Assembly (NCBI GenBank): GCA_049511095.1
Contig: JBEKYJ010000002.1
Location: 1-48,953 of the forward strand
Reading direction: 5' to 3'
From: Verrucomicrobiia bacterium
GTDB lineage: Bacteria > Verrucomicrobiota > Verrucomicrobiia > Palsa-1439
Length of the DNA: 48,953 nt
In this document: positions 1-48,953 of the stretch, piece after piece
Layout: the number at the start of each line of letters is the position of its first letter
How positions within the stretch are numbered: position 1 is the first letter of the stretch
The notes under the pieces: generated by a model
Seen by the model: the letters and a program-made list of their open reading frames with translations, nothing else
Told to the model about the DNA's origin: nothing
The model's database searches: none
Program-made: the position numbers and the translations under genes

Positions 1-629
1 CGCACCGCCTCCTCGGTGTAGCTGGGACATATTTCCACCGTGTCGCCGCGCACGCGGAAGTTGCCGCGGGTGAATTCGACGTCGTTGCGGTTGTACTGCA
101 TGTCCACGAGCTTGCGCAGGAGATCGTCGCGCGACATTTCGTTGCCAACCGTCACGAGTGCCATCATTTCAAAGTAATCTTCGGGCGAACCCAACCCGTA
201 GATGCACGAGACGCTGGCGACAACGAGCACGTCTCGGCGCGACAACAGCGAACTCGTGGCCGAGAGCCGCAGTTTTTCGATCTGCTCGTTGATGCTCGCG
301 TCCTTCTCGATGTACGTGTCGGTCTGGGGAATGTACGCCTCGGGCTGGTAATAGTCGTAGTAGCTGACAAAATACTCGACGGCGTTCTTGGGAAAGAACT
401 GCTTGAACTCGCTGAACAATTGCGCGGCGAGCGTCTTGTTATGCGAAATGACCAACGTTGGTCGATCCAACTGTTGGATGACGTTCGCCATCGTGAACGT
501 CTTGCCGCTGCCGGTCACGCCCAGCAACGTCTGATAGCGATTGCCGGCCAAGAGCGATTCAGTCAACGCCTTGATCGCCTGCGGCTGGTCCCCCCGCGGC
601 TTGTATTTGCTGACAAGTTGAAACGACAT
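1..629 (-). CDS. uvrB: Excinuclease ABC subunit B, 5' part (runs off window)
   Basis: Not in the ORF track. Manual translation from ATG at 629 gives [19 protein letters not shown]...[17 protein letters not shown]...HNKTLAAQL...[15 protein letters not shown], the Walker A and UvrB signature motifs. Confidence 0.97.
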
Positions 630-755
630 ACGGCCTGCATTGTAGCCCCGAACTTCGTTCGGGGCTAGTCTCTTGCCATGCACCTAACCGCGGCGAGAAC
701 GAATCCCGTTGACCGGGCGATGCCCCAACATTAGGCTGACGTCAAAGAGTTCGGC

Positions 756-1190
756 ATGCTAAACGCCCTGTCCATTGTCGGTTACTTCGGGATGGTCGGC
801 GGGTTTGCCGCCCTGTTGCTTACGCGGAATCTTTTCTCAACTTCTCCGTTTGTCGTTTCGGTGCAGGCCGTTGCACTTCTGCTTCTTCTCTGGGCGCGGG
901 CTGCGTTCGGCCGGCGCAGTTTTCATGTGGCGGCCAATCCGACCGAAGGGGGCTTGGTCACCGGCGGTCCGTATCGATACGTCCGTCACCCGATCTATAC
1001 AGCGCTCTGTCTCTTCACCCTCCCGGGAGTAATCGCGCACCAATCTTGGAAGACCAACCTCTGTGGTGCGCTGGTTTTGGGCTGCGCCGTGATACGGATT
1101 TCCTGCGAAGAGATTCTGATTGCAGCGCGCTATCCCGAGTACCGGCAATATGCTTCTACGACATGGCGCATGATTCCCTACATCTTTTGA
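756..1190 (+). CDS. Isoprenylcysteine carboxyl methyltransferase / PEMT-family membrane protein
   Basis: Hydrophobic 144 aa with LVTGGPYRYVRHPIY, EE...YP.Y..Y and C-terminal RMIPYIF motifs. Confidence 0.85.
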   Translation: MLNALSIVGYFGMVGGFAALLLTRNLFSTSPFVVSVQAVALLLLLWARAAFGRRSFHVAANPTEGGLVTGGPYRYVRHPIYTALCLFTLPGVIAHQSWKTNLCGALVLGCAVIRISCEEILIAARYPEYRQYASTTWRMIPYIF

Positions 1191-1218
1191 ATCTCCAGAC
1201 ACATGTTGGAGTCGCAAA

Positions 1219-1992
1219 TCACATCGTCTCGCCCAACCAATCCACCGTCTCGGTGAGAACGCGCATTTCCCAGATGTGCTTGTTGAAGGTGTGGTCGGCG
1301 CCGGGGATGATCACTTTCTTGACCACGCGTTTATGGGCCTGCAGAGTGCGTTCGTAGGCATCGGCGTGATCGGCTGGAACGGTCTCGTCTTTCGAACCGT
1401 GAACGATCAGCACGGGGCAATTTGACTTCACCACTTCGCGCAGCGGTTTCATGTCGGCGAATTGCCGCACGAACGCCACGCCCACCAGATTGCCTTCATG
1501 GTCGGTGAGGCCCGTCTCCGCCAGCGAGGAAACCGCGTCGGGTGTGGACAAGTCATCGAGGATGCCCGCGCCTTCGGCGACTGGCGCCCAGAGCACCAGC
1601 GATTTGACGCGGGACTTCTCGCGCGCCACGACGTGCGCCGCGATCGTGCCGCCCATGCTCATGCCGATCAGGGCCAGACAGCGCGAGTTGATGCGTTTGT
1701 GATTCGCTAGGAACTTGATCGCCTCCAGCGCGTCGGCCACCTCGGAGCGGATTGTCAACTCCTCGGACTCCCCCGCGCTATCGCCTGAACCACGGAAGTC
1801 AAACCGCAAACTGGCGATGCCGTGGTCGGCAAGTTGTCGCGACAGTTTGACAAACATGCGATGGTTTTCGGTCTTGTTGGCCACGAAGCCGTGCAGCAAC
1901 AGCGCGGCGGGAAAACGTCCCGGACCCTCAGGCAAATGCAGCATGCCGACGACCTGCTGGCCCTTGGAATCAAAGACGATGGGTGTTTCCAT
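1219..1992 (-). CDS. Alpha/beta hydrolase (esterase / S9-like)
   Basis: LLLHGF, RFDFRGSGDS, nucleophile GMSMGG, VHGSKDETV, GADH. Start moved to ATG 1992 (METPIVF), just behind a consensus promoter. Confidence 0.9.
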   Translation of the reverse strand: METPIVFDSKGQQVVGMLHLPEGPGRFPAALLLHGFVANKTENHRMFVKLSRQLADHGIASLRFDFRGSGDSAGESEELTIRSEVADALEAIKFLANHKRINSRCLALIGMSMGGTIAAHVVAREKSRVKSLVLWAPVAEGAGILDDLSTPDAVSSLAETGLTDHEGNLVGVAFVRQFADMKPLREVVKSNCPVLIVHGSKDETVPADHADAYERTLQAHKRVVKKVIIPGADHTFNKHIWEMRVLTETVDWLGETM

Positions 1993-2001
1993 GCGGCGCG
2001 C

Positions 2002-2052
2002 ATAGTAGAAGCCGCCAAAGTCGTTGTCAACGCGGCGCTCCACCGGTACAGT
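2002..2052. promoter_or_regulatory. Back-to-back sigma70 promoters sharing one -35 heptamer
   Basis: Minus strand: TTGACA(2030-2025)-17-TACTAT(2007-2002). Plus strand: TTGTCA(2024-2029)-17-TACAGT(2047-2052). Confidence 0.7.
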
Positions 2053-2060
2053 GAGCCGCC

Positions 2061-2864
2061 ATGTCCATTCAGTGCGACTATCACATGCACACGCCGTTGT
2101 GCAAACACGCGGCGGGACCGATGGAGGACTACGTTCAGCGCGGGATTGATCTCGGACTGCGCGAGATCGGGTTCGCCGACCACAATCCACTGCCCGGCGG
2201 CCGCAGCGCCAACGTGCGCATGGACGAAACCGAACTCGACTACTACGTCGAGCGTGTCACCGAACTGCGCTTTCGCTATCGCGGCAAGATCGACGTGATG
2301 CTCGGCCTGGAGATGGATTACGTCGAAGGCCTCGAAGATTACCTGACGCAGCAGCTTGCCCGGTATCCGTGGGATTACGTCATCGGCTCCATCCACTTCC
2401 TCGACAAGGATTGCCGCACACCCTCCTGGCCGCGAAACTACGACGGCGACCCGCACACACTTTACACCCGCTACTTCGATTTGATGCGACGGATGGTGCG
2501 TAGCGGCCTGTGCGACATCGTCGCGCACTTTGATGTGGCGAAACGCTCGGGGTTCATGCCCGGCGAGCGCGAAGCCGAGGACGTCACCCGCACGTTGCAG
2601 GAAATCAAGACGGCGGGCATCAGCATGGAAATCAACACCTCGGGCTACCGCCATCCCGAACTTTCCGAGCCGCAACCGTACCCGACATTGCTGGTGGCGG
2701 AGCAGGCCTTGACGCTCGGCATCCCGCTCACCGTGAACTCCGACGCGCACACGCCCGATCAAGTCGGGTTGAAGTTCGCGGAGATCGAACAGTTTCTGAA
2801 GCGGAAGGGCTGCCGCCAGTTGGCGCAGTTCGACCGGCGAAAGCGGGAAATGTACAACTTGTAG
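2061..2864 (+). CDS. PHP-family histidinol-phosphatase (HisJ/HisK type)
   Basis: DYHMHT, DH, GLEMDY, DYVIGSIH, AHFD, EINTSG, NSDAH motifs. Confidence 0.88.
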   Translation: MSIQCDYHMHTPLCKHAAGPMEDYVQRGIDLGLREIGFADHNPLPGGRSANVRMDETELDYYVERVTELRFRYRGKIDVMLGLEMDYVEGLEDYLTQQLARYPWDYVIGSIHFLDKDCRTPSWPRNYDGDPHTLYTRYFDLMRRMVRSGLCDIVAHFDVAKRSGFMPGEREAEDVTRTLQEIKTAGISMEINTSGYRHPELSEPQPYPTLLVAEQALTLGIPLTVNSDAHTPDQVGLKFAEIEQFLKRKGCRQLAQFDRRKREMYNL

Positions 2865-2880
2865 GACGCGAGGAGCGCCC

Positions 2881-3363
2881 CTACGACGAGATTGCGGCGC
2901 GATTCTTTTCCGCGGCGCTGGTATTGCGCCACGACAGGAGGATGTACAACCCCACGCCGATGCAAATCGCGCTGTCGGCCACGTTGAACGCAGGCCAGTG
3001 GTGTTCGCCCACGTAAAACGAGAGAAAGTCGATCACGGAACCGATGCGGATGCGATCGATGAGGTTGCCGATGATTCCGCCCGCGATAAGACCCAACGCC
3101 AGCCGCGGACCCGGACGGTTTAACTGGAAGGAATGCCGGAACAGATAGAGCGCGAGCACGGTCAGCAGCGAGACCGCCGTCAGCACAAAATTATAATCGC
3201 GAAAGATCCCCCAGGCGGCGCCGGTGTTGCGCCAGTTCACGAGACTGAAGAAGCCGCTGATGACCACGTGGGTTTCTTCCGGACGAATGGAGCACACGAC
3301 AAGCCATTTGCTGAACTGATCGAGCGCAACAATCGTGACGGCGATGAGTGCGACCCATTGCAT
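2881..3363 (-). CDS. lspA: Lipoprotein signal peptidase II
   Basis: LDQFSK, NTGAAWG, GNLIDR, VIDF, WPAFNVADSAI; lies downstream of ileS. Confidence 0.96.
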   Translation of the reverse strand: MQWVALIAVTIVALDQFSKWLVVCSIRPEETHVVISGFFSLVNWRNTGAAWGIFRDYNFVLTAVSLLTVLALYLFRHSFQLNRPGPRLALGLIAGGIIGNLIDRIRIGSVIDFLSFYVGEHHWPAFNVADSAICIGVGLYILLSWRNTSAAEKNRAAISS

Positions 3364-3378
3364 CGGGCGCCTCGCCGG

Positions 3379-4026
3379 CTACTCCTCCGCCTCCTCCGCT
3401 TCGCCGCCTTCTTCGTCCGCAGTCTCGGTGAACGTTGGTCCCTGGGGCACGGGACGACGGCGGTCCTTCTCGATTGTGGACTGACAGTTCACGCACAGCC
3501 GTGCAAACGGCACGGCGTCCAGCCGCGCCTTCACGATCGACTTCTCGCAGTTGCCGCAGATGCCGTAGGTGCTCTGGTCGATCCGCTTCAACGCCTCCTC
3601 AATCTCGTACAGCGCTTCCTGCTCGTTCGAAACAAGACTCAGCGCGAACTCACGGTCGAAACTGTCAGTTCCCGCGTCCGCCATGTGCAGGCCGTAGCCG
3701 CTCAATTCACCCGAGGCATCCCGTTGCGACCGCTTGAGATTGTCGGTCGCCAGGAAATTCACGCCGTCAATGAGATGATCGCGCAAATCGAGTAGCAGCT
3801 TCTTGTACTTGGTTACGTCCTCTTTGGAAAGTTTCAGGGTCTTCGGGGGGCGGTCCGGCTGTGCTTCCACCACCGTCTTCACATGCTTCTTCTTCACTTC
3901 CAGTCGCGGCGCCTTCAGTTTCAGCGCGGCTTTGGCCTTACCGGCCGTCTTGGCTGTCCCCATGGTCCCCTTCCCTGAAACGGCTTTCGGCTTATCCAAT
4001 CTGGCTTTCTTGACCTGCTTCTTCAT
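3379..4026 (-). CDS. TraR/DksA-family C4 zinc-finger regulator with Lys-rich N-terminus
   Basis: HMADAGTD, EIEEALKRI...YGICGNC...RLDAVPFARLCVNCQ. Start probably ATG 4026 (alternative 4038). Confidence 0.88.
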   Translation of the reverse strand: MKKQVKKARLDKPKAVSGKGTMGTAKTAGKAKAALKLKAPRLEVKKKHVKTVVEAQPDRPPKTLKLSKEDVTKYKKLLLDLRDHLIDGVNFLATDNLKRSQRDASGELSGYGLHMADAGTDSFDREFALSLVSNEQEALYEIEEALKRIDQSTYGICGNCEKSIVKARLDAVPFARLCVNCQSTIEKDRRRPVPQGPTFTETADEEGGEAEEAEE

Positions 4027-4052
4027 AAATACGTCCATCCCTACCGCATATT

Positions 4053-6812
4053 CTACGCCAAAGCTCTGACCACTTCCGCGCACCGCCCGCACAACCCCGG
4101 ATGCGCCGGATCCCTGCCCACATCCTCCGTCCAGCGCCAACAACGTACGCACTTCTTCCCCGCCGCCGGGCTTACTCGGACGCGCAACTCACTCCCTGTC
4201 GGTCGCGCGACCCGAACCTGCGACACAATCAACACCGTTTCCAGTGTCGGCCCGAGCTTCTCAAGCAACTCGCGCGTCGCCTCGTTGTCCGGCTCAATTT
4301 CCACCTGCGCTTCCAGCGATTTGCCAATCGTCTTGGCCTGCCGCGCCTTCTCCAGCTCCAGCGACGCCACGCGGCGCACGTCCAACAAACGCTCCCAGCG
4401 CTTTTCCAGTTCCATCTCGCGCCGCTTCGCGTCGGCCACGGGAAACTTCGCCAGATGCACCGACTCCGTCTCGCGGCCCGGCAGGAAGCTCCACACTTCG
4501 TCCGCCGTAAACGGCATCACGGGCGCGATCAACTTCGCCAAAGTCGCCACCGTGTCGAAAATCGCCGTCTGCGCCGAGCGCCGTTCCGCCGAATTGGCCG
4601 CAAGCGTATACAACGGGTCTTTCATTACGTCAACGTAAAATGACGAGATTTCCACCGCGCAAAACGCGTTCACCAAATGGTACACGCGATGGAACTCCAG
4701 GTTCTCGTACGCCTCCGTCAAATCCGCCACCAGCGCCTGCAAACGCGACAGCAACCAGCGGTCGATCTCCGCCAGTTTCTCGTGCGGCACGCCGTGCTTC
4801 GCCGGGTCAAAATCATGGAGGTTCGCCAGCAGGATGCGCAATGTGTTGCGAATCTTGCGATACGTCTCCGAGATGCGTTCGAAAATCTCCTCCGAGAGCG
4901 GCACGTCGGCCTGATAGTCTTCCGAGATGACCCACAACCGCAGCACGTCCGCCCCGAAACGCTTCACGTAGTCCTCGGAATTCGCCGGCTTGCCCGCCGA
5001 CTTCGAAATCTTCTGTTTCTTGCCGGTCTCCTCGGCCTGCATCACAAGGAACCCGTGCGTCGCCACGCTTCTATACGGCGCGCGCTTCTCCGTCGCCATC
5101 GCCGTGAGCAGGGATGATTGAAACCAGCCGCGATGCTGGTCGCTCCCCTCAAAATAAACGTCCGCGGGATACGCCAGTTCCGGCCGCGTTCTCAACACGG
5201 CCCGATGGCTCACGCCCGACTCAAACCACACGTCCACGATATCGGGGCTTTTCTCCAGATTCTTCGAGCCGCACGACGGGCATTTCACGTCGCCAAACAA
5301 CTCCGCCACGTCGCGCTCAAACCAGATATCGACGCCCTCCTTCACCACCTTCTCGCGGAACTTTAAGATGAGCGAGCGGTCGAGTATCGACTTCTCACAA
5401 TCGCGGCATTCCAGAAAGGGCAACGGCACGCCCCAGGCCCGTTGCCGCGAAATGCACCAATCGCGCCGCTGTTCGATCGTGCCCGTGATGCGGTTCTCAC
5501 CCCACTTCGGCACCCACTTCACCTTGCGCACTTCGTCGAGCGCGTTCTTCCGCAGGTCGCGATGGTCGAGCGCGATGAACCACTGCTCCATCGCCCGGAA
5601 GATGATCGGGTTCTTGCACCGCCAGCAATGCGGATACGAATGCTTCACCTCGGCGTGTCCCGCCAGCGCGTCAATCGCCCGCAAGTGCTCGACGATGGAC
5701 TTGTTCGCCTTGAAAACGTATTGCCCCGCGAACTGGCCCGCGTCTTTCGTGAACACTCCCCCGTCATCCACCGGCGCGAGCGTTTCGAGTCCGTACTTCT
5801 GGCCGATCTCGTAGTCTTCTGCGCCGTGGCCGGGTGCCGTGTGAACCAACCCCGTGCCCTGCTCCAACGTCACGTAGGGCGACAACACAACGGGGGAATC
5901 ACGGTCCATAAACGGATGCCGGGTAATCAGCCCTTCCAGTTCGCTGCCGGGAAGCTTCTGTTGCACGGCCAACTCGACGCCGCACGCCTGCGCGACCTGC
6001 CCGACGAGTCCCTCGGCGAGAATCCACGTCTCACCAGTCGTTGTCTTCGCGCGCACATACGTCAAATCGGGCTTGACCGCGATCGCGAGGTTCGCGGGCA
6101 GCGTCCACGGCGTCGTGGTCCAGATGACCGCGAATTCCCTGTCGCGGCCTTTCACGGGAAACTTCACGTACACGCTGGGTGAAGCATGGTCGGCGTATTC
6201 GACCTCCGCCTCCGCCAGCGCCGTGCGGCACGTCGCGCACCAGTACACAGGCTTCTTGCCGCGGTAGACGAAGCCGTCGCCCACCATGTCGGCCAGCGCC
6301 CCGATGATTTCCGCTTCATACGTCGGGCTCATCGTGAGGTAGGGATGCTCCCAGTCGCCAAACACGCCGAGCCGCTTGAATTGCTGGCGTTGGATGCCGA
6401 CGTATTTCTCGGCAGTCGCCCGGCAGATTCTGCGAAGCTCCGACTGCGAAATTGTTTTCGCTTTGTCGCCGAGGTCCTTCTTCACCTTGTACTCGATGGG
6501 CTGGCCGTGGCAGTCCCACCCCGGCACGTACGGCGCGCGAAACCCGCGCATCGTCTTGTATTTGACGACCACGTCCTTGAGGATTTTGTTGAGCGCCGTG
6601 CCGATGTGCACGTCGCCGTTGGCGAACGGCGGGCCATCGTGCAGGACGAAAAGCGGCCCTTCGTGCCGTAACGTCTGGATCTTTTCGTAAAGCTTGGCCT
6701 GCTCCCAACGCGCCAGCATCTCCGGCTCCCGCTGCGGCAGGTTGGCCTTCATCGGGAAGTCCGTCTGCGGAAGATTCAGCGTCTCTTTGTAATTGGCCTG
6801 CGGTTCCGACAT
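4053..6812 (-). CDS. ileS: Isoleucine--tRNA ligase (type 1, C-terminal Zn finger)
   Basis: HDGPPFANG, GWDCHG, WTTTPWTLPAN, DWCISRQRAWG, EGSDQHRGWF, KCVRCW...LCGRC. Confidence 0.98.
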   Translation of the reverse strand: MSEPQANYKETLNLPQTDFPMKANLPQREPEMLARWEQAKLYEKIQTLRHEGPLFVLHDGPPFANGDVHIGTALNKILKDVVVKYKTMRGFRAPYVPGWDCHGQPIEYKVKKDLGDKAKTISQSELRRICRATAEKYVGIQRQQFKRLGVFGDWEHPYLTMSPTYEAEIIGALADMVGDGFVYRGKKPVYWCATCRTALAEAEVEYADHASPSVYVKFPVKGRDREFAVIWTTTPWTLPANLAIAVKPDLTYVRAKTTTGETWILAEGLVGQVAQACGVELAVQQKLPGSELEGLITRHPFMDRDSPVVLSPYVTLEQGTGLVHTAPGHGAEDYEIGQKYGLETLAPVDDGGVFTKDAGQFAGQYVFKANKSIVEHLRAIDALAGHAEVKHSYPHCWRCKNPIIFRAMEQWFIALDHRDLRKNALDEVRKVKWVPKWGENRITGTIEQRRDWCISRQRAWGVPLPFLECRDCEKSILDRSLILKFREKVVKEGVDIWFERDVAELFGDVKCPSCGSKNLEKSPDIVDVWFESGVSHRAVLRTRPELAYPADVYFEGSDQHRGWFQSSLLTAMATEKRAPYRSVATHGFLVMQAEETGKKQKISKSAGKPANSEDYVKRFGADVLRLWVISEDYQADVPLSEEIFERISETYRKIRNTLRILLANLHDFDPAKHGVPHEKLAEIDRWLLSRLQALVADLTEAYENLEFHRVYHLVNAFCAVEISSFYVDVMKDPLYTLAANSAERRSAQTAIFDTVATLAKLIAPVMPFTADEVWSFLPGRETESVHLAKFPVADAKRREMELEKRWERLLDVRRVASLELEKARQAKTIGKSLEAQVEIEPDNEATRELLEKLGPTLETVLIVSQVRVARPTGSELRVRVSPAAGKKCVRCWRWTEDVGRDPAHPGLCGRCAEVVRALA

Positions 6813-6836
6813 GATTGCCTTGTCAAAAAGCGGGCA

Positions 6837-6865
6837 AAAGTATCACGCATGCCCGGGGGTGTCAA
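6837..6865 (-). promoter_or_regulatory. Putative ileS sigma70 promoter
   Basis: TTGACA-17 nt-TACTTT about 25 nt upstream of the ileS ATG. Confidence 0.55.
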
Positions 6866-7197
6866 CGGCACGCCAATTGATGTTGTAGCCACGCCGCCTG
6901 CTCGCGTGCCGTTTACGGAGCTCTGCCGGCGTGTTCGTCCGCCGTTTGCTTCCGTCCGTGATTGTAGGGCGCGATGCCTGTCGTGTAGGTATCGCGCCGT
7001 TTCGAACCCATCCGTCGCCCCACCATGTAGCCACGGCTTGCCCCGCCTTCCCCCCAACGCTCCAACATTCACCACGTTTTACGTGGCTCCAGCACTCCAA
7101 CACTCCCCCCTGTCTTCTGCCCTTTTTGGCTTCCTTTGTACATAAAACCACCCTCCCGGAGCGGTATTTTGGTACTTTTTTCCCCATTTTTTCCTCT

Positions 7198-7288
7198 TTT
7201 TTGCAAAACGAACCCAACTCTGTTTTTTTCATAACTGTTTCATGTCGCGACACATACGCATTTTTCAGTTGGGTTCGTTTGGTAAAAA
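7198..7288. repeat. 22-bp imperfect inverted repeat (tttttgcaaaacgaacccaact / agttgggttcgtttggtaaaaa) with 47-nt spacer, copy 1
   Basis: Read directly; the same arms and spacer length occur at 28095-28185. Confidence 0.9.
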
Positions 7289-7552
7289 AGTACTTTATAT
7301 AGAGAACTCCCCTGCCAACCGACCCCAAAGATGTAGTAGCGGCCTGCTCGCGTGTTGTGTACGGAGCCGTCTCGGCCGCCCTGCAGACGCGCTTCTGTGA
7401 GCCGAGTCCGGTGCCTGGTGTAGCCACGGCTCTGCGAGCCGTGCTGGGTTCACCGGCAAGTCGTCATAGCGTGGGAAGCCGAGCGGGCGCGAGCGACCGC
7501 AACCGAACCGGCCGTCCAGCCTTCGTAGCCGACGACACGCCCAACCCGTCCT

Positions 7553-7623
7553 TTTTCAAAGAACTGTCAGTCATTATACCCGCCTGGCAACACCGTGTCC
7601 AGCAAAAATATCAATTTTCGATA
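7553..7623 (-). promoter_or_regulatory. sigma70 promoter with upstream palindrome and downstream boxA-like motif, copy 1
   Basis: TGGACA(7601-7596)-17-TATAAT(7578-7573), then GTTCTTTGAAAA (7564-7553). Conserved at 28335-28404. Confidence 0.65.
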
Positions 7624-8289
7624 GCCGAGTCCGACCAGACGCCGCACGCCGTACTCCCGCGGCAATCGCCGCCATCCCCTCCTCGGAGGGGAACAAGGGG
7701 TGGGTGCGCCCGCATTCGTTACCCTCGGTACCTTGTAGCCACGCCGCCTGCTCGCGTGCCGTTTACGGAGCTCTGTCGGCGTGTTTGCCTGCCGTCGTCC
7801 CCCCCCTGTAGCGGCGGTCTACGACCGTCGAGCCTGTTGCAGCCGCGCTCGCCAACCGCGGGCCGTTTCTGATGTAGCGTGGGAAGCCGAGTCCTCGAGA
7901 CGCCGCAACTCCTTTCCCGCGGCAATCCCCAGCCCATCCGGGTAGTCGTTGTAGGGCGGGATGCCTGTCGTTTAGGTATCCCGCCGCTGTCGTTGGCATG
8001 GCGCGCCTGCTCGCGAATCCTTTTCGGGGCCCGACCGCGCACTCCGGCCGACCGAAGGTCTCCTCTGTCGCCGTGCCAACCCTGCCCCGCTACGCCGAGC
8101 AATGAGACGCCGCCCGCCGATTTCCCGACCGCCTCGCACGACTGATTTGCCGAACGCCATGGCGAAGCAGAATCGGCATTGACTGTGCGTGGGGAAACCC
8201 TACCATTGCGTCCGCGATGCGGAACGGAACGCAACGCGGCGACAGATTCGGAGTACGCATGACGGCGGCTGGTGCGCCGCGCCAGCCAA

Positions 8290-8580
8290 CGCTCCAACTC
8301 AAAGGCTGGACGGCGGCCGAGACCACGGCCTTTGTCGCCGCGCGCGGGAATTTCGGCACCGTCGAGCAGGCGCAATCAGCCGCCAAAGGCGGGGCGAAAG
8401 TGACCACCACCGCGAAGAATGCGGACCCCGCCGACCTGCAATGGCCGGCGACCGACCCCGGCAACGCCGGCCTCCGCGACCAATTCCGGCTGAACACCTT
8501 TCCACCCGCCGGTGGCAACAGCGCACCGCCGACCCTGCAGCAATTCGAAGCGTCGTTGTACACCACAACCATCAACCCCA
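8290..8580 (+). pseudogene. Probable C-terminal remnant of an unknown protein gene
   Basis: Frame of ORF 8217-8705 has GC3-rich coding-like codons (LQLKGWTAAETTAF...LYTTTINP) but no convincing start. Confidence 0.35.
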
Positions 8581-8628
8581 AACACTCTCAAATTCGCCGC
8601 TTGATTCACGGCGGGCACTACACCCTTT

Positions 8629-9570
8629 ATGAAAATGCAACACACCAAATTCTTCCTTACTCTTACAGCTATCATCGTCTGCATTTCATTCGTGGGAGGC
8701 TGTAATAAAAAATCATCAGGCGAGTCGACCGCAGTATCGCCTGCAAATTTCAAGCCTGTGGACACATCGCTGTCATCCTTTCAGGTCAAACTTGAGGACA
8801 TTCGACGTACGTACACCCAAGATCTTATCTATACTCGCCCTCAGGAGGCCAAGCCGATTGAACTTCTACAGAAGGGATTGGAGACCAGCCTAAACGTGAC
8901 GACCAATCCAAAGCGCAAAGCATCGATTCTATTGACTCTCGCAACCATGGCGTTCACCCGATCGAGCGCACCCGATGCAACAGTTCAGAGCCGATATTTA
9001 TCTGACGCCATCAAGTACGCCTCGGCGTCTGGCTACGTCGAAGCGGAAGCAGTTGCTCACGGCAAACTTGCGATGGTTTATGAATGCCAGAATAACCTTG
9101 AGGCCGCACGTAACGAGGTGCAGCTAGCGCTTGAGACACATAAGAGATTGAAGATGAATGAAGAGACCGCGATAGACCTGTGCAATTTGGGTGTAATCGA
9201 AGCCAATAACGATAAGGCAAACGAAGCGATGCCACATTTTGAGGAAGCATTGAAGCTCGCGCGCAAATCCAAAAGCGACGTCGCCATCGCCTTTTGCTTA
9301 TGCAACCTTGGAGAATGTTATGCTGACATAAGCGGCTTGAACGGCAACACGCAGCGCCTGAACACGATTGTAGAAGAGCTGCAAAAATACCGTAAACTCA
9401 CAGTTCCGTTTTTTTGTTACTACCGCAAACTCAGCTTCGGCGGGCTGTATTATAAAGCAGTAGGTGGCGACCGCCAATTTTACAACTTTATTCCAAATTG
9501 GAGCCCGCAGAACGGTTCTCCAATTCCGTTGGGATATATTGAGGCGCCGTACGAGCTGCCTTGGCCATAG
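8629..9570 (+). CDS. TPR-repeat lipoprotein, hypothetical (cargo gene)
   Basis: Signal peptide with lipobox VGGC; TPR-like helices (LCNLGVIE...EAMPHFEEALKL, LCNLGECY); visibly more AT-rich than the core genes. Confidence 0.75.
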   Translation: MKMQHTKFFLTLTAIIVCISFVGGCNKKSSGESTAVSPANFKPVDTSLSSFQVKLEDIRRTYTQDLIYTRPQEAKPIELLQKGLETSLNVTTNPKRKASILLTLATMAFTRSSAPDATVQSRYLSDAIKYASASGYVEAEAVAHGKLAMVYECQNNLEAARNEVQLALETHKRLKMNEETAIDLCNLGVIEANNDKANEAMPHFEEALKLARKSKSDVAIAFCLCNLGECYADISGLNGNTQRLNTIVEELQKYRKLTVPFFCYYRKLSFGGLYYKAVGGDRQFYNFIPNWSPQNGSPIPLGYIEAPYELPWP

Positions 9571-9609
9571 AATGCTGTGCCCAATCGGCAGCCAAAAGGT
9601 CTGGGGGAT

Positions 9610-9846
9610 CAACGCTCTACTCTTTACACTTCTCTGAGATCAACTCTCCACCCTGTCCGCCAAGCCGAGTCGGACGGAGCCGAAAGCGGCACTAGCCGTC
9701 TGGAGCCGAGTCCTCGAGACGCCGTCGCGGCAAACGCGCCGAATGTTTGCCGTCGGCGCAAACGCCGCTGTCGTTTGCGGCAACCCTCGGCGACGGCTGG
9801 ACCGTCACAGCCTGCGGCGGTTATGGATAGTGCTATCCATAAAATT
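9610..9846. repeat. Right-hand conserved module, copy 1
   Basis: Identical 30-mer ttacacttctctgagatcaactctccaccc at 9624-9653 and 30116-30145. Palindrome ttatggatag-tg-ctatccataa at 9821-9842, partly retained at 30260-30276. Confidence 0.85.
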
Positions 9847-10025
9847 AGAAGAGTCATTCCTGCACAATCACCTTTTCCCCACTCACTCACCTCAACACAT
9901 TCCCTTTAGCGCAACCCGTAGAGCCTCCAAAATACCTGTTGCTCTGTGCCGCAAGGCTGTGGCACAAACAACATCGGGCCGTCGCACGCACCGGCCACGG
10001 CATCCGAAGGCAGGCGGAGTTGATC

Positions 10026-11342
10026 ATGACAGCACAAGCTTTCCCCGACATCGCCGAGATCAAGTATGAAGGACCGAAGTCGAAGAATCCCCTCGCGTTC
10101 AAGCATTACCGTGCCGACGAGAAAATCGACGGCAAATCGATGCGCGACCATCTGCGGTTCGCCGTGTGCTACTGGCACACGTTTCGCAACCCGCTGAGCG
10201 ACCCATTCGGCGTCGGCACCGCCGTCCGTCCTTGGGATGACGGCTCGAATTCCGTCGCCAACGCCCAGCGCCGCGCGCGCGCCGCGTTCGAGTTTATCGA
10301 AAAACTCGGCGCGCCGTTCTATTGTTTCCACGACCGCGATCTCGCCCCCGAAGGCAAAGACCTCCGCGAGACGAACCGGAACCTCGACGCCGTCGCGAAG
10401 GTCTTGAAGGAAGAACAAGCCCGCACGGGCGTCAAGCTGCTCTGGGGCACGGCCAACCTCTTTTCCAACCCGCGTTACGTGCACGGCGCCGCGACAAGCT
10501 GCAACGCCGACGTGTTCGCGTTCGCCGCGGCGCAGGTGAAGAAGGCGCTCGAAGTCACGCACGAACTCGGCAGCGCAGGCTACGTCTTCTGGGGCGGACG
10601 CGAAGGGTACTCGACCCTGCTCAACACCGACCTCAAGCGGGAACAAGAGCATCTCGCCCGGTTCCTGCACATGGCGGTGGACTACAAGAAAGCCATCGGA
10701 TTCAAGGGCCAGTTTTTTATCGAGCCGAAACCGAAGGAGCCGACGAAGCACCAATACGATTCCGATGTGGCCGCTTGCCTGAATTTCCTGCGCGAGTTCG
10801 ACCTGCTTGACCACTTCCAACTCAACATCGAAACCAACCACGCCACGCTGGCCGGCCATACGATGCTGCATGAACTCACCGTCGCCGCCGCCGCGGGCCG
10901 GCTCGGCTCGATCGACGCCAATCGCGGCGATGAGTTGCTGGGCTGGGACACCGACCAGTTCCCGACCGACGTCTATCTCACGACGCAGATCATGCTCGTC
11001 GTCCTCGGCATGGGCGGCTTCAAGTCGGGCGGCCTCAACTTCGATGCCAAGGTGCGCCGCGAAAGTTTTGAACCCGTGGATTTGTTCCACGCGCACATTG
11101 GCGGCATGGACGCCTTTGCGCGCGGGCTGAAGATTGCCGCCGCCATTCGCAAGGACGGACGGCTCGCCAAGTTCGTGAAAGAGCGCTATACCTCCTGGGA
11201 CAAGGGCATCGGACATGACATCGAGAAGGGCAAGGTTGGCCTGAAGGAACTCGAAGCCTACATGCTCCAAAAGGGCGAAGCCGACACGAACACGAGCGGG
11301 CGGCAGGAAATGCTGGAGAACATCGTTAACGAATTCATCTGA
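10026..11342 (+). CDS. xylA: Xylose isomerase (class II)
   Basis: [49 protein letters not shown]; GGAG RBS before ATG 10026. Confidence 0.97.
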
Positions 11343-11364
11343 ACCGTAGCTCACCGCATATATT

Positions 11365-12879
11365 ATGAAGAATCTCGATTCTCTCGAAATCTGGTACGTC
11401 ACCGGTAGTCAACATCTCTACGGAGAAGCGGCGCTGAAAAAGGTGGCGTCAAACTCGCGCAAGATCGTCGAGGAACTCAACGGCTCGAAACGCCTGCCGC
11501 TGAAGATCGTGTTCAAGCCCGTGCTCACCGGGCCGGACGAAATCCGCCATCTCTGCCTCGAAGCCAACCACGCACCGAAGTGCGCCGGGTTGATCCTCTG
11601 GATGCACACCTTCTCACCTTCCAAAATGTGGATCGGCGGGCTCTCCTCCCTGAAGAAGCCGTTCTTGCACTTGCACACGCAGTTCAATCGCGATCTCCCA
11701 TGGGCCGAGATCGACATGGATTTCATGAACCTCAACCAGTCCGCCCACGGCGACCGCGAGGCGGGGTTCATGCACACGCGGTTGCGGCTGAATCGCAAAG
11801 TCGTCGTCGGCCACTGGTCGGATGCCGAAGTGCAGGACCGCGTCGCCGCCTGGATGCGTGCCGCCCGCGCGTGGCACGATTGGCAGGGCGCCAAGTTCTG
11901 CCGTTTCGGCGACAATATGCGCCAGGTCGGCGTCACCGAAGGTGACAAAGTCGCCGCCGAGGCGAAGCTGGGCTATGCGGTCAACGGTTACGGCGTCGGC
12001 GACCTCGTGAAGTTCGTCAACGATGTCGGCGACGCGGCCATCAACCGTCTCTGTGACGAATACGAGCAACGCTACGACGTGGCCCCGGAACTCCGCAAAG
12101 CCGGCGCGCGCCACGAATCCCTCCGCTACGGCGCGCGCACCGAACTCGGCCTGCGCGCCTTCCTCAAGGCGGGCGGTTTCAGAGGCTTTACCACTACGTT
12201 CGAGGATTTGCATGGCCTGAAACAATTGCCCGGCCTCGCCGTCCAACGCCTGATGGCCGACGGCTACGGGTTCGGCGCGGAAGGCGATTGGAAAACCTGC
12301 GCGTTGCTCCGCGCCATGAAGGTCATGGCCGCCGACCTCACCGGCGGCACGTCGTTCATGGAGGATTACACCTACCATCTCCATCCCGACGGCCATCTCG
12401 TGCTCGGCGCGCACATGCTCGAGATTTGCGAATCCATCGCCGCCGGCAAACCCTCGCTGGAAATCCACCCGCTCGGCATCGGCGGCAAAGAAGACCCCGT
12501 GCGCCTCGTGTTCAACGCGCCGGCCGGCCCCGCGATCAACGCTTCCATGATCGACCTCGGCAACCGCTTCCGCTTGCTCGTCAACGAAGTGGACGTCGTC
12601 AAGCCCCCGAAGCCGTTGCCAAGACTTCCCGTGGCCCGCGCCATTTGGAAATGCCGGCCCGATTTCAAAACCGCCTGCGCCGCGTGGCTTCAGGCCGGCG
12701 GGGCGCACCATACCGGGTTCAGCTACGCGGTCACCACCGAACACATGGAAGACTTCGCCGAAATCGCCGGTCTCGAATTGGTCGCGATCGACGCGAAGAC
12801 AGATCTGCGCGCCTTCAAACAGCAACTCCGTCACAACGAGATCTATTATCATCTCGCTCCGGGACTGGGACGGCTATGA
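11365..12879 (+). CDS. araA: L-arabinose isomerase
   Basis: [55 protein letters not shown]. Confidence 0.97.
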
Positions 12880-12905
12880 CAAGTAACCAATGGTGAAAGG
12901 GTCCG

Positions 12906-14009
12906 ATGGCTAAACGCACCAAAACGATTGTGAAAGCGGCTCCCACGCCGCGATCTTCACCCCTCATCCGTCAGTCAGTAGCCGCCGCCCCGGCGAAGAT
13001 GGGTTCAACCCCCCGTTCCATCTTGGCTGCGCGGCTCCACGGTCCGCGCGACATCCGGGTGGAGCGCGTCGCCCACCCCGGCAAACCCGGCCCCGGCGAC
13101 GTACTCCTGCGCGTCACCGCCACCGGAATTTGCGGCAGCGACCTGCACACGTTCGCCGATGCTCGCATTGGCGACACTGTCCTGAAAGCGCCTCTCGTCC
13201 TCGGACACGAGTTTGCCGGCGTCGTCGAACAAGTCGGCTCGAACGTAACTGAGTCGCGTCCCGGCACGCGCGTGGCGGTTGATCCCGCTCATCCGTGCCA
13301 CCGCTGCGACCTGTGTGAGCGTGGACATCCCAATCTCTGCCGACGCCTCCACTTCTGCGGCCTGTATCCCGACCACGGCAGCCTGCGCGAGTTCATGATC
13401 GTACCGGCCGACACCTGTTTTCCGGTGCCGGACTCCATCAATGACGAAGCCGCCGCGATGCTCGAACCGCTCGGCGTCGCCCTCCATGCCGTCGATCTTG
13501 CGAAAATACGGCTGGGTGATCGCGTGGCCATTCTCGGCACAGGGCCCATTGGACTGCTGCTTGTCCAAGCCGCCAAACTGGCTGGGGCAGGCGAAATCCT
13601 CGTCAGGGATCCGCTTCCATGGCGCGTGGCGCTCGCCATCAAGTTCGGGGCGAGGCCCCTGCCCGTTCGCGCGGAAGTGGACGTGGCCATCGAAGCCGCG
13701 TGGGGCGGCAATGCCATCGAACAGGTCATCGAACTCGCGCGCCCCGGCGGGCGCGTCGTGCTGGTCGGCATCCCGTCGGAAGATCGTTGTGCGTTCCAAC
13801 ATTCCACCGCGCGCCGCAAAGGTCTGACTGTCGTTTTCAGCCGTCGCATGAAGCACACGTACCCGCGCGCCATCGATCTCGTGGCGAACGGCCGTATCGA
13901 TGTGCGCAGCCTGATTTCGCACCGCGTCCCGTTGGAGAAGACCGCCGCGGCGTTTGCGTTGAACGCCGCCTACAAGGACAACGTTGTGAAAATCATCATC
14001 ACGCGATAG
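12906..14009 (+). CDS. Zn-dependent polyol/sugar-alcohol dehydrogenase (MDR family)
   Basis: [24 protein letters not shown] structural Zn site, GTGPIG. Start may be ATG 12999. Confidence 0.88.
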
Positions 14010-14018
14010 ACGGGGATC

Positions 14019-15701
14019 TTGCACGTGGGCGCGCAATACTCCATCGGCTTGGATTACGGCACCAACTCCGTCCGCTGCTTGATTGCGGATGTGCGCAATG
14101 GTCGTGAAGTCGGCACGGCGGTGTGGGAATACGCGCACGGCACGCAGGGCGTGATTCTATCGCGCGACCCAAACCTCGCTCGACAGCACCCTTCCGATTA
14201 CGTCACGGGCGCGGAGATCACCATCAAGAAGGCGCTTGCACAAACCCGACGCACGGTCAATGGATTCAAACCCGAGCAGGTCGTCGGCATCGGCGTGGAC
14301 ACAACCGGCAGCACGCCTATGCCGGTGGATGCCAATGGCCGAGCCCTCGCATTCGACAAACGATTCGCCCGGGACCCCGCCGCGATGGCCTGGCTCTGGA
14401 AGGACCACACCAGCGTGGCCGAAGCCGCGGAGATTACCGCGAGAGCGCGGGCGGTGCGTCCGCAATACCTCGCCAAGTGCGGCGGAACGTATTCGAGCGA
14501 ATGGTTCTTCAGCAAGATCCTCCGCTGCCTGCGCACGTCGCCCGAGGTGTTCGACGCGGCGCACACGTGGGTCGAGATTGCCGATTGGATTCCCGCGACG
14601 CTCACCGGGACGGAAGCGCCCGACAAACTCACTGTCGGTGTCTGCGCCGCGGGTCACAAGGCGATGTACAACGATGCGTGGGGCGGTTATCCCGATGCCG
14701 AGTTCCTTGCCTCGTTTCACCCCAAGCTCGGTCAATTACGCTCGCGGCTCCGCGCAAAAGCTCACACCATCGAACGCGCCGTTGGCGGGCTGACTTCCGA
14801 CTGGGCCAAACGCACCGGCTTGCGGGCGGGCACACCCGTGGCGGTCGGTGCGTTCGACGCGCATCTCGGCGGCGTCGCCAGCGGCATCGCGCCGGGCACA
14901 TTGGTCAAAATCATCGGCACGAGCACGTGCGACATGATGGTGGCGCCTGTCGGCCAAACACTCGCGGACATCCCGGGATTGTGCGGTATCGTCAACGGCA
15001 GCATCCTGCCGGGTCATTACGGACTGGAAGCGGGCCAGTCCGCTGTCGGCGACATCTTCAATTGGTTTGTGAATTACATCGAACCCGGCGGCCGGAAAAC
15101 CGGCTCGCACGAGACGCTGACGGCCGCCGCGGCAAAGCTCAAACCCGGCGAGTCGGGCCTGCTCGCGCTGGATTGGAACAACGGCAACCGCACGATCCTC
15201 GTGGATCAGCGGCTCACGGGACTGTTGCTGGGCCAGACGCTTTACACGACGCCCGCGGAGATTTATCGCGCGTTGATCGAGGCGACCGCCTTTGGGGCGC
15301 TGACGATCATCAATCGATTCGAGGAATACGGCGTGAAGGTTGAACAGATCATCAACTGCGGTGGCATCGCCGAAAAGAATCCCGTCGTCATGCAGATATA
15401 CGCCGACGTGACGGGTCGCCCGATGAAAGTTTCGCGCTCGGCGCAGACGTGCGCGCTCGGCGCCGCCATCGCCGGCGCGGTCGTCGCCCGGGCGCACCGG
15501 ACCTACGCTGACGCCCAGAAGGCGATGACCGGCGTAAAGAAACGCGCGTATATGCCGAATCCGCAGGCGCACGCGGTGTACCGTGAGTTGTACCCATTGT
15601 ATCGCACGCTGCACGATGCGTTCGGAACTCGCGAGTGGAACGGCAATCTGCACGACGTGATGAAGAAACTGCTGGAAATCCGCGGGCGCGCGAGGAAATA
15701 A
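14019..15701 (+). CDS. araB: Ribulokinase (FGGY family)
   Basis: IGLDYGTNSVR, GVDTTGST, WKDHT, YSSEWF, GAFDAH, GTSTCD, LDWNNGNRT. Start is TTG 14019 or GTG 14025. Confidence 0.93.
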   Translation: MHVGAQYSIGLDYGTNSVRCLIADVRNGREVGTAVWEYAHGTQGVILSRDPNLARQHPSDYVTGAEITIKKALAQTRRTVNGFKPEQVVGIGVDTTGSTPMPVDANGRALAFDKRFARDPAAMAWLWKDHTSVAEAAEITARARAVRPQYLAKCGGTYSSEWFFSKILRCLRTSPEVFDAAHTWVEIADWIPATLTGTEAPDKLTVGVCAAGHKAMYNDAWGGYPDAEFLASFHPKLGQLRSRLRAKAHTIERAVGGLTSDWAKRTGLRAGTPVAVGAFDAHLGGVASGIAPGTLVKIIGTSTCDMMVAPVGQTLADIPGLCGIVNGSILPGHYGLEAGQSAVGDIFNWFVNYIEPGGRKTGSHETLTAAAAKLKPGESGLLALDWNNGNRTILVDQRLTGLLLGQTLYTTPAEIYRALIEATAFGALTIINRFEEYGVKVEQIINCGGIAEKNPVVMQIYADVTGRPMKVSRSAQTCALGAAIAGAVVARAHRTYADAQKAMTGVKKRAYMPNPQAHAVYRELYPLYRTLHDAFGTREWNGNLHDVMKKLLEIRGRARK

Positions 15702-15746
15702 GGTTGTGGCCCCGAGCCTCTCTCGAGGCTAGAATCAGCCGTCATC

Positions 15747-16445
15747 ATGCTTGAGAAACTGAAACAGAAAGTGTGCGAGGCGAACCTGCAACTGGTTCGC
15801 GAAGGATTGGTCATCCAAACTTGGGGCAACGCCAGCGGCGTGGATCGCGCCAGCGGCAACCTGGTCATCAAGCCGTCCGGTGTCCCGTACGATGCGATGA
15901 AACCCGAACATATGGTCGTCGTATCGCTGGCGACCGGCAGGGTTGTGGACAGCGATCTCCGTCCCAGCTCCGACACGCCAACTCACCTGGTTCTGTACCG
16001 CGCCTTCAAGGGAATCGGCGGAATCGTTCACACGCACAGCCTGTATGCCACCGCCTGGGCGCAGGCGCGACGTGAAATCCCGCCGCTCGGCACGACGCAC
16101 GCCGATTATTTTCACGGACCGGTCCCGTGCACGCGATTGCTGACTGCGAAGGAAATCAAACATGACTACGAGGCGAACACTGGGCACGTGATCGTGGAGA
16201 GATTTGAGAGGCTCGATCCCCTGCGTTTCCCCGGCGTGCTGGTGGCCAGCCACGCGCCGTTTGCGTGGGGCGCGACGCTTGTTACGGCGGTGGAAAATGC
16301 GGTCGTGCTCGAACATCTGGCTCTTTTGGCCAGCGAAACCCTGCGCGTCAAGTCGTCGGTCAAATCGATGCCACGCGTCTTGCTCGACAAACACTTCCTC
16401 CGCAAGCACGGCCCGCAAGCCTGCTATGGCCAGAAATCGTCGTGA
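15747..16445 (+). CDS. araD: L-ribulose-5-phosphate 4-epimerase
   Basis: TWGNASG, IKPSGV, PSSDTPTH, HTHS, GTTHADYF, KHFLRKHG..YGQ. Confidence 0.96.
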   Translation: MLEKLKQKVCEANLQLVREGLVIQTWGNASGVDRASGNLVIKPSGVPYDAMKPEHMVVVSLATGRVVDSDLRPSSDTPTHLVLYRAFKGIGGIVHTHSLYATAWAQARREIPPLGTTHADYFHGPVPCTRLLTAKEIKHDYEANTGHVIVERFERLDPLRFPGVLVASHAPFAWGATLVTAVENAVVLEHLALLASETLRVKSSVKSMPRVLLDKHFLRKHGPQACYGQKSS

Positions 16446-17107
16446 TGCCCAAGAACAATCCCGAGGACCCTACCATGCAGCGCATTTTTCAAAAACGTGT
16501 CGTGCCGGTCGTCGTCATCGACCACGCCGAAGACGCCGTTCCTCTCGCCGAAGCCCTCGTCGCGGCCGGTGTCGACGTCATCGAAATCACCTTCCGCACG
16601 CCGGCGGCCGAACAATCCATCCGCAATGTTCGCAAGGCGTGCCCGGCCATGCTGGTCGGCGCCGGCACCATCCTCGACGTGGACCAACTTCAGCGCGCCA
16701 TCGATGCCGGCGCGCAATTCGGTGTCGCACCGGGCTTGAGCGAGGCGGTCGTGGCGAAATCGCTTGCGTTGAAATTGCCGTTTGTTCCCGGCGTGATGAC
16801 CGCCTCCGAGGTGGAGCACGGGCTGGCTCTCGGTTGCAAACTCCAAAAGTTCTTTCCCGCCGAGCCCGCGGGCGGCGTGAAGATGCTCAAAGCACTGGCC
16901 GGACCGTATGCCCACACCGGCGTGAAGTTCATCCCTCTCGGGGGCGTCAACGCCGACAACGCCCGCGACTATCTCGCACTGCCGATCGTGGCGGCAATCG
17001 GCGGCTCATGGATGGTCGAGCGCACGTTGATCGCCGCGAAGAATTGGTCGACCATCCGCAGCCTGACAGCCGAGGCCGCGCAACTTGCTGCCGCGGTCAG
17101 CAAGTAA
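16445..17107 (+). CDS. eda: KDPG/KHG aldolase
   Basis: EITFRT, VGAGT, PGVMT, KFFPAE, PLGGV, GGSW; TGATG overlap with araD (alternative start 16475). Confidence 0.9.
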   Translation: MPKNNPEDPTMQRIFQKRVVPVVVIDHAEDAVPLAEALVAAGVDVIEITFRTPAAEQSIRNVRKACPAMLVGAGTILDVDQLQRAIDAGAQFGVAPGLSEAVVAKSLALKLPFVPGVMTASEVEHGLALGCKLQKFFPAEPAGGVKMLKALAGPYAHTGVKFIPLGGVNADNARDYLALPIVAAIGGSWMVERTLIAAKNWSTIRSLTAEAAQLAAAVSK

Positions 17108-17114
17108 GTTTGCG

Positions 17115-17768
17115 TCAGACCTTCACGAGGACTTCTTCTTTCGGAAAGCGCACCTTCTTAAGCGCTGCATATTTGTCACCCGTTGCCCGATAACCGGCCG
17201 CGGCAACAACGACGGTGCCCAAACCCTGTTTATCCAAGCCAAGGATTTCATCGTATTTCGCCGGCTCAATGCCTTCCATCGGACAGGCGTCGATGCCCAA
17301 CAGCGCCGCGCTGGTCAGGAAATTCCCCAACGCAATGTACACCTGATGCGCGGCCCAAGTGTTGCGGGCAGTGGCGTCCATGCCCTTGAGAAGGCTGCCG
17401 GTCATCATGTCGTGCAGTCCGGCAAGTGATTTACGCGGTGTCCCGCGAACTTCGGCAATCCGGTCGACATAAACGTCTAGGTCCCGTTCGTTGATGTCCT
17501 TCTTGATGGCGAAAACCACCAGATGGGAACAATCCGCCGGTTGCCGTTGTCCCCACGACGCAGCGACGAGCCGTTCCTTCGTCGCCTGGTCGGTGACCAC
17601 AATGAATCTCCACGGCTGAAGGCCGAAGGAGGACGGCGAGAGCACCAGCGCTTCTTCGAGCGCCGCCCAATCTTCGGGACTGATCTTGCGTTGCGGATCG
17701 AATTGCTTCGTGGCGTAACGCCAGTTGAGTTGGTTGATAAGTTGTTCGCGGTGGATGGTGGTGTTCAT
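17115..17768 (-). CDS. NAD(P)H-dependent nitroreductase (NfsB-like)
   Basis: WRYATKQFD, LSPSSFGLQPW, YIALG, DACPMEG, GYR, KVR. Confidence 0.92.
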   Translation of the reverse strand: MNTTIHREQLINQLNWRYATKQFDPQRKISPEDWAALEEALVLSPSSFGLQPWRFIVVTDQATKERLVAASWGQRQPADCSHLVVFAIKKDINERDLDVYVDRIAEVRGTPRKSLAGLHDMMTGSLLKGMDATARNTWAAHQVYIALGNFLTSAALLGIDACPMEGIEPAKYDEILGLDKQGLGTVVVAAAGYRATGDKYAALKKVRFPKEEVLVKV

Positions 17769-17909
17769 GGCTTCCGATCGAATTGAATGTGGTTATGTTT
17801 TTCGTCAGGATCTTATTCCAATTGAATGCCCTGCACGCGTCTCTCGTGGTTCGATGCACTCGTGGTCGATAAGGTTTCCTGAACTGCGGAGGACAATTAG
17901 GCGGGGTGA

Positions 17910-18305
17910 CTAACCAGTAATCGACAACCACACTTTGCGGGTCCGTGGGCCGTCAAATTCACACAAGTAAATGCCCTGCCACGTGCCGAACTGCAGCTTG
18001 CCGCTGCGCACGAGCACCTGCACCGTGTGCCCCATCATGCTCGACTTCACGTGCGCCGCCGTGTTGCCTTCGCCGTGCCGATACTGCGCATCCTTCCACG
18101 GCACTGCCTTGTCGAGCGCGTAAATCATGTCCGCCACCACGTCCGGGTCGGCATTCTCATTGATCGTAATGCCCGCCGTTGTATGCGGCACAAAGCAGAT
18201 GCAGACGCCCTCCTTCACACCCGACTTATCGACGAGGCGCTGCACGTCGCCAGTAATCTCGACAAATTCTGTGTGCCGGTTCGTCTTGACGATCAATTCA
18301 TTCAT
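17910..18305 (-). CDS. yjbQ: YjbQ / UPF0047 family protein
   Basis: PHTTAGITINENADPDV, HGEGNTAAHVKS, GTWQGIYLCEFDGPR. Confidence 0.92.
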   Translation of the reverse strand: MNELIVKTNRHTEFVEITGDVQRLVDKSGVKEGVCICFVPHTTAGITINENADPDVVADMIYALDKAVPWKDAQYRHGEGNTAAHVKSSMMGHTVQVLVRSGKLQFGTWQGIYLCEFDGPRTRKVWLSITG

Positions 18306-18802
18306 CGCCCAGGGGCTTCCTCAAGTCCTTGCACGAACGTGAAATTGCCGTGGAATTCTTCGGTTTGGGTATAGGAACCCGAGGCGGTGCTGGCCATGAC
18401 ATTGATGTGTAGATACGCGTCCACTTTACGAGGAGTGATTTTCTTCACGATGAGATACCCCGTGTAGGCCTGGCCTTTCGAACTCGGGCCGAAGCGCGTC
18501 GCCACAAACTCGGGCGTCACGCTGTCGGAAGGAATCTGCAGTTTGTGGTTGAGTTGGAAGTTGCGCACTTCCACGACGAGCAACTGATCCTCCTCGTTGT
18601 CGGGACCGCGCAGGACTGTATCGAGATGGCGGCGAACCCGCAACACCAGCGGGCCGGCTTGCGCTTGCAAAGAACCCGCGCCGAGCGGCGGAGGCGGCTG
18701 GCTGAACGTCGCCGCCGCCGGCCCGACGTGACTGTAATTACAGGCCAGGATAAACGTTGTCAGGGCGGCCGCAACTGCAATGATGCTTATTCGCAAGATC
18801 AC
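18302..18802 (-). CDS. Hypothetical lipoprotein
   Basis: Signal peptide ending ILAC; 4-nt overlaps with both neighbours. Confidence 0.7.
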   Translation of the reverse strand: MILRISIIAVAAALTTFILACNYSHVGPAAATFSQPPPPLGAGSLQAQAGPLVLRVRRHLDTVLRGPDNEEDQLLVVEVRNFQLNHKLQIPSDSVTPEFVATRFGPSSKGQAYTGYLIVKKITPRKVDAYLHINVMASTASGSYTQTEEFHGNFTFVQGLEEAPGR

Positions 18803-19839
18803 TGTGTCTCCACCGTCTTCTTGTACGCCACGATGCCGTCGGCGACGGCTTTTGCCAACGTCTCGCGGTAGTCACTTCGCAGAATGCGCTGTTCCTCGGA
18901 AGAACTCGACAAAAAACCAGCTTCGATCAAAATCGCGGGGCAGTTCGTGTAGCGCAGCACCCAGAAGCGCGCCCGCCGCACGCCTCGATCCATGGCCCCC
19001 GTCGCCCGCAGCAATGACTTCTGCGCACAATGCGCCAGCCACACGTTCTGCGCGTCAAAACGATTGTTCGTCACTGCACCGCGGTCGCCACTGCCCGTGT
19101 CGCGGTCGCCGCCGGTTCCGCCGAAATTCGCCGTTGAACTTACACCGGCGGGCGGCGTGCAATACGTTTCGATCCCGTCCGCCGAGCCCCCTGAATTGAA
19201 ATGGATGCTCACAAACAAATCCGCGCCATTCGCGTGGGCAAACTCCACGCGGTCTTCCAACGCGACGGTCTTGTCCGCCGTGCGCGTCAGGATGACCCGC
19301 ACGCCGCTTCCCGCCAAATTCCGCTCCACACGCTTCGCCACATCCAGCGTCAATACCTTCTCGAAGCTTGATCGACCGCGGGTACCGCGATCACTGCCGC
19401 CATGGCCGGGATCGATGACCACGGTGCGGACCGACGCGCCTGGCTTCCGCAATCGCTGGGGCTGCAACACGGGATCCAGCGTCTTCAGGACATCTAGCTC
19501 GGCCACCCAGAGCTTGCCGCGCACCGCAAGGATGGGCGCCGAGAGCCAATGATTCACGCCATTCAGCAGAACATCACGGCGGTCGGCTTCCACCTCCAGT
19601 TGGGCAAAACTCGTCTTGTACTCGGCGCGATTGATAACGCCGCGCGTGTCAGGGCCGAGCCCGTAATAGTTCGCCACGTCGCCGACTGCGACGTAATACG
19701 TGTTGCCATAGCGATAGGCCTTGAGAGCCGTCGGCTGGGCAAACCCCACGCCCGTGAAAGCGAGGCCGAGAGCGAACGCGACCAATGGGAGCGACCTGAC
19801 TGCCGGGCACAACACAATTCCTCCTTGTTCCACACCCAA
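18799..19839 (-). CDS. N-acetylmuramoyl-L-alanine amidase (Amidase_3), exported
   Basis: VVIDPGHGG, EK..LD, LTR, DLFVSIHFN, AILIEAGFL. True start uncertain. Confidence 0.92.
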   Translation of the reverse strand: MGVEQGGIVLCPAVRSLPLVAFALGLAFTGVGFAQPTALKAYRYGNTYYVAVGDVANYYGLGPDTRGVINRAEYKTSFAQLEVEADRRDVLLNGVNHWLSAPILAVRGKLWVAELDVLKTLDPVLQPQRLRKPGASVRTVVIDPGHGGSDRGTRGRSSFEKVLTLDVAKRVERNLAGSGVRVILTRTADKTVALEDRVEFAHANGADLFVSIHFNSGGSADGIETYCTPPAGVSSTANFGGTGGDRDTGSGDRGAVTNNRFDAQNVWLAHCAQKSLLRATGAMDRGVRRARFWVLRYTNCPAILIEAGFLSSSSEEQRILRSDYRETLAKAVADGIVAYKKTVETQ

Positions 19840-19925
19840 AATCGCATGAAATGGCGCTCGATTTCAAGGGAAATGGACTCGCTAGGAATGTTTTGCACCG
19901 GGGTGGATTGAATTCGACTTTTCCG

Positions 19926-19954
19926 TTGACGCTACGGGCGCGCGTCCATAGATT
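19926..19954 (+). promoter_or_regulatory. Putative sucC promoter
   Basis: TTGACG-17 nt-TAGATT, ending about 85 nt before the sucC ATG. Confidence 0.5.
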
Positions 19955-20040
19955 AGCTTGTGCGGCTGTCAATCCGCGCGAGACCGGAAGGCCTCAACGT
20001 CGTACCCATCGACCACCGTTGAGCCGAAGTTGATCAGTTC

Positions 20041-21201
20041 ATGAATATCCACGAATACCAAGCCAAGGAAATCCTTCGCCGCTTCGGCGTGCCCGTCGCC
20101 GACGGCGGGGTCGCGTCCACGCCCGAAGAAGCGGAAACGGTTGCGCGCTCGTTGAAAACCGACGCCATCGCCGTCAAGTCGCAGATTCACGCCGGCGGAC
20201 GCGGCAAGGCGGGCGGCATCAGGATTGTCAAAACACCCGCAGACGCCGCGAAAGCCACACGCGAGCTGATCGGCAAAGTGCTCGTCACCCACCAGACCGG
20301 CCCGCAGGGCAAACAGGTGCGCAAAGTGTTGATCGAGGCTGGCTGCGTTCCCAAGCGTGAACTGTGCCTGAGCGTTTTGATTGACCGCTCGATTGCGCGT
20401 CCGTCGTTTCTGGCCAGCACCGAGGGTGGCGTGGACATCGAGGCGGTTGCCGCGAAAACGCCCGAGAAGATCCTGAAAGAGCCTGTCGATCCCGCGATTG
20501 GAGCGCAACCATACCAGGCGCGAAAGATCGCCTATGCGCTCGGTCTCGGCGGCACCCAGTTGCAGCCCGCCGTCAATCTCATCCTCAGCGTCTATCGCGC
20601 GTTTGTCGAAACCGACGCCTCGCTCATCGAAATCAATCCGCTCATCATCGACCAGCAGGACCGCGTGATGGCACTCGACGCGAAGATGAACTTCGACGAC
20701 AATGCCCTGTTCCGTCACAAGGACATCCTCGCCATGCGCGATCTCAGCGAAGAAGACCCGCGCGAGGTCGAAGCGAGCAAGTTCGGCCTCAACTACATCG
20801 GACTCGACGGTAACATTGCCTGCATGGTCAACGGCGCAGGCCTGGCCATGGCCACGATGGACGTCATCAAGTACTACGGCGGCTTGCCCGCGAATTTTCT
20901 CGACGTAGGCGGCGGCGCGAGCACCGAGCAGGTCACCGAGGCGTTCAAGATTCTTTGCGCCGACAGGAACGTCAAAGGCATCCTTGTGAACATCTTCGGC
21001 GGCATCATGAAGTGCGATGTGATTGCCAACGGCATTCTTACCGCCGTCAAGCAAGTGAATGCCCGCGTGCCGATCGTCGTCCGACTCGAAGGCACCAACG
21101 TCGAACTGGGCAAGAAAATCCTGAAACAAAGCGGCTTGGCCGTCATCGCGGCGGACTCCATGGCGGATGCCGCGCAAAAGATCGTCCACGCCGCGAAATA
21201 A
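20041..21201 (+). CDS. sucC: Succinyl-CoA synthetase beta subunit
   Basis: [51 protein letters not shown]. Confidence 0.98.
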
Positions 21202-21206
21202 ACAAC

Positions 21207-21410
21207 ATGAAACTCTATCTCTACTACGAAAACGTGGACCGTCCGCTGGTGGTCGATATTCCCGACAACGAAGTTGATGGGTTTTTGCAGGAATATGAAG
21301 AAGCGCTGCACGACACGTCGGTCGAGACATTCCAGTGGAAGAACTCCAGCTTCCGCATCGCGGGTCTGATGGCCATCGTGCACGAGAAGCACACCCCGGT
21401 ACGTCCATGA
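21207..21410 (+). CDS. Small acidic hypothetical protein (67 aa) between sucC and sucD
   Basis: [19 protein letters not shown]...HTPVRP; ATG 5 nt after the sucC stop and ATGA overlap with sucD; host-like codon usage. Confidence 0.75.
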
Positions 21411-22288
21411 GCATCCTGGTCGACGCCAACACGCGGTTGATCGTTCAAGGCATCACCGGCTCCGCCGGCCAGTTCCACGCCGAGCAATGTCTCAACTACG
21501 GCACGAAGCTCGTGGGCGGTGTCACACCGGGCCGCGGCGGCGAAGTCGTTGAACTCAACTCACAGAAGGTCCCGGTCTTTAACACCGTCAGCGAAGCCGT
21601 GCGCGAAACCGCCGCGAACGTTTCCTGCATCTTCGTGCCCGCACCATTTGCCGCCGATGCGATTCTCGAGGCGGCGGACGCGGGCATCGAATTGATCGTC
21701 GCGATCACCGAAGGCATCCCTGTGGTCGACATGGTGCGCGTGAAACGCGCGCTTCAGGGCACGAGCGTCAAACTCATCGGCCCGAACTGTCCCGGCATCA
21801 TCACGCCCGGCGCGTGCAAGATCGGGATCATGCCCGGTTACATCCACAAACCGGGTCCCGCCGGCGTCATCTCCCGCAGCGGCACGCTCACCTATGAGGC
21901 CGTGTGGCAACTCAGTTCGCGTGGCATCGGCCAGTCCACTTGCATCGGCATCGGCGGCGATCCCGTCAAGGGTCTCGACTTCATTGACCTGCTGGAAATG
22001 TTCGAGACCGACCCGCAAACGGAGGGCGTGATCGTCATTGGCGAAATTGGTGGGAACGCGGAGGAAGAGGCTGCGCACTGGATCAAAGACAATTTCACCA
22101 AGCCGGTGGCCGCGTTCATCGCGGGCGCGACCGCGCCGAAGGGCCGCCGCATGGGTCACGCAGGCGCGATCATCAGCGGCGGCAGCGGCGCCGCGGTCGA
22201 TAAGATCAAGGCGCTCGAATCCTGCGGCATCGCGGTTGCCAAAACTCCTGCCGAAATCGGCGAGACCCTCGCCAAACTGATGCAGTAA
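21407..22288 (+). CDS. sucD: Succinyl-CoA synthetase alpha subunit
   Basis: MSILVD...[33 protein letters not shown] (phospho-His). Confidence 0.98.
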
Positions 22289-22289
22289 G

Positions 22290-22949
22290 ATGGCAACTGA
22301 CGGGCCAATCCGTTCCACGGTGCGTCAGCGTCAAGCTACGGATGACGCCGACGCGCGCCGGACCATTCCCCACGAGGAACTGATGAAGCTTCCCGTGGTG
22401 CGGTATCGCGGTACGATCCGGCTGGCGGCCACCGAGGCAGACTTGCACCGTGCCGTGCATGACATCCGATCGGAGCGCGTGGTGGGCTTCGACACGGAGA
22501 CGCGCCCGACGTTTCGCAAGGGCCAATCGCACGCGCCCAGCCTCGTGCAGATCGCCACGAGCCATGCGGTGCATCTGTTTCCCCTCGCGCGACTCGACTG
22601 CTCGCGGGCGTTGGCCGAAGTTCTCGGCGATGCGCAGATCGTCAAAGCCGGCGTGGCGCTCGCCCGTGATCTCGCCGAACTGCAGAAGCTGTTTCCGTTT
22701 ACGGCGGCGAATGTTGTGGATCTGGGCGACATTGCCAAGCACCGCGGAATGGAACAAACCGGCTTGCGCAACCTGACTGGTCTGTTTCTCAGCGGGCGCG
22801 TCACCAAGGGCCCGCAAACATCGAATTGGGCAAGGCCCAACCTCGCGCCGAGCCAGCTTTGCTACGCCGCCACGGACGCCTGGGTTTGCCGGGAATTGTA
22901 CCTGCGTTTCGAAAGACTCGGTTGGCTGCCTTTGCCACCGCATCGGTAA
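22290..22949 (+). CDS. DEDDy 3'-5' exonuclease (WRN/RNase D-like)
   Basis: VGFDTE, SNW, YAATDA motifs. Confidence 0.88.
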   Translation: MATDGPIRSTVRQRQATDDADARRTIPHEELMKLPVVRYRGTIRLAATEADLHRAVHDIRSERVVGFDTETRPTFRKGQSHAPSLVQIATSHAVHLFPLARLDCSRALAEVLGDAQIVKAGVALARDLAELQKLFPFTAANVVDLGDIAKHRGMEQTGLRNLTGLFLSGRVTKGPQTSNWARPNLAPSQLCYAATDAWVCRELYLRFERLGWLPLPPHR

Positions 22950-23001
22950 GCCGAAGTGAAACGATTTGCAGCCTGACAGCATCGAACCCCGTGGAGGAAC
23001 G

Positions 23002-23460
23002 ATGAAATCCAAAACTATAAGGGCACCTGATCTGACACAACGGCCGCCGCGCAGTCCGCGTGTGCGGCTCGGCGGTTATGCCATCCTCGCCCGCTGTCTC
23101 GACAAGGGCCGCGCCACGCTGGCGGGCAAAAATGGCGAGTACGACTTCGCTTGCCCGCTCGACCAGCGATTCCTCGAATTTGCGGGCATCAAGGCGGGCG
23201 ACTTGAAGAACCGGTTGGCCGCGGGGGATGGCGACGGAGAAATCCTGGAATGGATCGCCAAACATTCGTCGACGAAGCGGCAACCGTGGGAGATCGCACA
23301 GTGGAGCGCGCTGGCCGACCAGCGCGGCCCGACGGACGTGGAGACGCGTGAGTATTTCACCGGGCTGCTGGCCAAACTCAGCAAGAAGCGCGACGATGTT
23401 GTCGGGTGGTTCGACTTGCTCGACCTCGACGACTTTGTGAGCTTCGGCGGAAAACCCTGA
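23002..23460 (+). CDS. DUF5069-like protein
   Basis: DLTQRPPRSPRVRLGGY..LAR..DK.RA...GEY...CPLD, FDLLDLDD; GGAGG RBS before ATG 23002. Confidence 0.8.
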   Translation: MKSKTIRAPDLTQRPPRSPRVRLGGYAILARCLDKGRATLAGKNGEYDFACPLDQRFLEFAGIKAGDLKNRLAAGDGDGEILEWIAKHSSTKRQPWEIAQWSALADQRGPTDVETREYFTGLLAKLSKKRDDVVGWFDLLDLDDFVSFGGKP

Positions 23461-23549
23461 GCAACTGCGAGCTGTCGTCGCATCGGAAAAGAAGACGGGT
23501 GCCTCTTGCTTGCCGCTCGAGGCGCCCGATTCTTTAGAGCGTAAACGTC

Positions 23550-23936
23550 CTAGCTTCCCTTGTCAGTCGCTTCGCCGGCTTTCGTCCAGCCAGAGATGCC
23601 CGCGGGAAGATGCTTGATATTGGTATATCCAAGTTTTTGGGCTGCCTCGACAGCTGCCTTGTAGGCCTGGCACTGCGGACCGCCGCAATAGGCCACCACC
23701 AATGCTCCCTTGTCGCTCGGAAGGACGCTGGCCAGCTTATCCGGGTTGGCTTTGAAGTCAATCGCGCCGGGGATGTGCCCCGCCTTCCATGACTTGCTTC
23801 CATTGGCGTCAAGGAGCGTGACCTTCTTGGCTTCGATCGCCGCCTTGAGTTCCGGAATGGTAATGTCCTGCACCTCACCCGCGTAAACAGTGGCCACCAG
23901 GAGAAGTGTTGTTGCTAATGCGAAGAATTTCTTCAT
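23550..23936 (-). CDS. Exported rhodanese-like domain protein
   Basis: Signal peptide; GHIPGA, YCGGPQC, GISGW. Confidence 0.88.
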   Translation of the reverse strand: MKKFFALATTLLLVATVYAGEVQDITIPELKAAIEAKKVTLLDANGSKSWKAGHIPGAIDFKANPDKLASVLPSDKGALVVAYCGGPQCQAYKAAVEAAQKLGYTNIKHLPAGISGWTKAGEATDKGS

Positions 23937-24107
23937 ATCACCCCATAGGTTGGATGGATTGTTTGTTCATATTGCCTCGCCACGAGGCAAAAACTGCGAC
24001 CCTTTTCCTCTACCATACAACCAACGCGGAATCAAGTTGGGCTCGCACTTTCTCCAGCTCCATTCTCGCGCGAACTGCGGGAGCGCGATCGTGGGTCACC
24101 ACGCAAG

Positions 24108-24977
24108 CTAGGACGACTTCACTTCGACGCGGATGGGCTCCTTGACGTGAAGATCGCGCTGCGGGAATGGGATCTCGATGCCGTGCTCCTTGAACTTGTC
24201 CCAGATGGCGAAGTTCAACTGGCTCTCAAGTGTCCCGGGACGGTGCGCCATGTCATCCGCCCACACCCGAAGCTCGAAATTAAGCGAGCTCTCACCGAAC
24301 TCCTTGAAGACCACGGTGGGCACTGGATTCTTGAGCACACTTGGATTGCCCTCGGCAATTTCCAAAAGAAGTTTTTCAACGAGATGCGGATCACTGCCGT
24401 AGCTGACGCCCACGTTGATACGAAGACGCACGCGCGGATCGACGTGCGTCCAGTTGACGACCCGGCTGGATATGAATTCGGAGTTCGGCACGATGACCAT
24501 GATGTTGTCGTTGGTCAATACGTGCGTGGCGCGCGCGCCGATGCGCATCACCTTCCCCACCGTGTTGTTGCCGAGATCAATGCGGTCGCCGATCTGAATC
24601 GGCCGCTCCGCGAGAATGACCAGGCCGCTGACGAAGTTGCTGACGATGTTCTGCAGGCCGAAGCCGATCCCGACGCCGAGCGCGCCCGCAATCACCGCCA
24701 GCGAACTGAGCTTCACGCCGAACGTTTCCACACTGATCAGCAACCCAATCACCAGCACCACGTAGCTCGCGATGCGGGCGATGGCGTATTGCTGACCGAC
24801 GTCGAGCTTCGTGCGCGCCAGAACGCGCGTGCGCAACAAGCGGCGAATCACCCGCGACAACAGCACCACAATCGTGATGACCACGACAAACTCGACCATG
24901 GTCGCCAGTGAAACCGGCGTTTGCCCCAACTGAAACAGTGGCTTGGTGAAAACCCCGAATATCTCGCTCCATGTCAT
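24108..24977 (-). CDS. Small-conductance mechanosensitive channel (MscS family)
   Basis: GVGIGFGLQNIVSNFVSG, VPNS, VGVSYGSD, IEIPFPQRD. Confidence 0.93.
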   Translation of the reverse strand: MTWSEIFGVFTKPLFQLGQTPVSLATMVEFVVVITIVVLLSRVIRRLLRTRVLARTKLDVGQQYAIARIASYVVLVIGLLISVETFGVKLSSLAVIAGALGVGIGFGLQNIVSNFVSGLVILAERPIQIGDRIDLGNNTVGKVMRIGARATHVLTNDNIMVIVPNSEFISSRVVNWTHVDPRVRLRINVGVSYGSDPHLVEKLLLEIAEGNPSVLKNPVPTVVFKEFGESSLNFELRVWADDMAHRPGTLESQLNFAIWDKFKEHGIEIPFPQRDLHVKEPIRVEVKSS

Positions 24978-24981
24978 CGGA

Positions 24982-26118
24982 TTACTTTCCCAGCGTGATC
25001 CACCGGCGCGCTTTGGCGGATTTTTCGACAGCGTCGAGCACGATCTGGTTCGCCAAACCGTCTTCGAAGGTCGGTTGCACGGGCTGTTTGTCTACGACCG
25101 CATTAATGAAGTCGGCAACCGTGTGCACGAAGGTGTGCTCGTAGCCGATAATGTGGCCCGGCGGCCACCAGTTGCCGACATAGGGATGCACGCCGCCGCC
25201 TTGCGTGACCAGGATGTCGCGGAACCCACGGCGGTCGGCCGGATCCGCTTCATTGTAGTACTTCAGCCGGTTCATGTCCTCGAAATCAAACACCAGTGAA
25301 CCTTTGCTGCCGTTGATCTCGATCTCGATGCCGTTCTTGCGACCAAGCGCGAAGCGCGTGGCTTCGAGATTGGCCAGCGCCCCGTTCTGAAAACGCCCAA
25401 TAAACATGACCGCGTCATCGACGGTGACTTTGCCTTTCTTGCTCGACTCGCCCGGTAGCGGACGTTCCTTGACGAATGTTTCCATCTGACCGCATACTTC
25501 GCTGAACTCGCCGATAAGGTAGCGACCAAGATCGATGATGTGCGCGTTGATGTCGCCATGCGCACCCGAACCGGAGATCTTGCTCTGCAACCGCCAGACG
25601 AGCGGGAAGTTCGGGTCGACAATCCAGTCCTGCGCGTACCGGGCGCGATAGTGATAGATGGCGCCCAACTCGCCCGCCTCGATCATCTTCTTCGCCAGTA
25701 CGATGGCGGGGATGCGTCGGTAGTTGTGGCAGACCATGTTGACGACCCCGGCTTTCTTCACCGCATCCACCATCTGTCGGGCCTGTTTCACATCGAGCGC
25801 GAGGGGCTTTTCGCACAGGATCGCCTTGCCCGCTTTGGCGGCGGCAATGGCAATCTCGGCGTGCATGTCGTTGGGCGTGTTGATGTCGATGACGTCGATG
25901 GTCGAGTCGTCAACCACCTCACGCCAATCGGTCACGAACTGGTTCCAGCCCCAACGAGTGCAGGCGTTCGTCACGCCCGCCTTTTGTCGGCCACAGATGA
26001 CCTTCAACACGGGCCGGGCTTTGAGGTCGAAGAATTTGTCCGCTTTCAGCCACGCGTTGGAGTGGGCGCGGCCCATGAATTTGTAGCCGATCATCCCGAT
26101 GTTCAGGGTCTTTGGCAT
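24982..26118 (-). CDS. Gfo/Idh/MocA-family oxidoreductase
   Basis: Starts MPKTLNIGMIGYKFMG at 26118; CEKPLA, HNYRR, GDINAHIID. Confidence 0.92.
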   Translation of the reverse strand: MPKTLNIGMIGYKFMGRAHSNAWLKADKFFDLKARPVLKVICGRQKAGVTNACTRWGWNQFVTDWREVVDDSTIDVIDINTPNDMHAEIAIAAAKAGKAILCEKPLALDVKQARQMVDAVKKAGVVNMVCHNYRRIPAIVLAKKMIEAGELGAIYHYRARYAQDWIVDPNFPLVWRLQSKISGSGAHGDINAHIIDLGRYLIGEFSEVCGQMETFVKERPLPGESSKKGKVTVDDAVMFIGRFQNGALANLEATRFALGRKNGIEIEINGSKGSLVFDFEDMNRLKYYNEADPADRRGFRDILVTQGGGVHPYVGNWWPPGHIIGYEHTFVHTVADFINAVVDKQPVQPTFEDGLANQIVLDAVEKSAKARRWITLGK

Positions 26119-26217
26119 AGGCTCGCCTCTCGCCTGCAAAAAAGGTTGAGATTTCGCGCGAAACATTATATTCATTGGCCCAACCCGTTTGTCACGAGAA
26201 AAGAGAGGAATAGGCCC

Positions 26218-27300
26218 ATGAGCATGCCCCATATAAAGTTGTTTATCCCTGGCCCCGTGGAGGTTAGCGATGACACGTTCCAAGCAATGAGCCAGCCCAT
26301 GATTGGGCACCGTGGATCGGGATTCCAAGACCTGTATGCGGCAATTCAGCCCAAGCTGCAAAAAATCCTCTACACGAAGAATCCCGTTTTCATTTCCACG
26401 TCGTCGGCTTGGGGCGTGATGGAAGCATCCGTGCGCAATCTCGTCGCCAAGAAGGTGCTCAACTGTTGCTGCGGGGCGTTCTCCGATAAGTGGTTCGACG
26501 TGAGCCAACGTTGCGGGAAGCAGGCCGAGGCGCTCAAAGTCGAATGGGGTCAACCCATCCTTCCCGAAATGATCGACGCCAAACTGAAGACCGGGCAGTT
26601 CGATGTCGTCACCGTCGTGCACAATGAAACCTCGACGGGCCTGATGAATCCGTTGCCGGAAATCGCCCAGGTGATGAAGAAGTATCCCGATGTGATGTTC
26701 GTCGTCGACACGGTCAGTTCGATGACCGCCCTGAAGATCGACACCGATGCGCTCGGGATCGACGTCATCCTCGCCGGCACGCAGAAAGCCTGGGCGCTGC
26801 CGCCGGGAACCGCCGTGTTCGCCGTGAGCGAGCGCGCTCTGAAGCTGGCCGGGACGATTCCCGGCCGCGGCTACTATTTCGATTTCCTCGAGTTCAAGGC
26901 GAACCACGACAAGAACATGACGCCATCCACACCGAGCATTCCGCACATTTACGGACTCAAGTTCAAGCTCGACCAGTTCGAGAAGGAAGGGCTGGAGAAT
27001 CGCTACGCGCGCCACCTCAAGATGGCACAGAAGACCCGCGAATGGGCCAAATCGCGCGGGTTCGAGTTGTTCCCGAAATCCGGCTACGAATCCGTCACGC
27101 TCACGTGCGTGAAGAACAACAAGAATATCGACGTCGCCAAGTTGCAAAAGACGCTCAAGGACAAATACAAGGTCCTCATCGATGGCGGCTACGGCCCGAT
27201 CAAAGGCAAGAGTTTCCGTCTCGCTCATATGGGCGATGAGACCCTCGACACCGTCTCGCAACTGCACGCGATGCTCGATGATTGCTTGAAGTCGTTGTGA
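26218..27300 (+). CDS. Class V PLP aminotransferase (serine-pyruvate / alanine-glyoxylate type)
   Basis: FIPGPV, HNETSTG, VDTVSS, GTQKAWALPPG, FRLAHMG. Confidence 0.92.
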   Translation: MSMPHIKLFIPGPVEVSDDTFQAMSQPMIGHRGSGFQDLYAAIQPKLQKILYTKNPVFISTSSAWGVMEASVRNLVAKKVLNCCCGAFSDKWFDVSQRCGKQAEALKVEWGQPILPEMIDAKLKTGQFDVVTVVHNETSTGLMNPLPEIAQVMKKYPDVMFVVDTVSSMTALKIDTDALGIDVILAGTQKAWALPPGTAVFAVSERALKLAGTIPGRGYYFDFLEFKANHDKNMTPSTPSIPHIYGLKFKLDQFEKEGLENRYARHLKMAQKTREWAKSRGFELFPKSGYESVTLTCVKNNKNIDVAKLQKTLKDKYKVLIDGGYGPIKGKSFRLAHMGDETLDTVSQLHAMLDDCLKSL

Positions 27301-27809
27301 AGATCACGAAGAAAGCCGTGCTCGACGCCGTCGCATCCTTGATGCGGCGGCGTTTCAATGTTGTAGCCGAACGCGACAAGCAGTTCGTCTGGGGCGATGC
27401 GACGATCCTGGCCGATCTCTACTTCCCCGCCCCGCTCCATTGCATCGTGCAATTTGATGACGCGCCGCATTGCACGCGCGAACGAGCTGCGACGTTCGCC
27501 AGCTATCCATCCGACGCACCCTTGAATTTCGATGTGCGCCGCTATCTCGCCGACCAGGCGAACGGCGATGCCGGCCTCGCGCAAGCTGACATGCTCGCTG
27601 ACTTGCTTCCGCCCAAACGCGGTTTCAATCCAACCATCCGCATCCGTGCCGACGAGATTGAGGAATTGACCGGGCCGATTTCGGACCGCATCGAGTCTCT
27701 GTTTGCGAAGCGCTTCGCCCTTCACGGCGGTACCGCCTTTCATCTGATGGTGGACAACGCCGGCGCCAAGCCGCATTCGCAAACGATGCACCGGGGCGTG
27801 TCGGATTAG
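27297..27809 (+). CDS. Hypothetical protein, possibly a degenerate PD-(D/E)xK/Vsr-like nuclease fold
   Basis: GTGA overlap with the aminotransferase stop; DLYFP...IVQFDD.PH...R...YP...L.FD pattern. Confidence 0.6.
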   Translation: MKITKKAVLDAVASLMRRRFNVVAERDKQFVWGDATILADLYFPAPLHCIVQFDDAPHCTRERAATFASYPSDAPLNFDVRRYLADQANGDAGLAQADMLADLLPPKRGFNPTIRIRADEIEELTGPISDRIESLFAKRFALHGGTAFHLMVDNAGAKPHSQTMHRGVSD

Positions 27810-28094
27810 ACTCAGGTCAATGATTTCCAATCTCCAATCTCCAATCCAGTTTTCCCTCCTGCCCTCGTGTAGTAGCGGCTGTCCCAGCCGCCTTGCCTCC
27901 CCGGTGTAGCCACGCCTCTGCGAGGCGTGTCCGCCGCCTGCCTTCCGTCTCGAGGCGTCGCGCCTCCCCCGAATCTTCACCACGTTTTACGTGGCTTTTC
28001 GGGGCTGAATTCCGTCCCCCTTTTGTCTTCATTCCTCCGCAAAACCACCCCTCCCGGCGCTGTTTTCCACCATTTATTCCCTGTTTTTTTCCTC

Positions 28095-28185
28095 TTTTTG
28101 CAAAACGAACCCAACTCGTATTTTTCCCCAACATCTTCATTTCAAAATACTTCCACATTTTTCAGTTGGGTTCGTTTGGTAAAAA
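28095..28185. repeat. 22-bp inverted repeat with 47-nt spacer, copy 2
   Basis: Arms identical to 7198-7288; spacer 28117-28163 is divergent in sequence. Confidence 0.9.
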
Positions 28186-28334
28186 CCACCTCTTTTTGGA
28201 AAGTTCCATGCCAACCGTCCTCCGGTGCAGCGTCGGCTGTCCCCAGCCGATCCGCCGACCCACGATTCTCTGTCTCTCTGAGGTCTCAAATCTCCGATCT
28301 GCAATTCCCCCCGTCTCTGTACGCCGTCCGTCCT

Positions 28335-28404
28335 ATGTCAAACAACTATCGCCCCTATACCACCGCCGCAACACCGTGTCCAGCACAAATATCGATTCTC
28401 GATA
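28335..28404 (-). promoter_or_regulatory. sigma70-like promoter, boxA-like motif and TATCGA-N3-TCGATA palindrome, copy 2
   Basis: TGGACA(28382-28377)-17-TATAGG(28359-28354), then GTTGTTTGACAT. Confidence 0.55.
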
Positions 28405-29284
28405 ATCAGTCTTTCTTGATTTGTAGGGTAAGCGCCCCGGCCTGCCGTCATTTCCCCGGTAGGGCGCGGTGGCCCACCGCGCCGTGTTCGCCTGCCGTTT
28501 CCCCCTGTTGCCGCGGGCGCTGACCGCGGTCCTCGTCCCTCATGTTGTAGCCACGGCGCTCTGTCGCCGTGCCGAAGTGGTGTAGCCACGGCTCTGCGAG
28601 CCGTGCCGGGTTCGGTGTAACGTGGGCCTGCTCGCGTGTCGTTTACGGAGCTGTCCCCAGCCCATCCGGATCGTCGGTGTAGTAGCGGCCGTCCCTGGCC
28701 GCCTCCGCTCCGTCTCCTCGTCGTTGGCCTGCCCGCGATTCCTAATCGGGGTAGGGCGGGCTGGCTCAGCCCGCCGCTCTGCTTTGTAGGCCGCGTGCCC
28801 TCACGCGGCGTAACCCGTGTCGTCGGTAGGGCGCGGCGGCCCGCCGCACGCGTCGTCCGCTCCGCTCCGCGCTGTCTCCGAATTGTAGGCTCGCCCGCCT
28901 TTGGCGGGACAACGGGACCCGTTGTCGCTGTCGCAGGTACGCGCTCCCGCTCTTGTAGCCACGCCGCCTGCTCGCGTGGTTTACCACGTTCTACGTGGCG
29001 TTTACGGAGCTCTGTCGGCGTGTTCACCTGCCAACCGAGACACAGCTGCGCAGATGGATCGTCTTGGGCTGCACGCGTTGAACTCCGCTACTCGTAGTAA
29101 CCCCGCGGTTCGCCCGCCGCATTTCACCCACACTCTCCAACTGCGCTTCACGCCACGACCAAGAACTACCACTCAAACTGTTTAGCCTGTGTCCTCGCTT
29201 TGGATGATCTGCAAACCTTGCGATTCACTGGCCAGGTTGTTATGCTTGCACGATGTGACAACGCCAGACAATCCGCCCGAGAAC

Positions 29285-29710
29285 ATGCTAAGTCCCAAGA
29301 AAGGCGATAGGCACTTTGATGACCGTGGCAAACGGACTTTCAAGCAGGATATTCTCCTTGCCATTTCCACGGTGGTAATCGCCGGGATCATTTCCTTCGT
29401 CGTTTCCTTTTTTGGGATGATGTACCAACTGCGACAAGCGAGGCAACGCGACATCTACCAAGCCAAAGAGCAAATCTTTAGAGACTTTGTCAAAGCCAGT
29501 GCAAATTGGCGCGAGGCTGTAAAGGAAAAAACTACCCTTAAGCTTAAGTACGATCTAGATCAGTTCTTCGCGGAATTGAACACTATAGTCCCAGCTATCC
29601 TGAGCATCCCCAATTTGCCCCCGAACCTGTCAATAATGCCCTCCAATACACCTACTGTGGCGATCCTTCGCGCGAGGAATCGGGGTCACATCTTTGCATT
29701 TTGCAATTGA
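29285..29710 (+). CDS. Hypothetical single-TM protein (cargo gene), possibly 3'-truncated
   Basis: AT-richer ORF with TM segment ILLAISTVVIAGIISFVVSFFGMM followed by a helical region; start uncertain. Confidence 0.5.
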   Translation: MLSPKKGDRHFDDRGKRTFKQDILLAISTVVIAGIISFVVSFFGMMYQLRQARQRDIYQAKEQIFRDFVKASANWREAVKEKTTLKLKYDLDQFFAELNTIVPAILSIPNLPPNLSIMPSNTPTVAILRARNRGHIFAFCN

Positions 29711-30720
29711 CGGAATGAATTGGAATTGGGGGCGCGTCTAATCATTGTAACAATTATCTAAGCAGTCACCGCCCTCCACTTTCCAACTGCCTGCGCGGCC
29801 ACTCTTTTCCAATCTGCCCTCGCTCCGAGTTTCGCACTTCGGATTTGTTTCGGATTTCGAGATTCGTGTTTCGTGCTTCGCAGCGCCACTTGCCACTCTT
29901 TTCCAATCTGCCCCCTCGCCTTCCGCCTCCTGTCTCTTGCTCCTGCTCTTGCTCCAACGCTCCACCACCCTGAAGAAGGGGTCAGTTCGTTTTTCGTTAT
30001 CATACTGAGTCGAGCGTGCGCCACGTTCGCGGCAGCCTCTTGTCACACGACGACCCGTCGCTTGCCATGATATGCTCCAGTGGAGAGTATCATCTGCGGG
30101 GCAACGCTTTACCCCTTACACTTCTCTGAGATCAACTCTCCACCCGCCACACCCTGCAGCGGTTATAGCCGAACGCGGCACAAGCTGCGTAAGCCGAGTC
30201 AGACGAGACGCCGCACGTCGTACTCCCGCGGCAAACCCGCGATGTTGTTTTCACGGCAAATAGTGCTATCCATAAACTTACAGAACGCCCGGGCTCACAT
30301 CTCTGCTTTCGGGGATTGTCGCGACCGCCTGTAGCAATCGGCGTCACCGCGAAAACGGACAGCGAGTTTGTGTTGAATCGTCCCCTCAACGATTCAACAC
30401 AGCCTCCACCCTCTGCGTCCTCTGTGCCTTTTACCCCGATTCCTTATCGGGGCTGCGTGAGGCAATCCTTCCTCTTCGTGCCTTCGTGGTGAACCTCCGC
30501 CCCGCCTTTGCGTCCCTTGCGTCGCTTGTGCCTTTTTGTGGCAAAACTCTTGCCCGCTTCGTGTTCTTCGTGCCTTTGTGGCAACCCTCCGCACCCCGTC
30601 CTCACGAGGCAACCTCGTGCTGCATCGGCCTCTCAGCGATGCAGCACAGACGGATTCCAACCTCTGCGCCCCTGCCATCCGCGTCCATCCGTGTGGATCT
30701 GTGGCTACGCTTCGTGTCTT
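29680..30720 (+). repeat. Cluster of short tandem and simple repeats plus right-hand module copy 2
   Basis: ggggtca motifs (~29682, ~29977); ccactcttttccaatctgccc x2 (~29799, ~29894); tttcg-type heptamers 29830-29880; module 30102-30276; nonamer-period repeats 30411-30706. Confidence 0.8.
30369..30401. terminator. Strong hairpin, possible terminator
   Basis: tgtgttgaatcgt-cccctca-acgattcaacaca, 13-bp perfect stem; no clear U-tract. Confidence 0.35.
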
Positions 30721-30755
30721 GGCTTCTCCATCTGGTCGCGCAATTCTAGGCTGAG

Positions 30756-31020
30756 CTATACTACCGCCGCTTCCAGCGAAAGCACGGGTGGCAGGTGCGC
30801 GGCGAGTAGCTCCCACTTGTCGCCGCCGTTGCGTGAATAGAAAATCTCACCGCTGATCGTGCCCACGTAAATGCCTGCCTCGTCACATCTGTCCGCGGTC
30901 GCGGCCTGACGAAGGGTCTGCGTATAGCAATTCTTTTGCGGCAGGCCCCGCGTCAGCGCCTGCCATGACCGGCCCCCGTTCCGCGACCGCCATACGGTCA
31001 ACTTCGCGTCGCACACGTAC
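30756..31020 (-). pseudogene. 3' fragment of a BNR/Asp-box (sialidase-like) repeat protein gene, copy 1
   Basis: WRSRNGGRSW...GLPQ...FYSRNGGDKW...HLPPVLSLEAAVV*; no N-terminal part. Confidence 0.75.
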
Positions 31021-31229
31021 CGCCGCTCCTGTTGTGAAACCTGAACGCCCCCGAACACGGTTTACGAAACCCATTCATCTTGAGCCAACCCGGGAAGCCC
31101 CGAATTTGTTGGACAGGAGGATTGACTTAGTGATAGTTATTCACAGTGGTGAGGGGGAGGTAGCCAAGACGCTCGCCAGCCCAGTTTCGGGTTCGAGTCG
31201 GCGCGAGAATGGACTCGAATCATGGTTCC

Positions 31230-31263
31230 GTCATCACGGGCGTGTCCGGTACCGAACGCTTAC
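31230..31263. mobile_element. Possible IS66-type terminal inverted repeat remnant
   Basis: ...ccgaacgcttac reads GTAAGCGTTCGG on the minus strand; IS66 ends begin GTAA. Confidence 0.3.
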
Positions 31264-31537
31264 CGAAGTCCTGTAGCCTCTTACCTGACCCAAGCTCGCA
31301 ACGAGTGCGCCGTCAGCGCTCGTCACCCAGTTGTCCGTCCTCGCAATTCAACGGCGAGCCCTTCGCACGCGAGGAAAACACCCTCGCGAAGAAGCGGCGC
31401 GTTTCGTTCATTGCCTTCGGCCGCCTGCAATTCGTCTTATCCTCGTACGCCCGAGCGCCGGGGATCATCAACTATCAGGAACGCATGTCACGAGGGCATC
31501 TGTTCCCGGATCACGGAGGCGCACCGTGCAGGAGAGC

Positions 31538-32962
31538 GTGACGTGGCTCAAGAGCCGATCCAAGCTTTGGGTGGTTGGAGCGGGACTGATGGCCATGACA
31601 ATCGTCGGCGTGATCGACTTTTTGGCGGGTCCCGGAAACGAAGTTCCCATCCTTTACGTGTTGGTGGTCGTCATCGTCGCGTGGCATGCCGGCAGAGCCG
31701 CCGGGGTATCCATCGCAGTCATTGGAACGGCGGCAGTCTCCCTCGCCAGCTTGCGGTTCCCCGTTACTGCTTCTCAGGTTTGGAGTGGCGCCTGGAGTGC
31801 AGTCATGGGATTGGCCGTGTTTCTGATTCTTGCTCTCTTGGCAGCTCGAACACGATCTCTACAGGACCAACTCAAGGGAAAAGTCCGAGAACTTATCAAG
31901 GCAATCGAAGAATGCCAGAACGCAACCGACATCGCCCAAACTACCCGCACCAAACTCGGCGCCTACGTTGATACCGCCGTGGATGGGATTGTCACCGTCG
32001 ACGATCACGGCATCATTGACACGTTCAACCCGGCCGCTGAGCGCATCTTCGGCTACCACGCACACGAAATCATCGGGCAGAACATGCGCCTGCTCGTGCC
32101 TCCTCCTTACCGGGACCAACACGACCGCTACATCTGCGACTACTTGAGAACGGGCCAACGCAAGGTGATCGGCAGTAGTCGGCAGGTCTTCGCGCAGCGC
32201 AAGGACGGCTCCCTTTTCCCGATGGAACTCGCCGTCGGCGAAGTCCAGTTGGGCAACCGGCGGCTGTTTACCGGCACCGTTCGCGACATCACTCGGCGCA
32301 GACAACTTGAGAAGGAAGTACTGGAAATTTCCGATCAAGAGCGGCGGCGCATTGCGCAGGACCTACATGACGGGCTTTGCCAGCATCTGACGGCCACTGA
32401 ATTTGCCAGTCAGGTGTTGGTGGAAGAACTGACGGAGCAATCACTCCCGCAAGCCGCTGAAGTGAAACGGATCTCGACTTATATCAGTCAGGCCATCACT
32501 CAGGCACATGCGATTGCCCGCGGACTCGAACCGCTCGGAACTGCGCCGGGTGGCTTGGGGCCGGCGCTCAGCGAAATGTCAACCATGGTGCAAACATTAT
32601 TCCACGTTCATTGCATCGTGAAAGCGAACGGATCGACCGCGCTGCTTGACCAGGCGCAAGTCACTCACCTGTATCGGATTGCCCAGGAAGCCGTCACCAA
32701 TGCGATCAAACACGGCAAAGCGTCGGAGGTGGTGATTGAATTCTCCGACCTGGGTGACCAAATTGTGTTGATCGTGGAAGACAACGGCGTGGGCTTGCCC
32801 TCTGAACCGGGCGCCAGCAAGGGCATGGGGATTCGAACGATGAACTACCGCGCGCGCCTGATCGGCGCAACGCTCGAGATGCACCGTCGTCCGAATGGAG
32901 GAACGCGCGTGGCCCTCTCGATCCCGAAAAACAACCGAGCCGCCACGTGTGAGGGAGCATGA
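31538..32962 (+). CDS. Membrane sensor histidine kinase: TM domain + FixL-like PAS + HisKA_3/HATPase
   Basis: GGAG RBS before GTG 31538; FNPAAERIFGY...HDRY...RKDGSLFPMEL; ERRRIAQDLHDGLCQHL; QEAVTNAIKH; DNGVG; GMG. Confidence 0.92.
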   Translation: MTWLKSRSKLWVVGAGLMAMTIVGVIDFLAGPGNEVPILYVLVVVIVAWHAGRAAGVSIAVIGTAAVSLASLRFPVTASQVWSGAWSAVMGLAVFLILALLAARTRSLQDQLKGKVRELIKAIEECQNATDIAQTTRTKLGAYVDTAVDGIVTVDDHGIIDTFNPAAERIFGYHAHEIIGQNMRLLVPPPYRDQHDRYICDYLRTGQRKVIGSSRQVFAQRKDGSLFPMELAVGEVQLGNRRLFTGTVRDITRRRQLEKEVLEISDQERRRIAQDLHDGLCQHLTATEFASQVLVEELTEQSLPQAAEVKRISTYISQAITQAHAIARGLEPLGTAPGGLGPALSEMSTMVQTLFHVHCIVKANGSTALLDQAQVTHLYRIAQEAVTNAIKHGKASEVVIEFSDLGDQIVLIVEDNGVGLPSEPGASKGMGIRTMNYRARLIGATLEMHRRPNGGTRVALSIPKNNRAATCEGA

Positions 32963-33693
32963 AACCAGCGGCCAAGCATCGCATTCTCATTGCCGATGAT
33001 CACCCCATGGTGCGCGAATGGCTGGCGCGCCTGATCAACCAGCAAGCCGACCTCATCGTGTGCGGTCAGGCCGCCGATGCCCCGCAAACGTTGCAGGCCA
33101 TCCACTCCCTGCATCCCGACATGGCCATCGTCGATCTGTCCATGGACGGCAATCGCGGCACCGATCTGGTCCGGGACATCCGGGCGTGCCACCAAAACCT
33201 GCCGGTGTTGGTGCTCTCGATGCATGACGAATCGCTGTACGCCGAGCGCGCCCTCCGGGCCGGCGCTCGCGGCTACATCAGCAAGCGGGAAGGCGGAGAA
33301 AATGTCAAGAAAGCCATCCGCTGTGTTTTGGATGGCGGGATTTACATGAGCGAGAAGGTTGGCGGGGAAATCTTGAACCAGACGGCCAGCCGCCGAGCAA
33401 CTCGATCGCCGTCCGTCTTGGGACTGTTTAGCGACCGCGAATTGGAGGTGTTTCAGTTCCTCGGCCGCGGACACGGGCCCAGCCAAATCGCATCGGAACT
33501 GCATCTAAGCGTCAGAACGGTGGAAGGCTACATGGAACGCATCAAGCAGAAGCTGGGACTGAGCGACGCCCGAGAGTTGCACCAGCGCGCGATTGAGTAC
33601 GCCAAACTGGAAGATACCGTGCCCTCGGCGCCCTCGGTGCATCCTCCTCCGCCACCGCGGCGTCCACGACCCGGTTCAGGTCCGCAAGCTTAG
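32959..33693 (+). CDS. NarL/FixJ-family response regulator
   Basis: IADDH, VDLS, LSMHDE, GYISK receiver plus SDRELEVF...IASELHLSVRTVE HTH; ATGA overlap with the kinase. Confidence 0.95.
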   Translation: MKPAAKHRILIADDHPMVREWLARLINQQADLIVCGQAADAPQTLQAIHSLHPDMAIVDLSMDGNRGTDLVRDIRACHQNLPVLVLSMHDESLYAERALRAGARGYISKREGGENVKKAIRCVLDGGIYMSEKVGGEILNQTASRRATRSPSVLGLFSDRELEVFQFLGRGHGPSQIASELHLSVRTVEGYMERIKQKLGLSDARELHQRAIEYAKLEDTVPSAPSVHPPPPPRRPRPGSGPQA

Positions 33694-33782
33694 TTCGGAC
33701 GAATTGTTCATCGCCCGATTCGGCATCGGAAGCGGAGCGCCGACTCACGTCCCCTATTCCTGCCGGTTCGTGCCCCGCCGCG

Positions 33783-33856
33783 TGTAGGGGGTTTCCCGGA
33801 CAGAAAAAACGGGGTTTCCCCCTACAGACAACCCGTGGCGCCATGCGCTATAAATT
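33783..33856 (+). promoter_or_regulatory. Putative response-regulator binding site and -10 element
   Basis: GGGGTTTCCC direct repeat (33788, 33811) inside TGTAGGGG...CCCCTACA inverted repeat, followed by TATAAA near 33849. Confidence 0.5.
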
Positions 33857-34128
33857 GCCGAGGGTGGGAGATTCTGGTGAGGGCGATAAACGCTTCCATT
33901 CAGTGCGAACCAGCCATGAGTACGCGAGACTCTTGCCTGGGCGCTTCTGCGGCGTCCCAGCCAAACACCAGGAGAAGCCCCGTCATGAAGACCAAGCCAT
34001 CCGCTTTCAGCCCCGCCACAATGAACAGCGGACAACCAACAACCCGCGTTCAGGACTTGATGAAACACACCCCGGCTGCGCTCCCGGACTCTTTCGAGAA
34101 TCAAACCAGATAAAATAGGAGAACCACC

Positions 34129-35412
34129 ATGAATCGCATCCTCCATAAACTGCCCGCCGTCATTGCCCTTGCACTGGCCGGCCCGCTGGCGTTTGGACAA
34201 GGCCCACTCACGCCGCCGGGGCCGCCGGCGCCGATGATGAGAACGCTGGATCAAATCGAGCCACGCATCCCGATCACCAACCTGCCGTGGACGGTTACCG
34301 CACCGGGCTCGTATTACGTCGTAACAAATCTGGTGGGCGATCCGGTCCTACCGGACGGGATCATCGTCCAGGCGAGTGACGTGACGATTGACTTGAAGGG
34401 CTTCACCTTGCAGGGCGGTGCCGGCGGCGGCAACGGAATCAACGTGTCTGGTGGCGTCAAGAACCTGAAAGTCTTCAACGGCGTTATTCGCAACTGGACG
34501 TCGAACGGCATCTCGTCGCAAAACGCCGACAACGGTCAACTGACGGACTTGCGCGTATCCAACAACGGGGCGAGTGGCATCTCCGTCGGCATGGGGTGGA
34601 CCGTGGCCGCCTGCCAGTGTCTTTCAAACGCTACTGTGGGATTATACACACAGGGTTATTGCACGATCAAAGATTGCACGGCGGCGTATAACGCAGGGGG
34701 CGCTGGATTCAGTATGGGAGGCTACTGCGTCCTCACGGGGTGTGCCGCAGTAACGAACATGCTGGGATTCTCCACCGCAATGGACTGCAGCCTAGCCAAC
34801 TGCACCGCTGGAAATAACGGCCAGATCGGTTTCTTTACGGGCGGCGCTTCCACTCTCAACGGCTGCTCGGCCGGCTGGAACGGCTCGAACGGATTTGTGG
34901 TCACACCGGCGTGCCGGCTCGCCAACTGCACCGCAATGTGGAACCAAGGGAATGGGTTCGATGCGAGCATCGCCGGGGGAGAGGTGCCGGGCTGTAAGAT
35001 TAGTGGTTGCACGGCTGCCTGGAACCAGCAAAATGGAATCGTCGTGACCGCCACCGGCAGCATCGTGGAGAATTGTGTCGCCTCCCGGAACACATTGGAT
35101 GGTATCTACGTCGGTTCGCGCTGCTTCATCCTGCTTATTTCCTGCGACAGCAACGGACGGGGGGGGTTGGGCTGGGCCGGCATCCGGGTCACGGGCTCGT
35201 TCTGCCGGATTGACGGGAACTCGGTGATGCTGAACAACGGCCCCGGCATCTTTACTGGGCCTGTGAACAACAATTGCTTCATCGTCCGCAATACCGCGCA
35301 CGGCAACCTGGTCAACTACGGCCTTGCCGCGGGAACGTTCAACGCCCAAATCATTGCAATTGCCGCCGGAGGATTTATCAGTACTGATCCTTTGGCCAAC
35401 TTCACATACTGA
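34129..35412 (+). CDS. Secreted right-handed parallel beta-helix repeat protein, Cys-rich
   Basis: AGGAG RBS, signal peptide, GPLTPPGPPAP.MRTL, repeated CxAxxN..G units about every 22 aa. Confidence 0.85.
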   Translation: MNRILHKLPAVIALALAGPLAFGQGPLTPPGPPAPMMRTLDQIEPRIPITNLPWTVTAPGSYYVVTNLVGDPVLPDGIIVQASDVTIDLKGFTLQGGAGGGNGINVSGGVKNLKVFNGVIRNWTSNGISSQNADNGQLTDLRVSNNGASGISVGMGWTVAACQCLSNATVGLYTQGYCTIKDCTAAYNAGGAGFSMGGYCVLTGCAAVTNMLGFSTAMDCSLANCTAGNNGQIGFFTGGASTLNGCSAGWNGSNGFVVTPACRLANCTAMWNQGNGFDASIAGGEVPGCKISGCTAAWNQQNGIVVTATGSIVENCVASRNTLDGIYVGSRCFILLISCDSNGRGGLGWAGIRVTGSFCRIDGNSVMLNNGPGIFTGPVNNNCFIVRNTAHGNLVNYGLAAGTFNAQIIAIAAGGFISTDPLANFTY

Positions 35413-35418
35413 GGCGTC

Positions 35419-36282
35419 ATGAAAACGCTGGTTCTCATAATGGCCGCGTTGTGTTTGGCGAACGCGGCCCGCGCCAGTTCCACCATCAACGCGGCCAACC
35501 GGTACGCCTACGGCGCGAACGTGGGCTGGATTGATTGGCGCGGCGATGACGGCATCAACGGCGCGGTCATCGGCGAGTTTGTTTGCTCGGGCTACCTCTA
35601 CGGGGCCAACATCGGCTGGATCCACCTCGGCAGTGGCAGCCCGACAAACGGATTCGCCTACAGCAACCTCGCCACCAATGACTACGGCGTCAACCACGAC
35701 GGCGCCGGCAATCTCAGCGGCTACGCGTACGCCGCCAACATCGGCTGGCTGAACTTTGAAGCCCAAGGCGCGCCCAAGATTAACCTGCTGACCGGCAAGT
35801 TCAGCGGCTACGTCTATGGCGCCAACATCGGCTGGATTAGCTTGAGCAACGCGTTCGCGTTCGTGCAAACCGACGCGTTTGACGCCGGCCCGGACACCGA
35901 CGGTGACGGAATACCGGATGCTTGGGAGTATCTGCATGCCGGCGACTTGACGACCATGAACGCCATCACCGACAACGATGGCGACGGCGCGAAGGACGCG
36001 AACGAGTACGTCGCCGACACCGATCCCTTCGACGCCAGCGACTTCCTGCGGATCACCGCGCTCAAGGTCAACTCGGGCGGGTCGACGTCCAAGGTTACCT
36101 GGACGAGCCATCCCACGCGGTTGTATCAGGTGGAAAGCCGGGTTGACCTGACTGCCGGCTCTTGGGCGACGAACGCGCCGCCGGGGTTGGTCTCGCCCGA
36201 TGGGGGCGCAACGACCACCCGGGATGTGCCGGATACAACCGAAACGAAGCGGTTCTTCCGCGTCCAAGCACTTGTTCCGTAG
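35419..36282 (+). CDS. Secreted protein with Y(A/V/L)YGANIGWI repeats and DxDxDG Ca-binding tail
   Basis: Four (G/A)AN(I/V)GW repeats; DTDGDGIPD and DNDGDG motifs; ends RFFRVQALVP. Confidence 0.85.
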   Translation: MKTLVLIMAALCLANAARASSTINAANRYAYGANVGWIDWRGDDGINGAVIGEFVCSGYLYGANIGWIHLGSGSPTNGFAYSNLATNDYGVNHDGAGNLSGYAYAANIGWLNFEAQGAPKINLLTGKFSGYVYGANIGWISLSNAFAFVQTDAFDAGPDTDGDGIPDAWEYLHAGDLTTMNAITDNDGDGAKDANEYVADTDPFDASDFLRITALKVNSGGSTSKVTWTSHPTRLYQVESRVDLTAGSWATNAPPGLVSPDGGATTTRDVPDTTETKRFFRVQALVP

Positions 36283-36541
36283 TCGCCGTCAGTTGTGCCA
36301 CGTGGTGGAGGGACGGGTCTGCGACCGGCCCCTGCTGAGGGTCCGTTCGGCCTGTTGTCTGAAATCGAGGAGCGCAGCCGTGAGAACTGAACGGCACCAA
36401 GACAACAACTGAAGCCGCGCTCACGACTCGGTGAGTAATCCCCGGCTGCGCTCCTGCCCAAGCACGGTCTCAGTTGATAGCCGGTTAATAAGCAGTCTGT
36501 GGGTGCTCGAACTGAAGTCCCGCCTTTTTGAATCAAACACG

Positions 36542-36745
36542 TTACGCGGCTTGCGCTGGTCGCCTCTTACATGACCCGGCCCACTCTGAGGGCGTGAACT
36601 GCTTGATCTCCGTGATCTTCGCGGAGGGCAAACGCGTGAACAAATCCTTCAGGTAATCAAATGGGTTGACTCCCTGCCGCCGACAACTGCCCAGCAACGT
36701 GTAGATCACCGCGCTGCGTTCTCCGGCAGTCGGATGTCCGAACGA
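36542..36745 (-). pseudogene. IS66-family transposase C-terminal remnant
   Basis: GERSAVIYTLLGSCRRQGVNPFDYLKDLFTRLP...FTPSEW matches the IS66 TnpC C-terminus. Confidence 0.85.
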
Positions 36746-36844
36746 TAAGGGAATCACTTTCTCCACTCGCTACGAACGTAATGGTGACACCCAGAACTCT
36801 ACGTTTCATTGGTTCAGACTGAAGCGCTAAACCCCGATCGCCCC

Positions 36845-37002
36845 TTACACCACGCTGGCTTCGAGCGAAAGCACGGGTGGCAGGTGTGCGGCGAGCCGTT
36901 CCCACGCGTCACCACCATTGCGCGAATAGAAGATTTTACCGCTGATCGTGCCAACATAAATGTCTGCCTCGTCACATCTGTCCGCCGTCGCCGCCTTCCG
37001 CG
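36845..37002 (-). pseudogene. 3' fragment of the BNR/Asp-box gene, copy 2
   Basis: AATADRCDEADIYVGTISGKIFYSRNGGDAWERLAAHLPPVLSLEASVV*, a direct repeat of 30756-30912. Confidence 0.8.
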
Positions 37003-37090
37003 TGCCGACATACAAATGCAATTCTCTCGCCCGCGATGTTCGTGTGGCGAGTCGGTGGTAGGGCTTGGACAACTGGGCCAGGCAAGACTC

Positions 37091-39925
37091 CTACGGCGCC
37101 AAACGCACTCGGTAGTAACCGGCCGGGAAATTGGTCACCGCGCCCATGTCGAGATAGTTCCTGAGGCCGCCAACCGCGTCGGTGACAACGAAGATGTCGA
37201 CGAAGTTATTGGAATAACTGCCGCCATTGCCCCCCACAAAGCGCTGTAGGGCGTTGGTTTTGGCTGCAGCCGCCTGCCACGTGACGCGGATGTCGTTGCC
37301 TTCTCTCGTGATCGTCTTGATGTCGGCAACCGGGTTGCTGCCTGCCAGGAATTCCTGCAAATTGCTCATACCATCTCCGTCGGGGTCCTCACTGGCGACG
37401 TTCGGATCAAGTGGATCGAGGCCGTACTGCTGTTTCCATCCATTCGGGATTCCATCGCCGACCGCGCTCAGATTCGGGTCGAGAACGACGCTGCCGACAA
37501 TTAACGTGCCGCCATTGCGAATAAACAGGCCGCAGGCGTTCGTCATCACCAGCCTGTCCACTTGCAGCACACCACCGTTGAGAATCAATTGTCCGTTCCG
37601 CACCTCCAGCACGGCGTCGTGCGTCGCGTTGGTGACGATCACGCTGCCGCTGTTCAATTGAACCAGATTGTCGCAACCGGGTGAGTTATCCCCCAAGGAG
37701 GCTGACGGTTGGCGGGAAACGGATTGAGCCACTTCGACGGAACTGGCCTGCTGAACACCAATGACAACATCTGTGGCGAGAACAGATCCGCCGTCGACGA
37801 CGAGCGAGTTGGCTGATCCCATTTCGCCGATGTGCAGGACATTGTTCCACCATACGGCGCCAGCGCCCACCCACACGCTGTTCTCGCTGCTGCCGGAGTC
37901 GTAGCCCACGTAACCGAAATCGTCGGCTACCTGGCCTCCATCGTCGATCGCCAGGCTGTCGCCCACGCCATACCAGCCGACATAAAGGTCCGCACTGTTG
38001 TTCCACGTTGAGCCCGGCCCCGTCACCACCACGCTATTGTTGTCGGCCCCCCAACCGCCCACGTAAGCATTTCTGTTGACCCCCTGGGCGCCGTTGCTGA
38101 TCACCAAACTGTTCGCCGTGCCATTCCACCCGACGTACACAGCGCCGCTATTGCTCCAGACCGAGCCGGTGTCCGTGACCAGCAGGCTATTGCTGGTGCT
38201 GCCGTCCCACGCGCCGACCCAGATGCCACTGCTGATCAATTCACCGGCGTTATTGATCACCACGCTGTTGCTCCCGCCGCCGTAGCCGATGAACACCATG
38301 CCACCGCTACTGGTCCACACGGAGCCGGGACCGGTGACGAGGACGCGGTTGCCACTGGACTCGCCACCCAGATAATCATAGTAGTCGCCGCCGGGGAAAC
38401 TAAACATTTGGCCGCCATTGCTGATCACCACGCTGTTGCCCCCGCCGTCCCAACCCACAGTCAGGCCCCCGCGATTGCTCCAAACCGAACTCGTGTCGGT
38501 GACCAACACACAGTTGTTGCTGCTGCTGGAACCGCCGCCCATCCTGCCGATGACATCGATCAACTCGCCGCCGTTGCTGATCACCAAACTGTTGCCCGCG
38601 CCAGAACTGCCGATGTCCAGCCAGTAGCCGGCATCCCACACCGAGCCGGGATCGGTAATCAGCACGCTGTTGCCGCTGCTGTTGCCGTCGTCGCCCACAG
38701 TAGCGCCGCCGCTGGCCACCTGCCCGCCCTCGCTGATCACCAAGCCGTTGCCCGCGCCAAGGGAGCCGACGTACAGATTGTTGTTATTGCTCCAGACGGA
38801 ACCGCTTCCCGTGACCAACACGCTGTTGCCGCTGCTGCTGGGGGAGCCGCCGATGAAGCCGGAACTGTCCACCACTTCGCCACCGTTACGGATCACCATC
38901 GTGTTGCCGGCACCAGCATCTTCGTCGTAGCTCCATTCCGAGCCGCCGATAAACAAGTCCCGGTCGCTGCTCCAGAGGGAGTTCGTATCGGCAACCACCA
39001 CGTTGTTGTTGCTGCTGCCGGGGTAGTAACCGACGCTAGCGAAGGTATTGAATACCTGTCCTCCATCGCTGATCACCAGGCTGTTACCCGCGCCAGAACT
39101 GCCGACGTAGATTTCGCCGACGGCGTCGCCGATGGTTGTATAACTCACGACCGACCCCGGGCCGGTGACCAGCACGCTGTTGTTGCTGCTGCTGTCAGAC
39201 CAGCCCCCAATAACGAAGTAAGCCGAACTCATCTTCCCGCCGTTACTGATCACAAGGCTGTTGCCCGCGCCAGAACTGCCGACGTACATGGCGAAGGTGT
39301 TGCTCCATGCCGAACCTGAACCGGTGACCAGTGCGCTGTTGTTGCCGCTGTTGGAGTCCACGCCCAATTCAGAGGAATAGCCGGACACAAAGGCACCATC
39401 GCTGACCACGAGGCTGTTGCGCGAGCCGTCCCAGCCGACAGACACGTCGGAGACGTTCATCCAGACCGAGCCGGGGCCGGTGACCAGCACGCTGTTGTTG
39501 CTGCTGCCGGAGGAATAGCCCAGGTAACCGTCGCCGCTGACAATTTTGCCGCCATCGCCGATCACCAAGCTGTTGCCCGCCCCTAGATTGCCAACGACCA
39601 AATCATTACCGTCGACCGGGATCGAGAGATCGGTGAAATTCTTCCAGACCGAGCCGGGACCGATGACCAAAACGTCGTTGTTACTGCTGCTAACCTCGTA
39701 GCCCACATAGCCGTACCCGTTGGATAGCACGCCGCCGTCAAAAATCAGGAGTACGTCGGCGAACGTGTTGGAGCCGACAAGGTAGTCGCCCGACCAGTTG
39801 CTGGCCACGCCGCTGATGATGTTGGCTTGATAGTCGGCGGTGTACTGCGCCTGGATTGGTTGGGGTCCGAGAACGATTATGGCAAAAATTCCCCCGATTA
39901 GAGAACCGTGCAGCTTGTGATGCAT
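37091..39925 (-). CDS. Large secreted beta-helical repeat protein (T5SS/PEP-CTERM-associated-repeat-like) with DxDxDG tail
   Basis: Signal peptide; more than ten ~43-50 aa repeats (VG..GAGNSLVISNGG...SSNNSVLVTGPGSVW); DPDGDGMSNLQEFLAGSNP; ends YYRVRLAP. Confidence 0.88.
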   Translation of the reverse strand: MHHKLHGSLIGGIFAIIVLGPQPIQAQYTADYQANIISGVASNWSGDYLVGSNTFADVLLIFDGGVLSNGYGYVGYEVSSSNNDVLVIGPGSVWKNFTDLSIPVDGNDLVVGNLGAGNSLVIGDGGKIVSGDGYLGYSSGSSNNSVLVTGPGSVWMNVSDVSVGWDGSRNSLVVSDGAFVSGYSSELGVDSNSGNNSALVTGSGSAWSNTFAMYVGSSGAGNSLVISNGGKMSSAYFVIGGWSDSSSNNSVLVTGPGSVVSYTTIGDAVGEIYVGSSGAGNSLVISDGGQVFNTFASVGYYPGSSNNNVVVADTNSLWSSDRDLFIGGSEWSYDEDAGAGNTMVIRNGGEVVDSSGFIGGSPSSSGNSVLVTGSGSVWSNNNNLYVGSLGAGNGLVISEGGQVASGGATVGDDGNSSGNSVLITDPGSVWDAGYWLDIGSSGAGNSLVISNGGELIDVIGRMGGGSSSSNNCVLVTDTSSVWSNRGGLTVGWDGGGNSVVISNGGQMFSFPGGDYYDYLGGESSGNRVLVTGPGSVWTSSGGMVFIGYGGGSNSVVINNAGELISSGIWVGAWDGSTSNSLLVTDTGSVWSNSGAVYVGWNGTANSLVISNGAQGVNRNAYVGGWGADNNSVVVTGPGSTWNNSADLYVGWYGVGDSLAIDDGGQVADDFGYVGYDSGSSENSVWVGAGAVWWNNVLHIGEMGSANSLVVDGGSVLATDVVIGVQQASSVEVAQSVSRQPSASLGDNSPGCDNLVQLNSGSVIVTNATHDAVLEVRNGQLILNGGVLQVDRLVMTNACGLFIRNGGTLIVGSVVLDPNLSAVGDGIPNGWKQQYGLDPLDPNVASEDPDGDGMSNLQEFLAGSNPVADIKTITREGNDIRVTWQAAAAKTNALQRFVGGNGGSYSNNFVDIFVVTDAVGGLRNYLDMGAVTNFPAGYYRVRLAP

Positions 39926-40150
39926 GAGCTTCCCTCAATCCGTTGACGGGCAGACTTCCTACGCGGTGAAATCAGTTCCTAGCGCGTGGCCATGGTAGTC
40001 CCGCGCCCGCTCCAAATACAAGCAAAAACGCCCCTTGGTCTGGAAGCCAATACCGGGCCTGTTCGCGATTCGAACTGCCGACGACCGTACTCGACGTGGG
40101 AGAGGCCGATGGGTCAGGGCGGCAAACCGCCGCTTCAGCCGAGGATGTGG

Positions 40151-40954
40151 TTATGACGGCGGGAGGGTCTGGAGAAGCTTTTGCGCTTCGGCCTTCCACT
40201 GGCCGCTCTCGAATTGCTGGTCTGGCCACGGCTCTGCCTCCAGGACTTTGCGAAGAGCCGTCTTTGCCTCTTCCGCCCGGCCATTGTCGCGAAGCGCCTC
40301 GGCCAGATACAGATAATTTTCCGGGTAATCGGGAAACAGTTCCACCGCGCGCTGCAGTAACTTCAGCCCTTTGCGCGGGCTGCCGATGCTCGCCGGCGGC
40401 AACGGCGTCCGCAGATGCAGGATTCCCAGCACCCGCAACGGTCCTCCCAGATCATAGCGCTCGTCCAACTCGATGGCCCGCTTCAGCGCCGCCTCCATCT
40501 CGCCGACGGCATCCAGCCCATACGAACGATCCACGTCGGCCAACAGTCCGACATTGAGCGCGTACCAGTAATGACCCTCCGCACCGTCAGGCTTCAACTC
40601 GCGCGCGCGCCGCGCGAAGATAATCCCGCGTCGGGCCGATTCGCGGCGGGATTCCGGGCGCGTCTCATTCTCGGCCAGAAACGCCAGCGCTTGCGCCGCC
40701 TGCCACTGCGCCCCGTAATCGTCGCGCAACGTGTGCGCCGCTTGTTCGAGTTGGCGCGCCGCGTCGGTTATGGTTCCCAGCGTTCGCGGCTGCTGATTGT
40801 ACAGCGCCAATCCTTCCACACGCAGCTCTTGCGCTTCCGCCGCCGTCAACTCCTGCGATTGCCTCGGATCGACCCGCACGTTTCGGATCGATCGGCAACC
40901 GCACGCTACCACGACCAACGCGCCCAGCAACACCACCGCACCCCTACTTCCCAT
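40151..40954 (-). CDS. TPR lipoprotein, TatT/BstC-like
   Basis: Lipobox ACGC; GHYWYALNVG, GGPLRVLGILHLRTP...IG, AVELFPDYPENYLYLAEAL. Confidence 0.75.
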   Translation of the reverse strand: MGSRGAVVLLGALVVVACGCRSIRNVRVDPRQSQELTAAEAQELRVEGLALYNQQPRTLGTITDAARQLEQAAHTLRDDYGAQWQAAQALAFLAENETRPESRRESARRGIIFARRARELKPDGAEGHYWYALNVGLLADVDRSYGLDAVGEMEAALKRAIELDERYDLGGPLRVLGILHLRTPLPPASIGSPRKGLKLLQRAVELFPDYPENYLYLAEALRDNGRAEEAKTALRKVLEAEPWPDQQFESGQWKAEAQKLLQTLPPS

Positions 40955-41786
40955 GGAAAAGTTTCTCCGCGTTCGTCAGCCTAGTTTGTTCGATGTCCGT
41001 GAACGACTCGACTCGGATGCTCCGCAAAATCTTTTGCCCGTCTTCGCTGCCGCTCATGTCCCTCAAAACCTGCTTCACCTTGTCGACACTCCACGCGCCA
41101 TTCTTCGGACCAAACAGCACCACCAGATCGCGCGGCAATTCGTCCGATTGATAAACCACCTTGAGCTTCCCACCCGAATCCGGGTCGTCCTTGAACATAT
41201 CCCACGCGCCCGCTTCCAGCAGCACCGCGTCCGCCGCGTTCTTGCCGCCCTCGGCCAGATCGAACACCGCGCCTTCCACGTCCAGGGTCGGCTTGAGCCG
41301 AATCTCTTCGCCGAGTTTTCCTTGGAGAACCACGCCGATGACGTATCGCTGTTCGGTCGCCAGCGGAGTCGCAACGGTCCTGCCTTCGAGCTTCGCCACG
41401 TCGTCACTCGCGTCCTTCCGCGTGACGAGCACGTAACGCTCCGCCTTCACGCCCGTGCGTTTCGTTTCCAACAACGGCTCCATACCGAGCGCTTTCGCGT
41501 ACGTCAGGTAGAATCCCGCCGTGACAATGCCCAGCGCGGGCTTGTTCTTGCCGCTGAACTCCGCCGCCTTCACGGGATCGTTCATCACATACGGCTCGAA
41601 TGCATTGGTCGTCCCCGCAACTTTCTCGCCGACATACGCCGTCAGCCCCACAACCGTCGGCCCCGCCGCTTCCTGTGTGGCAAATTTCTCGCCCGTCTTC
41701 AGAAACAGGAATGGCCGCGGACCGTCAGCCCGGCCTGCCGATGCAACGCACAACACCACTGCGAATAACTGCGCCGTTGTTCTCAT
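40944..41786 (-). CDS. PhnD/SsuA-like periplasmic binding protein, BstB-like
   Basis: Signal peptide; YVLVTRKD...LEGRTVA; ADAVLL; YQSDELP; GQKILRSIRVESF; ATGA overlap with the upstream synthase stop. Confidence 0.7.
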   Translation of the reverse strand: MRTTAQLFAVVLCVASAGRADGPRPFLFLKTGEKFATQEAAGPTVVGLTAYVGEKVAGTTNAFEPYVMNDPVKAAEFSGKNKPALGIVTAGFYLTYAKALGMEPLLETKRTGVKAERYVLVTRKDASDDVAKLEGRTVATPLATEQRYVIGVVLQGKLGEEIRLKPTLDVEGAVFDLAEGGKNAADAVLLEAGAWDMFKDDPDSGGKLKVVYQSDELPRDLVVLFGPKNGAWSVDKVKQVLRDMSGSEDGQKILRSIRVESFTDIEQTRLTNAEKLFHGK

Positions 41787-42640
41787 CCTCGACATCCCAA
41801 CCAGTTCTTGCCAACAATCCACAGTTTCTCGACGGTGGAAAGCCGAATCCGCCTATCGAACACGGCGAAGTTGCTCTCCTCGATCTTGCGTAGGATGCCT
41901 CCATAGATGGTAATCATCACCGCCAGCGTGCCGCGACTATCAGCGTCGATCATCTTGAGCAGTGGACGCGCCTTGTCATAAAAGTCACGGGCTCGTGCCG
42001 CCTCGAACTTCATCAACTCCAGAAACTGTGGCGTGGCGCGCGAGTCCATAATGTCATCTTCTGAGACGCCGAACCGACGCAAATCTTCAAGCGGCAGATA
42101 AATCCGCCCCATCTGCGCGTCCTCCTTCACGTCGCGGAGGATATTGGTAAGCTGAAACGCGATCCCGCAGGCTTCGGCGGGCACCAGCGCGGCCTCGTCT
42201 TTGTAGCCAAAAACCGGCAACACGACCAACCCGACCGCCGACGCGACGCGATAACAATACCTGTACAGCTCGTCAAACGTCGCATACCGCGTGGTCGTCT
42301 GGTCCATCTCCGTGCCGTCGAGCAGTTCGTGGAAATGGCGGAGAGGAATCCGATAGCGGCGCACGGTATCCGCGAGCGCCGGCAGGATCGGATCGTCCAC
42401 AGCGCCACCGTTCAACGCGGCGGCCACCTGTGCGCGCCACAGACGGAGACCTTCCAGCGCGACCGCCGGATTGACCGCACTGTCCGCGATGTCGTCACTG
42501 CGCCGCATGAACGCGTAGATGGCGCACATGGCGGCCCGTTTCTCGCGCGGCATGACCAGGAACGAATAATAGAAATTCTTTCCCGTCCTTCGCGCAATCC
42601 GTTCGCATACCGCGTACGACTCCTCCAGACTCACGCTCAT
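41783..42640 (-). CDS. Squalene/phytoene synthase family (HpnD/CrtB-like)
   Basis: NFYYSF, YAFMRRSDDIAD, YCYRVASAVG, GIAFQLTNILRDVKED, GRIYLP. Confidence 0.93.
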   Translation of the reverse strand: MSVSLEESYAVCERIARRTGKNFYYSFLVMPREKRAAMCAIYAFMRRSDDIADSAVNPAVALEGLRLWRAQVAAALNGGAVDDPILPALADTVRRYRIPLRHFHELLDGTEMDQTTTRYATFDELYRYCYRVASAVGLVVLPVFGYKDEAALVPAEACGIAFQLTNILRDVKEDAQMGRIYLPLEDLRRFGVSEDDIMDSRATPQFLELMKFEAARARDFYDKARPLLKMIDADSRGTLAVMITIYGGILRKIEESNFAVFDRRIRLSTVEKLWIVGKNWLGCRG

Positions 42641-42648
42641 CGCCGCAG

Positions 42649-42677
42649 ATTATGGCAACCGACCGAATCGGACGCAA
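42649..42677 (-). promoter_or_regulatory. Near-leaderless sigma70 promoter of the synthase operon
   Basis: TTGCGT-17-CATAAT-8 nt-ATG. Confidence 0.6.
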
Positions 42678-42721
42678 GATTGCTCTCGCCTCGAAAACAT
42701 TCGGGACAGGATGTCGCCCGT

Positions 42722-43675
42722 CTAAAAATGATAGCTCATGACCACCTTGAGAAGCCACGGCGCCACCACCTGATTGCCACGGAAGTCTTGGAACACGGGC
42801 ACTTCAACGTCTGCGTACACGCTCACCGGATGCATATCAACCTCGACTCCCGGAGAAAGCAGAATCCGCTGGTAGCCACTATTGGGCGTGTCCGCGTTGG
42901 CTCCGCCGTCACTGGTCCGTTCGGAACCGATTACCTGCGCCACCGGCGAGATCGTCATCCTGCCGAGGGACCAACCTTTGTAGTAGATTCCGGCGGCCGC
43001 ATCGACTTCGATGCCCGGGCGGTATTCCTCTCGCGTGGCTACCGGCAAGTCCAACTCTGCCTGGGTAAACCAGGTGAAGCCATCGATACTTCGCAGTTCT
43101 TGGCGATGGAAGCCGCCGAGAAGAATGTCCGTGCTCCCCGTCCCGAGTTCGGTGTCCCGATCGATGTCACCAAACGCATCATTGTGAGTATAGCTGCCAG
43201 TCGGCAGCTTGAAACCGAAGGTCACACCGCTGGAGAGATCCTCTGAAAACCCGGTGTAGACGCCCTTGACTCGAATGTCGCCGAGACTGGCCCAGTTTTG
43301 CGCGACGATGTTATTGCCGGAGGCGCCGCCGGTCGTCTTGAAGTATCGCTCGTCATAAGGCACTTCGACCTGAATTCCCCAACTGCGGTCGAACATGTAC
43401 TGAACCCCGAGCGTGACGAAGTGCGTCCGGATCTCCTTGTCATCATTATTCGCATCGGGTGCTGATGATGTTCCGTGCCAATTGTGGCTCTGATCCTGAT
43501 AGTCGTATTCAAGAAACACCATGCCGCCTTGGCTCTCGGGAAACATCGAGCTTGTGCCTACGTCGAAAACCCCGCATCCACAGGCGCAAGCCCAGCCCAC
43601 ACTGGGCGCCAGAACTACAGCCAACAACGATGCCAGGCCAAAGTTAGCCGGGAGATGTAATCGACAGAATCTCAT
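42722..43675 (-). CDS. Outer-membrane beta-barrel-like protein with N-terminal CACGC motif
   Basis: Signal peptide, amphipathic strands, LGDIR, KLPTG, LGTGSTD, C-terminal SYHF; alternative GTG start at 43681. Confidence 0.7.
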   Translation of the reverse strand: MRFCRLHLPANFGLASLLAVVLAPSVGWACACGCGVFDVGTSSMFPESQGGMVFLEYDYQDQSHNWHGTSSAPDANNDDKEIRTHFVTLGVQYMFDRSWGIQVEVPYDERYFKTTGGASGNNIVAQNWASLGDIRVKGVYTGFSEDLSSGVTFGFKLPTGSYTHNDAFGDIDRDTELGTGSTDILLGGFHRQELRSIDGFTWFTQAELDLPVATREEYRPGIEVDAAAGIYYKGWSLGRMTISPVAQVIGSERTSDGGANADTPNSGYQRILLSPGVEVDMHPVSVYADVEVPVFQDFRGNQVVAPWLLKVVMSYHF

Positions 43676-43695
43676 AGCCACGAGTTGCGAACCGG

Positions 43696-44589
43696 TTACT
43701 TTGACACTCTATGCCCCGAGTGCGGTTCAATATGGATCGTCACGTCCAGGACGCGCGGCAGTTTCGCGCGAATCGCGTCCTTCACCGTGTGCGACAACTC
43801 GTGCGCCACCGCCACCGTCAGCCCGCCGTCTACTTCGATGTGCATATCGAGCCAGTACCCGTGTCCCATTTTGCGGGCGAAGCATTTCTCCACGCCTTTC
43901 ACGCCTTTCACCTGTTGCGCCACCGTGCGCGCCATGTCGACGATGTTCTCCTTCGGCGCCGCGTCCATCAACTCATCCAACGCCGGTCGCAACAGCCGGA
44001 ATCCGTTGAACCCGATGATGACCGCCGCAAAAATCGCCGCCCAATCGTCCGCCGATTTGTAGGCGTCTCCGCCCACCAACGCGATACTGATGCCAAGGGC
44101 TGCCGCCGCTGACGTGATGGCGTCGCTGCGGTGATGCCACGCATCGGCTTTCACCGCGCCGCTCTCGACCTCTTCGCCAATGCGGCCTACAAAGCGAAAG
44201 AGCCCTTCCTTGATAAGAACCACGCCGAGCAGCACGAACAAAGTGTAGGGCGCCGGCGCATGATGCGGCGCGCGAATCTCTTTCACGGACTGCGCGAAAA
44301 TCATCAGCGCCGCCCCCAACAGCATGGTCGACACCGCCGCCGTGGCGAGGGTCTCGGCCTTTCCGTGCCCGTACGGGTGTTCTCGATCCGCTGGTTTCTC
44401 GGCAATCACGACGCCGCGCCAGACGATGATCGAACTGACCGCGTCCGCCATGGATTCAATCGCGTCCGCGATCAGGGCGTAGGATCTGCCAAAGATTCCG
44501 GCCAGCAGCTTGACGACCGCGAGCACGACATTCACGGATAGTCCGACGACGGTCGCCCGAACGCTGCGCTGAAGGCGGGTATGGTCCAT
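43696..44589 (-). CDS. Cation diffusion facilitator transporter (FieF-like)
   Basis: ADAIESMAD, HPYGHGKAE, DAWHHRSD, IHIEP. Confidence 0.93.
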   Translation of the reverse strand: MDHTRLQRSVRATVVGLSVNVVLAVVKLLAGIFGRSYALIADAIESMADAVSSIIVWRGVVIAEKPADREHPYGHGKAETLATAAVSTMLLGAALMIFAQSVKEIRAPHHAPAPYTLFVLLGVVLIKEGLFRFVGRIGEEVESGAVKADAWHHRSDAITSAAAALGISIALVGGDAYKSADDWAAIFAAVIIGFNGFRLLRPALDELMDAAPKENIVDMARTVAQQVKGVKGVEKCFARKMGHGYWLDMHIEVDGGLTVAVAHELSHTVKDAIRAKLPRVLDVTIHIEPHSGHRVSK

Positions 44590-44639
44590 ACTGGTGAATT
44601 TGCCTCTTTGCAGTCGCGAAGGGTCTTCGCGCAGCCGCC

Positions 44640-44665
44640 GGGCCGCGAACCAGGCTCGCGGCTAC
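44640..44665 (-). repeat. Single GTAG REP-like hairpin at the argF stop
   Basis: GTAGccgcgagcctggttcgcggcc; its TAG is the argF stop codon. Confidence 0.5.
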
Positions 44666-45567
44666 GGCTTCTTCGCCAATAGCTTCATGATCGCCTTCTG
44701 CGCATGCAATCGATTTTCCGCCTGGTCGAAGATCGTCTTACGGTGCGCTTCAAATACATCGGCCGTGATCTCTTTGCCAACATACGCGGGGAGACAATGC
44801 ATCACGAGCGCGCCCCGCTTGGCTTGTTGGAGCACCGAAGCATTCACCTGGTACGGCGCCAGAACCTTCAGCCGCTCCGCGGCTTCAGCCTCCTTACCCA
44901 TCGAAACCCATACGTCGGTATAAAGCACGTCCGCGTTCTTCGCCGCCTCACCAACGTCTTCGGTCACATGAATGTTGCCGCCGGCGCGCTTCACCCAGCT
45001 TACGCGCGGCTGAAACTGCCTGGGAGCCGCCACCCACAACTCCATTTCCATCTTCGTGGCGCCAAACAACCATGAATTGCAGACGTTGCACGCGCCGTCA
45101 CCAAAGAACACCACCTTCTTGCCCTTCAACGCGCCGAGTTTCTCCCACACGGTGAACAGGTCCGCGAGGATCTGACACGGATGCTCGTCATCCGTGAGCG
45201 CGTTGATGACGGGAATCGTCCCCGCCTCCGCGAATTGTTCGAGATCACGCTGCGCGTATGTGCGAACGATGACACCGTGGATGTATCGCGATAGCGTGCG
45301 CGCTGTGTCGGCCACTGTCTCGCCGCGCCCCATTTGGATATCGTTGGTGGATAGATACAGCGACGTGCCACCGAGTTCGCGGATGCCCACCTCAAAGCTG
45401 ACTCGCGTGCGCGTGCTGGCCTTGTTGAAAATCAATGCCCAGACTTGCCCGGTAAGCGGCTGCGGCTGTTTCGCGTTGCCCCGGCCCTTCTTGAACTGTC
45501 CGGCTAGCTTCAGGATCTCCGCAATCTCGCCGCTGGCGAGTTGCTCGATGCTAATTAAATGTTTCAT
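44662..45567 (-). CDS. argF: Ornithine carbamoyltransferase
   Basis: STRTRVSFE, HPCQILAD, YTDVWVSMG, MHCLP, QAENR. Confidence 0.96.
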   Translation of the reverse strand: MKHLISIEQLASGEIAEILKLAGQFKKGRGNAKQPQPLTGQVWALIFNKASTRTRVSFEVGIRELGGTSLYLSTNDIQMGRGETVADTARTLSRYIHGVIVRTYAQRDLEQFAEAGTIPVINALTDDEHPCQILADLFTVWEKLGALKGKKVVFFGDGACNVCNSWLFGATKMEMELWVAAPRQFQPRVSWVKRAGGNIHVTEDVGEAAKNADVLYTDVWVSMGKEAEAAERLKVLAPYQVNASVLQQAKRGALVMHCLPAYVGKEITADVFEAHRKTIFDQAENRLHAQKAIMKLLAKKP

Positions 45568-45591
45568 GATTCGCTGGCCCGCATTCCTCTG

Positions 45592-45909
45592 TCACAAATG
45601 TCGTCCGCTGATCCCGCTGTGACGATACTTCCCCTCCTCCACCTGCTCCAACCATCGGTTGAGCCGCGCCGCGATCTGCTCGGGCGTCTCCTTCATCAAC
45701 GCCCAGCGCACGGTCACCGTGATGCCTTCGTCGCCGACGTCCTCGACGAACAAGCTGTTCGGCTCCATATTGTGGTTCCATGTCATCAAAAACTGCTCGC
45801 TGGGCTTTTGTTCCCACTCGAAGCGCAACCGCTTCTCCTGGGATGTCCCGACGGGCAGTACCCGCTCGACATCCACCGTCTCCACACATTTGCCGACTTT
45901 GCCGTCCAT
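45592..45909 (-). CDS. Small hypothetical protein between argD and argF
   Basis: ATG 1 nt after the argD stop (alternative start 45933); fills the gap in operon orientation. Confidence 0.6.
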   Translation of the reverse strand: MDGKVGKCVETVDVERVLPVGTSQEKRLRFEWEQKPSEQFLMTWNHNMEPNSLFVEDVGDEGITVTVRWALMKETPEQIAARLNRWLEQVEEGKYRHSGISGRHL

Positions 45910-45910
45910 G

Positions 45911-47110
45911 TTAATTGCTTCCACGTTTGTCATTCAACGCGCGGCCCATTTTCTCGACCGCCTCATCCACGTCCGCCCGCGTGATATTCAACGGCGGCAG
46001 AAAGCGCACAACATTCTTTCCCGCCGCGATGCCGATCAATCCGTACTCGGCCAGTTGTAGCACCGCCGGACGCGCCTCCATCGCCACTTCGACGCCGATC
46101 ATCAATCCGATGCCGCGCACCTCGCGAATAGCAGTGCATTTTGCCGTTAATGCCCGCAACTTGCCAATAAAATACTCGCCCACCTCGCGCGCGTTCCGCA
46201 GCAACCCGTCGCGCTCCAGCGCGTCGAGCACCGCCAATGCCACCGAACAAGCCAGCGGCGTGCCGCCAAACGTCGTGCCGTGCGTGCCCGGCCCCAACAC
46301 GTCCGCGTACGGCCCGCGCACCCAGATCGCGGCGATCGGAAAACCGCCGCCGAGTCCCTTCGCCCACGAAATCGCATCGGCCTGAACGTCCGGCGCGATT
46401 GCGCGAAATCCCAGAAACTCTCCTGTCCGTCCCATGCCGCATTGAACCTCGTCAAACATCAGCAACAGATGCCGCTCATCACACAGCCGCCGCAACCCGC
46501 GCAAAAACTCCGGCGTGGCAGGCCGAATCCCGCTCTCGCCCTGGATCGCTTCGAGCAGGACCGCCACCGTCTTCGGCGTGATGGCCTTCGCCACCGCGTC
46601 GAGATCGTTGAACGGCACGTGACGGAAGCCTTCGACGGGCGGCTCGAACCCGTGTTTCACTTTTTCCTGCCCCGTCGCGCTGATGCCCGCCAGCGTCCGA
46701 CCGTGAAAACTATCCTGGAACGTCAAAATCTCGTAGCGTCCTCCATATTCGTTCCCATATTTCCGCGCCACCTTGAACAACGCCTCATTCGCCTCGCCGC
46801 CGCTGTTGCAAAAAAAACATTTGCCCTCGACGCCCACCAACTCGACAAGCCGCTTCGCCAGCCGTCCCTGCGGCTCGGTGTAATACAGGTTCGACGCGTG
46901 CACGAGCACGCTCGCCTGTTTCGCCAGAATCTCCGCCATCGCCGAGTGGCCCAGCAAATTGACCGCGATGCCGCCGCCAAAATCCAGATACTCCTTGCCG
47001 TCCGCGTCCCACACCCGCGCCCCCTTGCCGCGCACAAACACCAGCGGATACCGCGCGTAGCTCGGCACCACGTACCGATCAAACAACCCGACGATTTCGG
47101 AACGGTTCAT
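45911..47110 (-). CDS. argD: Acetylornithine aminotransferase (class III)
   Basis: Starts MNRSEIV at 47110; FFCNSGGEANE, SFHGRT, FDEVQCGMGRTG, AKGLGGG, HGTTFGG; upstream of argF. Confidence 0.93.
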   Translation of the reverse strand: MNRSEIVGLFDRYVVPSYARYPLVFVRGKGARVWDADGKEYLDFGGGIAVNLLGHSAMAEILAKQASVLVHASNLYYTEPQGRLAKRLVELVGVEGKCFFCNSGGEANEALFKVARKYGNEYGGRYEILTFQDSFHGRTLAGISATGQEKVKHGFEPPVEGFRHVPFNDLDAVAKAITPKTVAVLLEAIQGESGIRPATPEFLRGLRRLCDERHLLLMFDEVQCGMGRTGEFLGFRAIAPDVQADAISWAKGLGGGFPIAAIWVRGPYADVLGPGTHGTTFGGTPLACSVALAVLDALERDGLLRNAREVGEYFIGKLRALTAKCTAIREVRGIGLMIGVEVAMEARPAVLQLAEYGLIGIAAGKNVVRFLPPLNITRADVDEAVEKMGRALNDKRGSN

Positions 47111-47450
47111 TTCGCGGTCATCATGCGGAGCGCCGCTTTCCGTTGCAAGGATTTTGCGCGCCAACGCATTCCGCGTCCAATCCGGTGTAGCTTGGGCCCG
47201 CTCGCGAATCCTTTTCGGAGCTGTCACCAGCCCATCCGGGGTGTACCGTGTGAACGCCATCGCCACCCGGTCCCCTCCACCGGAGGGGATTAAGGGGTGG
47301 GTAACGGCGGCGTGGCAAACGAAAGCGGCCCGGTCAGTGGCCCTGTACCATCGCTGGATTTCCCCGGGAAGTTGTAGGCCGCAAGCCGAGTCCTCGAGAC
47401 GCAAGCCCGTCGTGCCGTGCTTGCAACCCTCACGCGGCGTTTATTTGGAG
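47103..47450. repeat. Direct repeat copy 1 (argD promoter plus hairpin modules)
   Basis: Highly similar to 48103-48419; starts exactly 1000 nt earlier. Confidence 0.9.
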
Positions 47451-47503
47451 TGACTGGCAGCGCTCAAACGACTCAGCGACGGTAAGGTAGATGACAAATT
47501 CGG

Positions 47504-47538
47504 TTGAAATCCACTCACGCTGGCAATAGACTGTCTAT
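47504..47538 (+). promoter_or_regulatory. Leaderless TA promoter with operator palindrome
   Basis: TTGAAA-17-TAGACT-6 nt-GTG; palindrome ATAGAC-T-GTCTAT covers the -10 element. Confidence 0.65.
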
Positions 47539-47745
47539 GTGATAAACGTCGCGCGAGAAACGGCAGACACCGTGTACAACACGATCCGACGCCTCAAGCC
47601 CAAGGAGCGGGATGCGGTATTTGTGCGTCTGCTGGAGGACCGGCGATTCCGGGAAGACCTGCTCGATATCGCCACCATCGAGCAACGCCGCAAAGAACCG
47701 GGCCGTCCGCTACGCGAGTATCTGGCCGCGCGCAAACCGAAGTAG
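47539..47745 (+). CDS. Putative antitoxin
   Basis: 68 aa ending 3 nt upstream of a RelE-type toxin; EDLLDIATIEQRRKEP...L motif. Confidence 0.75.
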   Translation: MINVARETADTVYNTIRRLKPKERDAVFVRLLEDRRFREDLLDIATIEQRRKEPGRPLREYLAARKPK

Positions 47746-47748
47746 CGC

Positions 47749-48003
47749 ATGGCCTACACGGTCATCCTCAAACGCTCGGCGGAGCGGGAACTCGACCGAT
47801 TGCCCGCCCAACTTCACGACCGCATCACCCGCAAGTTGCTGGAACTGGAAGATGATCCCCGACCACACGGCGTCCAGAAACTTCACGGCCAGGATCGCTA
47901 CCGCATCCGCATCGGCGACTATCGCGTGCTCTACATCATTGATGACCGCGCGCAAACGGTGGAGATCGTCGCTGTCGGCCACCGCCGTGACGTGTACCGG
48001 TAG
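47749..48003 (+). CDS. relE: RelE/ParE-family type II toxin
   Basis: AERELDRLP, PRPHGVQKL, YRIRIGDYRVLY, VGHRRDVY. Confidence 0.93.
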   Translation: MAYTVILKRSAERELDRLPAQLHDRITRKLLELEDDPRPHGVQKLHGQDRYRIRIGDYRVLYIIDDRAQTVEIVAVGHRRDVYR

Positions 48004-48102
48004 ACCCGTCCCGACCGCGGCCCTGTACTACCGCTGGATTTCCCTGGGAAGTTGTAGGCCGCAAACCGCCCTTTCACTTGGCGAATCGTCCGCCGCACTG
48101 CT

Positions 48103-48419
48103 CGGCTCATTGTGCGATCATCATGCGGAGTGCCGCTTTCCGCTGCAAGGATTTTGCGCACCAGCGCATTCCGCGTCCAATCCGGTGTAGCGTGGGCCCG
48201 CTCGCGAATCCTTTTCGGAGCTGTCACCAGCCCATCCGGGCTGTACCGGCGGCCTGCGACCGCCGCGCCATTCGCCTATCTCCCCTCCACCGGAGGGGAT
48301 TAAGGGGTGGGTCACGGCGTCGTGGCAAATGAAAGCGACGCGGTCAGTGGCCCCGTACCACCACTGTTCTTCCTTGGGAAGTTGTAGGCCGCGTGCCCTC
48401 ACGCGGCGATTATTTGGAG
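48103..48419. repeat. Direct repeat copy 2
   Basis: See 47103-47450; a third partial copy of its 3' 46 nt lies at 48019-48064. Confidence 0.9.
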
Positions 48420-48466
48420 AACCTGGTCGAGACGGTGCGCTGTTGCCAGAAGAACACGCCGAGCCT

Positions 48467-48620
48467 TCAATTCACTTCGTTCATCTGAACGGGAATTGTC
48501 TGAGTCGCGCCGTCTCTCAGGATGACCAAATTCGCCTTTTTGCCCGCGAATTGCGGAATCTTCGCCATAAAGTCCTGTGTAGATGAAATGTATGCGCCTG
48601 ACGGAGCACGTCTGGTTTCA
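48467..48620 (-). pseudogene. Possible PDZ-domain C-terminal remnant
   Basis: ISSTQDFMAKIPQFAGKKANLVILRDGATQTIPVQMNEVN* with an out-of-frame LKPDV upstream. Confidence 0.3.
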
Positions 48621-48784
48621 GGTGCCAAGTCACTGTCTTATTGCTTCGCAGCCTGATTCCGGTAAAATGAAACCAGCGGTTCGAACAATTTGTGGGCTGG
48701 TGGATTGACCACATTCTCCTGCTGGAATCCAAGAGATTGATTGATGCAGTCCCGGTTCTGAGTCCGATCCGACCGCGATAAAAC

Positions 48785-48953
48785 ATGATTGAAGCGTCAA
48801 AATCCGATCTATTGAGACCTCCGGGTTCATCCGAGGAGGACAACGCCCCGGTCAATGTTGATGCCATCCTGCAATCGATACTCGGCAGGGGAGGCGAACG
48901 TTTCGGCATGGCCGCCGCCGTTCTGCGGGGCGAGCGCATCATCGCCCAAGGTG
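48785..48953 (+). CDS. Probable serine hydrolase (beta-lactamase-related), 5' part
   Basis: MIEASK...VDAILQSIL...GMAAAVLRGERIIAQG resembles the N-terminus of AmpC-like hydrolases; truncated by the window. Confidence 0.5.
   Translation, partial: MIEASKSDLLRPPGSSEEDNAPVNVDAILQSILGRGGERFGMAAAVLRGERIIAQG

Follow-up and report, generated by a model that had tools for sequence, protein, structure and literature searches.

The window, i.e., the whole stretch of 48,953 nucleotides analyzed here, carries two loci in which nine short blocks (a to i) recur around different genes. A first-pass annotation had described them as two collinear copies of one modular element, and we recovered all nine blocks where it had placed them, conserved blocks alternating with diverged spacers.

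Repeat content of the two window loci

The first locus opens on the plus strand with two GTAG-headed REP-type hairpins (6883-6999 as a whole; a long form at 6883-6945 and a second at 6962-6999; repeat families D1 and D14), followed by block a (7068-7088), a small palindromic hairpin unit with the core CCACGT-TTT-ACGTGG and an independent repeat. Blocks b (7144-7160), c and d (tgccaaccg, at 7313) together form the first copy of a genome repeat, here called repeat A (7125-7325, minus strand), which elsewhere is the 3' flank of a family gene. It contains the boxes TTGGCTTCCTTT (7127-7138), AAACGAACCCAA (7206-7217), and TTGGGTTCGTTT (7269-7280), and its inverted repeat, block c, has arms at 7196-7219 and 7267-7290. 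REP hairpins of family D5 are inserted on the plus strand between repeats A and B (7326-7539), e.g., GTAGCCACGGCTCTGCGAGCCGTG at 7418-7445. Block e is the first copy of repeat B1 (7540-7625, minus strand), with a sigma-70-like promoter directed to A, and is followed on the plus strand by a B2 hairpin unit (7623-7680; GCCGAGTC...GACGCCGC...GCGGCAA), a separate repeat that often comes next after B1, and by a REP array visible in the repeat coverage profile (7733-8080; families D1, D2, D6, and D14). Beyond these lie a gene for a TPR protein (8629-9570, plus strand) and an h+i unit (9610-9846, plus strand), made of block h (9610-9653), inserted hairpin repeats (9663-9815), and palindrome i (9820-9846).

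The second locus starts with two plus-strand REP hairpins of families D5 and D16 (27867-27937) and a block a 21-mer (27976-27996) identical to that at 7068-7088. The second copy of A, identified by its blastn match and its inverted repeat, spans 28022-28220 on the minus strand, with block b from 28041 on, hairpin arms at 28095-28116 and 28164-28185, and block d at 28210. The second copy of B1 (28328-28404, minus strand) reads TATAGG at the -10 position, a weaker promoter form. A plus-strand REP array follows (28430-29034; families D1, D11, and D13), in which the REP at 28953-29034 holds a nested third copy of block a, 86% alike (28980-29000; family D13), then a 173-aa open reading frame that matches no family (29189-29710, plus strand) and further shared repeats (29740-30350, plus strand), namely, segment X (29740-29990) and h-i-Y (30102-30350). 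As the first-pass annotation had noted, the two "cargo" genes are unrelated and AT-richer, both with a GC content of 0.49, and the window ORFs that were tested included no recombinase.

At both loci, the arms of block c are 22 to 24 nt long, 91 to 92% complementary, and separated by a 47-nt spacer. Block e is 84% alike between 7575-7623 and 28356-28404 (family D10), block h is 93% alike between 9610-9653 and 30102-30145 with its final 30 bases identical, and block i is an exact 17-mer match (9827 and 30260), although in the second locus its palindrome is interrupted by a B2-type insert (30146-30259). This likeness is not due to chance, since the blocks are members of repeat families. The notion of one modular element in two copies thus gave way to a mosaic of repeat families, with 74 blastn copies of A and 51 of B in the genome.

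Block f consists of true REP hairpins. The published definition of a REP (PMC3686654) asks for a palindrome headed by GT[A/G]G, and GTAG-headed hairpins of families D1, D4, D5, D11, and D16 are present here. Under a strict definition (GTAG, 0 to 4 nt, a perfect 7-bp stem, and a loop of 2 to 9), seven occur on the plus strand in 27869-28786, those within the 28430-29034 array lying at 28459, 28547, 28582, 28751, and 28786, and one occurs at 7420; the whole genome has 300 strict sites versus 73 when shuffled. Moreover, the genome has seven RAYT-type genes (Y1_Tnp matches passing the cutoff), one of which (C21:8331-8843) has its own REP on both sides. With a GTAG head preceding the palindrome, intergenic arrays, and a RAYT gene bordered by its own REP, we see no essential difference between block f and known REP/BIME arrays.

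The claim of a fixed block order stood for b-c-d-e, which keep their order and orientation beside differing genes, B lying downstream of A on the same strand within 1.5 kb for 49 of the 74 A copies, and failed for a and h+i, which are placed independently. A short-blast search returned 52 hits for block a, roughly 25 being of good quality; the palindrome is upstream of A at some loci and downstream of B at others (contigs C142, C192, C267, and C106), and is also nested in a REP (28976-29000) and in B2 units (C9 and C46). The h+i unit has three copies; that on contig C81, where h and i are contiguous (~70 nt; C81:15822-15889), has no A nearby. Segment X and h-i-Y both recur in C81:15822-16190 in a different order, so the second locus may be misjoined; the C81 repeats adjoin sequence that, in the related genome G004, comes after this locus. 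B2 units gave 146 blast hits, part of them short partial matches, and are also found solitary, e.g., at 30192-30243.

Repeat A, its hairpin and the promoter-like module B

Repeat A is ~200 bp long (blastn of blocks b, c, and d). Its two window copies are 73.6% alike, whereas the first matches copies elsewhere at up to 86.6 to 87%; the two are not each other's closest relatives. Exact boxes are nearly confined to A (118 of 123 in the genome, and none in a shuffled genome). Depending on the locus, 32 to 361 bp separate A from B, the compact A-B form being ~350 bp. We take the minus strand to be the functional strand of the first window copy of A, because both the gene in full units and the B promoter read in this direction.

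The arms pair in 93.3% of alignment cells, compared to 23 to 52% in slid controls; 5 of 11 hairpin pairs show changes on both sides, and the covariation score was reached by none of 500 shuffles, the structure having been derived from the same sequences used to test it. This covariation fits a hairpin, and fits equally well a pair of identical half-sites recognized by a protein dimer. Within this genome, the stems are ~99% invariant, and no covariation was found among the 74 copies. Conservation is 90 to 99% in the hairpin arms and in the core of the promoter, versus 40 to 80% in the remainder of the repeat.

In the first copy of B1, the minus strand carries a -35 hexamer TGGACA (7601-7596), a 17-nt spacer, and a -10 hexamer TATAAT (7578-7573), i.e., 11 of 12 matches, the best site of the region, pointing into A. 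Across copies, TGGAYR followed by 16 to 18 nt and a hexamer is kept in 49 of 50, with TAnnnT in 33 and a TG extension in 37 of 50, so that the canonical -10 hexamer is present in only about two thirds. B carries a sigma-70-like promoter, from which transcription would run toward A.

A-B units could be stand-alone genes for a non-coding RNA. B would be the promoter and the reverse complement of A a structured body that goes back to the family gene's 3' untranslated region, and the copies would be kept as the RNA acts with, or against, the family protein. The promoter-like site directed into A, the covarying hairpin, eight G-U versus four A-C cells on the sense strand of the gene (a weak lean to that strand), and the lack of any conserved ORF read in A (the C166 and C26 frames differ) agree with such an RNA. 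We nevertheless consider it rather doubtful: A-B matched no Rfam family, a terminator-like hairpin at block b is seen in the first copy and is not a consensus feature of A, the near invariance of the stems leaves no covariation within the genome, and such an RNA would not by itself explain the spread of the copies or their polarity.

The 286-aa protein gene and its link to the box

Three full units (C166:3763-4623, C26:25897-26754, and C232:1447-2316) each consist of an upstream C unit, a gene, and A. The gene encodes an all-helical protein of 286 aa that matches no known family, and A forms its 3' flank, 10 to 37 nt from the stop codon. Of the 25 A copies that lack B, 17 have a C unit no more than 1.1 kb away on the other strand, and the gene is absent in 14 of these 17. 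The link between gene and box extends to relatives: among 26 family genes from 17 related genomes, a box lies within 600 nt of the 3' side in 24 and of the 5' side in none. The same geometry is found in a Dongiaceae genome. In Phycisphaerae/Sedimentisphaerales, boxes are near the 3' end in 17 of 18 genes. The Phycisphaerae boxes fall within the reading frame and run in the opposite order, so that the geometry is not universal. Leaving out the main Verrucomicrobiae MAG, the protein family occurs in 18 of 19 distinct genomes with the box inverted repeat, the 18 including an unpublished one (G335); in the remaining genome, G464 (that of L051), the box repeat is present and the family gene was not found. 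Background rates are 0 of 300 for other Verrucomicrobiota and 3 of 120 for other Acidobacteriota. The joint occurrence of box and protein spans genomes whose titles name four phyla. Within the genus, the gene is present in 15 of 17 other genomes. B was not found beside the family gene at any gene locus fetched from relatives. This gene-plus-hairpin unit appears to be undescribed.

The annotation had supposed that the element is mobilized in trans, for which the 286-aa family protein is now a candidate, though it is neither an HUH nor a tyrosine enzyme. No recognizable catalytic domain was found in it; its predicted structure has long helices and a basic, low-confidence N terminus. Paralogs within one genome share 66 to 88% identity, a divergence that does not look like that of a recently active transposase.

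A could instead be a series of sites bound by a host chromosomal protein, co-opted by the cell as an organizer, silencer, or boundary element, with the family protein as a DNA-binding factor and not a mobility enzyme. The all-helical fold with its basic N terminus and long helices would suit this role, as would arms far better conserved than the remaining A, the location of the sites at borders of conserved and foreign-looking DNA, and boxes that also occur in direct, inverted, and tandem arrangement with an 11-bp period (G004:C17:211693/211704 and 222602/222613/222624). Against it, the copies share ~350 bp of homology extending past the boxes, which implies copying and not convergence, and among 31 relatives only G000 and G004 have A in multiple copies, though the gene is widespread in the genus; we hold this role to be distinctly improbable. 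The burst of A would be confined to one lineage, this species and its sister species.

Polarity of A-B and gene turnover

A-B is polar, the A end adjoining conserved genes and low-GC species-specific DNA lying past the B end. In 1-kb windows, GC content is 0.606 to 0.611 on the A side and 0.568 to 0.574 on the B side (+800 to +2000), where 25 to 33% of windows fall below 0.55, versus 7% genome-wide. The B side is the lower one at 27 of 33 A-B loci, and the corresponding side at 12 of 15 loci for A without B. In the comparison with one G004 contig (698 kb), a syntenic block lies within 380 bp of the A end at 12 of 22 loci and within 1 kb on the B side at only 1 of 22. Gene calls throughout come from a home-made codon model.

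Both "cargo" genes lie in this low-GC species-specific DNA. The first (8629-9570) is single-copy (8100-9600) and absent at the syntenic G004 locus; 2.3 kb at this locus and 2.9 kb at the C66 locus are found in G000 only, and at the second window locus, synteny with G004 ends past B. At three orthologous loci, A-B is common to G000 and G004 and the DNA past B differs. Regarding empty sites, A has been gained or lost between the two genomes: a C68 site is filled in G000 (861 bp versus 69 bp) and G004:C17:504473 is filled in G004 and absent from G000; both are replacements and neither is a clean insertion. Inspection of 11 A-C and 26 A-B units by eye revealed neither target-site duplications nor terminal inverted repeats.

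This arrangement has some resemblance to the non-autonomous gene-capture platform, or cassette element moved in trans, that the annotation had proposed, with scaffold a to i bracketing a cargo gene: variable genes of low GC content are indeed found on one and the same side of a conserved A-B that is shared at orthologous loci while the DNA past B changes. The blocks, however, travel separately, the genes past B are oriented either way, a far-end site common to the loci was not found, the B promoter is directed away from the cargo, and the two window copies of A are of separate affinity. Moreover, four peat runs show the first cargo gene at the depth of its flanks and no credible junction spanning it. 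Neither a capture mechanism nor a circular form was seen, and we regard gene capture as unlikely; what partly stands of the cassette-platform idea is the low-GC variable DNA on one side. Likewise, A-B resembles an integron platform in being a conserved non-coding unit with a promoter and variable genes on one fixed side, and differs from it by its ~70 scattered units with no adjoining integrase, a promoter directed away from the variable genes, and the lack of any attC-like site found at the far ends.

The patches could also be decaying junk repeats of no function in dispensable intergenic DNA, their collinearity a by-product, possibly compounded by misassembly of the second locus. Repeat patches do lie at synteny breaks, the genes flanking the first locus are on different contigs in all 13 other genomes of the genus in which both were found, short-read contigs end at the repeats, and X and h-i-Y are common to C81. 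We find this very hard to credit, given the conservation of arms and promoter core, a gene-box link reaching across four titled phyla, and a strict polarity unexpected for passive junk.

Other precedents are closer. Like MITEs and internal-deletion derivatives of insertion sequences, the A-B copies are small, non-coding, and multi-copy, and there is a series from gene-bearing to gene-less forms, the modules at both ends being retained (C-gene-A and C-A); unlike them, the inspected A units show no terminal inverted repeats or target duplications, and the parent of A encodes no recognizable transposase. As REPIN-RAYT systems are defined in published abstracts and in PMC3686654, A shares with them two short inverted arms with a spacer forming a long hairpin, tens of intergenic copies, a low-copy gene directly adjoined by the repeat, and a copy population limited to one lineage. 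It departs from them in that its arms have no GT[A/G]G head, the family gene matches no family and is not a Y1/HUH enzyme, the repeat is solely 3' of the gene, and each copy is also accompanied by the promoter module B or the upstream unit C.

We propose that each locus is an intergenic patch assembled from several independently multiplying repeat families. Its core, blocks b to e, would be a composite A-B, in which two inverted AAACGAACCCAA boxes form the hairpin of A and B is a promoter module directed into it. In full units, A stands directly behind the stop codon of the 286-aa protein gene, and the window copies have the promoter and hairpin module without the gene. In this species and its sister, ~70 such gene-less derivatives would have proliferated, the non-autonomous copies depending on recognition of the hairpin or box by the family protein as REPINs depend on RAYT; mobility of the element, binding by the protein, and transcription are steps that we infer. 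The GTAG hairpins would be served by the RAYT genes of the genome itself, and blocks a and h+i are additional small palindromic units inserting into other repeats. Altogether, it seems somewhat probable that the ~70 copies, those of both window loci among them, derive from an undescribed gene-plus-hairpin element as REPIN-like forms without the gene. Because the A end adjoins conserved genes and the B end species-specific DNA, A-B would mark one edge of gene-turnover regions, gene capture being no part of this proposal.

Repeat families behind the two window loci

The first-pass annotation had read two stretches of the window, locus 1 (6881-9846) and locus 2 (27826-30290), as two copies of a single modular element, with blocks a to i in a fixed order around different genes. 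All nine blocks were recovered where they had been placed: the 21-mer palindrome of block a is identical at 7068 and 27976, the inverted repeat of block c has arms of 22-24 nt and a spacer of exactly 47 nt at both loci, and the two loci agree at every base in the 17-mer of block i and over the final 30 nt of block h. The enclosed genes are, as described, unrelated to each other, with a GC content of 0.49 and each in single copy. Nevertheless, the single two-copy element did not survive a blastn search of the blocks against the genome of this Verrucomicrobiia MAG (G000; 3.9 Mb, 292 contigs, GC 59.5%), in which the scaffold resolved into a mosaic of repeat families. The likeness of the two loci is thus not due to chance, since their blocks are members of these families. 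Blocks b, c, and d, holding short motifs (boxes) and a hairpin, constitute repeat A, of ~200 bp and 74 copies, and block e corresponds to repeat B1, found 51 times. The b-c-d-e order holds, B1 being found on the same strand 32-361 bp downstream in 49/74 A copies, and without an insert in between, the A-B composite measures ~350 bp (contig C66:9620-9970). The B2 unit behind B1 gave 146 matches, part of them short and partial, and is a hairpin unit in its own right. Blocks h and i form one ~70-nt unit, unbroken at C81:15822-15889 and split by hairpin inserts at both window loci, with three copies in total and no A near the C81 copy. Moreover, the A copies of the window are 73.6% alike, compared to up to 87% between copy 1 and copies on other contigs; hence, loci 1 and 2 are no duplicated pair. 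Locus 2 may itself be a misjoin across the repeats that it has in common with C81. As our analysis shows, long "non-coding scaffolds" in MAGs of this kind consist of separate repeats stacked together, which break assemblies and synteny as well.

Palindrome a gave 52 short-blast matches in the genome, of which about 25 are good; in the window and on C21, it lies upstream of A, and on C142, C192, C267, and C106, downstream of B. Its hairpin is nested at 28976-29000 inside another repeat (28953-29034) of the REP type described below, with GTTTAC on either side, and also lies in B2 units of C9 and C46; block a thus inserts into other repeats, and its TTAC-like junction is, we presume, reminiscent of IS200/IS605-type target choice. 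Immediately upstream of block h, ~130 nt of the window (29982-30110) have three matches, 85-93% alike, on contig C17 of the sister-species genome G004 (109168, 111911, and 240530); block h looks like the 3' end of this stretch, which has no Rfam match. Close by, GCCACTCTTTTCCAATCTGCCC occurs in two direct copies 94 bp apart (29798-29920, family D20), and the same pair is found at C81:15985-16105. No tRNA was found in the window, and Rfam gave no match at gathering score over its whole length, with only chance-level matches (E 0.4-0.95, cut-off E <= 1) at 6800-8700.

The GTAG hairpins of block f are REPs, an ordinary part of the finding. PMC3686654 defines REPs by a 5' GT[A/G]G tetranucleotide with a palindrome behind it, and block f has this head and palindrome in families D1, D5, D11, and D16. 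A strict pattern, making the count a lower bound, gave 300 sites in the genome versus 73 in a shuffled genome. Called genes take up 80% of the genome, and 227 of the 300 sites fall outside them, in keeping with the intergenic placement of REPs. Seven Y1_Tnp (PF01797) matches exceed the Pfam cut-off in the genome, and one RAYT gene (C21:8331-8843) has GTAGTAGCGGCYGTCCCRGCCGCC arrays on either side, as a cognate RAYT should. A reversed copy of the same flanking REP lies within the reading frame of this gene (C21:8660-8685).

Block e had been called a promoter block, which is probably right except for its direction, as the site points into A and away from the cargo, i.e., the genes beyond the B side (a TPR gene at locus 1). 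On the minus strand, reading from B into A, TGGACA and TATAAT are separated by 17 nt; with 11/12 matches, this is the region's best sigma-70-like site. In a set of 50 B copies, 49 have a -35-like hexamer 16-18 nt from a second hexamer, which fits TAnnnT in 33, and 37 have the TG extension. Judged from these motifs, B would drive a transcript through A. A 27-nt match to the B core lies ~640 nt upstream of the IleRS start in another genome (G017:C5), with the relative orientation that it has in the window and with no A there. Two further candidates were rejected by eye: a sigma-54 promoter at block d, whose -12 element is not kept, and a small ORF in A read in reverse, whose frame differs between copies.

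An unannotated protein family and its hairpin partner

In the 74-copy alignment, repeat A contains three AAACGAACCCAA boxes; two are inverted, the weaker of them at the outer end, and the third is direct. Conservation is ~99% in the hairpin arms, which read TTTTTGCAAAACGAACCCAACT and AGTTGGGTTCGTTTGGTAAAAA, versus 40-80% for the remainder of the repeat, and A holds 118 of the genome's 123 exact boxes; the consensus fold of the 74 reverse-complemented copies predicts the main hairpin only. Among the 25 A copies without B, 17 have a further unit, C, made of three TTCCAAACC repeats, on the opposite strand and at most 1.1 kb away. In 3 of these 17, C and A enclose a 286-codon gene that reads toward A and whose stop codon is 10-37 nt from block d. 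The gene-bearing and gene-less units thus constitute a deletion series, from C-gene-A (n=3) through C-A (n=14) to B-A (n=49). The box as the terminus of a kilobase-sized insertion sequence was considered and rejected: G004:C17 carries no such box pairs, and G000 has just 5 exact boxes that do not fall in A. Elsewhere on G004:C17, variants of the box, AAGCGAACCCAA, are repeated in tandem every 11 bp, with two copies at 211693-211715 and three at 222602-222635, and look like a protein-binding array.

The 286-aa protein has no match among Pfam, NCBIfam, and PHROG models or PDB sequences. It belongs to a very large family: a profile of 25 homologs retrieved 38,953 cluster representatives at E <= 0.001 and 2,044 at 1e-30, with conservation across phyla in the N-terminal ~100 residues. 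The AlphaFold model is all-helical (mean pLDDT 70.6), with a basic, low-confidence N terminus; its best Foldseek match to the PDB has an E value of 0.096, and the ESM Atlas returned unnamed clusters only. Among the 25 homologs, the invariant residues include one tyrosine (Y250) and several arginines, and no invariant or nearly invariant column is a histidine; hence, the protein has no HUH motif. Among eight longer forms, one (P0121, 1,064 aa) contains Toprim_2, a fusion that may reflect a merged gene call. No phage match was found, and the two plasmid matches are both annotated as hypothetical. One plasmid, pPL62-1 of Planctomyces sp. SH-PL62, encodes a 516-aa hypothetical protein with the family N-terminal domain, 1.2 kb from ParA and RepA genes; the 3' part of this gene has two box-like sites (0.26 expected; two reached in 5/200 shuffles). 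A literature search by sequence strings, the protein having no name to search, matched 299 papers, and the 25 listed among them contain primers and unrelated text.

The association between gene and box extends across phyla. In a set of 26 family genes from 17 genomes (16 of the genus, including G000, plus G022 from another family), a box lies within 600 nt 3' of 24 genes, mostly 21-59 nt past the gene, and within 600 nt 5' of none. Conversely, a scan for inverted box pairs in one genome per species yielded 56 stretches versus ~0.1 expected by our own estimate. One Verrucomicrobiae MAG accounts for 33 of them, and the others are spread over 19 further genomes titled Planctomycetota (Phycisphaerae, Sedimentisphaerales, Tepidisphaeraceae), Acidobacteriota, Dongiaceae, and Verrucomicrobiia. 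The family protein is encoded in 18 of these 19, with 1-32 matches each, a count that includes one unpublished genome (G335); three of the 19 are Verrucomicrobiia/ae by title and possibly overlap with genomes already counted for gene presence. The exception, G464, has a box pair and no family gene. By comparison, the background frequency of the family is 0/300 in other Verrucomicrobiota and 3/120 in other Acidobacteriota. As related genomes are not independent, we attach no P value to this co-occurrence. In the Dongiaceae genome, the boxes lie at +15 and +102 past the stop codon, in the geometry of the Verrucomicrobia genus; in Phycisphaerae and Sedimentisphaerales, they lie in the 3' part of the open frame, in reversed order, in 17/18 genes; and in Acidobacteriota, the only recurrent boxes are variants carrying two mismatches, at about -104 to -161. 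Twenty-three loci from other phyla have no common neighbor gene around the box repeat beyond homologous Phycisphaerae loci, and no B core was found beside the family gene in relatives.

The two boxes pair as an 11-pair helix in 15 gene 3' flanks, of which 14 come from the Verrucomicrobia genus and 1 from Dongiaceae; 93.3% of cells are paired versus 23-52% in slid controls, the same sequences having served both to derive the structure and to test it. Both sides changed in 5 of the 11 pairs, e.g., C-G in nine sequences and G-C in five, and the covariation score was reached by 0/500 shuffles. This pairing is consistent with a hairpin in RNA or single-stranded DNA, and equally with two identical half-sites.

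Polarity toward variable DNA

The DNA on the two sides of A-B differs. On the A side, 1-kb windows have a normal GC content (0.606-0.611), with 0-2% of them below 0.55, whereas on the B side, windows from +800 to +2000 have a GC content of 0.568-0.574, with 25-33% below 0.55 versus 7% genome-wide (Mann-Whitney P of about 1e-5 to 3e-7). In paired comparisons, the B side is the lower in 27/33 A-B loci, as is the corresponding side in 12/15 loci of A without B. Synteny, compared with one 698-kb G004 contig on which genes are ~91% identical and with crude gene calls, has the same polarity: a conserved block lies within 380 bp of the A end at 12/22 loci, compared to 1/22 with such a block less than 1 kb away on the B side.

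Window 1-27867 is collinear with the G004 contig. At locus 1, A-B is common to both species, and 2.3 kb past B, holding a REP array, the TPR gene, and h+i, is present in G000 only, the intergenic region measuring 3,056 bp versus 629 bp in G004. At locus 2, synteny stops directly after the A-B patch, and window 27868-40190, with accessory genes of an ordinary kind, among them a two-component pair and one for a beta-helix protein, has no counterpart there in G004. The genes flanking locus 1 are on different contigs in 13/13 other genomes of the genus where both were found, and twelve such flanks from six of these genomes contain no A; the locus 1 junction is confined to the G000-G004 species pair. 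In contigs of four peat runs, depth is equal over the locus 1 cargo and its flanks, and the pieces listed for 4000-13000, whose joints have short sides (20-36 letters) within repeats and which do not span the repeat region, gave no credible sign of an empty site or a circle. The ORFs examined at and around the two loci include no integrase. What stands of the gene-capture cassette proposed previously is a conserved polar unit next to variable genes; the two-copy cassette element itself does not. Within the collinear part, three other differences were observed: 565 bp with a rhodanese-domain ORF (window 23506-24071; ORF 23550-23936, minus strand) are absent at the precisely collinear point of G004:C17 (350684/350685), ~1.7 kb between two collinear blocks are extra in G004 (C17:339499-341177 versus window 13990-14035), and window 629-1221 corresponds to only 112 bp in G004.

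Comparison with known mobile repeats and a tentative model

Among 31 relatives, A is multicopy in G000 and G004 only, and the family gene is present in 15 of the 17 other genomes of the genus. Many A copies are orthologous between the two species. An 861-bp A-B patch on C68 stands against 69 unrelated bases in G004, and A is present at G004:C17:504473 and absent from G000; both filled/empty comparisons are replacements without clean ends, and no target-site duplication was seen by eye in 37 units.

Repeat A resembles two known systems in part. Unlike MITEs, it has no terminal inverted repeats, as the outer end of A and that of B or C share none and its inverted repeat is internal, whereas an origin by internal deletion, as in MITEs, is reflected in the 3 C-gene-A and 14 C-A units, the autonomy of the parent being putative. 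Like REPINs, it is an inverted doublet forming a hairpin, although its arms lack the GT[A/G]G head and the gene associated with it does not encode the Y1 HUH transposase of REPIN-RAYT systems. We propose a model in which the family protein would recognize the hairpin or box and the gene-less units would be copied in trans, in a REPIN-like way. Altogether, it is conceivable, though in our judgment rather doubtful, that the protein and its downstream hairpin represent an unrecognized and very large class of selfish elements, REPIN-RAYT-like with a non-HUH, all-helical protein, whose gene-less offspring seed or mark the borders of gene turnover hot spots in Verrucomicrobia, and possibly also in Acidobacteria and Planctomycetes.

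The main interest of our study lies outside the frame of the first-pass annotation, in a very large unannotated protein family whose hairpin partner is conserved and in a burst of gene-less derivatives confined to one lineage. If the model is true, a family of tens of thousands of clusters would gain its first handle, a cis partner consisting of inverted AAACGAACCCAA boxes, and the REPIN-RAYT lifestyle would have a second, unrelated case. The strict polarity toward foreign-looking DNA is a testable marker of the sites of gene gain and loss in these peat bacteria.

Follow-up and report, generated by a model that had tools for sequence, protein, structure and literature searches.

The region upstream of the isoleucyl-tRNA synthetase gene ileS of a Verrucomicrobiia bacterium raises a simple question: what is the role of a promoter-like site that is directly followed by a boxA-like motif and reads into DNA without an evident gene? 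boxA-dependent antitermination is known from rRNA operons, phage nut sites, suhB-type leaders and CRISPR arrays. An earlier note, made from the sequence alone, had proposed a multicopy antiterminated non-coding RNA. Here the window is the whole analysed stretch of 48,953 nt, contig C2 of the genome G000 (3.9 Mb, 292 contigs). The analysis points, tentatively and with slightly less than even confidence, to a mobile, self-promoted, boxA-led non-coding unit that is dispersed in several species of the genus.

Layout and copy number of the repeated unit

The minus strand from 7623 to 7553 reads as a palindrome, then TGGACA, 17 nt and TATAAT, then the boxA-like motif GTTCTTTGAAAA (Table 1). The predicted promoter matches the consensus hexamers at 11 of 12 positions, and the consensus scan finds one such site in the region 6700-7900 versus 0.2 in shuffled sequences. 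The boxA-like pattern GTTSTTTGAMAW occurs twice in the window, with 0.05 occurrences expected and none of 100 shuffles reaching two. The joint pattern of promoter and boxA occurs once, versus 0.00 expected in the shuffle control. Thus direct reading and shuffle controls confirm the promoter-like sequence and boxA-like motif described in the earlier note, and direct reading finds them in both window copies. The AT-rich palindrome upstream of the promoter could be an UP element or an operator. Two blocks are conserved between the copies, A with the promoter and boxA and B with a hairpin, and the sequences between the blocks are unrelated. In copy 2, the 3' side of block B faces the end of a convergent ORF (27282-27809).

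Table 1. Coordinates of the features of the two window copies and of the downstream gene
Feature	Position	Strand	Description
GC-rich hairpin module, copy 1	7624..7670	-	upstream of the promoter; kept in most type-I copies (alignments)
AT-rich palindrome TATCGAAAATTGATA	7609..7623	-	TATCG-N5-CGATA; centred near -51
Predicted sigma-70-type promoter	7573..7601	-	TGGACA 7601-7596, 17 nt, TATAAT 7578-7573; TGG directly before the -10
boxA-like motif GTTCTTTGAAAA	7553..7564	-	8 nt past the -10; begins near +2 of the predicted RNA
Variable A-B spacer	7321..7552	-	filled with REP-like hairpins, GCTACA-type tails
Block B, copy 1	7124..7320	-	conserved module of ~195 nt (nhmmer)
Left arm of the B hairpin	7267..7289	-	includes AAACGAACCCAACT; core pairs invariant in 100-103/103 copies
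Right arm of the B hairpin	7197..7219	-	includes AGTTGGGTTCGTTT; core pairs invariant in 100-103/103 copies
Weak terminator-like hairpin and T-run within B	7143..7165	-	7 pairs, then TTTAT
CCACGT-N4-ACGTGG palindrome	7071..7086	-	separate small repeat module, outside the conserved unit
Proximal predicted promoter of ileS	~6846-6880		TTGACA-17-GATACT upstream of the start codon
ileS (isoleucyl-tRNA synthetase)	4053..6812	-	Pfam tRNA-synt_1, E = 8e-124; downstream of copy 1 and co-oriented with it
Block A, copy 2	28335..28404	-	palindrome TATCGAGAATCGATA 28404-28390; TGGACA 28382-28377; 17 nt; TATAGG 28359-28354; GTTGTTTGACAT 28346-28335
Block B, copy 2	28023..28216	-	hairpin with flanks 28187-28093

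No credible ORF was said to follow the promoter, and this holds: the codon-usage caller accepts none of the ORFs listed over 6813-8628, and block B contains no frame-consistent ORF. A coding role of B on the opposite strand was considered and rejected. This strand is often stop-free (median 67 codons versus 53 in shuffles), but the open frame is inconsistent relative to the motif. A sigma-54 reading of the promoter was set aside: TGGACG-N5-TTGC has the GG-N10-GC spacing, but roughly one copy in four, judged by eye, has another sequence in place of TTGC.

The repeat is indeed multicopy, as had been claimed, but the number of copies is not two: nhmmer profiles retrieve 56 copies of block A in G000. 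Each is followed by block B on the same strand, at a gap of 33 to 358 nt, and no A copy lacks B. Of 72 full-length B copies (nhmmer), 51 lie behind an A and 21 have no A. The A-B unit spans approximately 400-800 bp. Nearly all copies are intergenic, as only 11 of 75 overlap a call of the crude codon-usage gene caller.

Block A is uniform in its layout. The boxA core GTT[C/G]TTTGA is present in 55/56 copies, and the palindrome in 53/56. The complete arrangement of -35, 17-nt spacer, -10, gap of 7-8 nt and boxA is also found in 53/56, and the same promoter-to-boxA pattern occurs in 10 of the 17 other genomes of the genus; loss of promoter and boxA from most copies, named in the earlier note as the outcome that would speak against it, is therefore not what is seen. 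In all 53 parsed copies the distance between -35 and -10 is 17 nt; the gap between -10 and boxA is 7 nt in 48 of them and 8 nt in five. The -35 box is TGGACG or TGGACA in 52/53, while the -10 box varies past the first TA, with the final T present in 32/53. The 12-nt boxA pattern has 55 matches across the genome, and 46 of them fall in A copies. In some copies boxA lies within a small palindrome. The copy on C217 has an upstream GC-rich stem of a different sequence, which is nevertheless self-complementary.

Copy 1 lies upstream of ileS in the same orientation, as would be expected of an ordinary promoter of this single gene with a long leader. This explanation, or that of a chance match, is highly improbable. 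The 56 copies are adjacent to unrelated genes, copy 2 faces a convergent ORF, and the shuffle controls give 0.00 to 0.05 expected occurrences. Further, ileS has its own conserved promoter: the proximal site is found in all six aligned genomes of the genus, including two without the element, and it is exact in five, G017 having GATAGT.

The unit is embedded among other small repeats. Short GC-rich REP-like hairpins with GCTACA-, CCTACA- and GCTACTACA-type tails are very abundant in intergenic regions (7400-7440, 6900-6960 and 7740-7790 in the window, and many other loci), with insertions both within the A-B spacers and in the surroundings of the elements. In this respect the unit resembles REP and BIME sequences, palindromes scattered between genes in company with other small repeats. 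However, the A-B unit is far longer, and it has the promoter architecture and a hairpin with a loop of 45-75 nt. The palindrome CCACGT-N4-ACGTGG had been counted as a part of the unit, but behind B it lacks conservation in most copies, and elsewhere it occurs upstream of A. It is also found at ~27975-27992, at positions 684-706 of C250 of G000 and at other loci, in varied places inside or beside the elements, and in several copies it lies between the upstream hairpin and the palindrome of A. Its appearance is that of a tiny insertion module in its own right.

Around copy 2, in 27810-31330 (approximately 3.5 kb), the codon-usage caller finds almost no credible ORF. Other repeats in this region have numerous counterparts in G004 (~90% identity), and some gene-like fragments in it align to several sites in G006 and G008.

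The boxA motif and its conservation

The 16S gene is absent from the G000 assembly. It is assembled in three genomes of the same genus (G004, G008, G017), and there each rrn operon contains exactly two boxA motifs. The leader boxA, invariant in the three genomes, is GTTCTTTGAAAATTG, and the boxA of the 16S-23S spacer is GTTCTTTGACAATTG. The motif GTTCTTTGAAAA of copy 1 coincides with the leader boxA of all three at 12/12 positions, so that what the earlier note had called boxA-like can be described, at the level of sequence, as a putative rrn-type boxA. The choice of A or C at position 10 among the copies mirrors the leader and spacer forms of the rrn boxA.

Position 4 is more variable. It is C in 18 of the 53 parsed copies, including copy 1, and G in 35; the rrn boxA does not have G there. 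G at this position occurs in the mycobacterial rrn boxA. A literature search for G at boxA position 4 returned unrelated primer matches only. In E. coli a C at position 4 is required, and mutants at this site are non-functional, according to a passage of PMC5725501. Compared to the gammaproteobacterial consensus GYTCTTTAANA given in the same passage (PMC5725501), GTTCTTTGAAAA has one mismatch, which is shared by the rrn boxA of the genus. The motif resembles the rrn consensus of the B. subtilis type ending in CUUUGAAA, which an excerpt of PMC13753749 reports to be bound by NusB. The genes for NusB and Rho are present in the genome. There is a second match to the NusB domain in G000 (C20:25620-25982), within a 528-codon frame with one in-frame TGA; this frame may be an RsmB-like gene, split or recoded.

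The copies are similar to the boxA-containing leaders of rrn operons and CRISPR arrays in that the same 12-mer as in the rrn leader of the genus lies on the predicted transcript before untranslated sequence. They differ from these leaders in being a dispersed repeat with dozens of copies, in the position of boxA at about +2, and in the G at position 4 in 35/53. Also unlike these systems, no boxB or boxC partner is conserved in the copy-to-copy alignment. The literature search found no paper linking the Nus boxA to MITEs or to dispersed repeats of this kind. In pneumococcus the name boxA denotes one subunit of the BOX repeat.

The closest relative, G004, has flanking genes that are 89-92% identical to those of G000, and many copies occupy the same positions in both genomes. 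Positional orthologues were compared in seven pairs for A and 15 pairs for B, two pairs having been excluded since the flanks mismatch in site. In the seven A pairs, the boxA core has 0/56 differences versus 66/257 at the other sites of the A core (p = 7e-7), and thus boxA is the best-conserved part of block A between orthologues, as it is among the copies. Against the same background, the -35 region has 2/63 differences (p = 2e-5), the half-sites of the palindrome 4/70, and the -10 box 9/63 (p = 0.07), so that the latter is weakly constrained. The arms of the B hairpin have 19/435 differences versus 538/2298 in the rest of B (15 pairs). Similarly, with the B copies of G000 and G004 taken together (103), the arms deviate from the consensus at 2-4% of sites, and the remainder at 23-27%. 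Such contrasts could be inflated by gene conversion among the copies and by alignment bias. Still, constraint on boxA and on the base of the hairpin at many separate loci suggests that selection maintains the copies instead of leaving them to decay as junk. The arms of B are conserved equally with and without A, the 21 A-less copies included, and thus the constraint on the arms is independent of A-driven transcription.

The hairpin of block B and the predicted transcript

Block B contains a hairpin with an invariant 9-bp base, formed by AAACGAACC paired with GGTTCGTTT, a covarying distal stem and a loop of 45-75 nt. Downstream of it are an A-rich tract as well as a weak hairpin and its T-run. 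RNAalifold applied to 18 hairpins from six genomes yields 14 pairs, nine of them invariant and five with compensatory double changes; in this respect the downstream inverted repeat supports the proposal of the earlier note. These compensatory changes are compatible with RNA, with single-stranded DNA and with maintenance of an inverted repeat, on either strand. Single-sided mismatches of the stem, read on the element strand, are more often A-C (132) than G-U (36). These counts, which are confounded by shared descent, lean against the element strand and do not support an RNA helix in the direction of A beyond the invariant core.

These observations bear on the possibility that the motifs are DNA-level sites for protein binding, transposition or architecture, recognized by a transposase or a nucleoid protein, boxA being a coincidence or a relic and no functional RNA being made. 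The near-invariant sequence of the arms (100-103/103 in the core pairs) suggests sequence-specific recognition, and the equal conservation of the arms with and without A, as well as the excess of A-C over G-U mismatches, point the same way. So does the same 9-mer, which recurs a third time downstream in direct orientation. The loop has conserved CATGA and GTT residues, which we take to resemble an IHF-type site, as in Correia elements. On the other hand, G011 alone contains three different distal stems with the pairing kept, which would not be explained by a single sequence-specific protein. It is also hard to credit to chance that the boxA is identical to that of the host rrn operons at 12/12 positions, stands at a fixed 7-8 nt after a promoter-like site and has 0/56 changes between orthologues. 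On balance, a purely DNA-level role seems unlikely, although it retains appreciable weight.

The third arm copy has features of its own. At L130, L131, L136 and L137 (in G011, G017 and G005) it lies just after the right arm in direct orientation, and its distal sequence is that of the left arm, so that the right arm could pair with either neighbour. The right arm and the third copy at these loci form a near-perfect palindrome with a short centre, which may be an alternative RNA structure or an operator. A variant subfamily of B (C24, C33, C94 and C99 in G000; L044 in G004) has AAACGAAGCC in the first arm and extra nested pairs AAACGAACCC/GGGTTCGTTT. At the ileS locus G004 carries the variant B and G000 the standard one, and thus copies at one site can differ in subfamily.

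The tentatively preferred reading, a mobile, self-promoted and boxA-led non-coding unit, draws on the linkage of A and B in 56/56 copies, the variable distance between them, the promoter-like conservation, the exact boxA match and the covariation in the stem, which together favour a transcribed unit including the B hairpin. In particular, the presence of B behind every A at a variable distance fits coupling through a transcript and not a fixed DNA geometry. The NusB and Rho genes and the signs of mobility are in keeping with this reading. Against it speak the weak constraint on the -10 box, the G at boxA position 4 in 35/53 copies, the small palindrome around boxA in some copies, the equal conservation of the arms without A, the mismatch spectrum of the stem, and the lack of A in both insertions with target duplications. 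In such a unit, RNA polymerase would start at A, and NusB and S10 would bind the nascent boxA, making the elongation complex resistant to Rho. Rho resistance would then allow the untranslated RNA to be completed through B, and the RNA would end at the weak terminator in B or run on into the neighbouring gene. If the boxA of the repeat works behind its own promoter, every insertion would create a Rho-resistant transcription unit. Mobile DNA would thereby have a novel route to rewired transcription and to an escape from polarity, and the C and G forms of boxA position 4 would be a natural series of variants for testing in a little-studied phylum. A more specific proposal is that the units are a mobile family of self-promoted non-coding RNA genes, with up to dozens of copies per genome, whose 5'-terminal boxA recruits rRNA antitermination and whose hairpin RNA acts in trans or in propagation. 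The unit would then be a transposable element carrying its own Nus-dependent protection from Rho; we consider this proposal rather improbable.

The weak hairpin and T-run at 7165-7143 could serve as the end of the RNA, in which case the predicted transcript would be ~425 nt in copy 1 and shorter in most others. The length of 400-500 nt proposed in the earlier note was a guess for copy 1 alone and does not extend to the family, given the variable A-B gap. Variants of the terminator-like hairpin fold at about -1 to -11.5 kcal/mol, their stems are weak, and alifold gives no consensus structure for the terminator region of B. A stretch of 487 nt folds slightly better than its shuffles (z = -2.2). 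An Rfam 15 search, suggested in the earlier note, gave no match at the gathering score in the whole window; at relaxed thresholds, only eukaryotic miRNA and lncRNA models were hit, far under their cut-offs.

Mobility, neighbouring genes and distribution

The earlier note overlooked the link of this dispersed repeat to a MITE-like transposon. Two insertions of ~600 bp in G004, compared with the empty sites in G000, are flanked by 8-bp target duplications, GAAAGGCT and CGCAGAAC. These insertions contain block B and lack block A, and their ends are the terminal inverted repeat (TIR) GGTACTGGTACAGTTTGG and its inverse. The TIR occurs nine times in G000, 15 times in G004 and 0-5 times in other members of the genus. 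Among the A-bearing copies, C250 has TIRs at both ends, and C25 and C183 at the right end. Copy 1 has none, but its orthologue in G004 keeps the right TIR, which adjoins the ileS promoter. The element is multicopy, intergenic and without coding capacity. Thus the units appear to have been spread, at least in part, by a non-autonomous TIR transposon with 8-bp target duplications. In the genus and in 38 further contig loci, no transposase lies between paired TIRs, and none of the ten tested ORFs neighbouring TIRs is a transposase. This failure to find an autonomous partner is weakened by the fact that metagenome-assembled genomes (MAGs) often lack IS copies.

In general design the unit is similar to Correia elements (CREE) of Neisseria, MITEAba12, BrickBuilt and QMITE1: all are multicopy, intergenic and non-autonomous, with TIRs (here at some copies), an internal sigma-70-like promoter (here predicted) and a hairpin. 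However, there is no sequence relationship to Correia-type MITEs, the duplication is of 8 bp, the unit is larger (~400-800 bp), and its promoter is followed by an rrn-type boxA. The target duplication of Correia elements is TA. Promoter-bearing MITEs form hairpin transcripts, some of which give small RNAs, according to a section of a MITE review (PMC10969869). The word antitermination does not appear in the same review (PMC10969869).

A second alternative is a portable promoter with its leader. The unit would then provide an outward, Rho-resistant promoter driving or boosting the neighbouring gene, B being merely a transcribed part of the leader. Precedents exist, since MITE-borne sigma-70-like promoters driving neighbours, e.g. 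those of Correia elements, are described in a section of PMC10969869. Indeed, in 34 of 48 A-bearing copies the next downstream gene is co-oriented (p = 0.0055), at a median distance of ~180 nt. However, this bias can be largely ascribed to enrichment in divergent intergenic regions, as in tandem regions the ratio of 13 to 6 is not significant, and the remaining 14 of the 48 are directed at a gene in convergent orientation, into its 3' end. At the ileS locus a separate promoter site is conserved in genomes with and without the element. The absence of A copies without B likewise speaks against a portable promoter. The idea of a regulon was rejected. The scan covered 19 co-oriented downstream genes, ileS in the window plus 18 taken from the first 30 loci; a Pfam match was obtained for 13, which are housekeeping genes unrelated to one another and without a common theme. 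A portable promoter is thus an unlikely explanation, with about the same weight as a DNA-level role.

Three RNA runs each contained 7-8% of the sampled words. Contigs assembled from them gave short, partly fitting pieces with many loose ends, mostly over REP-like repeats and the end of ileS, and they carry no start, end or strand.

The A-B unit is not restricted to G000. A blastn search of copy 1 against 40 relatives gave strong matches in G000 and G004 only and missed diverged copies. The pattern TTGCTGGAC-N28-34-GTT[C/G]TTTGA is found in 11 of 18 genomes of the genus, with 44 matches in G000, 41 in G004, 14 in G011, six in G003, three each in G005, G007 and G017, two in G006 and one each in G008, G009 and G016. 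The reversed control pattern has no match in any of the 18. In distant members of the genus the spacer sequence differs, the 17-nt length being kept in one checked match of G011; the -10 box is often TATAGT, and the palindrome is kept. Ten loci from six other species all contain A, a spacer and the AACGAA[C/G]C motifs, and nine of the ten have the inverted pair. At the ileS locus, G005 and G017 have a diverged element in the same place, and G006 and G008 have other genes there.

A phylum-wide scan with the hairpin pattern, in a sample without other members of the genus, gave a single, chance-like match in one of 400 other genomes, versus 47 matches in G000. In G038, from another family of the same class, about ten short matches to the left arm with a T-rich lead-in occur in one genome; at L033 they form direct copies ~107 nt apart. 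Judging by such sequence matches, related modules may exist outside the genus.

The TIR itself has a wider distribution. The same 18-nt TIR delimits tiny elements whose ends are 18-218 nt apart (L092, L094, L102, L104, L109, L112, L117 and L125). They are found in MAGs of Acidobacteriota, Planctomycetota, Verrucomicrobia and Gemmatimonadaceae, and two of them lie upstream of PEPCK genes. The occurrence of these tiny elements across several phyla points to a parent IS family that is widespread among soil bacteria.

Follow-up and report, generated by a model that had tools for sequence, protein, structure and literature searches.

Internal inverted arms of a putative promoter-bearing, MITE-like repeat family in a genus of Verrucomicrobiota

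Two places in a 48,953-nt stretch of DNA from a Verrucomicrobiia bacterium (hereafter the window; contig C2 of a 3.9-Mb genome in 292 contigs) carry the same pair of inverted arms around a spacer of the same length. What keeps these arms alike, and what could they be for? An inverted-repeat scan together with reading of the sequence showed that the left arm, TTTTTGCAAAACGAACCCAACT, and the right arm, AGTTGGGTTCGTTTGGTAAAAA, are each identical in the two copies, which lie 20.9 kb apart. The arm pairs are 91–92% complementary in both copies, are separated by 47 nt and have the same two non-pairing positions, so re-reading of the window confirmed the initial annotation, which had reported identical arms, mismatches included, and a 47-nt spacer in both. 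The window has four occurrences of the 14-mer core of the arm, where shuffles predict 0.24, and none of 100 shuffles reached four. The observation is real and far beyond chance, and the window copies are members of a large repeat family. The features of the two copies are the following (a strand is given where the feature has one).

7128..7137, degenerate third half-site of copy 1, GGCTTCCTTT (family consensus tttGGcTTCGTTT; by reading)
7144..7159, C-rich box of copy 1, AAAACCACCCTCCCGG, minus strand CCGGGAGGGTGGTTTT, kept in the family
7198..7219, left arm of copy 1, with the 14-mer core AAACGAACCCAACT at 7206–7219 (inverted-repeat scan)
7220..7266, spacer of copy 1, 47 nt, with conserved T-runs, AAC and TTCAT
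7267..7288, right arm of copy 1, with the core AGTTGGGTTCGTTT at 7267–7280 (inverted-repeat scan)
7289..7321, conserved tail 3' of the right arm of copy 1, family consensus GGTAAAAACAC.CTTTTtTAGAAAG..CCCCtgCCAAC
7573..7601, minus strand, predicted sigma-70-like promoter of copy 1, TGGACA-17-TATAAT, 11 of 12 consensus positions (consensus scan)
7609..7623, palindrome of copy 1, TATCAATTTTCGATA (family TATCG-N5-CGATA), just upstream of the −35 hexamer
28041..28057, C-rich box of copy 2, AAAACCACCCCTCCCGG
28095..28116, left arm of copy 2 (inverted-repeat scan)
28117..28163, spacer of copy 2, 47 nt
28164..28185, right arm of copy 2 (inverted-repeat scan)
28354..28382, minus strand, promoter-like site of copy 2, TGGACA-17-TATAGG (by eye)
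28390..28404, palindrome of copy 2, TATCGATTCTCGATA

Genome-wide, we counted 72 arm-spacer-arm units. The spacer is 46 nt long in 38 of them and 47 nt in 34, with no other length, and thus the regular spacing first seen in two copies holds over all genomic copies. In a scan for exact arm pairs, in which each species was represented by one genome, another public MAG (uncultured Verrucomicrobiae bacterium) had such pairs at 14 loci, with spacers of 45 nt (1 locus), 46 nt (1), 47 nt (11) and 48 nt (1). The DNA runs that contain the stretch are peat or wetland metagenomes.

Similarity between the copies spans about −150 to +450 from the left arm, at pairwise identities of 66–95%; the arms are therefore internal parts of a 200–500-nt unit and not its termini. 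On the pyrimidine-rich strand, on which the unit is described here (the plus strand in the window), the order is degenerate half-site, C-rich box, T-rich stretch, left arm, 46/47-nt spacer, right arm and tail. The third half-site (consensus tttGGcTTCGTTT) lies about 80–93 nt left of the left-arm core, where other units show extra matches to the motif. The C-rich box, CCGGGAGGG at up to two mismatches, is present in 62 of the 72 units, mostly 44–47 nt from the left arm, and its distance to the arm also varies by only about 1–2 nt in most copies. Because this neighbouring segment is equally fixed, the fixed spacer length reflects few indels in the whole core and no special constraint on the spacer. 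The earlier emphasis on fixed spacing is thus right as to the measurement, but the property is shared with the adjoining segment.

Further right, a module ending in GTCCAGCAAAAATATCGATTTTCGATA was found in 51 of the 72 units, at +190 to +520 and on one strand only; GTCCAGCAAAAATATCGATTTTCGATA has 40 occurrences in the genome at up to five mismatches, and at up to seven it lies at the expected position in 39 units. In 19 of the 72 units the right half is of another kind, with tandem TTGGAAG repeats; of the 27 repeats of this type in the genome, 21 belong to these units. GTAG-headed, GC-rich hairpins take up a large part of the sequence on the right side of the units. One unit of this genome is split by an insertion that looks IS3-type by eye.

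The units are non-coding. They contain no conserved ORF, and the frames past a box resembling a Shine-Dalgarno sequence are short and continue into unrelated DNA. A small ORF after this box, GGGAGGG, was considered and rejected, as the position holds ATG, TTG, ACG or other triplets. An all-against-all BLASTP of the flanking ORFs gave no common protein family, only ORFs overlapping the repeat itself. Rfam 15 at gathering thresholds gave no match in the whole window, and at 7000–7750 only meaningless sub-threshold matches to eukaryotic miRNA and lncRNA models; the window holds no tRNA or tmRNA. A scan of copy 1 gave a minus-strand terminator-like signal at the C-rich box (7165–7147). An intrinsic terminator past the arms was rejected, since the stem is present in one subfamily only and the alignment fold has no consensus structure.

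The initial annotation had described the centre of the spacer as free, and had proposed from this either two protein-binding arms around a crossover or cleavage core or an RNA stem presenting a variable, guide-like loop. The free centre is not borne out, because columns of the spacer are conserved over the 72 copies (a T-run, AAC, TTCAT and CATTTTTC). The median pairwise identity of the spacers is 0.68, and 50 of the 72 chain by single linkage at ≥80%; the two window spacers belong to diverged lineages of one family. When the central 32 nt of the 72 spacers were compared with the host genome, 408 matches fell inside the family and none outside. With conserved columns and no match elsewhere in the genome, a guide-like loop is unsupported, and the spacer is, judging by its sequence, ordinary diverging sequence rather than a guide.

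IHF recognises the consensus WATCAR-N4-TTR with an upstream A-tract. A relaxed form, WAT[C/G]AR-N4-TTR, was found in 30 of the 72 spacers at one fixed position, as against 0.9 of 72 in shuffles; the C of the strict consensus was found in none of the 72. The centre of the spacer, flanked by A/T tracts, might aid bending of the DNA.

The crossover reading could be examined against a second genome, G004, a sister species about 8–9% diverged from this genome in its genes. Nineteen units on one 698-kb contig of G004 were compared with this genome. For 12 of them this genome has a unit in the corresponding position; the two window loci are among these, one upstream of ileS and the other beside a GFO/IDH/MocA-type gene (24982–27267). 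At two places, 2.6–2.9 kb of extra, lower-GC DNA lies beyond the promoter module in this genome, where G004 has 41–313 nt; one of these stretches holds a TPR gene (8629–9570). At copy 2, the right flank in G004 maps to another contig of this genome. As the breakpoints lie beyond the promoter module, the species differ beside the units, on the promoter side, and not in the spacer. Mean GC differs between the two flanks, at about 0.61 on the one away from the promoter and about 0.57 on the promoter side from +700 nt. The units and the adjoining GTAG hairpin arrays mark spots where the two species differ by inserted low-GC genes, and they probably contribute to the fragmentation of the assembly.

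An invertible switch, or a recombination site with its crossover in the spacer, would present the same picture of inverted arms around a short segment with a promoter nearby. However, none of the 72 spacers is flipped relative to the asymmetric flanks and the promoter lies outside the arms, and these results, with the species differences outside the unit, leave a crossover or cleavage core unsupported. No strand change at the arms was seen among the 15 joints listed, of 30, from two DNA runs, a weak test, as it used contigs and contigs lose rare variants. We consider a switch of this kind extremely improbable, as we do a guide-presenting loop, whose spacer centres match nothing else in the genome. 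An integron attC site was also considered, as ACCCAAC/GTTGGGT fits the attC core consensus. It was rejected, since attC sites have their cores at the outer ends of an imperfect palindrome and stand in arrays of cassettes beside an integrase; here the sequence lies at the inner ends of the arms, and the units are dispersed singly and do not form cassette arrays.

Several copies bear signs of mobility. One G004 unit lies within a 630-nt insertion with the ends GGTACTGGTACAGTTTGG and ..AAACTGTACCAGTACC and a duplicated CGGACGGC (8 bp), and contig C213 of this genome has the uninterrupted empty site facing it; no other clean empty site came from the 19 G004 units that were compared. A compact copy of 424 nt has the same ends and a 9-bp duplication, CTGCTTRCC, and a 4.1-kb copy has an 8-bp duplication, AAGAAGTG; nested in the latter is an IS1595-family element bounded by 24-bp inverted repeats of its own. 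The terminal inverted repeats, GGTACTGGTACAGTTT, are 15–18 bp long, target duplications of 8–9 bp accompany some copies, and the termini, where present, lie 110–370 nt to the left and 320–690 nt to the right. In some copies at least, the unit is shown by these junctions to be the interior of a miniature transposon.

Recognisable ends are, however, few relative to the number of units. We counted 18 terminal repeats in G004, 9 in this genome and 0–5 in each of the other 16 genomes of the genus. On contig C17 of G004, three terminal-repeat pairs flank units, and elsewhere in G004 such pairs are 600, 600, 867 and 4080 nt apart. In this genome the left repeat (at most one mismatch) accompanies 6 of the 72 units, the right repeat (at most three mismatches) 8, and both accompany 2; about 12 of the 72 units have a recognisable terminal repeat within −600/+1300 nt. 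The window copies have no recognisable ends, their best terminal-repeat matches carrying 4–7 mismatches in 15. Most copies presumably belong to the transposon as well, because they share its interior sequence. A unit at position 1914 of contig C68 is absent in G004; the boundaries there are unclean, with no terminal repeat or duplication readable.

An autonomous parent with a transposase was not found in the 18 genomes of the genus, where terminal-repeat matches form only short pairs. The 4.1-kb pair was rejected as a parent, since its cargo is the nested, unrelated IS1595-family element, and so was an 11.6-kb terminal-repeat pair in G001, which has ordinary genes inside. A metagenome scan with the 16-nt terminal repeat gave 121 loci, none with the motif, and these are chance matches; among the 80 loci listed of the 121, 5 hold two terminal-repeat matches and the rest one.

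The distribution of the arm motif is much wider than that of the ends. The exact 14-mer has 100 matches in this genome, 60 in G004, 2 in G011 and none in 58 other relatives. Its 11-mer core, TGGGTTCGTTT, is matched 21–246 times in each of the 13 genomes sampled from the genus (controls 0–3), and 0–9 times in each of 27 genomes from 14 other genera of the family. The motif is thus in strong excess in all genomes sampled from the genus, an enrichment that no other genus of the family shares. The genus keeps this motif, probably as a protein-recognition site.

The arrangement of the motif differs between species. In 20 of 20 fetched units of G011, an upstream copy is followed after 76 nt by a palindrome of two copies 3–5 nt apart (mostly 4), and the arrangement in G005 and G003 resembles that of G011. 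At loci of G008, G010, G014 and G001, copies of the motif are directly repeated and lack a complement, which precludes a hairpin there. A unit is found upstream of ileS in all four species examined; neighbours of the units in other species are unrelated (for example an Mrr nuclease, a phosphodiesterase, a GATase and a peptidase S49).

Are the arms kept as a sequence or as a helix? We counted changes at the 14 core pairs of the arms over 92 units (this genome and contig C17 of G004). One-sided, pair-breaking changes numbered 76 as against 4 compensated double changes, with 3 uncompensated doubles, and lost pairing is therefore not restored. Changes that leave a wobble pair were divided 26 to 22 between the strands, with no strand bias and no excess on the transcribed strand (22). 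Within this genome, it is the sequence of the arms that is preserved, and not the helix. Orthologous units of the two species are 0.59–0.87 identical, compared to about 0.91–0.92 for the flanking genes, and within these units the arms are 0.84–0.86 identical and the rest 0.70–0.72. These values show the arms evolving more slowly than the rest of the unit, under purifying selection. In 8 of 12 comparisons a unit is nearer to its best paralogue than to its orthologue, a sign of gene conversion or of same-site replacement.

A different pattern is seen in the bases beyond the 11-mer. These are lineage-specific yet complementary between the arms, being AACT/AGTT in this genome and, in the units of G011, ACC/GGT in 18 of 20 and ATT/AAT in 2 of 20. 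Extensions that vary and remain complementary are what a hairpin requirement would produce. We infer that perfectly inverted founders were amplified, and that resident copies are held mainly by sequence-specific recognition.

Of the initial proposals for the structure, protein-binding arms is the part that fits these data, as half-sites are kept regardless of pairing, some loci have direct repeats and the arms change more slowly than the rest; neither the crossover or cleavage core nor the guide loop does. We regard the arms as protein-recognition sites as the best reading, with about even confidence. They would act as sequence-specific recognition sites in double-stranded DNA for some protein, possibly one that serves the transposition or maintenance of the element itself, or else one of the host.

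The unit may also bring its own promoter. In copy 1, TGGACA-17-TATAAT lies on the minus strand (7601–7573) within the module and is directed leftwards, to the arms and ileS; the −10 hexamer of copy 2, TATAGG, is weaker, its last base being G, and fails the strict family pattern. On the promoter strand, T[TCG]GAC[AG]-N17-TAnnnT was found in 32 of the 72 units, with a 17-nt spacer in all, and on the opposite strand in 2 of the 72, where about 1.5 are expected from the genome-wide rate. In 30 of the 32 promoter-matching units, the TATCG-N5-CGATA palindrome lies within 40 nt upstream. In most units the module lies 100–400 nt past the tail with the promoter directed back at the arms, the −10 hexamer being a median of 188 nt from them. 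The promoter pattern stands ahead of 15 of the 20 fetched G011 units, and by eye the arrangement was seen upstream of ileS in G000, G004, G011 and G005 and at loci of G003, G010, G001 and G008. Sigma-54 and ECF-type readings of the motif were dropped by eye against the consensus sequences, as the GG-GC spacing is one base short and no −35/−10 pair is properly spaced. Such a promoter would make the unit a portable transcription module.

If this promoter fires, an RNA hairpin would form, because it is directed into the arms. The main alternative to protein recognition is thus a function at the RNA level, in which the arms are transcribed into a hairpin of 14–22 bp with a 47-nt loop that serves as a processing, stabilising or attenuating element, or in which the unit is a small-RNA gene; roles of this type are known from Correia elements and from QMITE1 of Coxiella. 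In units of the G011 type, the middle arm could pair with either the upstream or the adjacent downstream arm, as in an attenuator-like switch. The direction of the promoter and the complementary arm extensions favour this explanation, as does the G011 ileS locus, where both arms carry a GGCTTC/GAAGCC variant. The arms also fold strongly (−31 kcal/mol, z = −5.5 versus shuffles), which is expected of any inverted repeat. Of 68 units, 44 have a far-side gene that runs in the direction of the promoter, the neighbour strands coming from a home-made fourth-order periodic Markov gene caller that is imperfect, and there are precedents of promoter-bearing MITEs and MITE-derived sRNAs in the reports cited (PMC5896051; PMC10969869). 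The changes within the arms argue against it, both in the ratio of one-sided to compensated changes over the 92 units and in the even wobble counts, and so do the loci of four species that have direct repeats only. Moreover, the segment past the arms has no consensus structure (alignment fold 0.0), Rfam has no match, and the interval between promoter and arms tolerates insertions of 100–300 nt. In two RNA-labelled runs, in which the stretch has a small share, contigs bridge the start codon of ileS and reach 6923, and none covers the arms or the promoter module exactly. We consider a function at the RNA level possible but doubtful.

The arms could also be an array of operators of a host global regulator, with sites that evolved or were recruited to control adjacent genes, and with units that are not selfish. 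The genus-wide enrichment of the motif, the ileS unit of four species, the 12 of 19 units on one G004 contig with a counterpart at the same place and the purifying selection on the arms would all be consistent with this. However, 200–500 nt around the sites are homologous between copies, which is unexpected for independent operators, and the neighbouring genes have no common family. In 24 of 68 units the far-side gene ends at the unit edge and is convergent with the promoter, insertion polymorphism comes with target duplications, and 8 of 12 units resemble their best paralogue more than their orthologue. Operators of this independent kind are improbable in our view.

The reading that we prefer, at roughly even confidence as a whole, is therefore a new family of MITE-like, promoter-bearing, dispersed non-coding repeats, of which the arms are putative protein-recognition sites. 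A more far-reaching version, which we put forward as speculation and hold to be unlikely, is that the 11–14-nt motif is the address of a genus-specific nucleic-acid-binding protein at 40–120 loci per genome, and that the unit is a mobile, protein-gated module for transcription or attenuation, rewired between species, kept by the host and read from a conserved promoter through two or three copies of the motif. If so, the units would not be mere selfish DNA, and the host would keep them at fixed places such as ileS. The inverted arms at 47 nt in this genome, the inverted arms at 76 nt plus palindrome in G011, G005 and G003, and the direct repeats in G008, G010, G014 and G001 would then be rewired arrangements of one module, and the alternative pairings in units of the G011 type a transposon-borne riboregulatory switch.

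Whatever the function, the family would add a well-resolved case from Verrucomicrobiota, a phylum that has been little studied, to the few bacterial miniature transposons that bear promoters and recognition sites. It is unusual in that the conserved part is an internal triad of motifs, kept genus-wide while spacing and orientation are reshuffled. As about two-thirds of the places compared are shared and the ileS unit occurs, with the same promoter, in four species, the family may show mobile DNA supplying promoters or control sites to housekeeping genes.

Among known systems, REPINs are doublets of REP sequences, and in Escherichia coli the BIME-1/RIP elements have an IHF site between two REPs. 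The present units resemble REPINs and BIMEs in that inverted sequences stand a nearly constant distance apart, that intergenic copies number in the tens to hundreds and that the sequence is lineage-specific. We therefore considered that the arms could be inverted REP sequences forming a REPIN-like doublet, mobilised by a RAYT (Y1) transposase. On the surface the two look alike, down to the less conserved spacer; the genome has seven matches to the Y1 transposase family, three of them within 3 kb of a unit, and GTAG-headed hairpins crowd the DNA beside the units. Y1 transposases, however, are not known to produce terminal inverted repeats with target duplications, and the resolved insertions here show terminal inverted repeats together with duplications of 8–9 bp. 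Conservation reaches far past the arms. The RAYT gene beside a unit on contig C21 is flanked by GTAGTAGCGGCCGTCCC hairpins and not by the arms, and two other Y1 genes are flanked by unrelated terminal repeats of 33–46 nt (three of the seven Y1 loci were examined). On contig C21, the GTAG hairpins with the RAYT gene that they flank make up an ordinary REP/REPtron system, distinct from the arms. Unlike REPs as defined in PMC3733652 (palindromes of 20–40 nt with a GTAG-type head), the arm AAACGAACCCAACT has neither a GTAG head nor an internal palindrome. GTAG repeats are reported there in Verrucomicrobia. The units sit in mosaics with GTAG-headed REP hairpins, a REPtron adjoining one unit. A REPIN-like origin of the arms is very improbable.

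Correia elements (CREE/NEMIS) of Neisseria offer a closer parallel. In the cited descriptions, they have an IHF site and promoters and are processed by RNase III (PMC2649163; PMC2229807; PMC10969869). Like these, the present units are small, dispersed and non-coding, hold inverted repeats around a core to which a bending protein may bind, have sigma-70-like promoters that could influence or be read together with neighbouring genes, and occupy both conserved and polymorphic places between related genomes (PMC2649163; PMC2229807; PMC10969869). IHF binding of the units is, by comparison, suggested only by a consensus match with one mismatch. In Correia elements, as described in these sources, the inverted repeats are the termini of a 100–155-bp element, whereas the arms here are internal and the termini have another sequence. 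The 8–9-bp target duplication and the third copy of the arm motif are further differences, and by eye the sequences do not resemble each other.

QMITE1 of Coxiella burnetii is 300–400 bp long, occurs in about 50 copies, carries sigma-70 promoters and is a source of sRNA; it is described as being transcribed at several loci and as keeping its position from strain to strain (PMC5896051). The present units are likewise MITE-like elements on the 300–400-bp scale, with a comparable copy number and sigma-70-like promoters, although transcription here is predicted. QMITE1 has direct repeats of 2–3 nt and often overlaps ORFs according to the same source (PMC5896051), whereas our units are intergenic, have 8–9-bp duplications in the copies that could be resolved, and carry a conserved triad of motifs. 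In a thin full-text search, covering titles and the beginnings of abstracts, we found no such miniature inverted-repeat element of Verrucomicrobia. The family described here differs from all the cases compared in its internal inverted arms, in its triad built of one motif and in a genus that keeps the motif and not the ends.

The long non-coding stretches adjoining both arm-spacer-arm units of the window (arms at 7198-7288 and 28095-28185) are filled by arrays of (T)GTAG-headed, GC-rich hairpins. These hairpins, which are distinct from the unit arms, look like REP elements. Their sequences are of several types, two of which are represented in the window by GTAGCCACGGCTCTGCGAGCCGTG and GTAGTAGCGGCCGTCCC. 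On another contig of the same genome (C21), hairpins of one type lie on either side of a Y1 (RAYT-like) transposase gene, an arrangement known as a REPtron. A perfect small hairpin, CCACGTTTTACGTGG, was also observed on the left side of each unit, and it recurs within other repeats. The positions in the window are as follows.

Hairpin features beside the units in the window
6883-6945, 7333-7385, 7416-7451, 7733-7795, 28546-28613 and 28953-29034, among others: arrays of GTAG-headed hairpins
7070-7089 and 27969-27989; also 28980-29005: perfect small hairpin CCACGTTTTACGTGG

Genes of low GC content lie near both units. Beside the first is a TPR-repeat gene with a GC content of 0.48-0.52 (8629-9570; with its surroundings, 7626-9923). 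Comparison with the sister species (G004) revealed that this gene and its surroundings are missing from the orthologous ileS intergenic region, in which ∼313 nt of G004 sequence correspond to ∼2.6 kb of the window's genome. An ORF of 173 aa (29189-29710; GC 0.47-0.49), which follows the second unit on its right side at a distance of ∼1 kb, had no Pfam match; the G004 flank corresponding to this place maps onto a different contig of the window's genome.

Other repeats were also observed in the window. A 944-aa ORF on the minus strand (37091-39925) is made up of ∼11 tandem repeats that have diverged from one another, with a repeat length of roughly 156 nt (52 aa). Its only match, to TSP3_bac, was weak and sub-threshold; the ORF may encode a surface protein of repetitive sequence. 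Further along, the stretches 47103-47404 and 48103-48398 are 87-93% identical and 1000-1010 nt apart, which suggests a local duplication of ∼1 kb. The GGCCCGCTCGCGAATCCTTTTCGGAGCTGTC repeat is also present in both stretches.

Outside the window, the spacer of one unit on another contig of the same genome (C108:13452-13700) is split by an insertion, in which the start of an ORF (MKRKRFSEEQII...) appeared by eye to be like that of an IS3-family transposase. In G004, where some units lie inside miniature transposons, one miniature-transposon copy harbors a nested 3.3-kb element (locus L069:1105-4480). This element is bounded by perfect 24-bp inverted repeats (GGAATTATATACAATGTTACCCTA) and encodes an apparently split IS1595-family (ISXO2-like) transposase, as well as an SDH/ClpP-like protease.

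Two further Y1 transposase genes of the window's genome, on contigs C248 (locus L028) and C165 (L029), are flanked not by GTAG hairpins but by terminal inverted repeats of 33-46 nt (CAATTGCAAAATGCAAAGATGTGACCCC...). These genes with long terminal inverted repeats are similar to the 'TIRtron' arrangement described in PMC3733652.

Follow-up and report, generated by a model that had tools for sequence, protein, structure and literature searches.

Two proteins with export signals encoded behind an hpnD-like gene in a peat-soil bacterium, one resembling BstB and the other BstC, probably belong to a hopanoid relay analogous to the sterol system BstABC, the first acting in the periplasm and the second at the outer membrane. 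What carries this reading is homology to the two sterol carriers, their folds, the export signals, gene linkage, co-occurrence with the cyclase SHC, and proteins in which a pump and a carrier are fused. BstA-BstB-BstC is the system proposed for sterol transport in Methylococcus capsulatus, with structures PDB 7T1M and 7T1S (Zhai et al. 2024, eLife, PMC10942540), and its carriers are the only ones known for sterols in bacteria. The window, i.e., the whole stretch of 48,953 nucleotides analyzed here, comes from a Verrucomicrobiota MAG that is 94.7% complete, and MAGs are also included among the genomes compared.

The three genes of interest, the hpnD-like, BstB-like and BstC-like genes, all lie on the minus strand and run into one another. 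The first gene of the unit (42640..41783, minus strand) encodes an hpnD-like head-to-head prenyl synthase of the SQS_PSY family with 285 aa, and its TGA is overlapped, as ATGA, by the ATG of the gene for the BstB-like periplasmic substrate-binding protein (41786..40944, minus strand; 280 aa, the N-terminal ~22 residues forming a signal peptide). The latter shares 11 nt with the gene for the BstC-like TatT-type TPR lipoprotein (40954..40151, minus strand; 267 aa, lipobox Cys20). The positions and both overlaps agree with an earlier, sequence-only reading of this DNA, while its single promoter was not confirmed: scanning for sigma-70 promoters gave nothing within the 81 nt that precede hpnD (42641..42721, minus strand), which are a presumed promoter region and a candidate only. 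A weak terminator-like hairpin (42719..42704) lies 3' of the upstream gene, and such hairpins, seen behind both that gene and the lipoprotein gene, turn up no more often than in shuffled sequences (7 found versus 5.7 expected). Metatranscriptome contigs from four RNA runs, which are 92-97% alike and so belong to relatives, span portions of each gene of the triad, and two of them bridge the hpnD/BstB-like junction (X21, 41738-41852; X22, 41726-41876); as such contigs cannot prove co-transcription and may include carried-over DNA, they are taken here only as a weak hint that the triad is expressed. Two neighbors were considered as further parts of the unit and rejected, namely the upstream outer-membrane protein gene, which is absent or inverted in relatives, and the CDF gene, where the order CDF-argF-argD looks like plain conserved gene order.

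Judged by sequence and predicted fold, the binding protein is a homologue of BstB, though not an equivalog. Its sole NCBIfam match is the BstB model NF045601 (59.8 bits, E 2.3e-16, far under the equivalog cut-off of 350), its best PDB sequence match is 7t1m (BstB; E 9.7e-8), and the same structure is the top Foldseek match (E 3.1e-18, TM 0.77/0.83) of a predicted model with a pLDDT of 93.2, in which the N-terminal 20 residues are of low confidence. A profile built from the more diverse of two family alignments (A1; the other, A2, is a close-family alignment of 17 rows) reaches 7t1m at 3.4e-59, versus 8.5e-12 for ArrX and about 6e-4 for PhnD. Moreover, Tyr118 aligns with Tyr120 of BstB and, in the sequence alignment, 22 of the 29 residues aligned to the BstB cavity are apolar, as are 77% of the cavity-aligned cells in A2 and 80% in A1. 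An exhaustive search placed 217 representative clusters in the family at E <=0.001, and 64 at E <=1e-10; the NCBIfam models of BstB and BstC matched none of 14 control genomes. The protein shares the PF12974 bilobed fold with PhnD, PtxB, AioX and ArrX (55.3 bits versus 27), and PF12974 is its only Pfam match. This, together with the public annotation of relatives as "PhnD/SsuA/transferrin family" or "phosphonate ABC transporter substrate-binding protein", would suit an unremarkable orphan binder of phosphonates or oxyanions that stands by chance, with an unrelated TPR protein, beside hpnD. However, such an explanation, already disfavored, is scarcely credible given the profile ranking, the mostly apolar aligned positions, a pairing with the BstC-like gene that is kept in two phyla, and the lack of an ABC partner: the best PhnE match in the assembly, on another contig, reaches 45.1 bits where the cut-off is 216.7.

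For the lipoprotein, too, the comparisons indicate a homologue of BstC rather than an equivalog. It matches the BstC model NF045602 (102.8 bits, E 2e-29) far under the equivalog cut-off of 350, as well as the TatT family PF16811 (30.1 bits versus 26.5) and TPR families; its best PDB sequence match is 7t1s (BstC; E 3.7e-21), which is also the top Foldseek match of its predicted model (pLDDT 92.4; E 1.2e-9, TM 0.66/0.75). The next fold match is 8g52, a TPAT protein that binds fatty acids. Cys20 is unchanged in all 31 aligned homologues. The motifs YALNVG and GGPLRVLG are both present, the second being aligned with GGPLRLLG of BstC. In our own reading of the alignments, Glu95 corresponds to BstC Glu86 (chain residue 72) and is Glu in 25, Asp in three and another residue in three of the 31 homologues; Glu86 has been reported, from mutagenesis, as a head-group-binding residue of BstC (PMC10942540). 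The all-helical TPR ring lipoprotein is shared with the TatT/TPAT T-components Tp0956 and Es_TatT, and 3u64 is likewise among the fold matches, but there is no TRAP transporter here (DctM has no match in the 94.7% complete assembly) and the apparent partners are an RND pump and a protein of the PhnD fold instead of DctP/QM. All that the sequence-only reading had proposed at this level holds: a PhnD-like periplasmic protein with no ABC partner, a TPR lipoprotein with no TRAP transporter, the YALNxG and GGPLRVLG motifs, and the likeness of the two proteins to BstB and BstC.

The same reading had placed an RND/MMPL partner elsewhere in the genome. Indeed, 26 further ORFs surveyed with Pfam revealed no ABC, TRAP or RND genes within the window, and an HpnN-like RND pump is encoded beside shc-hpnH-hpnG on two other contigs (C186 and C267), unlinked to the triad. 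Being cut by contig ends, the pump yields 518 bits from a 733-aa ORF plus 62 bits from an N-terminal piece, against a TIGR03480 cut-off of 751.85; it also gives 352.8 bits with NF052374 (cut-off 1100) and 268.8 bits with BstA (cut-off 1400). The sole cyclase homologue of the genome is SHC (748 bits, cut-off 431), whose gene is flanked by hpnH (HpnH, 385 bits) and an hpnG-like gene, with neither a second cyclase nor a sterol pathway detected. The suggested genome search for shc/osc, hpnC/E, crtI and hpnN/bstA thereby yielded SHC and the HpnN-like pump, while HpnC and HpnE over cut-off, a full-length HpnE/CrtI-type oxidase and OSC were not found in this genome.

Conservation of the gene order provides the next line of evidence. 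Within the window's family of Verrucomicrobiota, where loci were searched with A2, 42 of 43 loci have hpnD directly 5' of the BstB-like gene (the remaining one is cut by a contig end), and the BstC-like gene follows 3' in 39 of 43, the other four being cut by contig ends; an arrangement retained to this extent is more than chance. A class-III aminotransferase gene then follows in 10 of the 43 loci, its product sharing 78-86% identity with the aminotransferase encoded next to hpnN in the window's genome, and in four of these 10 loci hpnN comes after it; hpnG and hpnH also follow in three loci (L040, L041 and L051), and shc in one (L040). A phylum-wide search gave no match in 300 Verrucomicrobiota genomes outside the family, in which more distant homologues may be missed, A2 being a close-family profile. 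In Planctomycetota, hpnN-bstB-like-bstC-like is a frequent module. Two loci there read shc-(hpnH)-hpnN-bstB-like-bstC-like, with hpnD elsewhere in those two genomes, and the adjacent cyclases score 521 and 724 bits as SHC, but 225 and 262 bits as OSC (cut-off 851). Among 20 further Planctomycetota loci, a BstC-like gene is adjacent in 18, an HpnN-like gene lies directly upstream in 15 and SHC is encoded within the stretch in five; one Planctomycetota locus sits in a cluster of mevalonate-pathway genes and shc. In addition, three distinct proteins consist of an HpnN-like MMPL pump fused to a C-terminal BstB-like domain, with an extra hydrophobic segment between the two parts. The proposed linkage to isoprenoid and hopanoid genes is thus conserved in two phyla, as the triad in one and as an hpnN-linked pair in the other.

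The distribution of SHC points the same way. It was found in 33 of 34 Planctomycetota genomes with a strong BstB-like match versus 56 of 217 others, and in 41 of the 43 own-family genomes carrying the BstB-like gene, although related genomes are not independent and such co-occurrence statistics overstate the case. The genomes with the BstB-like gene in which SHC was not detected are one from Planctomycetota with a strong match (G388) and two from the window's family (G304, 96% complete, and G336, 59%). Conversely, SHC does not depend on the pair, as it occurs without a BstB-like gene in 14 of the 300 other Verrucomicrobiota genomes sampled and in both genomes of the order's other families.

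The classical role of binding proteins is to supply importers, and the pair could instead serve to take up, carry inward or sense hydrophobic compounds from outside, such as sterols, fatty acids or plant triterpenoids. The second-best fold match of the lipoprotein, 8g52, is in line with this, and so is the habitat, a peat or wetland soil where plant lipids abound, according to the organism labels of the DNA runs; moreover, the TatT family has fatty-acid binders tied to importers (PMC11713862). Nevertheless, the assembly has neither a TRAP transporter nor a matching ABC importer, the pair is nearly confined to SHC-bearing genomes, and both its conserved linkage and its fusion are to HpnN-type RND/MMPL pumps and biosynthetic genes. 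Altogether, we regard an uptake function as distinctly unlikely.

The hpnD-like synthase deserves separate consideration. It had been read as an HpnD/CrtB-like synthase, and it does belong to PF00494 (284.8 bits) and passes the HpnD (presqualene diphosphate synthase) model TIGR03465 (304.1 bits, cut-off 278.6), remaining under the cut-off of the HpnC model (222.2 versus 250.45); its Asp-rich motif, read from the sequence, is SDDIAD, of the DDxxD type, following the rule for HpnD given in PMC7306690. The usual partners of HpnD in the three-enzyme route to squalene, whose genes tend to cluster, are not found in the order, since HpnC and HpnE exceed their cut-offs in none of 47 genomes, and a Sqs-type (DTxxD) enzyme is present instead, in the window's genome and in 43 of the 46 others. 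With so widespread a Sqs-type synthase, HpnD may not be needed for squalene, and a lone HpnD has been called a sign of "functional versatility" (Santana-Molina 2020, PMC7306690). The cargo could accordingly be the product of this co-translated enzyme, i.e., a compound derived from presqualene diphosphate, squalene or a different acyclic C30 triterpenoid, delivered to the envelope in lieu of a hopanoid, which the ATGA overlap and the adjacency in 42 of 43 loci would also suit. On the other hand, the Planctomycetota pair goes with hpnN and shc and lacks hpnD, the fusion partner is an HpnN-like pump, and in the order's other families hpnD directly adjoins shc (G301), which fits a role of HpnD in the hopanoid pathway. 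We therefore consider a dedicated HpnD product unlikely as the cargo.

Under the favored hopanoid reading, the HpnN-like RND pump would draw hopanoids out of the inner membrane, the BstB-like protein, being soluble, would accept the lipid in an apolar cavity and ferry it through the periplasm, and the lipid-anchored BstC-like TPR ring would receive it at the outer membrane; the hpnD-like synthase would be co-expressed with both carriers through translational coupling. The identity of the hopanoid, the direction of transport and the hand-over among the three proteins are what we infer from the comparisons above. The cargo list of the sequence-only reading comprised hopanoids, squalene and carotenoid-type lipids. 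Of these, hopanoids are favored over carotenoids, because the genome encodes no full-length HpnE/CrtI-type oxidase and no genome of the order exceeds the HpnE cut-off, and the carotenoid reading was rejected on this ground. Squalene or another HpnD product is possible, as hpnD, the neighbor in the window, acts before cyclization and the cargo could be an earlier intermediate. Moreover, Es_TatT shows that the TatT fold also binds fatty acids (PMC11713862), so the fold itself does not fix the cargo.

One of the nearest known systems is BstABC. The two systems share both folds, with no solved protein closer than BstB and BstC, the lipoprotein and periplasmic signals, a three-part logic with an MMPL/RND pump, the order pump-binding protein-lipoprotein (as in the Planctomycetota relatives) and a placement beside a triterpenoid cyclase gene. 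They differ in that the model scores (59.8 and 102.8 bits) are far from 350 and identity to the solved proteins is 21-30%, that the cyclase here is SHC and not OSC, with the linkage to sterol genes (osc, sdmA/B) that characterizes BstB, a binder of 4-methylsterols, not encountered, and that the pump is nearer to HpnN than to BstA (518 versus 269 bits); in the window, its position in the operon is occupied by hpnD, the pump gene being unlinked. HpnN itself is an RND transporter for hopanoids (Doughty 2011 and Kumar 2017, cited through PMC10942540 and PMC11713862). The likeness to it lies in the pump beside shc, hpnH and hpnG here, and directly 5' of the pair in the 15 Planctomycetota loci; the difference is that known HpnN is described, in the available accounts, as acting alone at the inner membrane, whereas gene context here suggests dedicated periplasmic and lipoprotein partners, one of which is fused to the pump in the three proteins above, and that the contig-cut pump scores under the HpnN cut-offs. 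For Pseudomonadota, the Mla-like and lipocalin-like proteins HpnM, HpnS and HpnT have been proposed as hopanoid carriers (Lawrence et al. 2025, preprint, PMC12324291). The proposed job is the same, a periplasmic shuttle and an outer-membrane receptor working with HpnN, and both proposals stem from microsynteny, but the folds (MlaC, MlaA, lipocalin) are unrelated and searches for HpnM, MlaA and DUF2147 found none in the window's genome. Outside its Table S3 of shc neighbors, the available text of that preprint makes no mention of PhnD-, TatT- or Bst-like neighbors, and its method dropped domains present in <5% of neighbors.

For the passage of hopanoids through the periplasm, HpnN is the sole established component, hpnN mutants being reported to retain hopanoids in the inner membrane, and the candidates of the 2025 preprint are, in its available text, Mla-like only and restricted to Proteobacteria. 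Our literature search found no paper linking BstB-, BstC-, PhnD- or TatT-like proteins to hopanoids, the Table S3 mentioned above lying outside its coverage; one "TatT" match (PMC12414744) was rejected, as it was an author name. A broader proposal, about which we are evenly divided, is that PVC bacteria (one Verrucomicrobiota family and about one in seven of the sampled Planctomycetota) may move hopanoids to the outer membrane by a dedicated HpnN-like/BstB-like/BstC-like machine of shared ancestry with the methanotroph BstABC. The Bst-type relay would then be a general means of triterpenoid export, with the sterol form as one specialized offshoot, and would constitute a second solution unrelated to HpnM/HpnS of Proteobacteria, into which an orphan HpnD was recruited in Verrucomicrobiota, a hint that this enzyme feeds or tunes the pathway. 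The published clusters of BstB and BstC hold only 16 and 13 sequences, mostly from Methylococcaceae (PMC10942540), so that the family would be widened from sterol-producing methanotrophs to hopanoid producers. This locus and its relatives offer concrete, small, soluble candidates with solved homologues, which makes lipid-binding assays and structures feasible now, and the lone hpnD within the operon gives a handle on the unexplained pattern of HpnD without HpnC/E. Finally, the current annotation of these genes, "PhnD/SsuA/transferrin family" and "TRAP transporter TatT component", is misleading.

We focused our attention on the three-gene unit encoded on the minus strand of the window. Its first gene codes for an HpnD-like synthase of 285 aa (42640..41783), scoring 304.1 bits against a curated HpnD cut-off of 278.6, and is followed by the genes for a BstB-like periplasmic binding protein of 280 aa (41786..40944), joined to it by an ATGA overlap, and for a BstC-like TPR lipoprotein of 267 aa (40954..40151), which overlaps the BstB-like gene by 11 nt. 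The overlapping arrangement is thus as the sequence-only reading had described it, while the single promoter it proposed could not be confirmed, as a promoter scan found no sigma-70-like site in the 81-nt gap upstream of the hpnD-like gene, and terminator-like hairpins occur around the triad at chance level. Metatranscriptome contigs of relatives (92-97% alike) span parts of all three genes, a weak hint of expression. The same reading had pointed to a binding protein lacking an ABC partner and a lipoprotein lacking a TRAP transporter, and this held: a family survey of the window's ORFs detected no ABC, TRAP or RND genes, and neither PhnE over the cut-off nor TRAP DctM was found in the organism's own genome, a 3.9-Mb assembly of 292 contigs that is 94.7% complete and in which the window is contig C2. 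The names under which close homologues are listed put the genome in Verrucomicrobiia, with one homologue labelled Bryobacteraceae.

The BstB-like protein matches Pfam family PF12974 (55.3 bits), and its only NCBIfam match is BstB, at 59.8 bits and below the cut-off of 350. Its best solved relative by sequence is 7t1m (E 9.7e-8), given as the BstB structure in the accessible part of PMC11713862. The profile of the diverse family (A1, 54 members) matched 7t1m over the full length at 3.4e-59, followed by ArrX (8.5e-12) and PhnD (~6e-4). Moreover, 7t1m is the first Foldseek match of the AlphaFold model (pLDDT 93.2), with E 3.1e-18 and TM 0.77/0.83. The cavity was mapped by combining sequence alignments with the cavity tables of Zhai et al. 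(PMC10942540), of which the BstB table was available in part. Apolar residues occupy 22 of the 29 mapped BstB cavity positions in the BstB-like protein, and 77% and 80% of the corresponding cells in a closer 17-row alignment (A2) and in A1, respectively; BstB Tyr120 aligns with Tyr118.

The BstC-like lipoprotein, in turn, matches PF16811 TatT at 30.1 bits and BstC at 102.8 bits, below the cut-off of 350; the NCBIfam BstB and BstC models had no match in any of 14 control genomes. By sequence, its best solved relative is 7t1s (BstC; E 3.7e-21), which also ranks first in Foldseek for the AlphaFold model (pLDDT 92.4; E 1.2e-9, TM 0.66/0.75), ahead of 8g52, a fatty-acid-binding TPAT protein. The likeness to BstB and BstC proposed earlier is therefore borne out by the folds of both carriers. 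The lipobox Cys20 is invariant (31/31 homologues). According to the accessible part of PMC10942540, mutation of BstC Glu86 weakens sterol binding; in our alignment this residue corresponds to Glu95, and 28 of 31 homologues have an acidic residue (E or D) there.

An RND partner had been predicted to be encoded elsewhere, and an HpnN-like pump gene was indeed located next to shc, hpnH and hpnG on contigs other than the window's. The only triterpenoid cyclase homologue in the genome is a squalene-hopene cyclase (SHC; 748 bits, cut-off 431), with HpnH (385 bits) and then an HpnG-like phosphorylase (106 bits, below its cut-off) encoded downstream. Facing these genes, the HpnN-like ORF runs off contig C186 and resumes on C267 (C186:5710-7911 and C267:1-564). 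The translated contig ends share 8 residues within this gene, and a class-III aminotransferase gene adjoins it; the two contigs join inside the pump gene, so that the hopanoid cluster reads shc-hpnH-hpnG / hpnN-aminotransferase. Neither the HpnN model (518 bits) nor the BstA model (269 bits) is matched above cut-off by the pump. A search of this genome for the candidates put forward in Proteobacteria, HpnM, MlaA/HpnS and DUF2147/HpnT, found none of them. HpnH (C186:3575-4930), at 451 aa, is longer than its 318-position profile and aligns to it in two stretches, a pattern suggestive of an insertion and an extended C-terminus compared with the family model.

Linkage to isoprenoid genes is conserved among related loci. 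A genome-collection scan returned 45 of them, 43 from Verrucomicrobiota and 2 from Planctomycetota. In Verrucomicrobiota, hpnD lies directly upstream of the BstB-like gene in 42/43 loci (one is cut) and the BstC-like gene downstream in 39/43 (four are cut). The triad is followed in 10 of the 43 by an aminotransferase gene whose product is 78-86% identical to the hpnN-neighbouring one of the window's own genome; hpnN comes next in four of these ten, hpnG and hpnH are present in three (L040, L041, L051), and shc in one (L040). Both loci from Planctomycetota have the order shc-(hpnH)-hpnN-like-BstB-like-BstC-like, and by score the cyclases encoded there belong to SHC (521 and 724 bits) rather than OSC. 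Among 20 further Planctomycetota loci, 18 have the BstC-like gene as a neighbour, 15 an HpnN-like pump directly upstream, and 5 SHC inside the stretch. In one locus, L085, shc is followed by genes for HMG-CoA reductase/mevalonate kinase, diphosphomevalonate decarboxylase, phosphomevalonate kinase, a fused pump-BstB-like protein and a BstC-like protein. In the closest relative (91% identity; L062:10001-10841 and G345:C7:55655-56492) the BstB-like gene lies in two overlapping frames, and the adjoining hpnD of G345 has an in-frame TGA as well; a frameshift or an assembly error could account for this.

An exhaustive search of 1.84 billion representatives gave 217 BstB-like clusters at E <=0.001 and 64 at E <=1e-10; the BstB-like proteins are a small, distinct family and not the bulk of PhnD proteins. 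When 20 representatives were compared with NCBIfam, 16 matched BstB only (32.5-131.6 bits) and one had no match at all. Three of the 20 (P0259, P0282, P0375) are HpnN-like pumps with a C-terminal BstB-like domain, MMPL plus PF12974 being confirmed by Pfam for two, and the fusion also occurs as a 1278-aa ORF (L085:6627-10463); P0375 and this ORF are apparently one protein with differing starts. Every fusion has an extra hydrophobic, signal-like segment between pump and BstB-like domain, which fits a return of the domain to the periplasm from a pump C-terminus that we take to be cytoplasmic.

With the close-family profile (A2), the BstB-like gene was detected in 43/44 genomes of the window's own family, across 15 genera, in none of 300 genomes sampled from elsewhere in the phylum and in neither of the two from the order's other families. 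SHC over the cut-off is found in 42/44, 14/300 and 2/2 of these, respectively. Of the 43 own-family genomes with the carrier pair, 41 also have SHC, and the two that show none are 96% and 59% complete; the pair thus implies SHC in nearly every case, but SHC occurs without the pair as well. Of 251 sampled Planctomycetota genomes, 40 match A1, 34 of them strongly, and 89 have SHC, which is present in 33/34 strong-match genomes vs 56/217 others; as related genomes are not independent, no Fisher value is relied upon for this co-occurrence. A maximum-likelihood tree of 63 BstB-like domains, built without L062 (gene in two pieces), L065 (partial) and the window's own protein, groups all 41 Verrucomicrobiota rows to one side of a branch with 100/99 support and spreads the 22 Planctomycetota rows over several deep groups; it is rooted by midpoint only and has several long branches.

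The evidence is computational, from metagenome-assembled genomes or other assemblies, and comprises homology, folds, export signals, linkage, fusion and co-occurrence with SHC. The simplest explanation, and a probable one, is a BstABC-type route for hopanoids, for which we infer cargo, direction and contacts: hopanoids would pass from the HpnN-like pump to the soluble BstB-like carrier, and from this carrier to the BstC-like lipoprotein at the outer membrane. It is speculation that the aminotransferase between triad and hpnN, together with the acidic residue at the Glu86 position, suits a polar-headed, extended hopanoid. That the cargo is a product of HpnD instead seems unlikely, and is kept in play by the coupling of a lone HpnD to lipid carriers in one operon. 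Each of 47 genomes of the order has one strong HpnD-type gene, and none has HpnC or HpnE over the cut-off. A second, divergent SQS_PSY protein of the window's own genome (C53:4885-5877; PF00494, 151.7 bits) has the DTxxD motif that marks Sqs (Santana-Molina et al. 2020, PMC7306690), and 43/46 other genomes of the order encode such a synthase. In its accessible part, the paper already describes genomes with both HpnD and Sqs, among them Verrucomicrobia, and attributes functional versatility to HpnD occurring alone; no report of its operon coupling to lipid carriers was found in the literature searched.

The hopanoid account differs from BstABC of Methylococcus in that the carriers are tied to hopanoid, not sterol, synthesis, with an HpnN-like pump as partner. 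In the accessible parts of Zhai et al. (PMC10942540), the BstB and BstC clusters hold 16 and 13 sequences, mostly from Methylococcaceae and always with sterol genes, and the discussion does not mention hopanoid producers. The preprint of Lawrence et al. (PMC12324291) searched shc and hpnN neighbourhoods, dropping domains present in <5% of neighbours, and put forward HpnM, HpnS and HpnT as candidates in Proteobacteria; its accessible text makes no mention of phosphonate-binding, TatT, TPR or Bst-like neighbours. Given these comparisons and a full-text literature search that found no paper linking Bst-type carriers to hopanoids, their link to hopanoid synthesis and an HpnN-like pump is, as far as our searches show, new.

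The triad is flanked upstream by genes for an outer-membrane beta-barrel and a CDF metal transporter. The predicted outer-membrane protein (42722-43681, minus strand, 319 aa) has a Cys-rich CACGCG stretch just past its signal peptide; its sole match, Phenol_MetA_deg, is sub-threshold (21.5 bits vs 22), and no PDB sequence match was found. Its gene lies 14 nt downstream of the CDF metal exporter gene and is inverted or missing in related loci; the protein may be metal-related. Downstream of the triad, a 944-aa protein (37091-39925, minus strand) contains 11 T5SS/PEP-CTERM-associated repeats and a C-terminal part with Amuc_1099-like and TSP3 matches; adjoining it, a 287-aa protein (35419-36282, plus strand) shows a faint TSP3_bac match with 0 stretches over threshold. 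Similar repeat genes also lie downstream of the triad in two related loci, L036 and L039.
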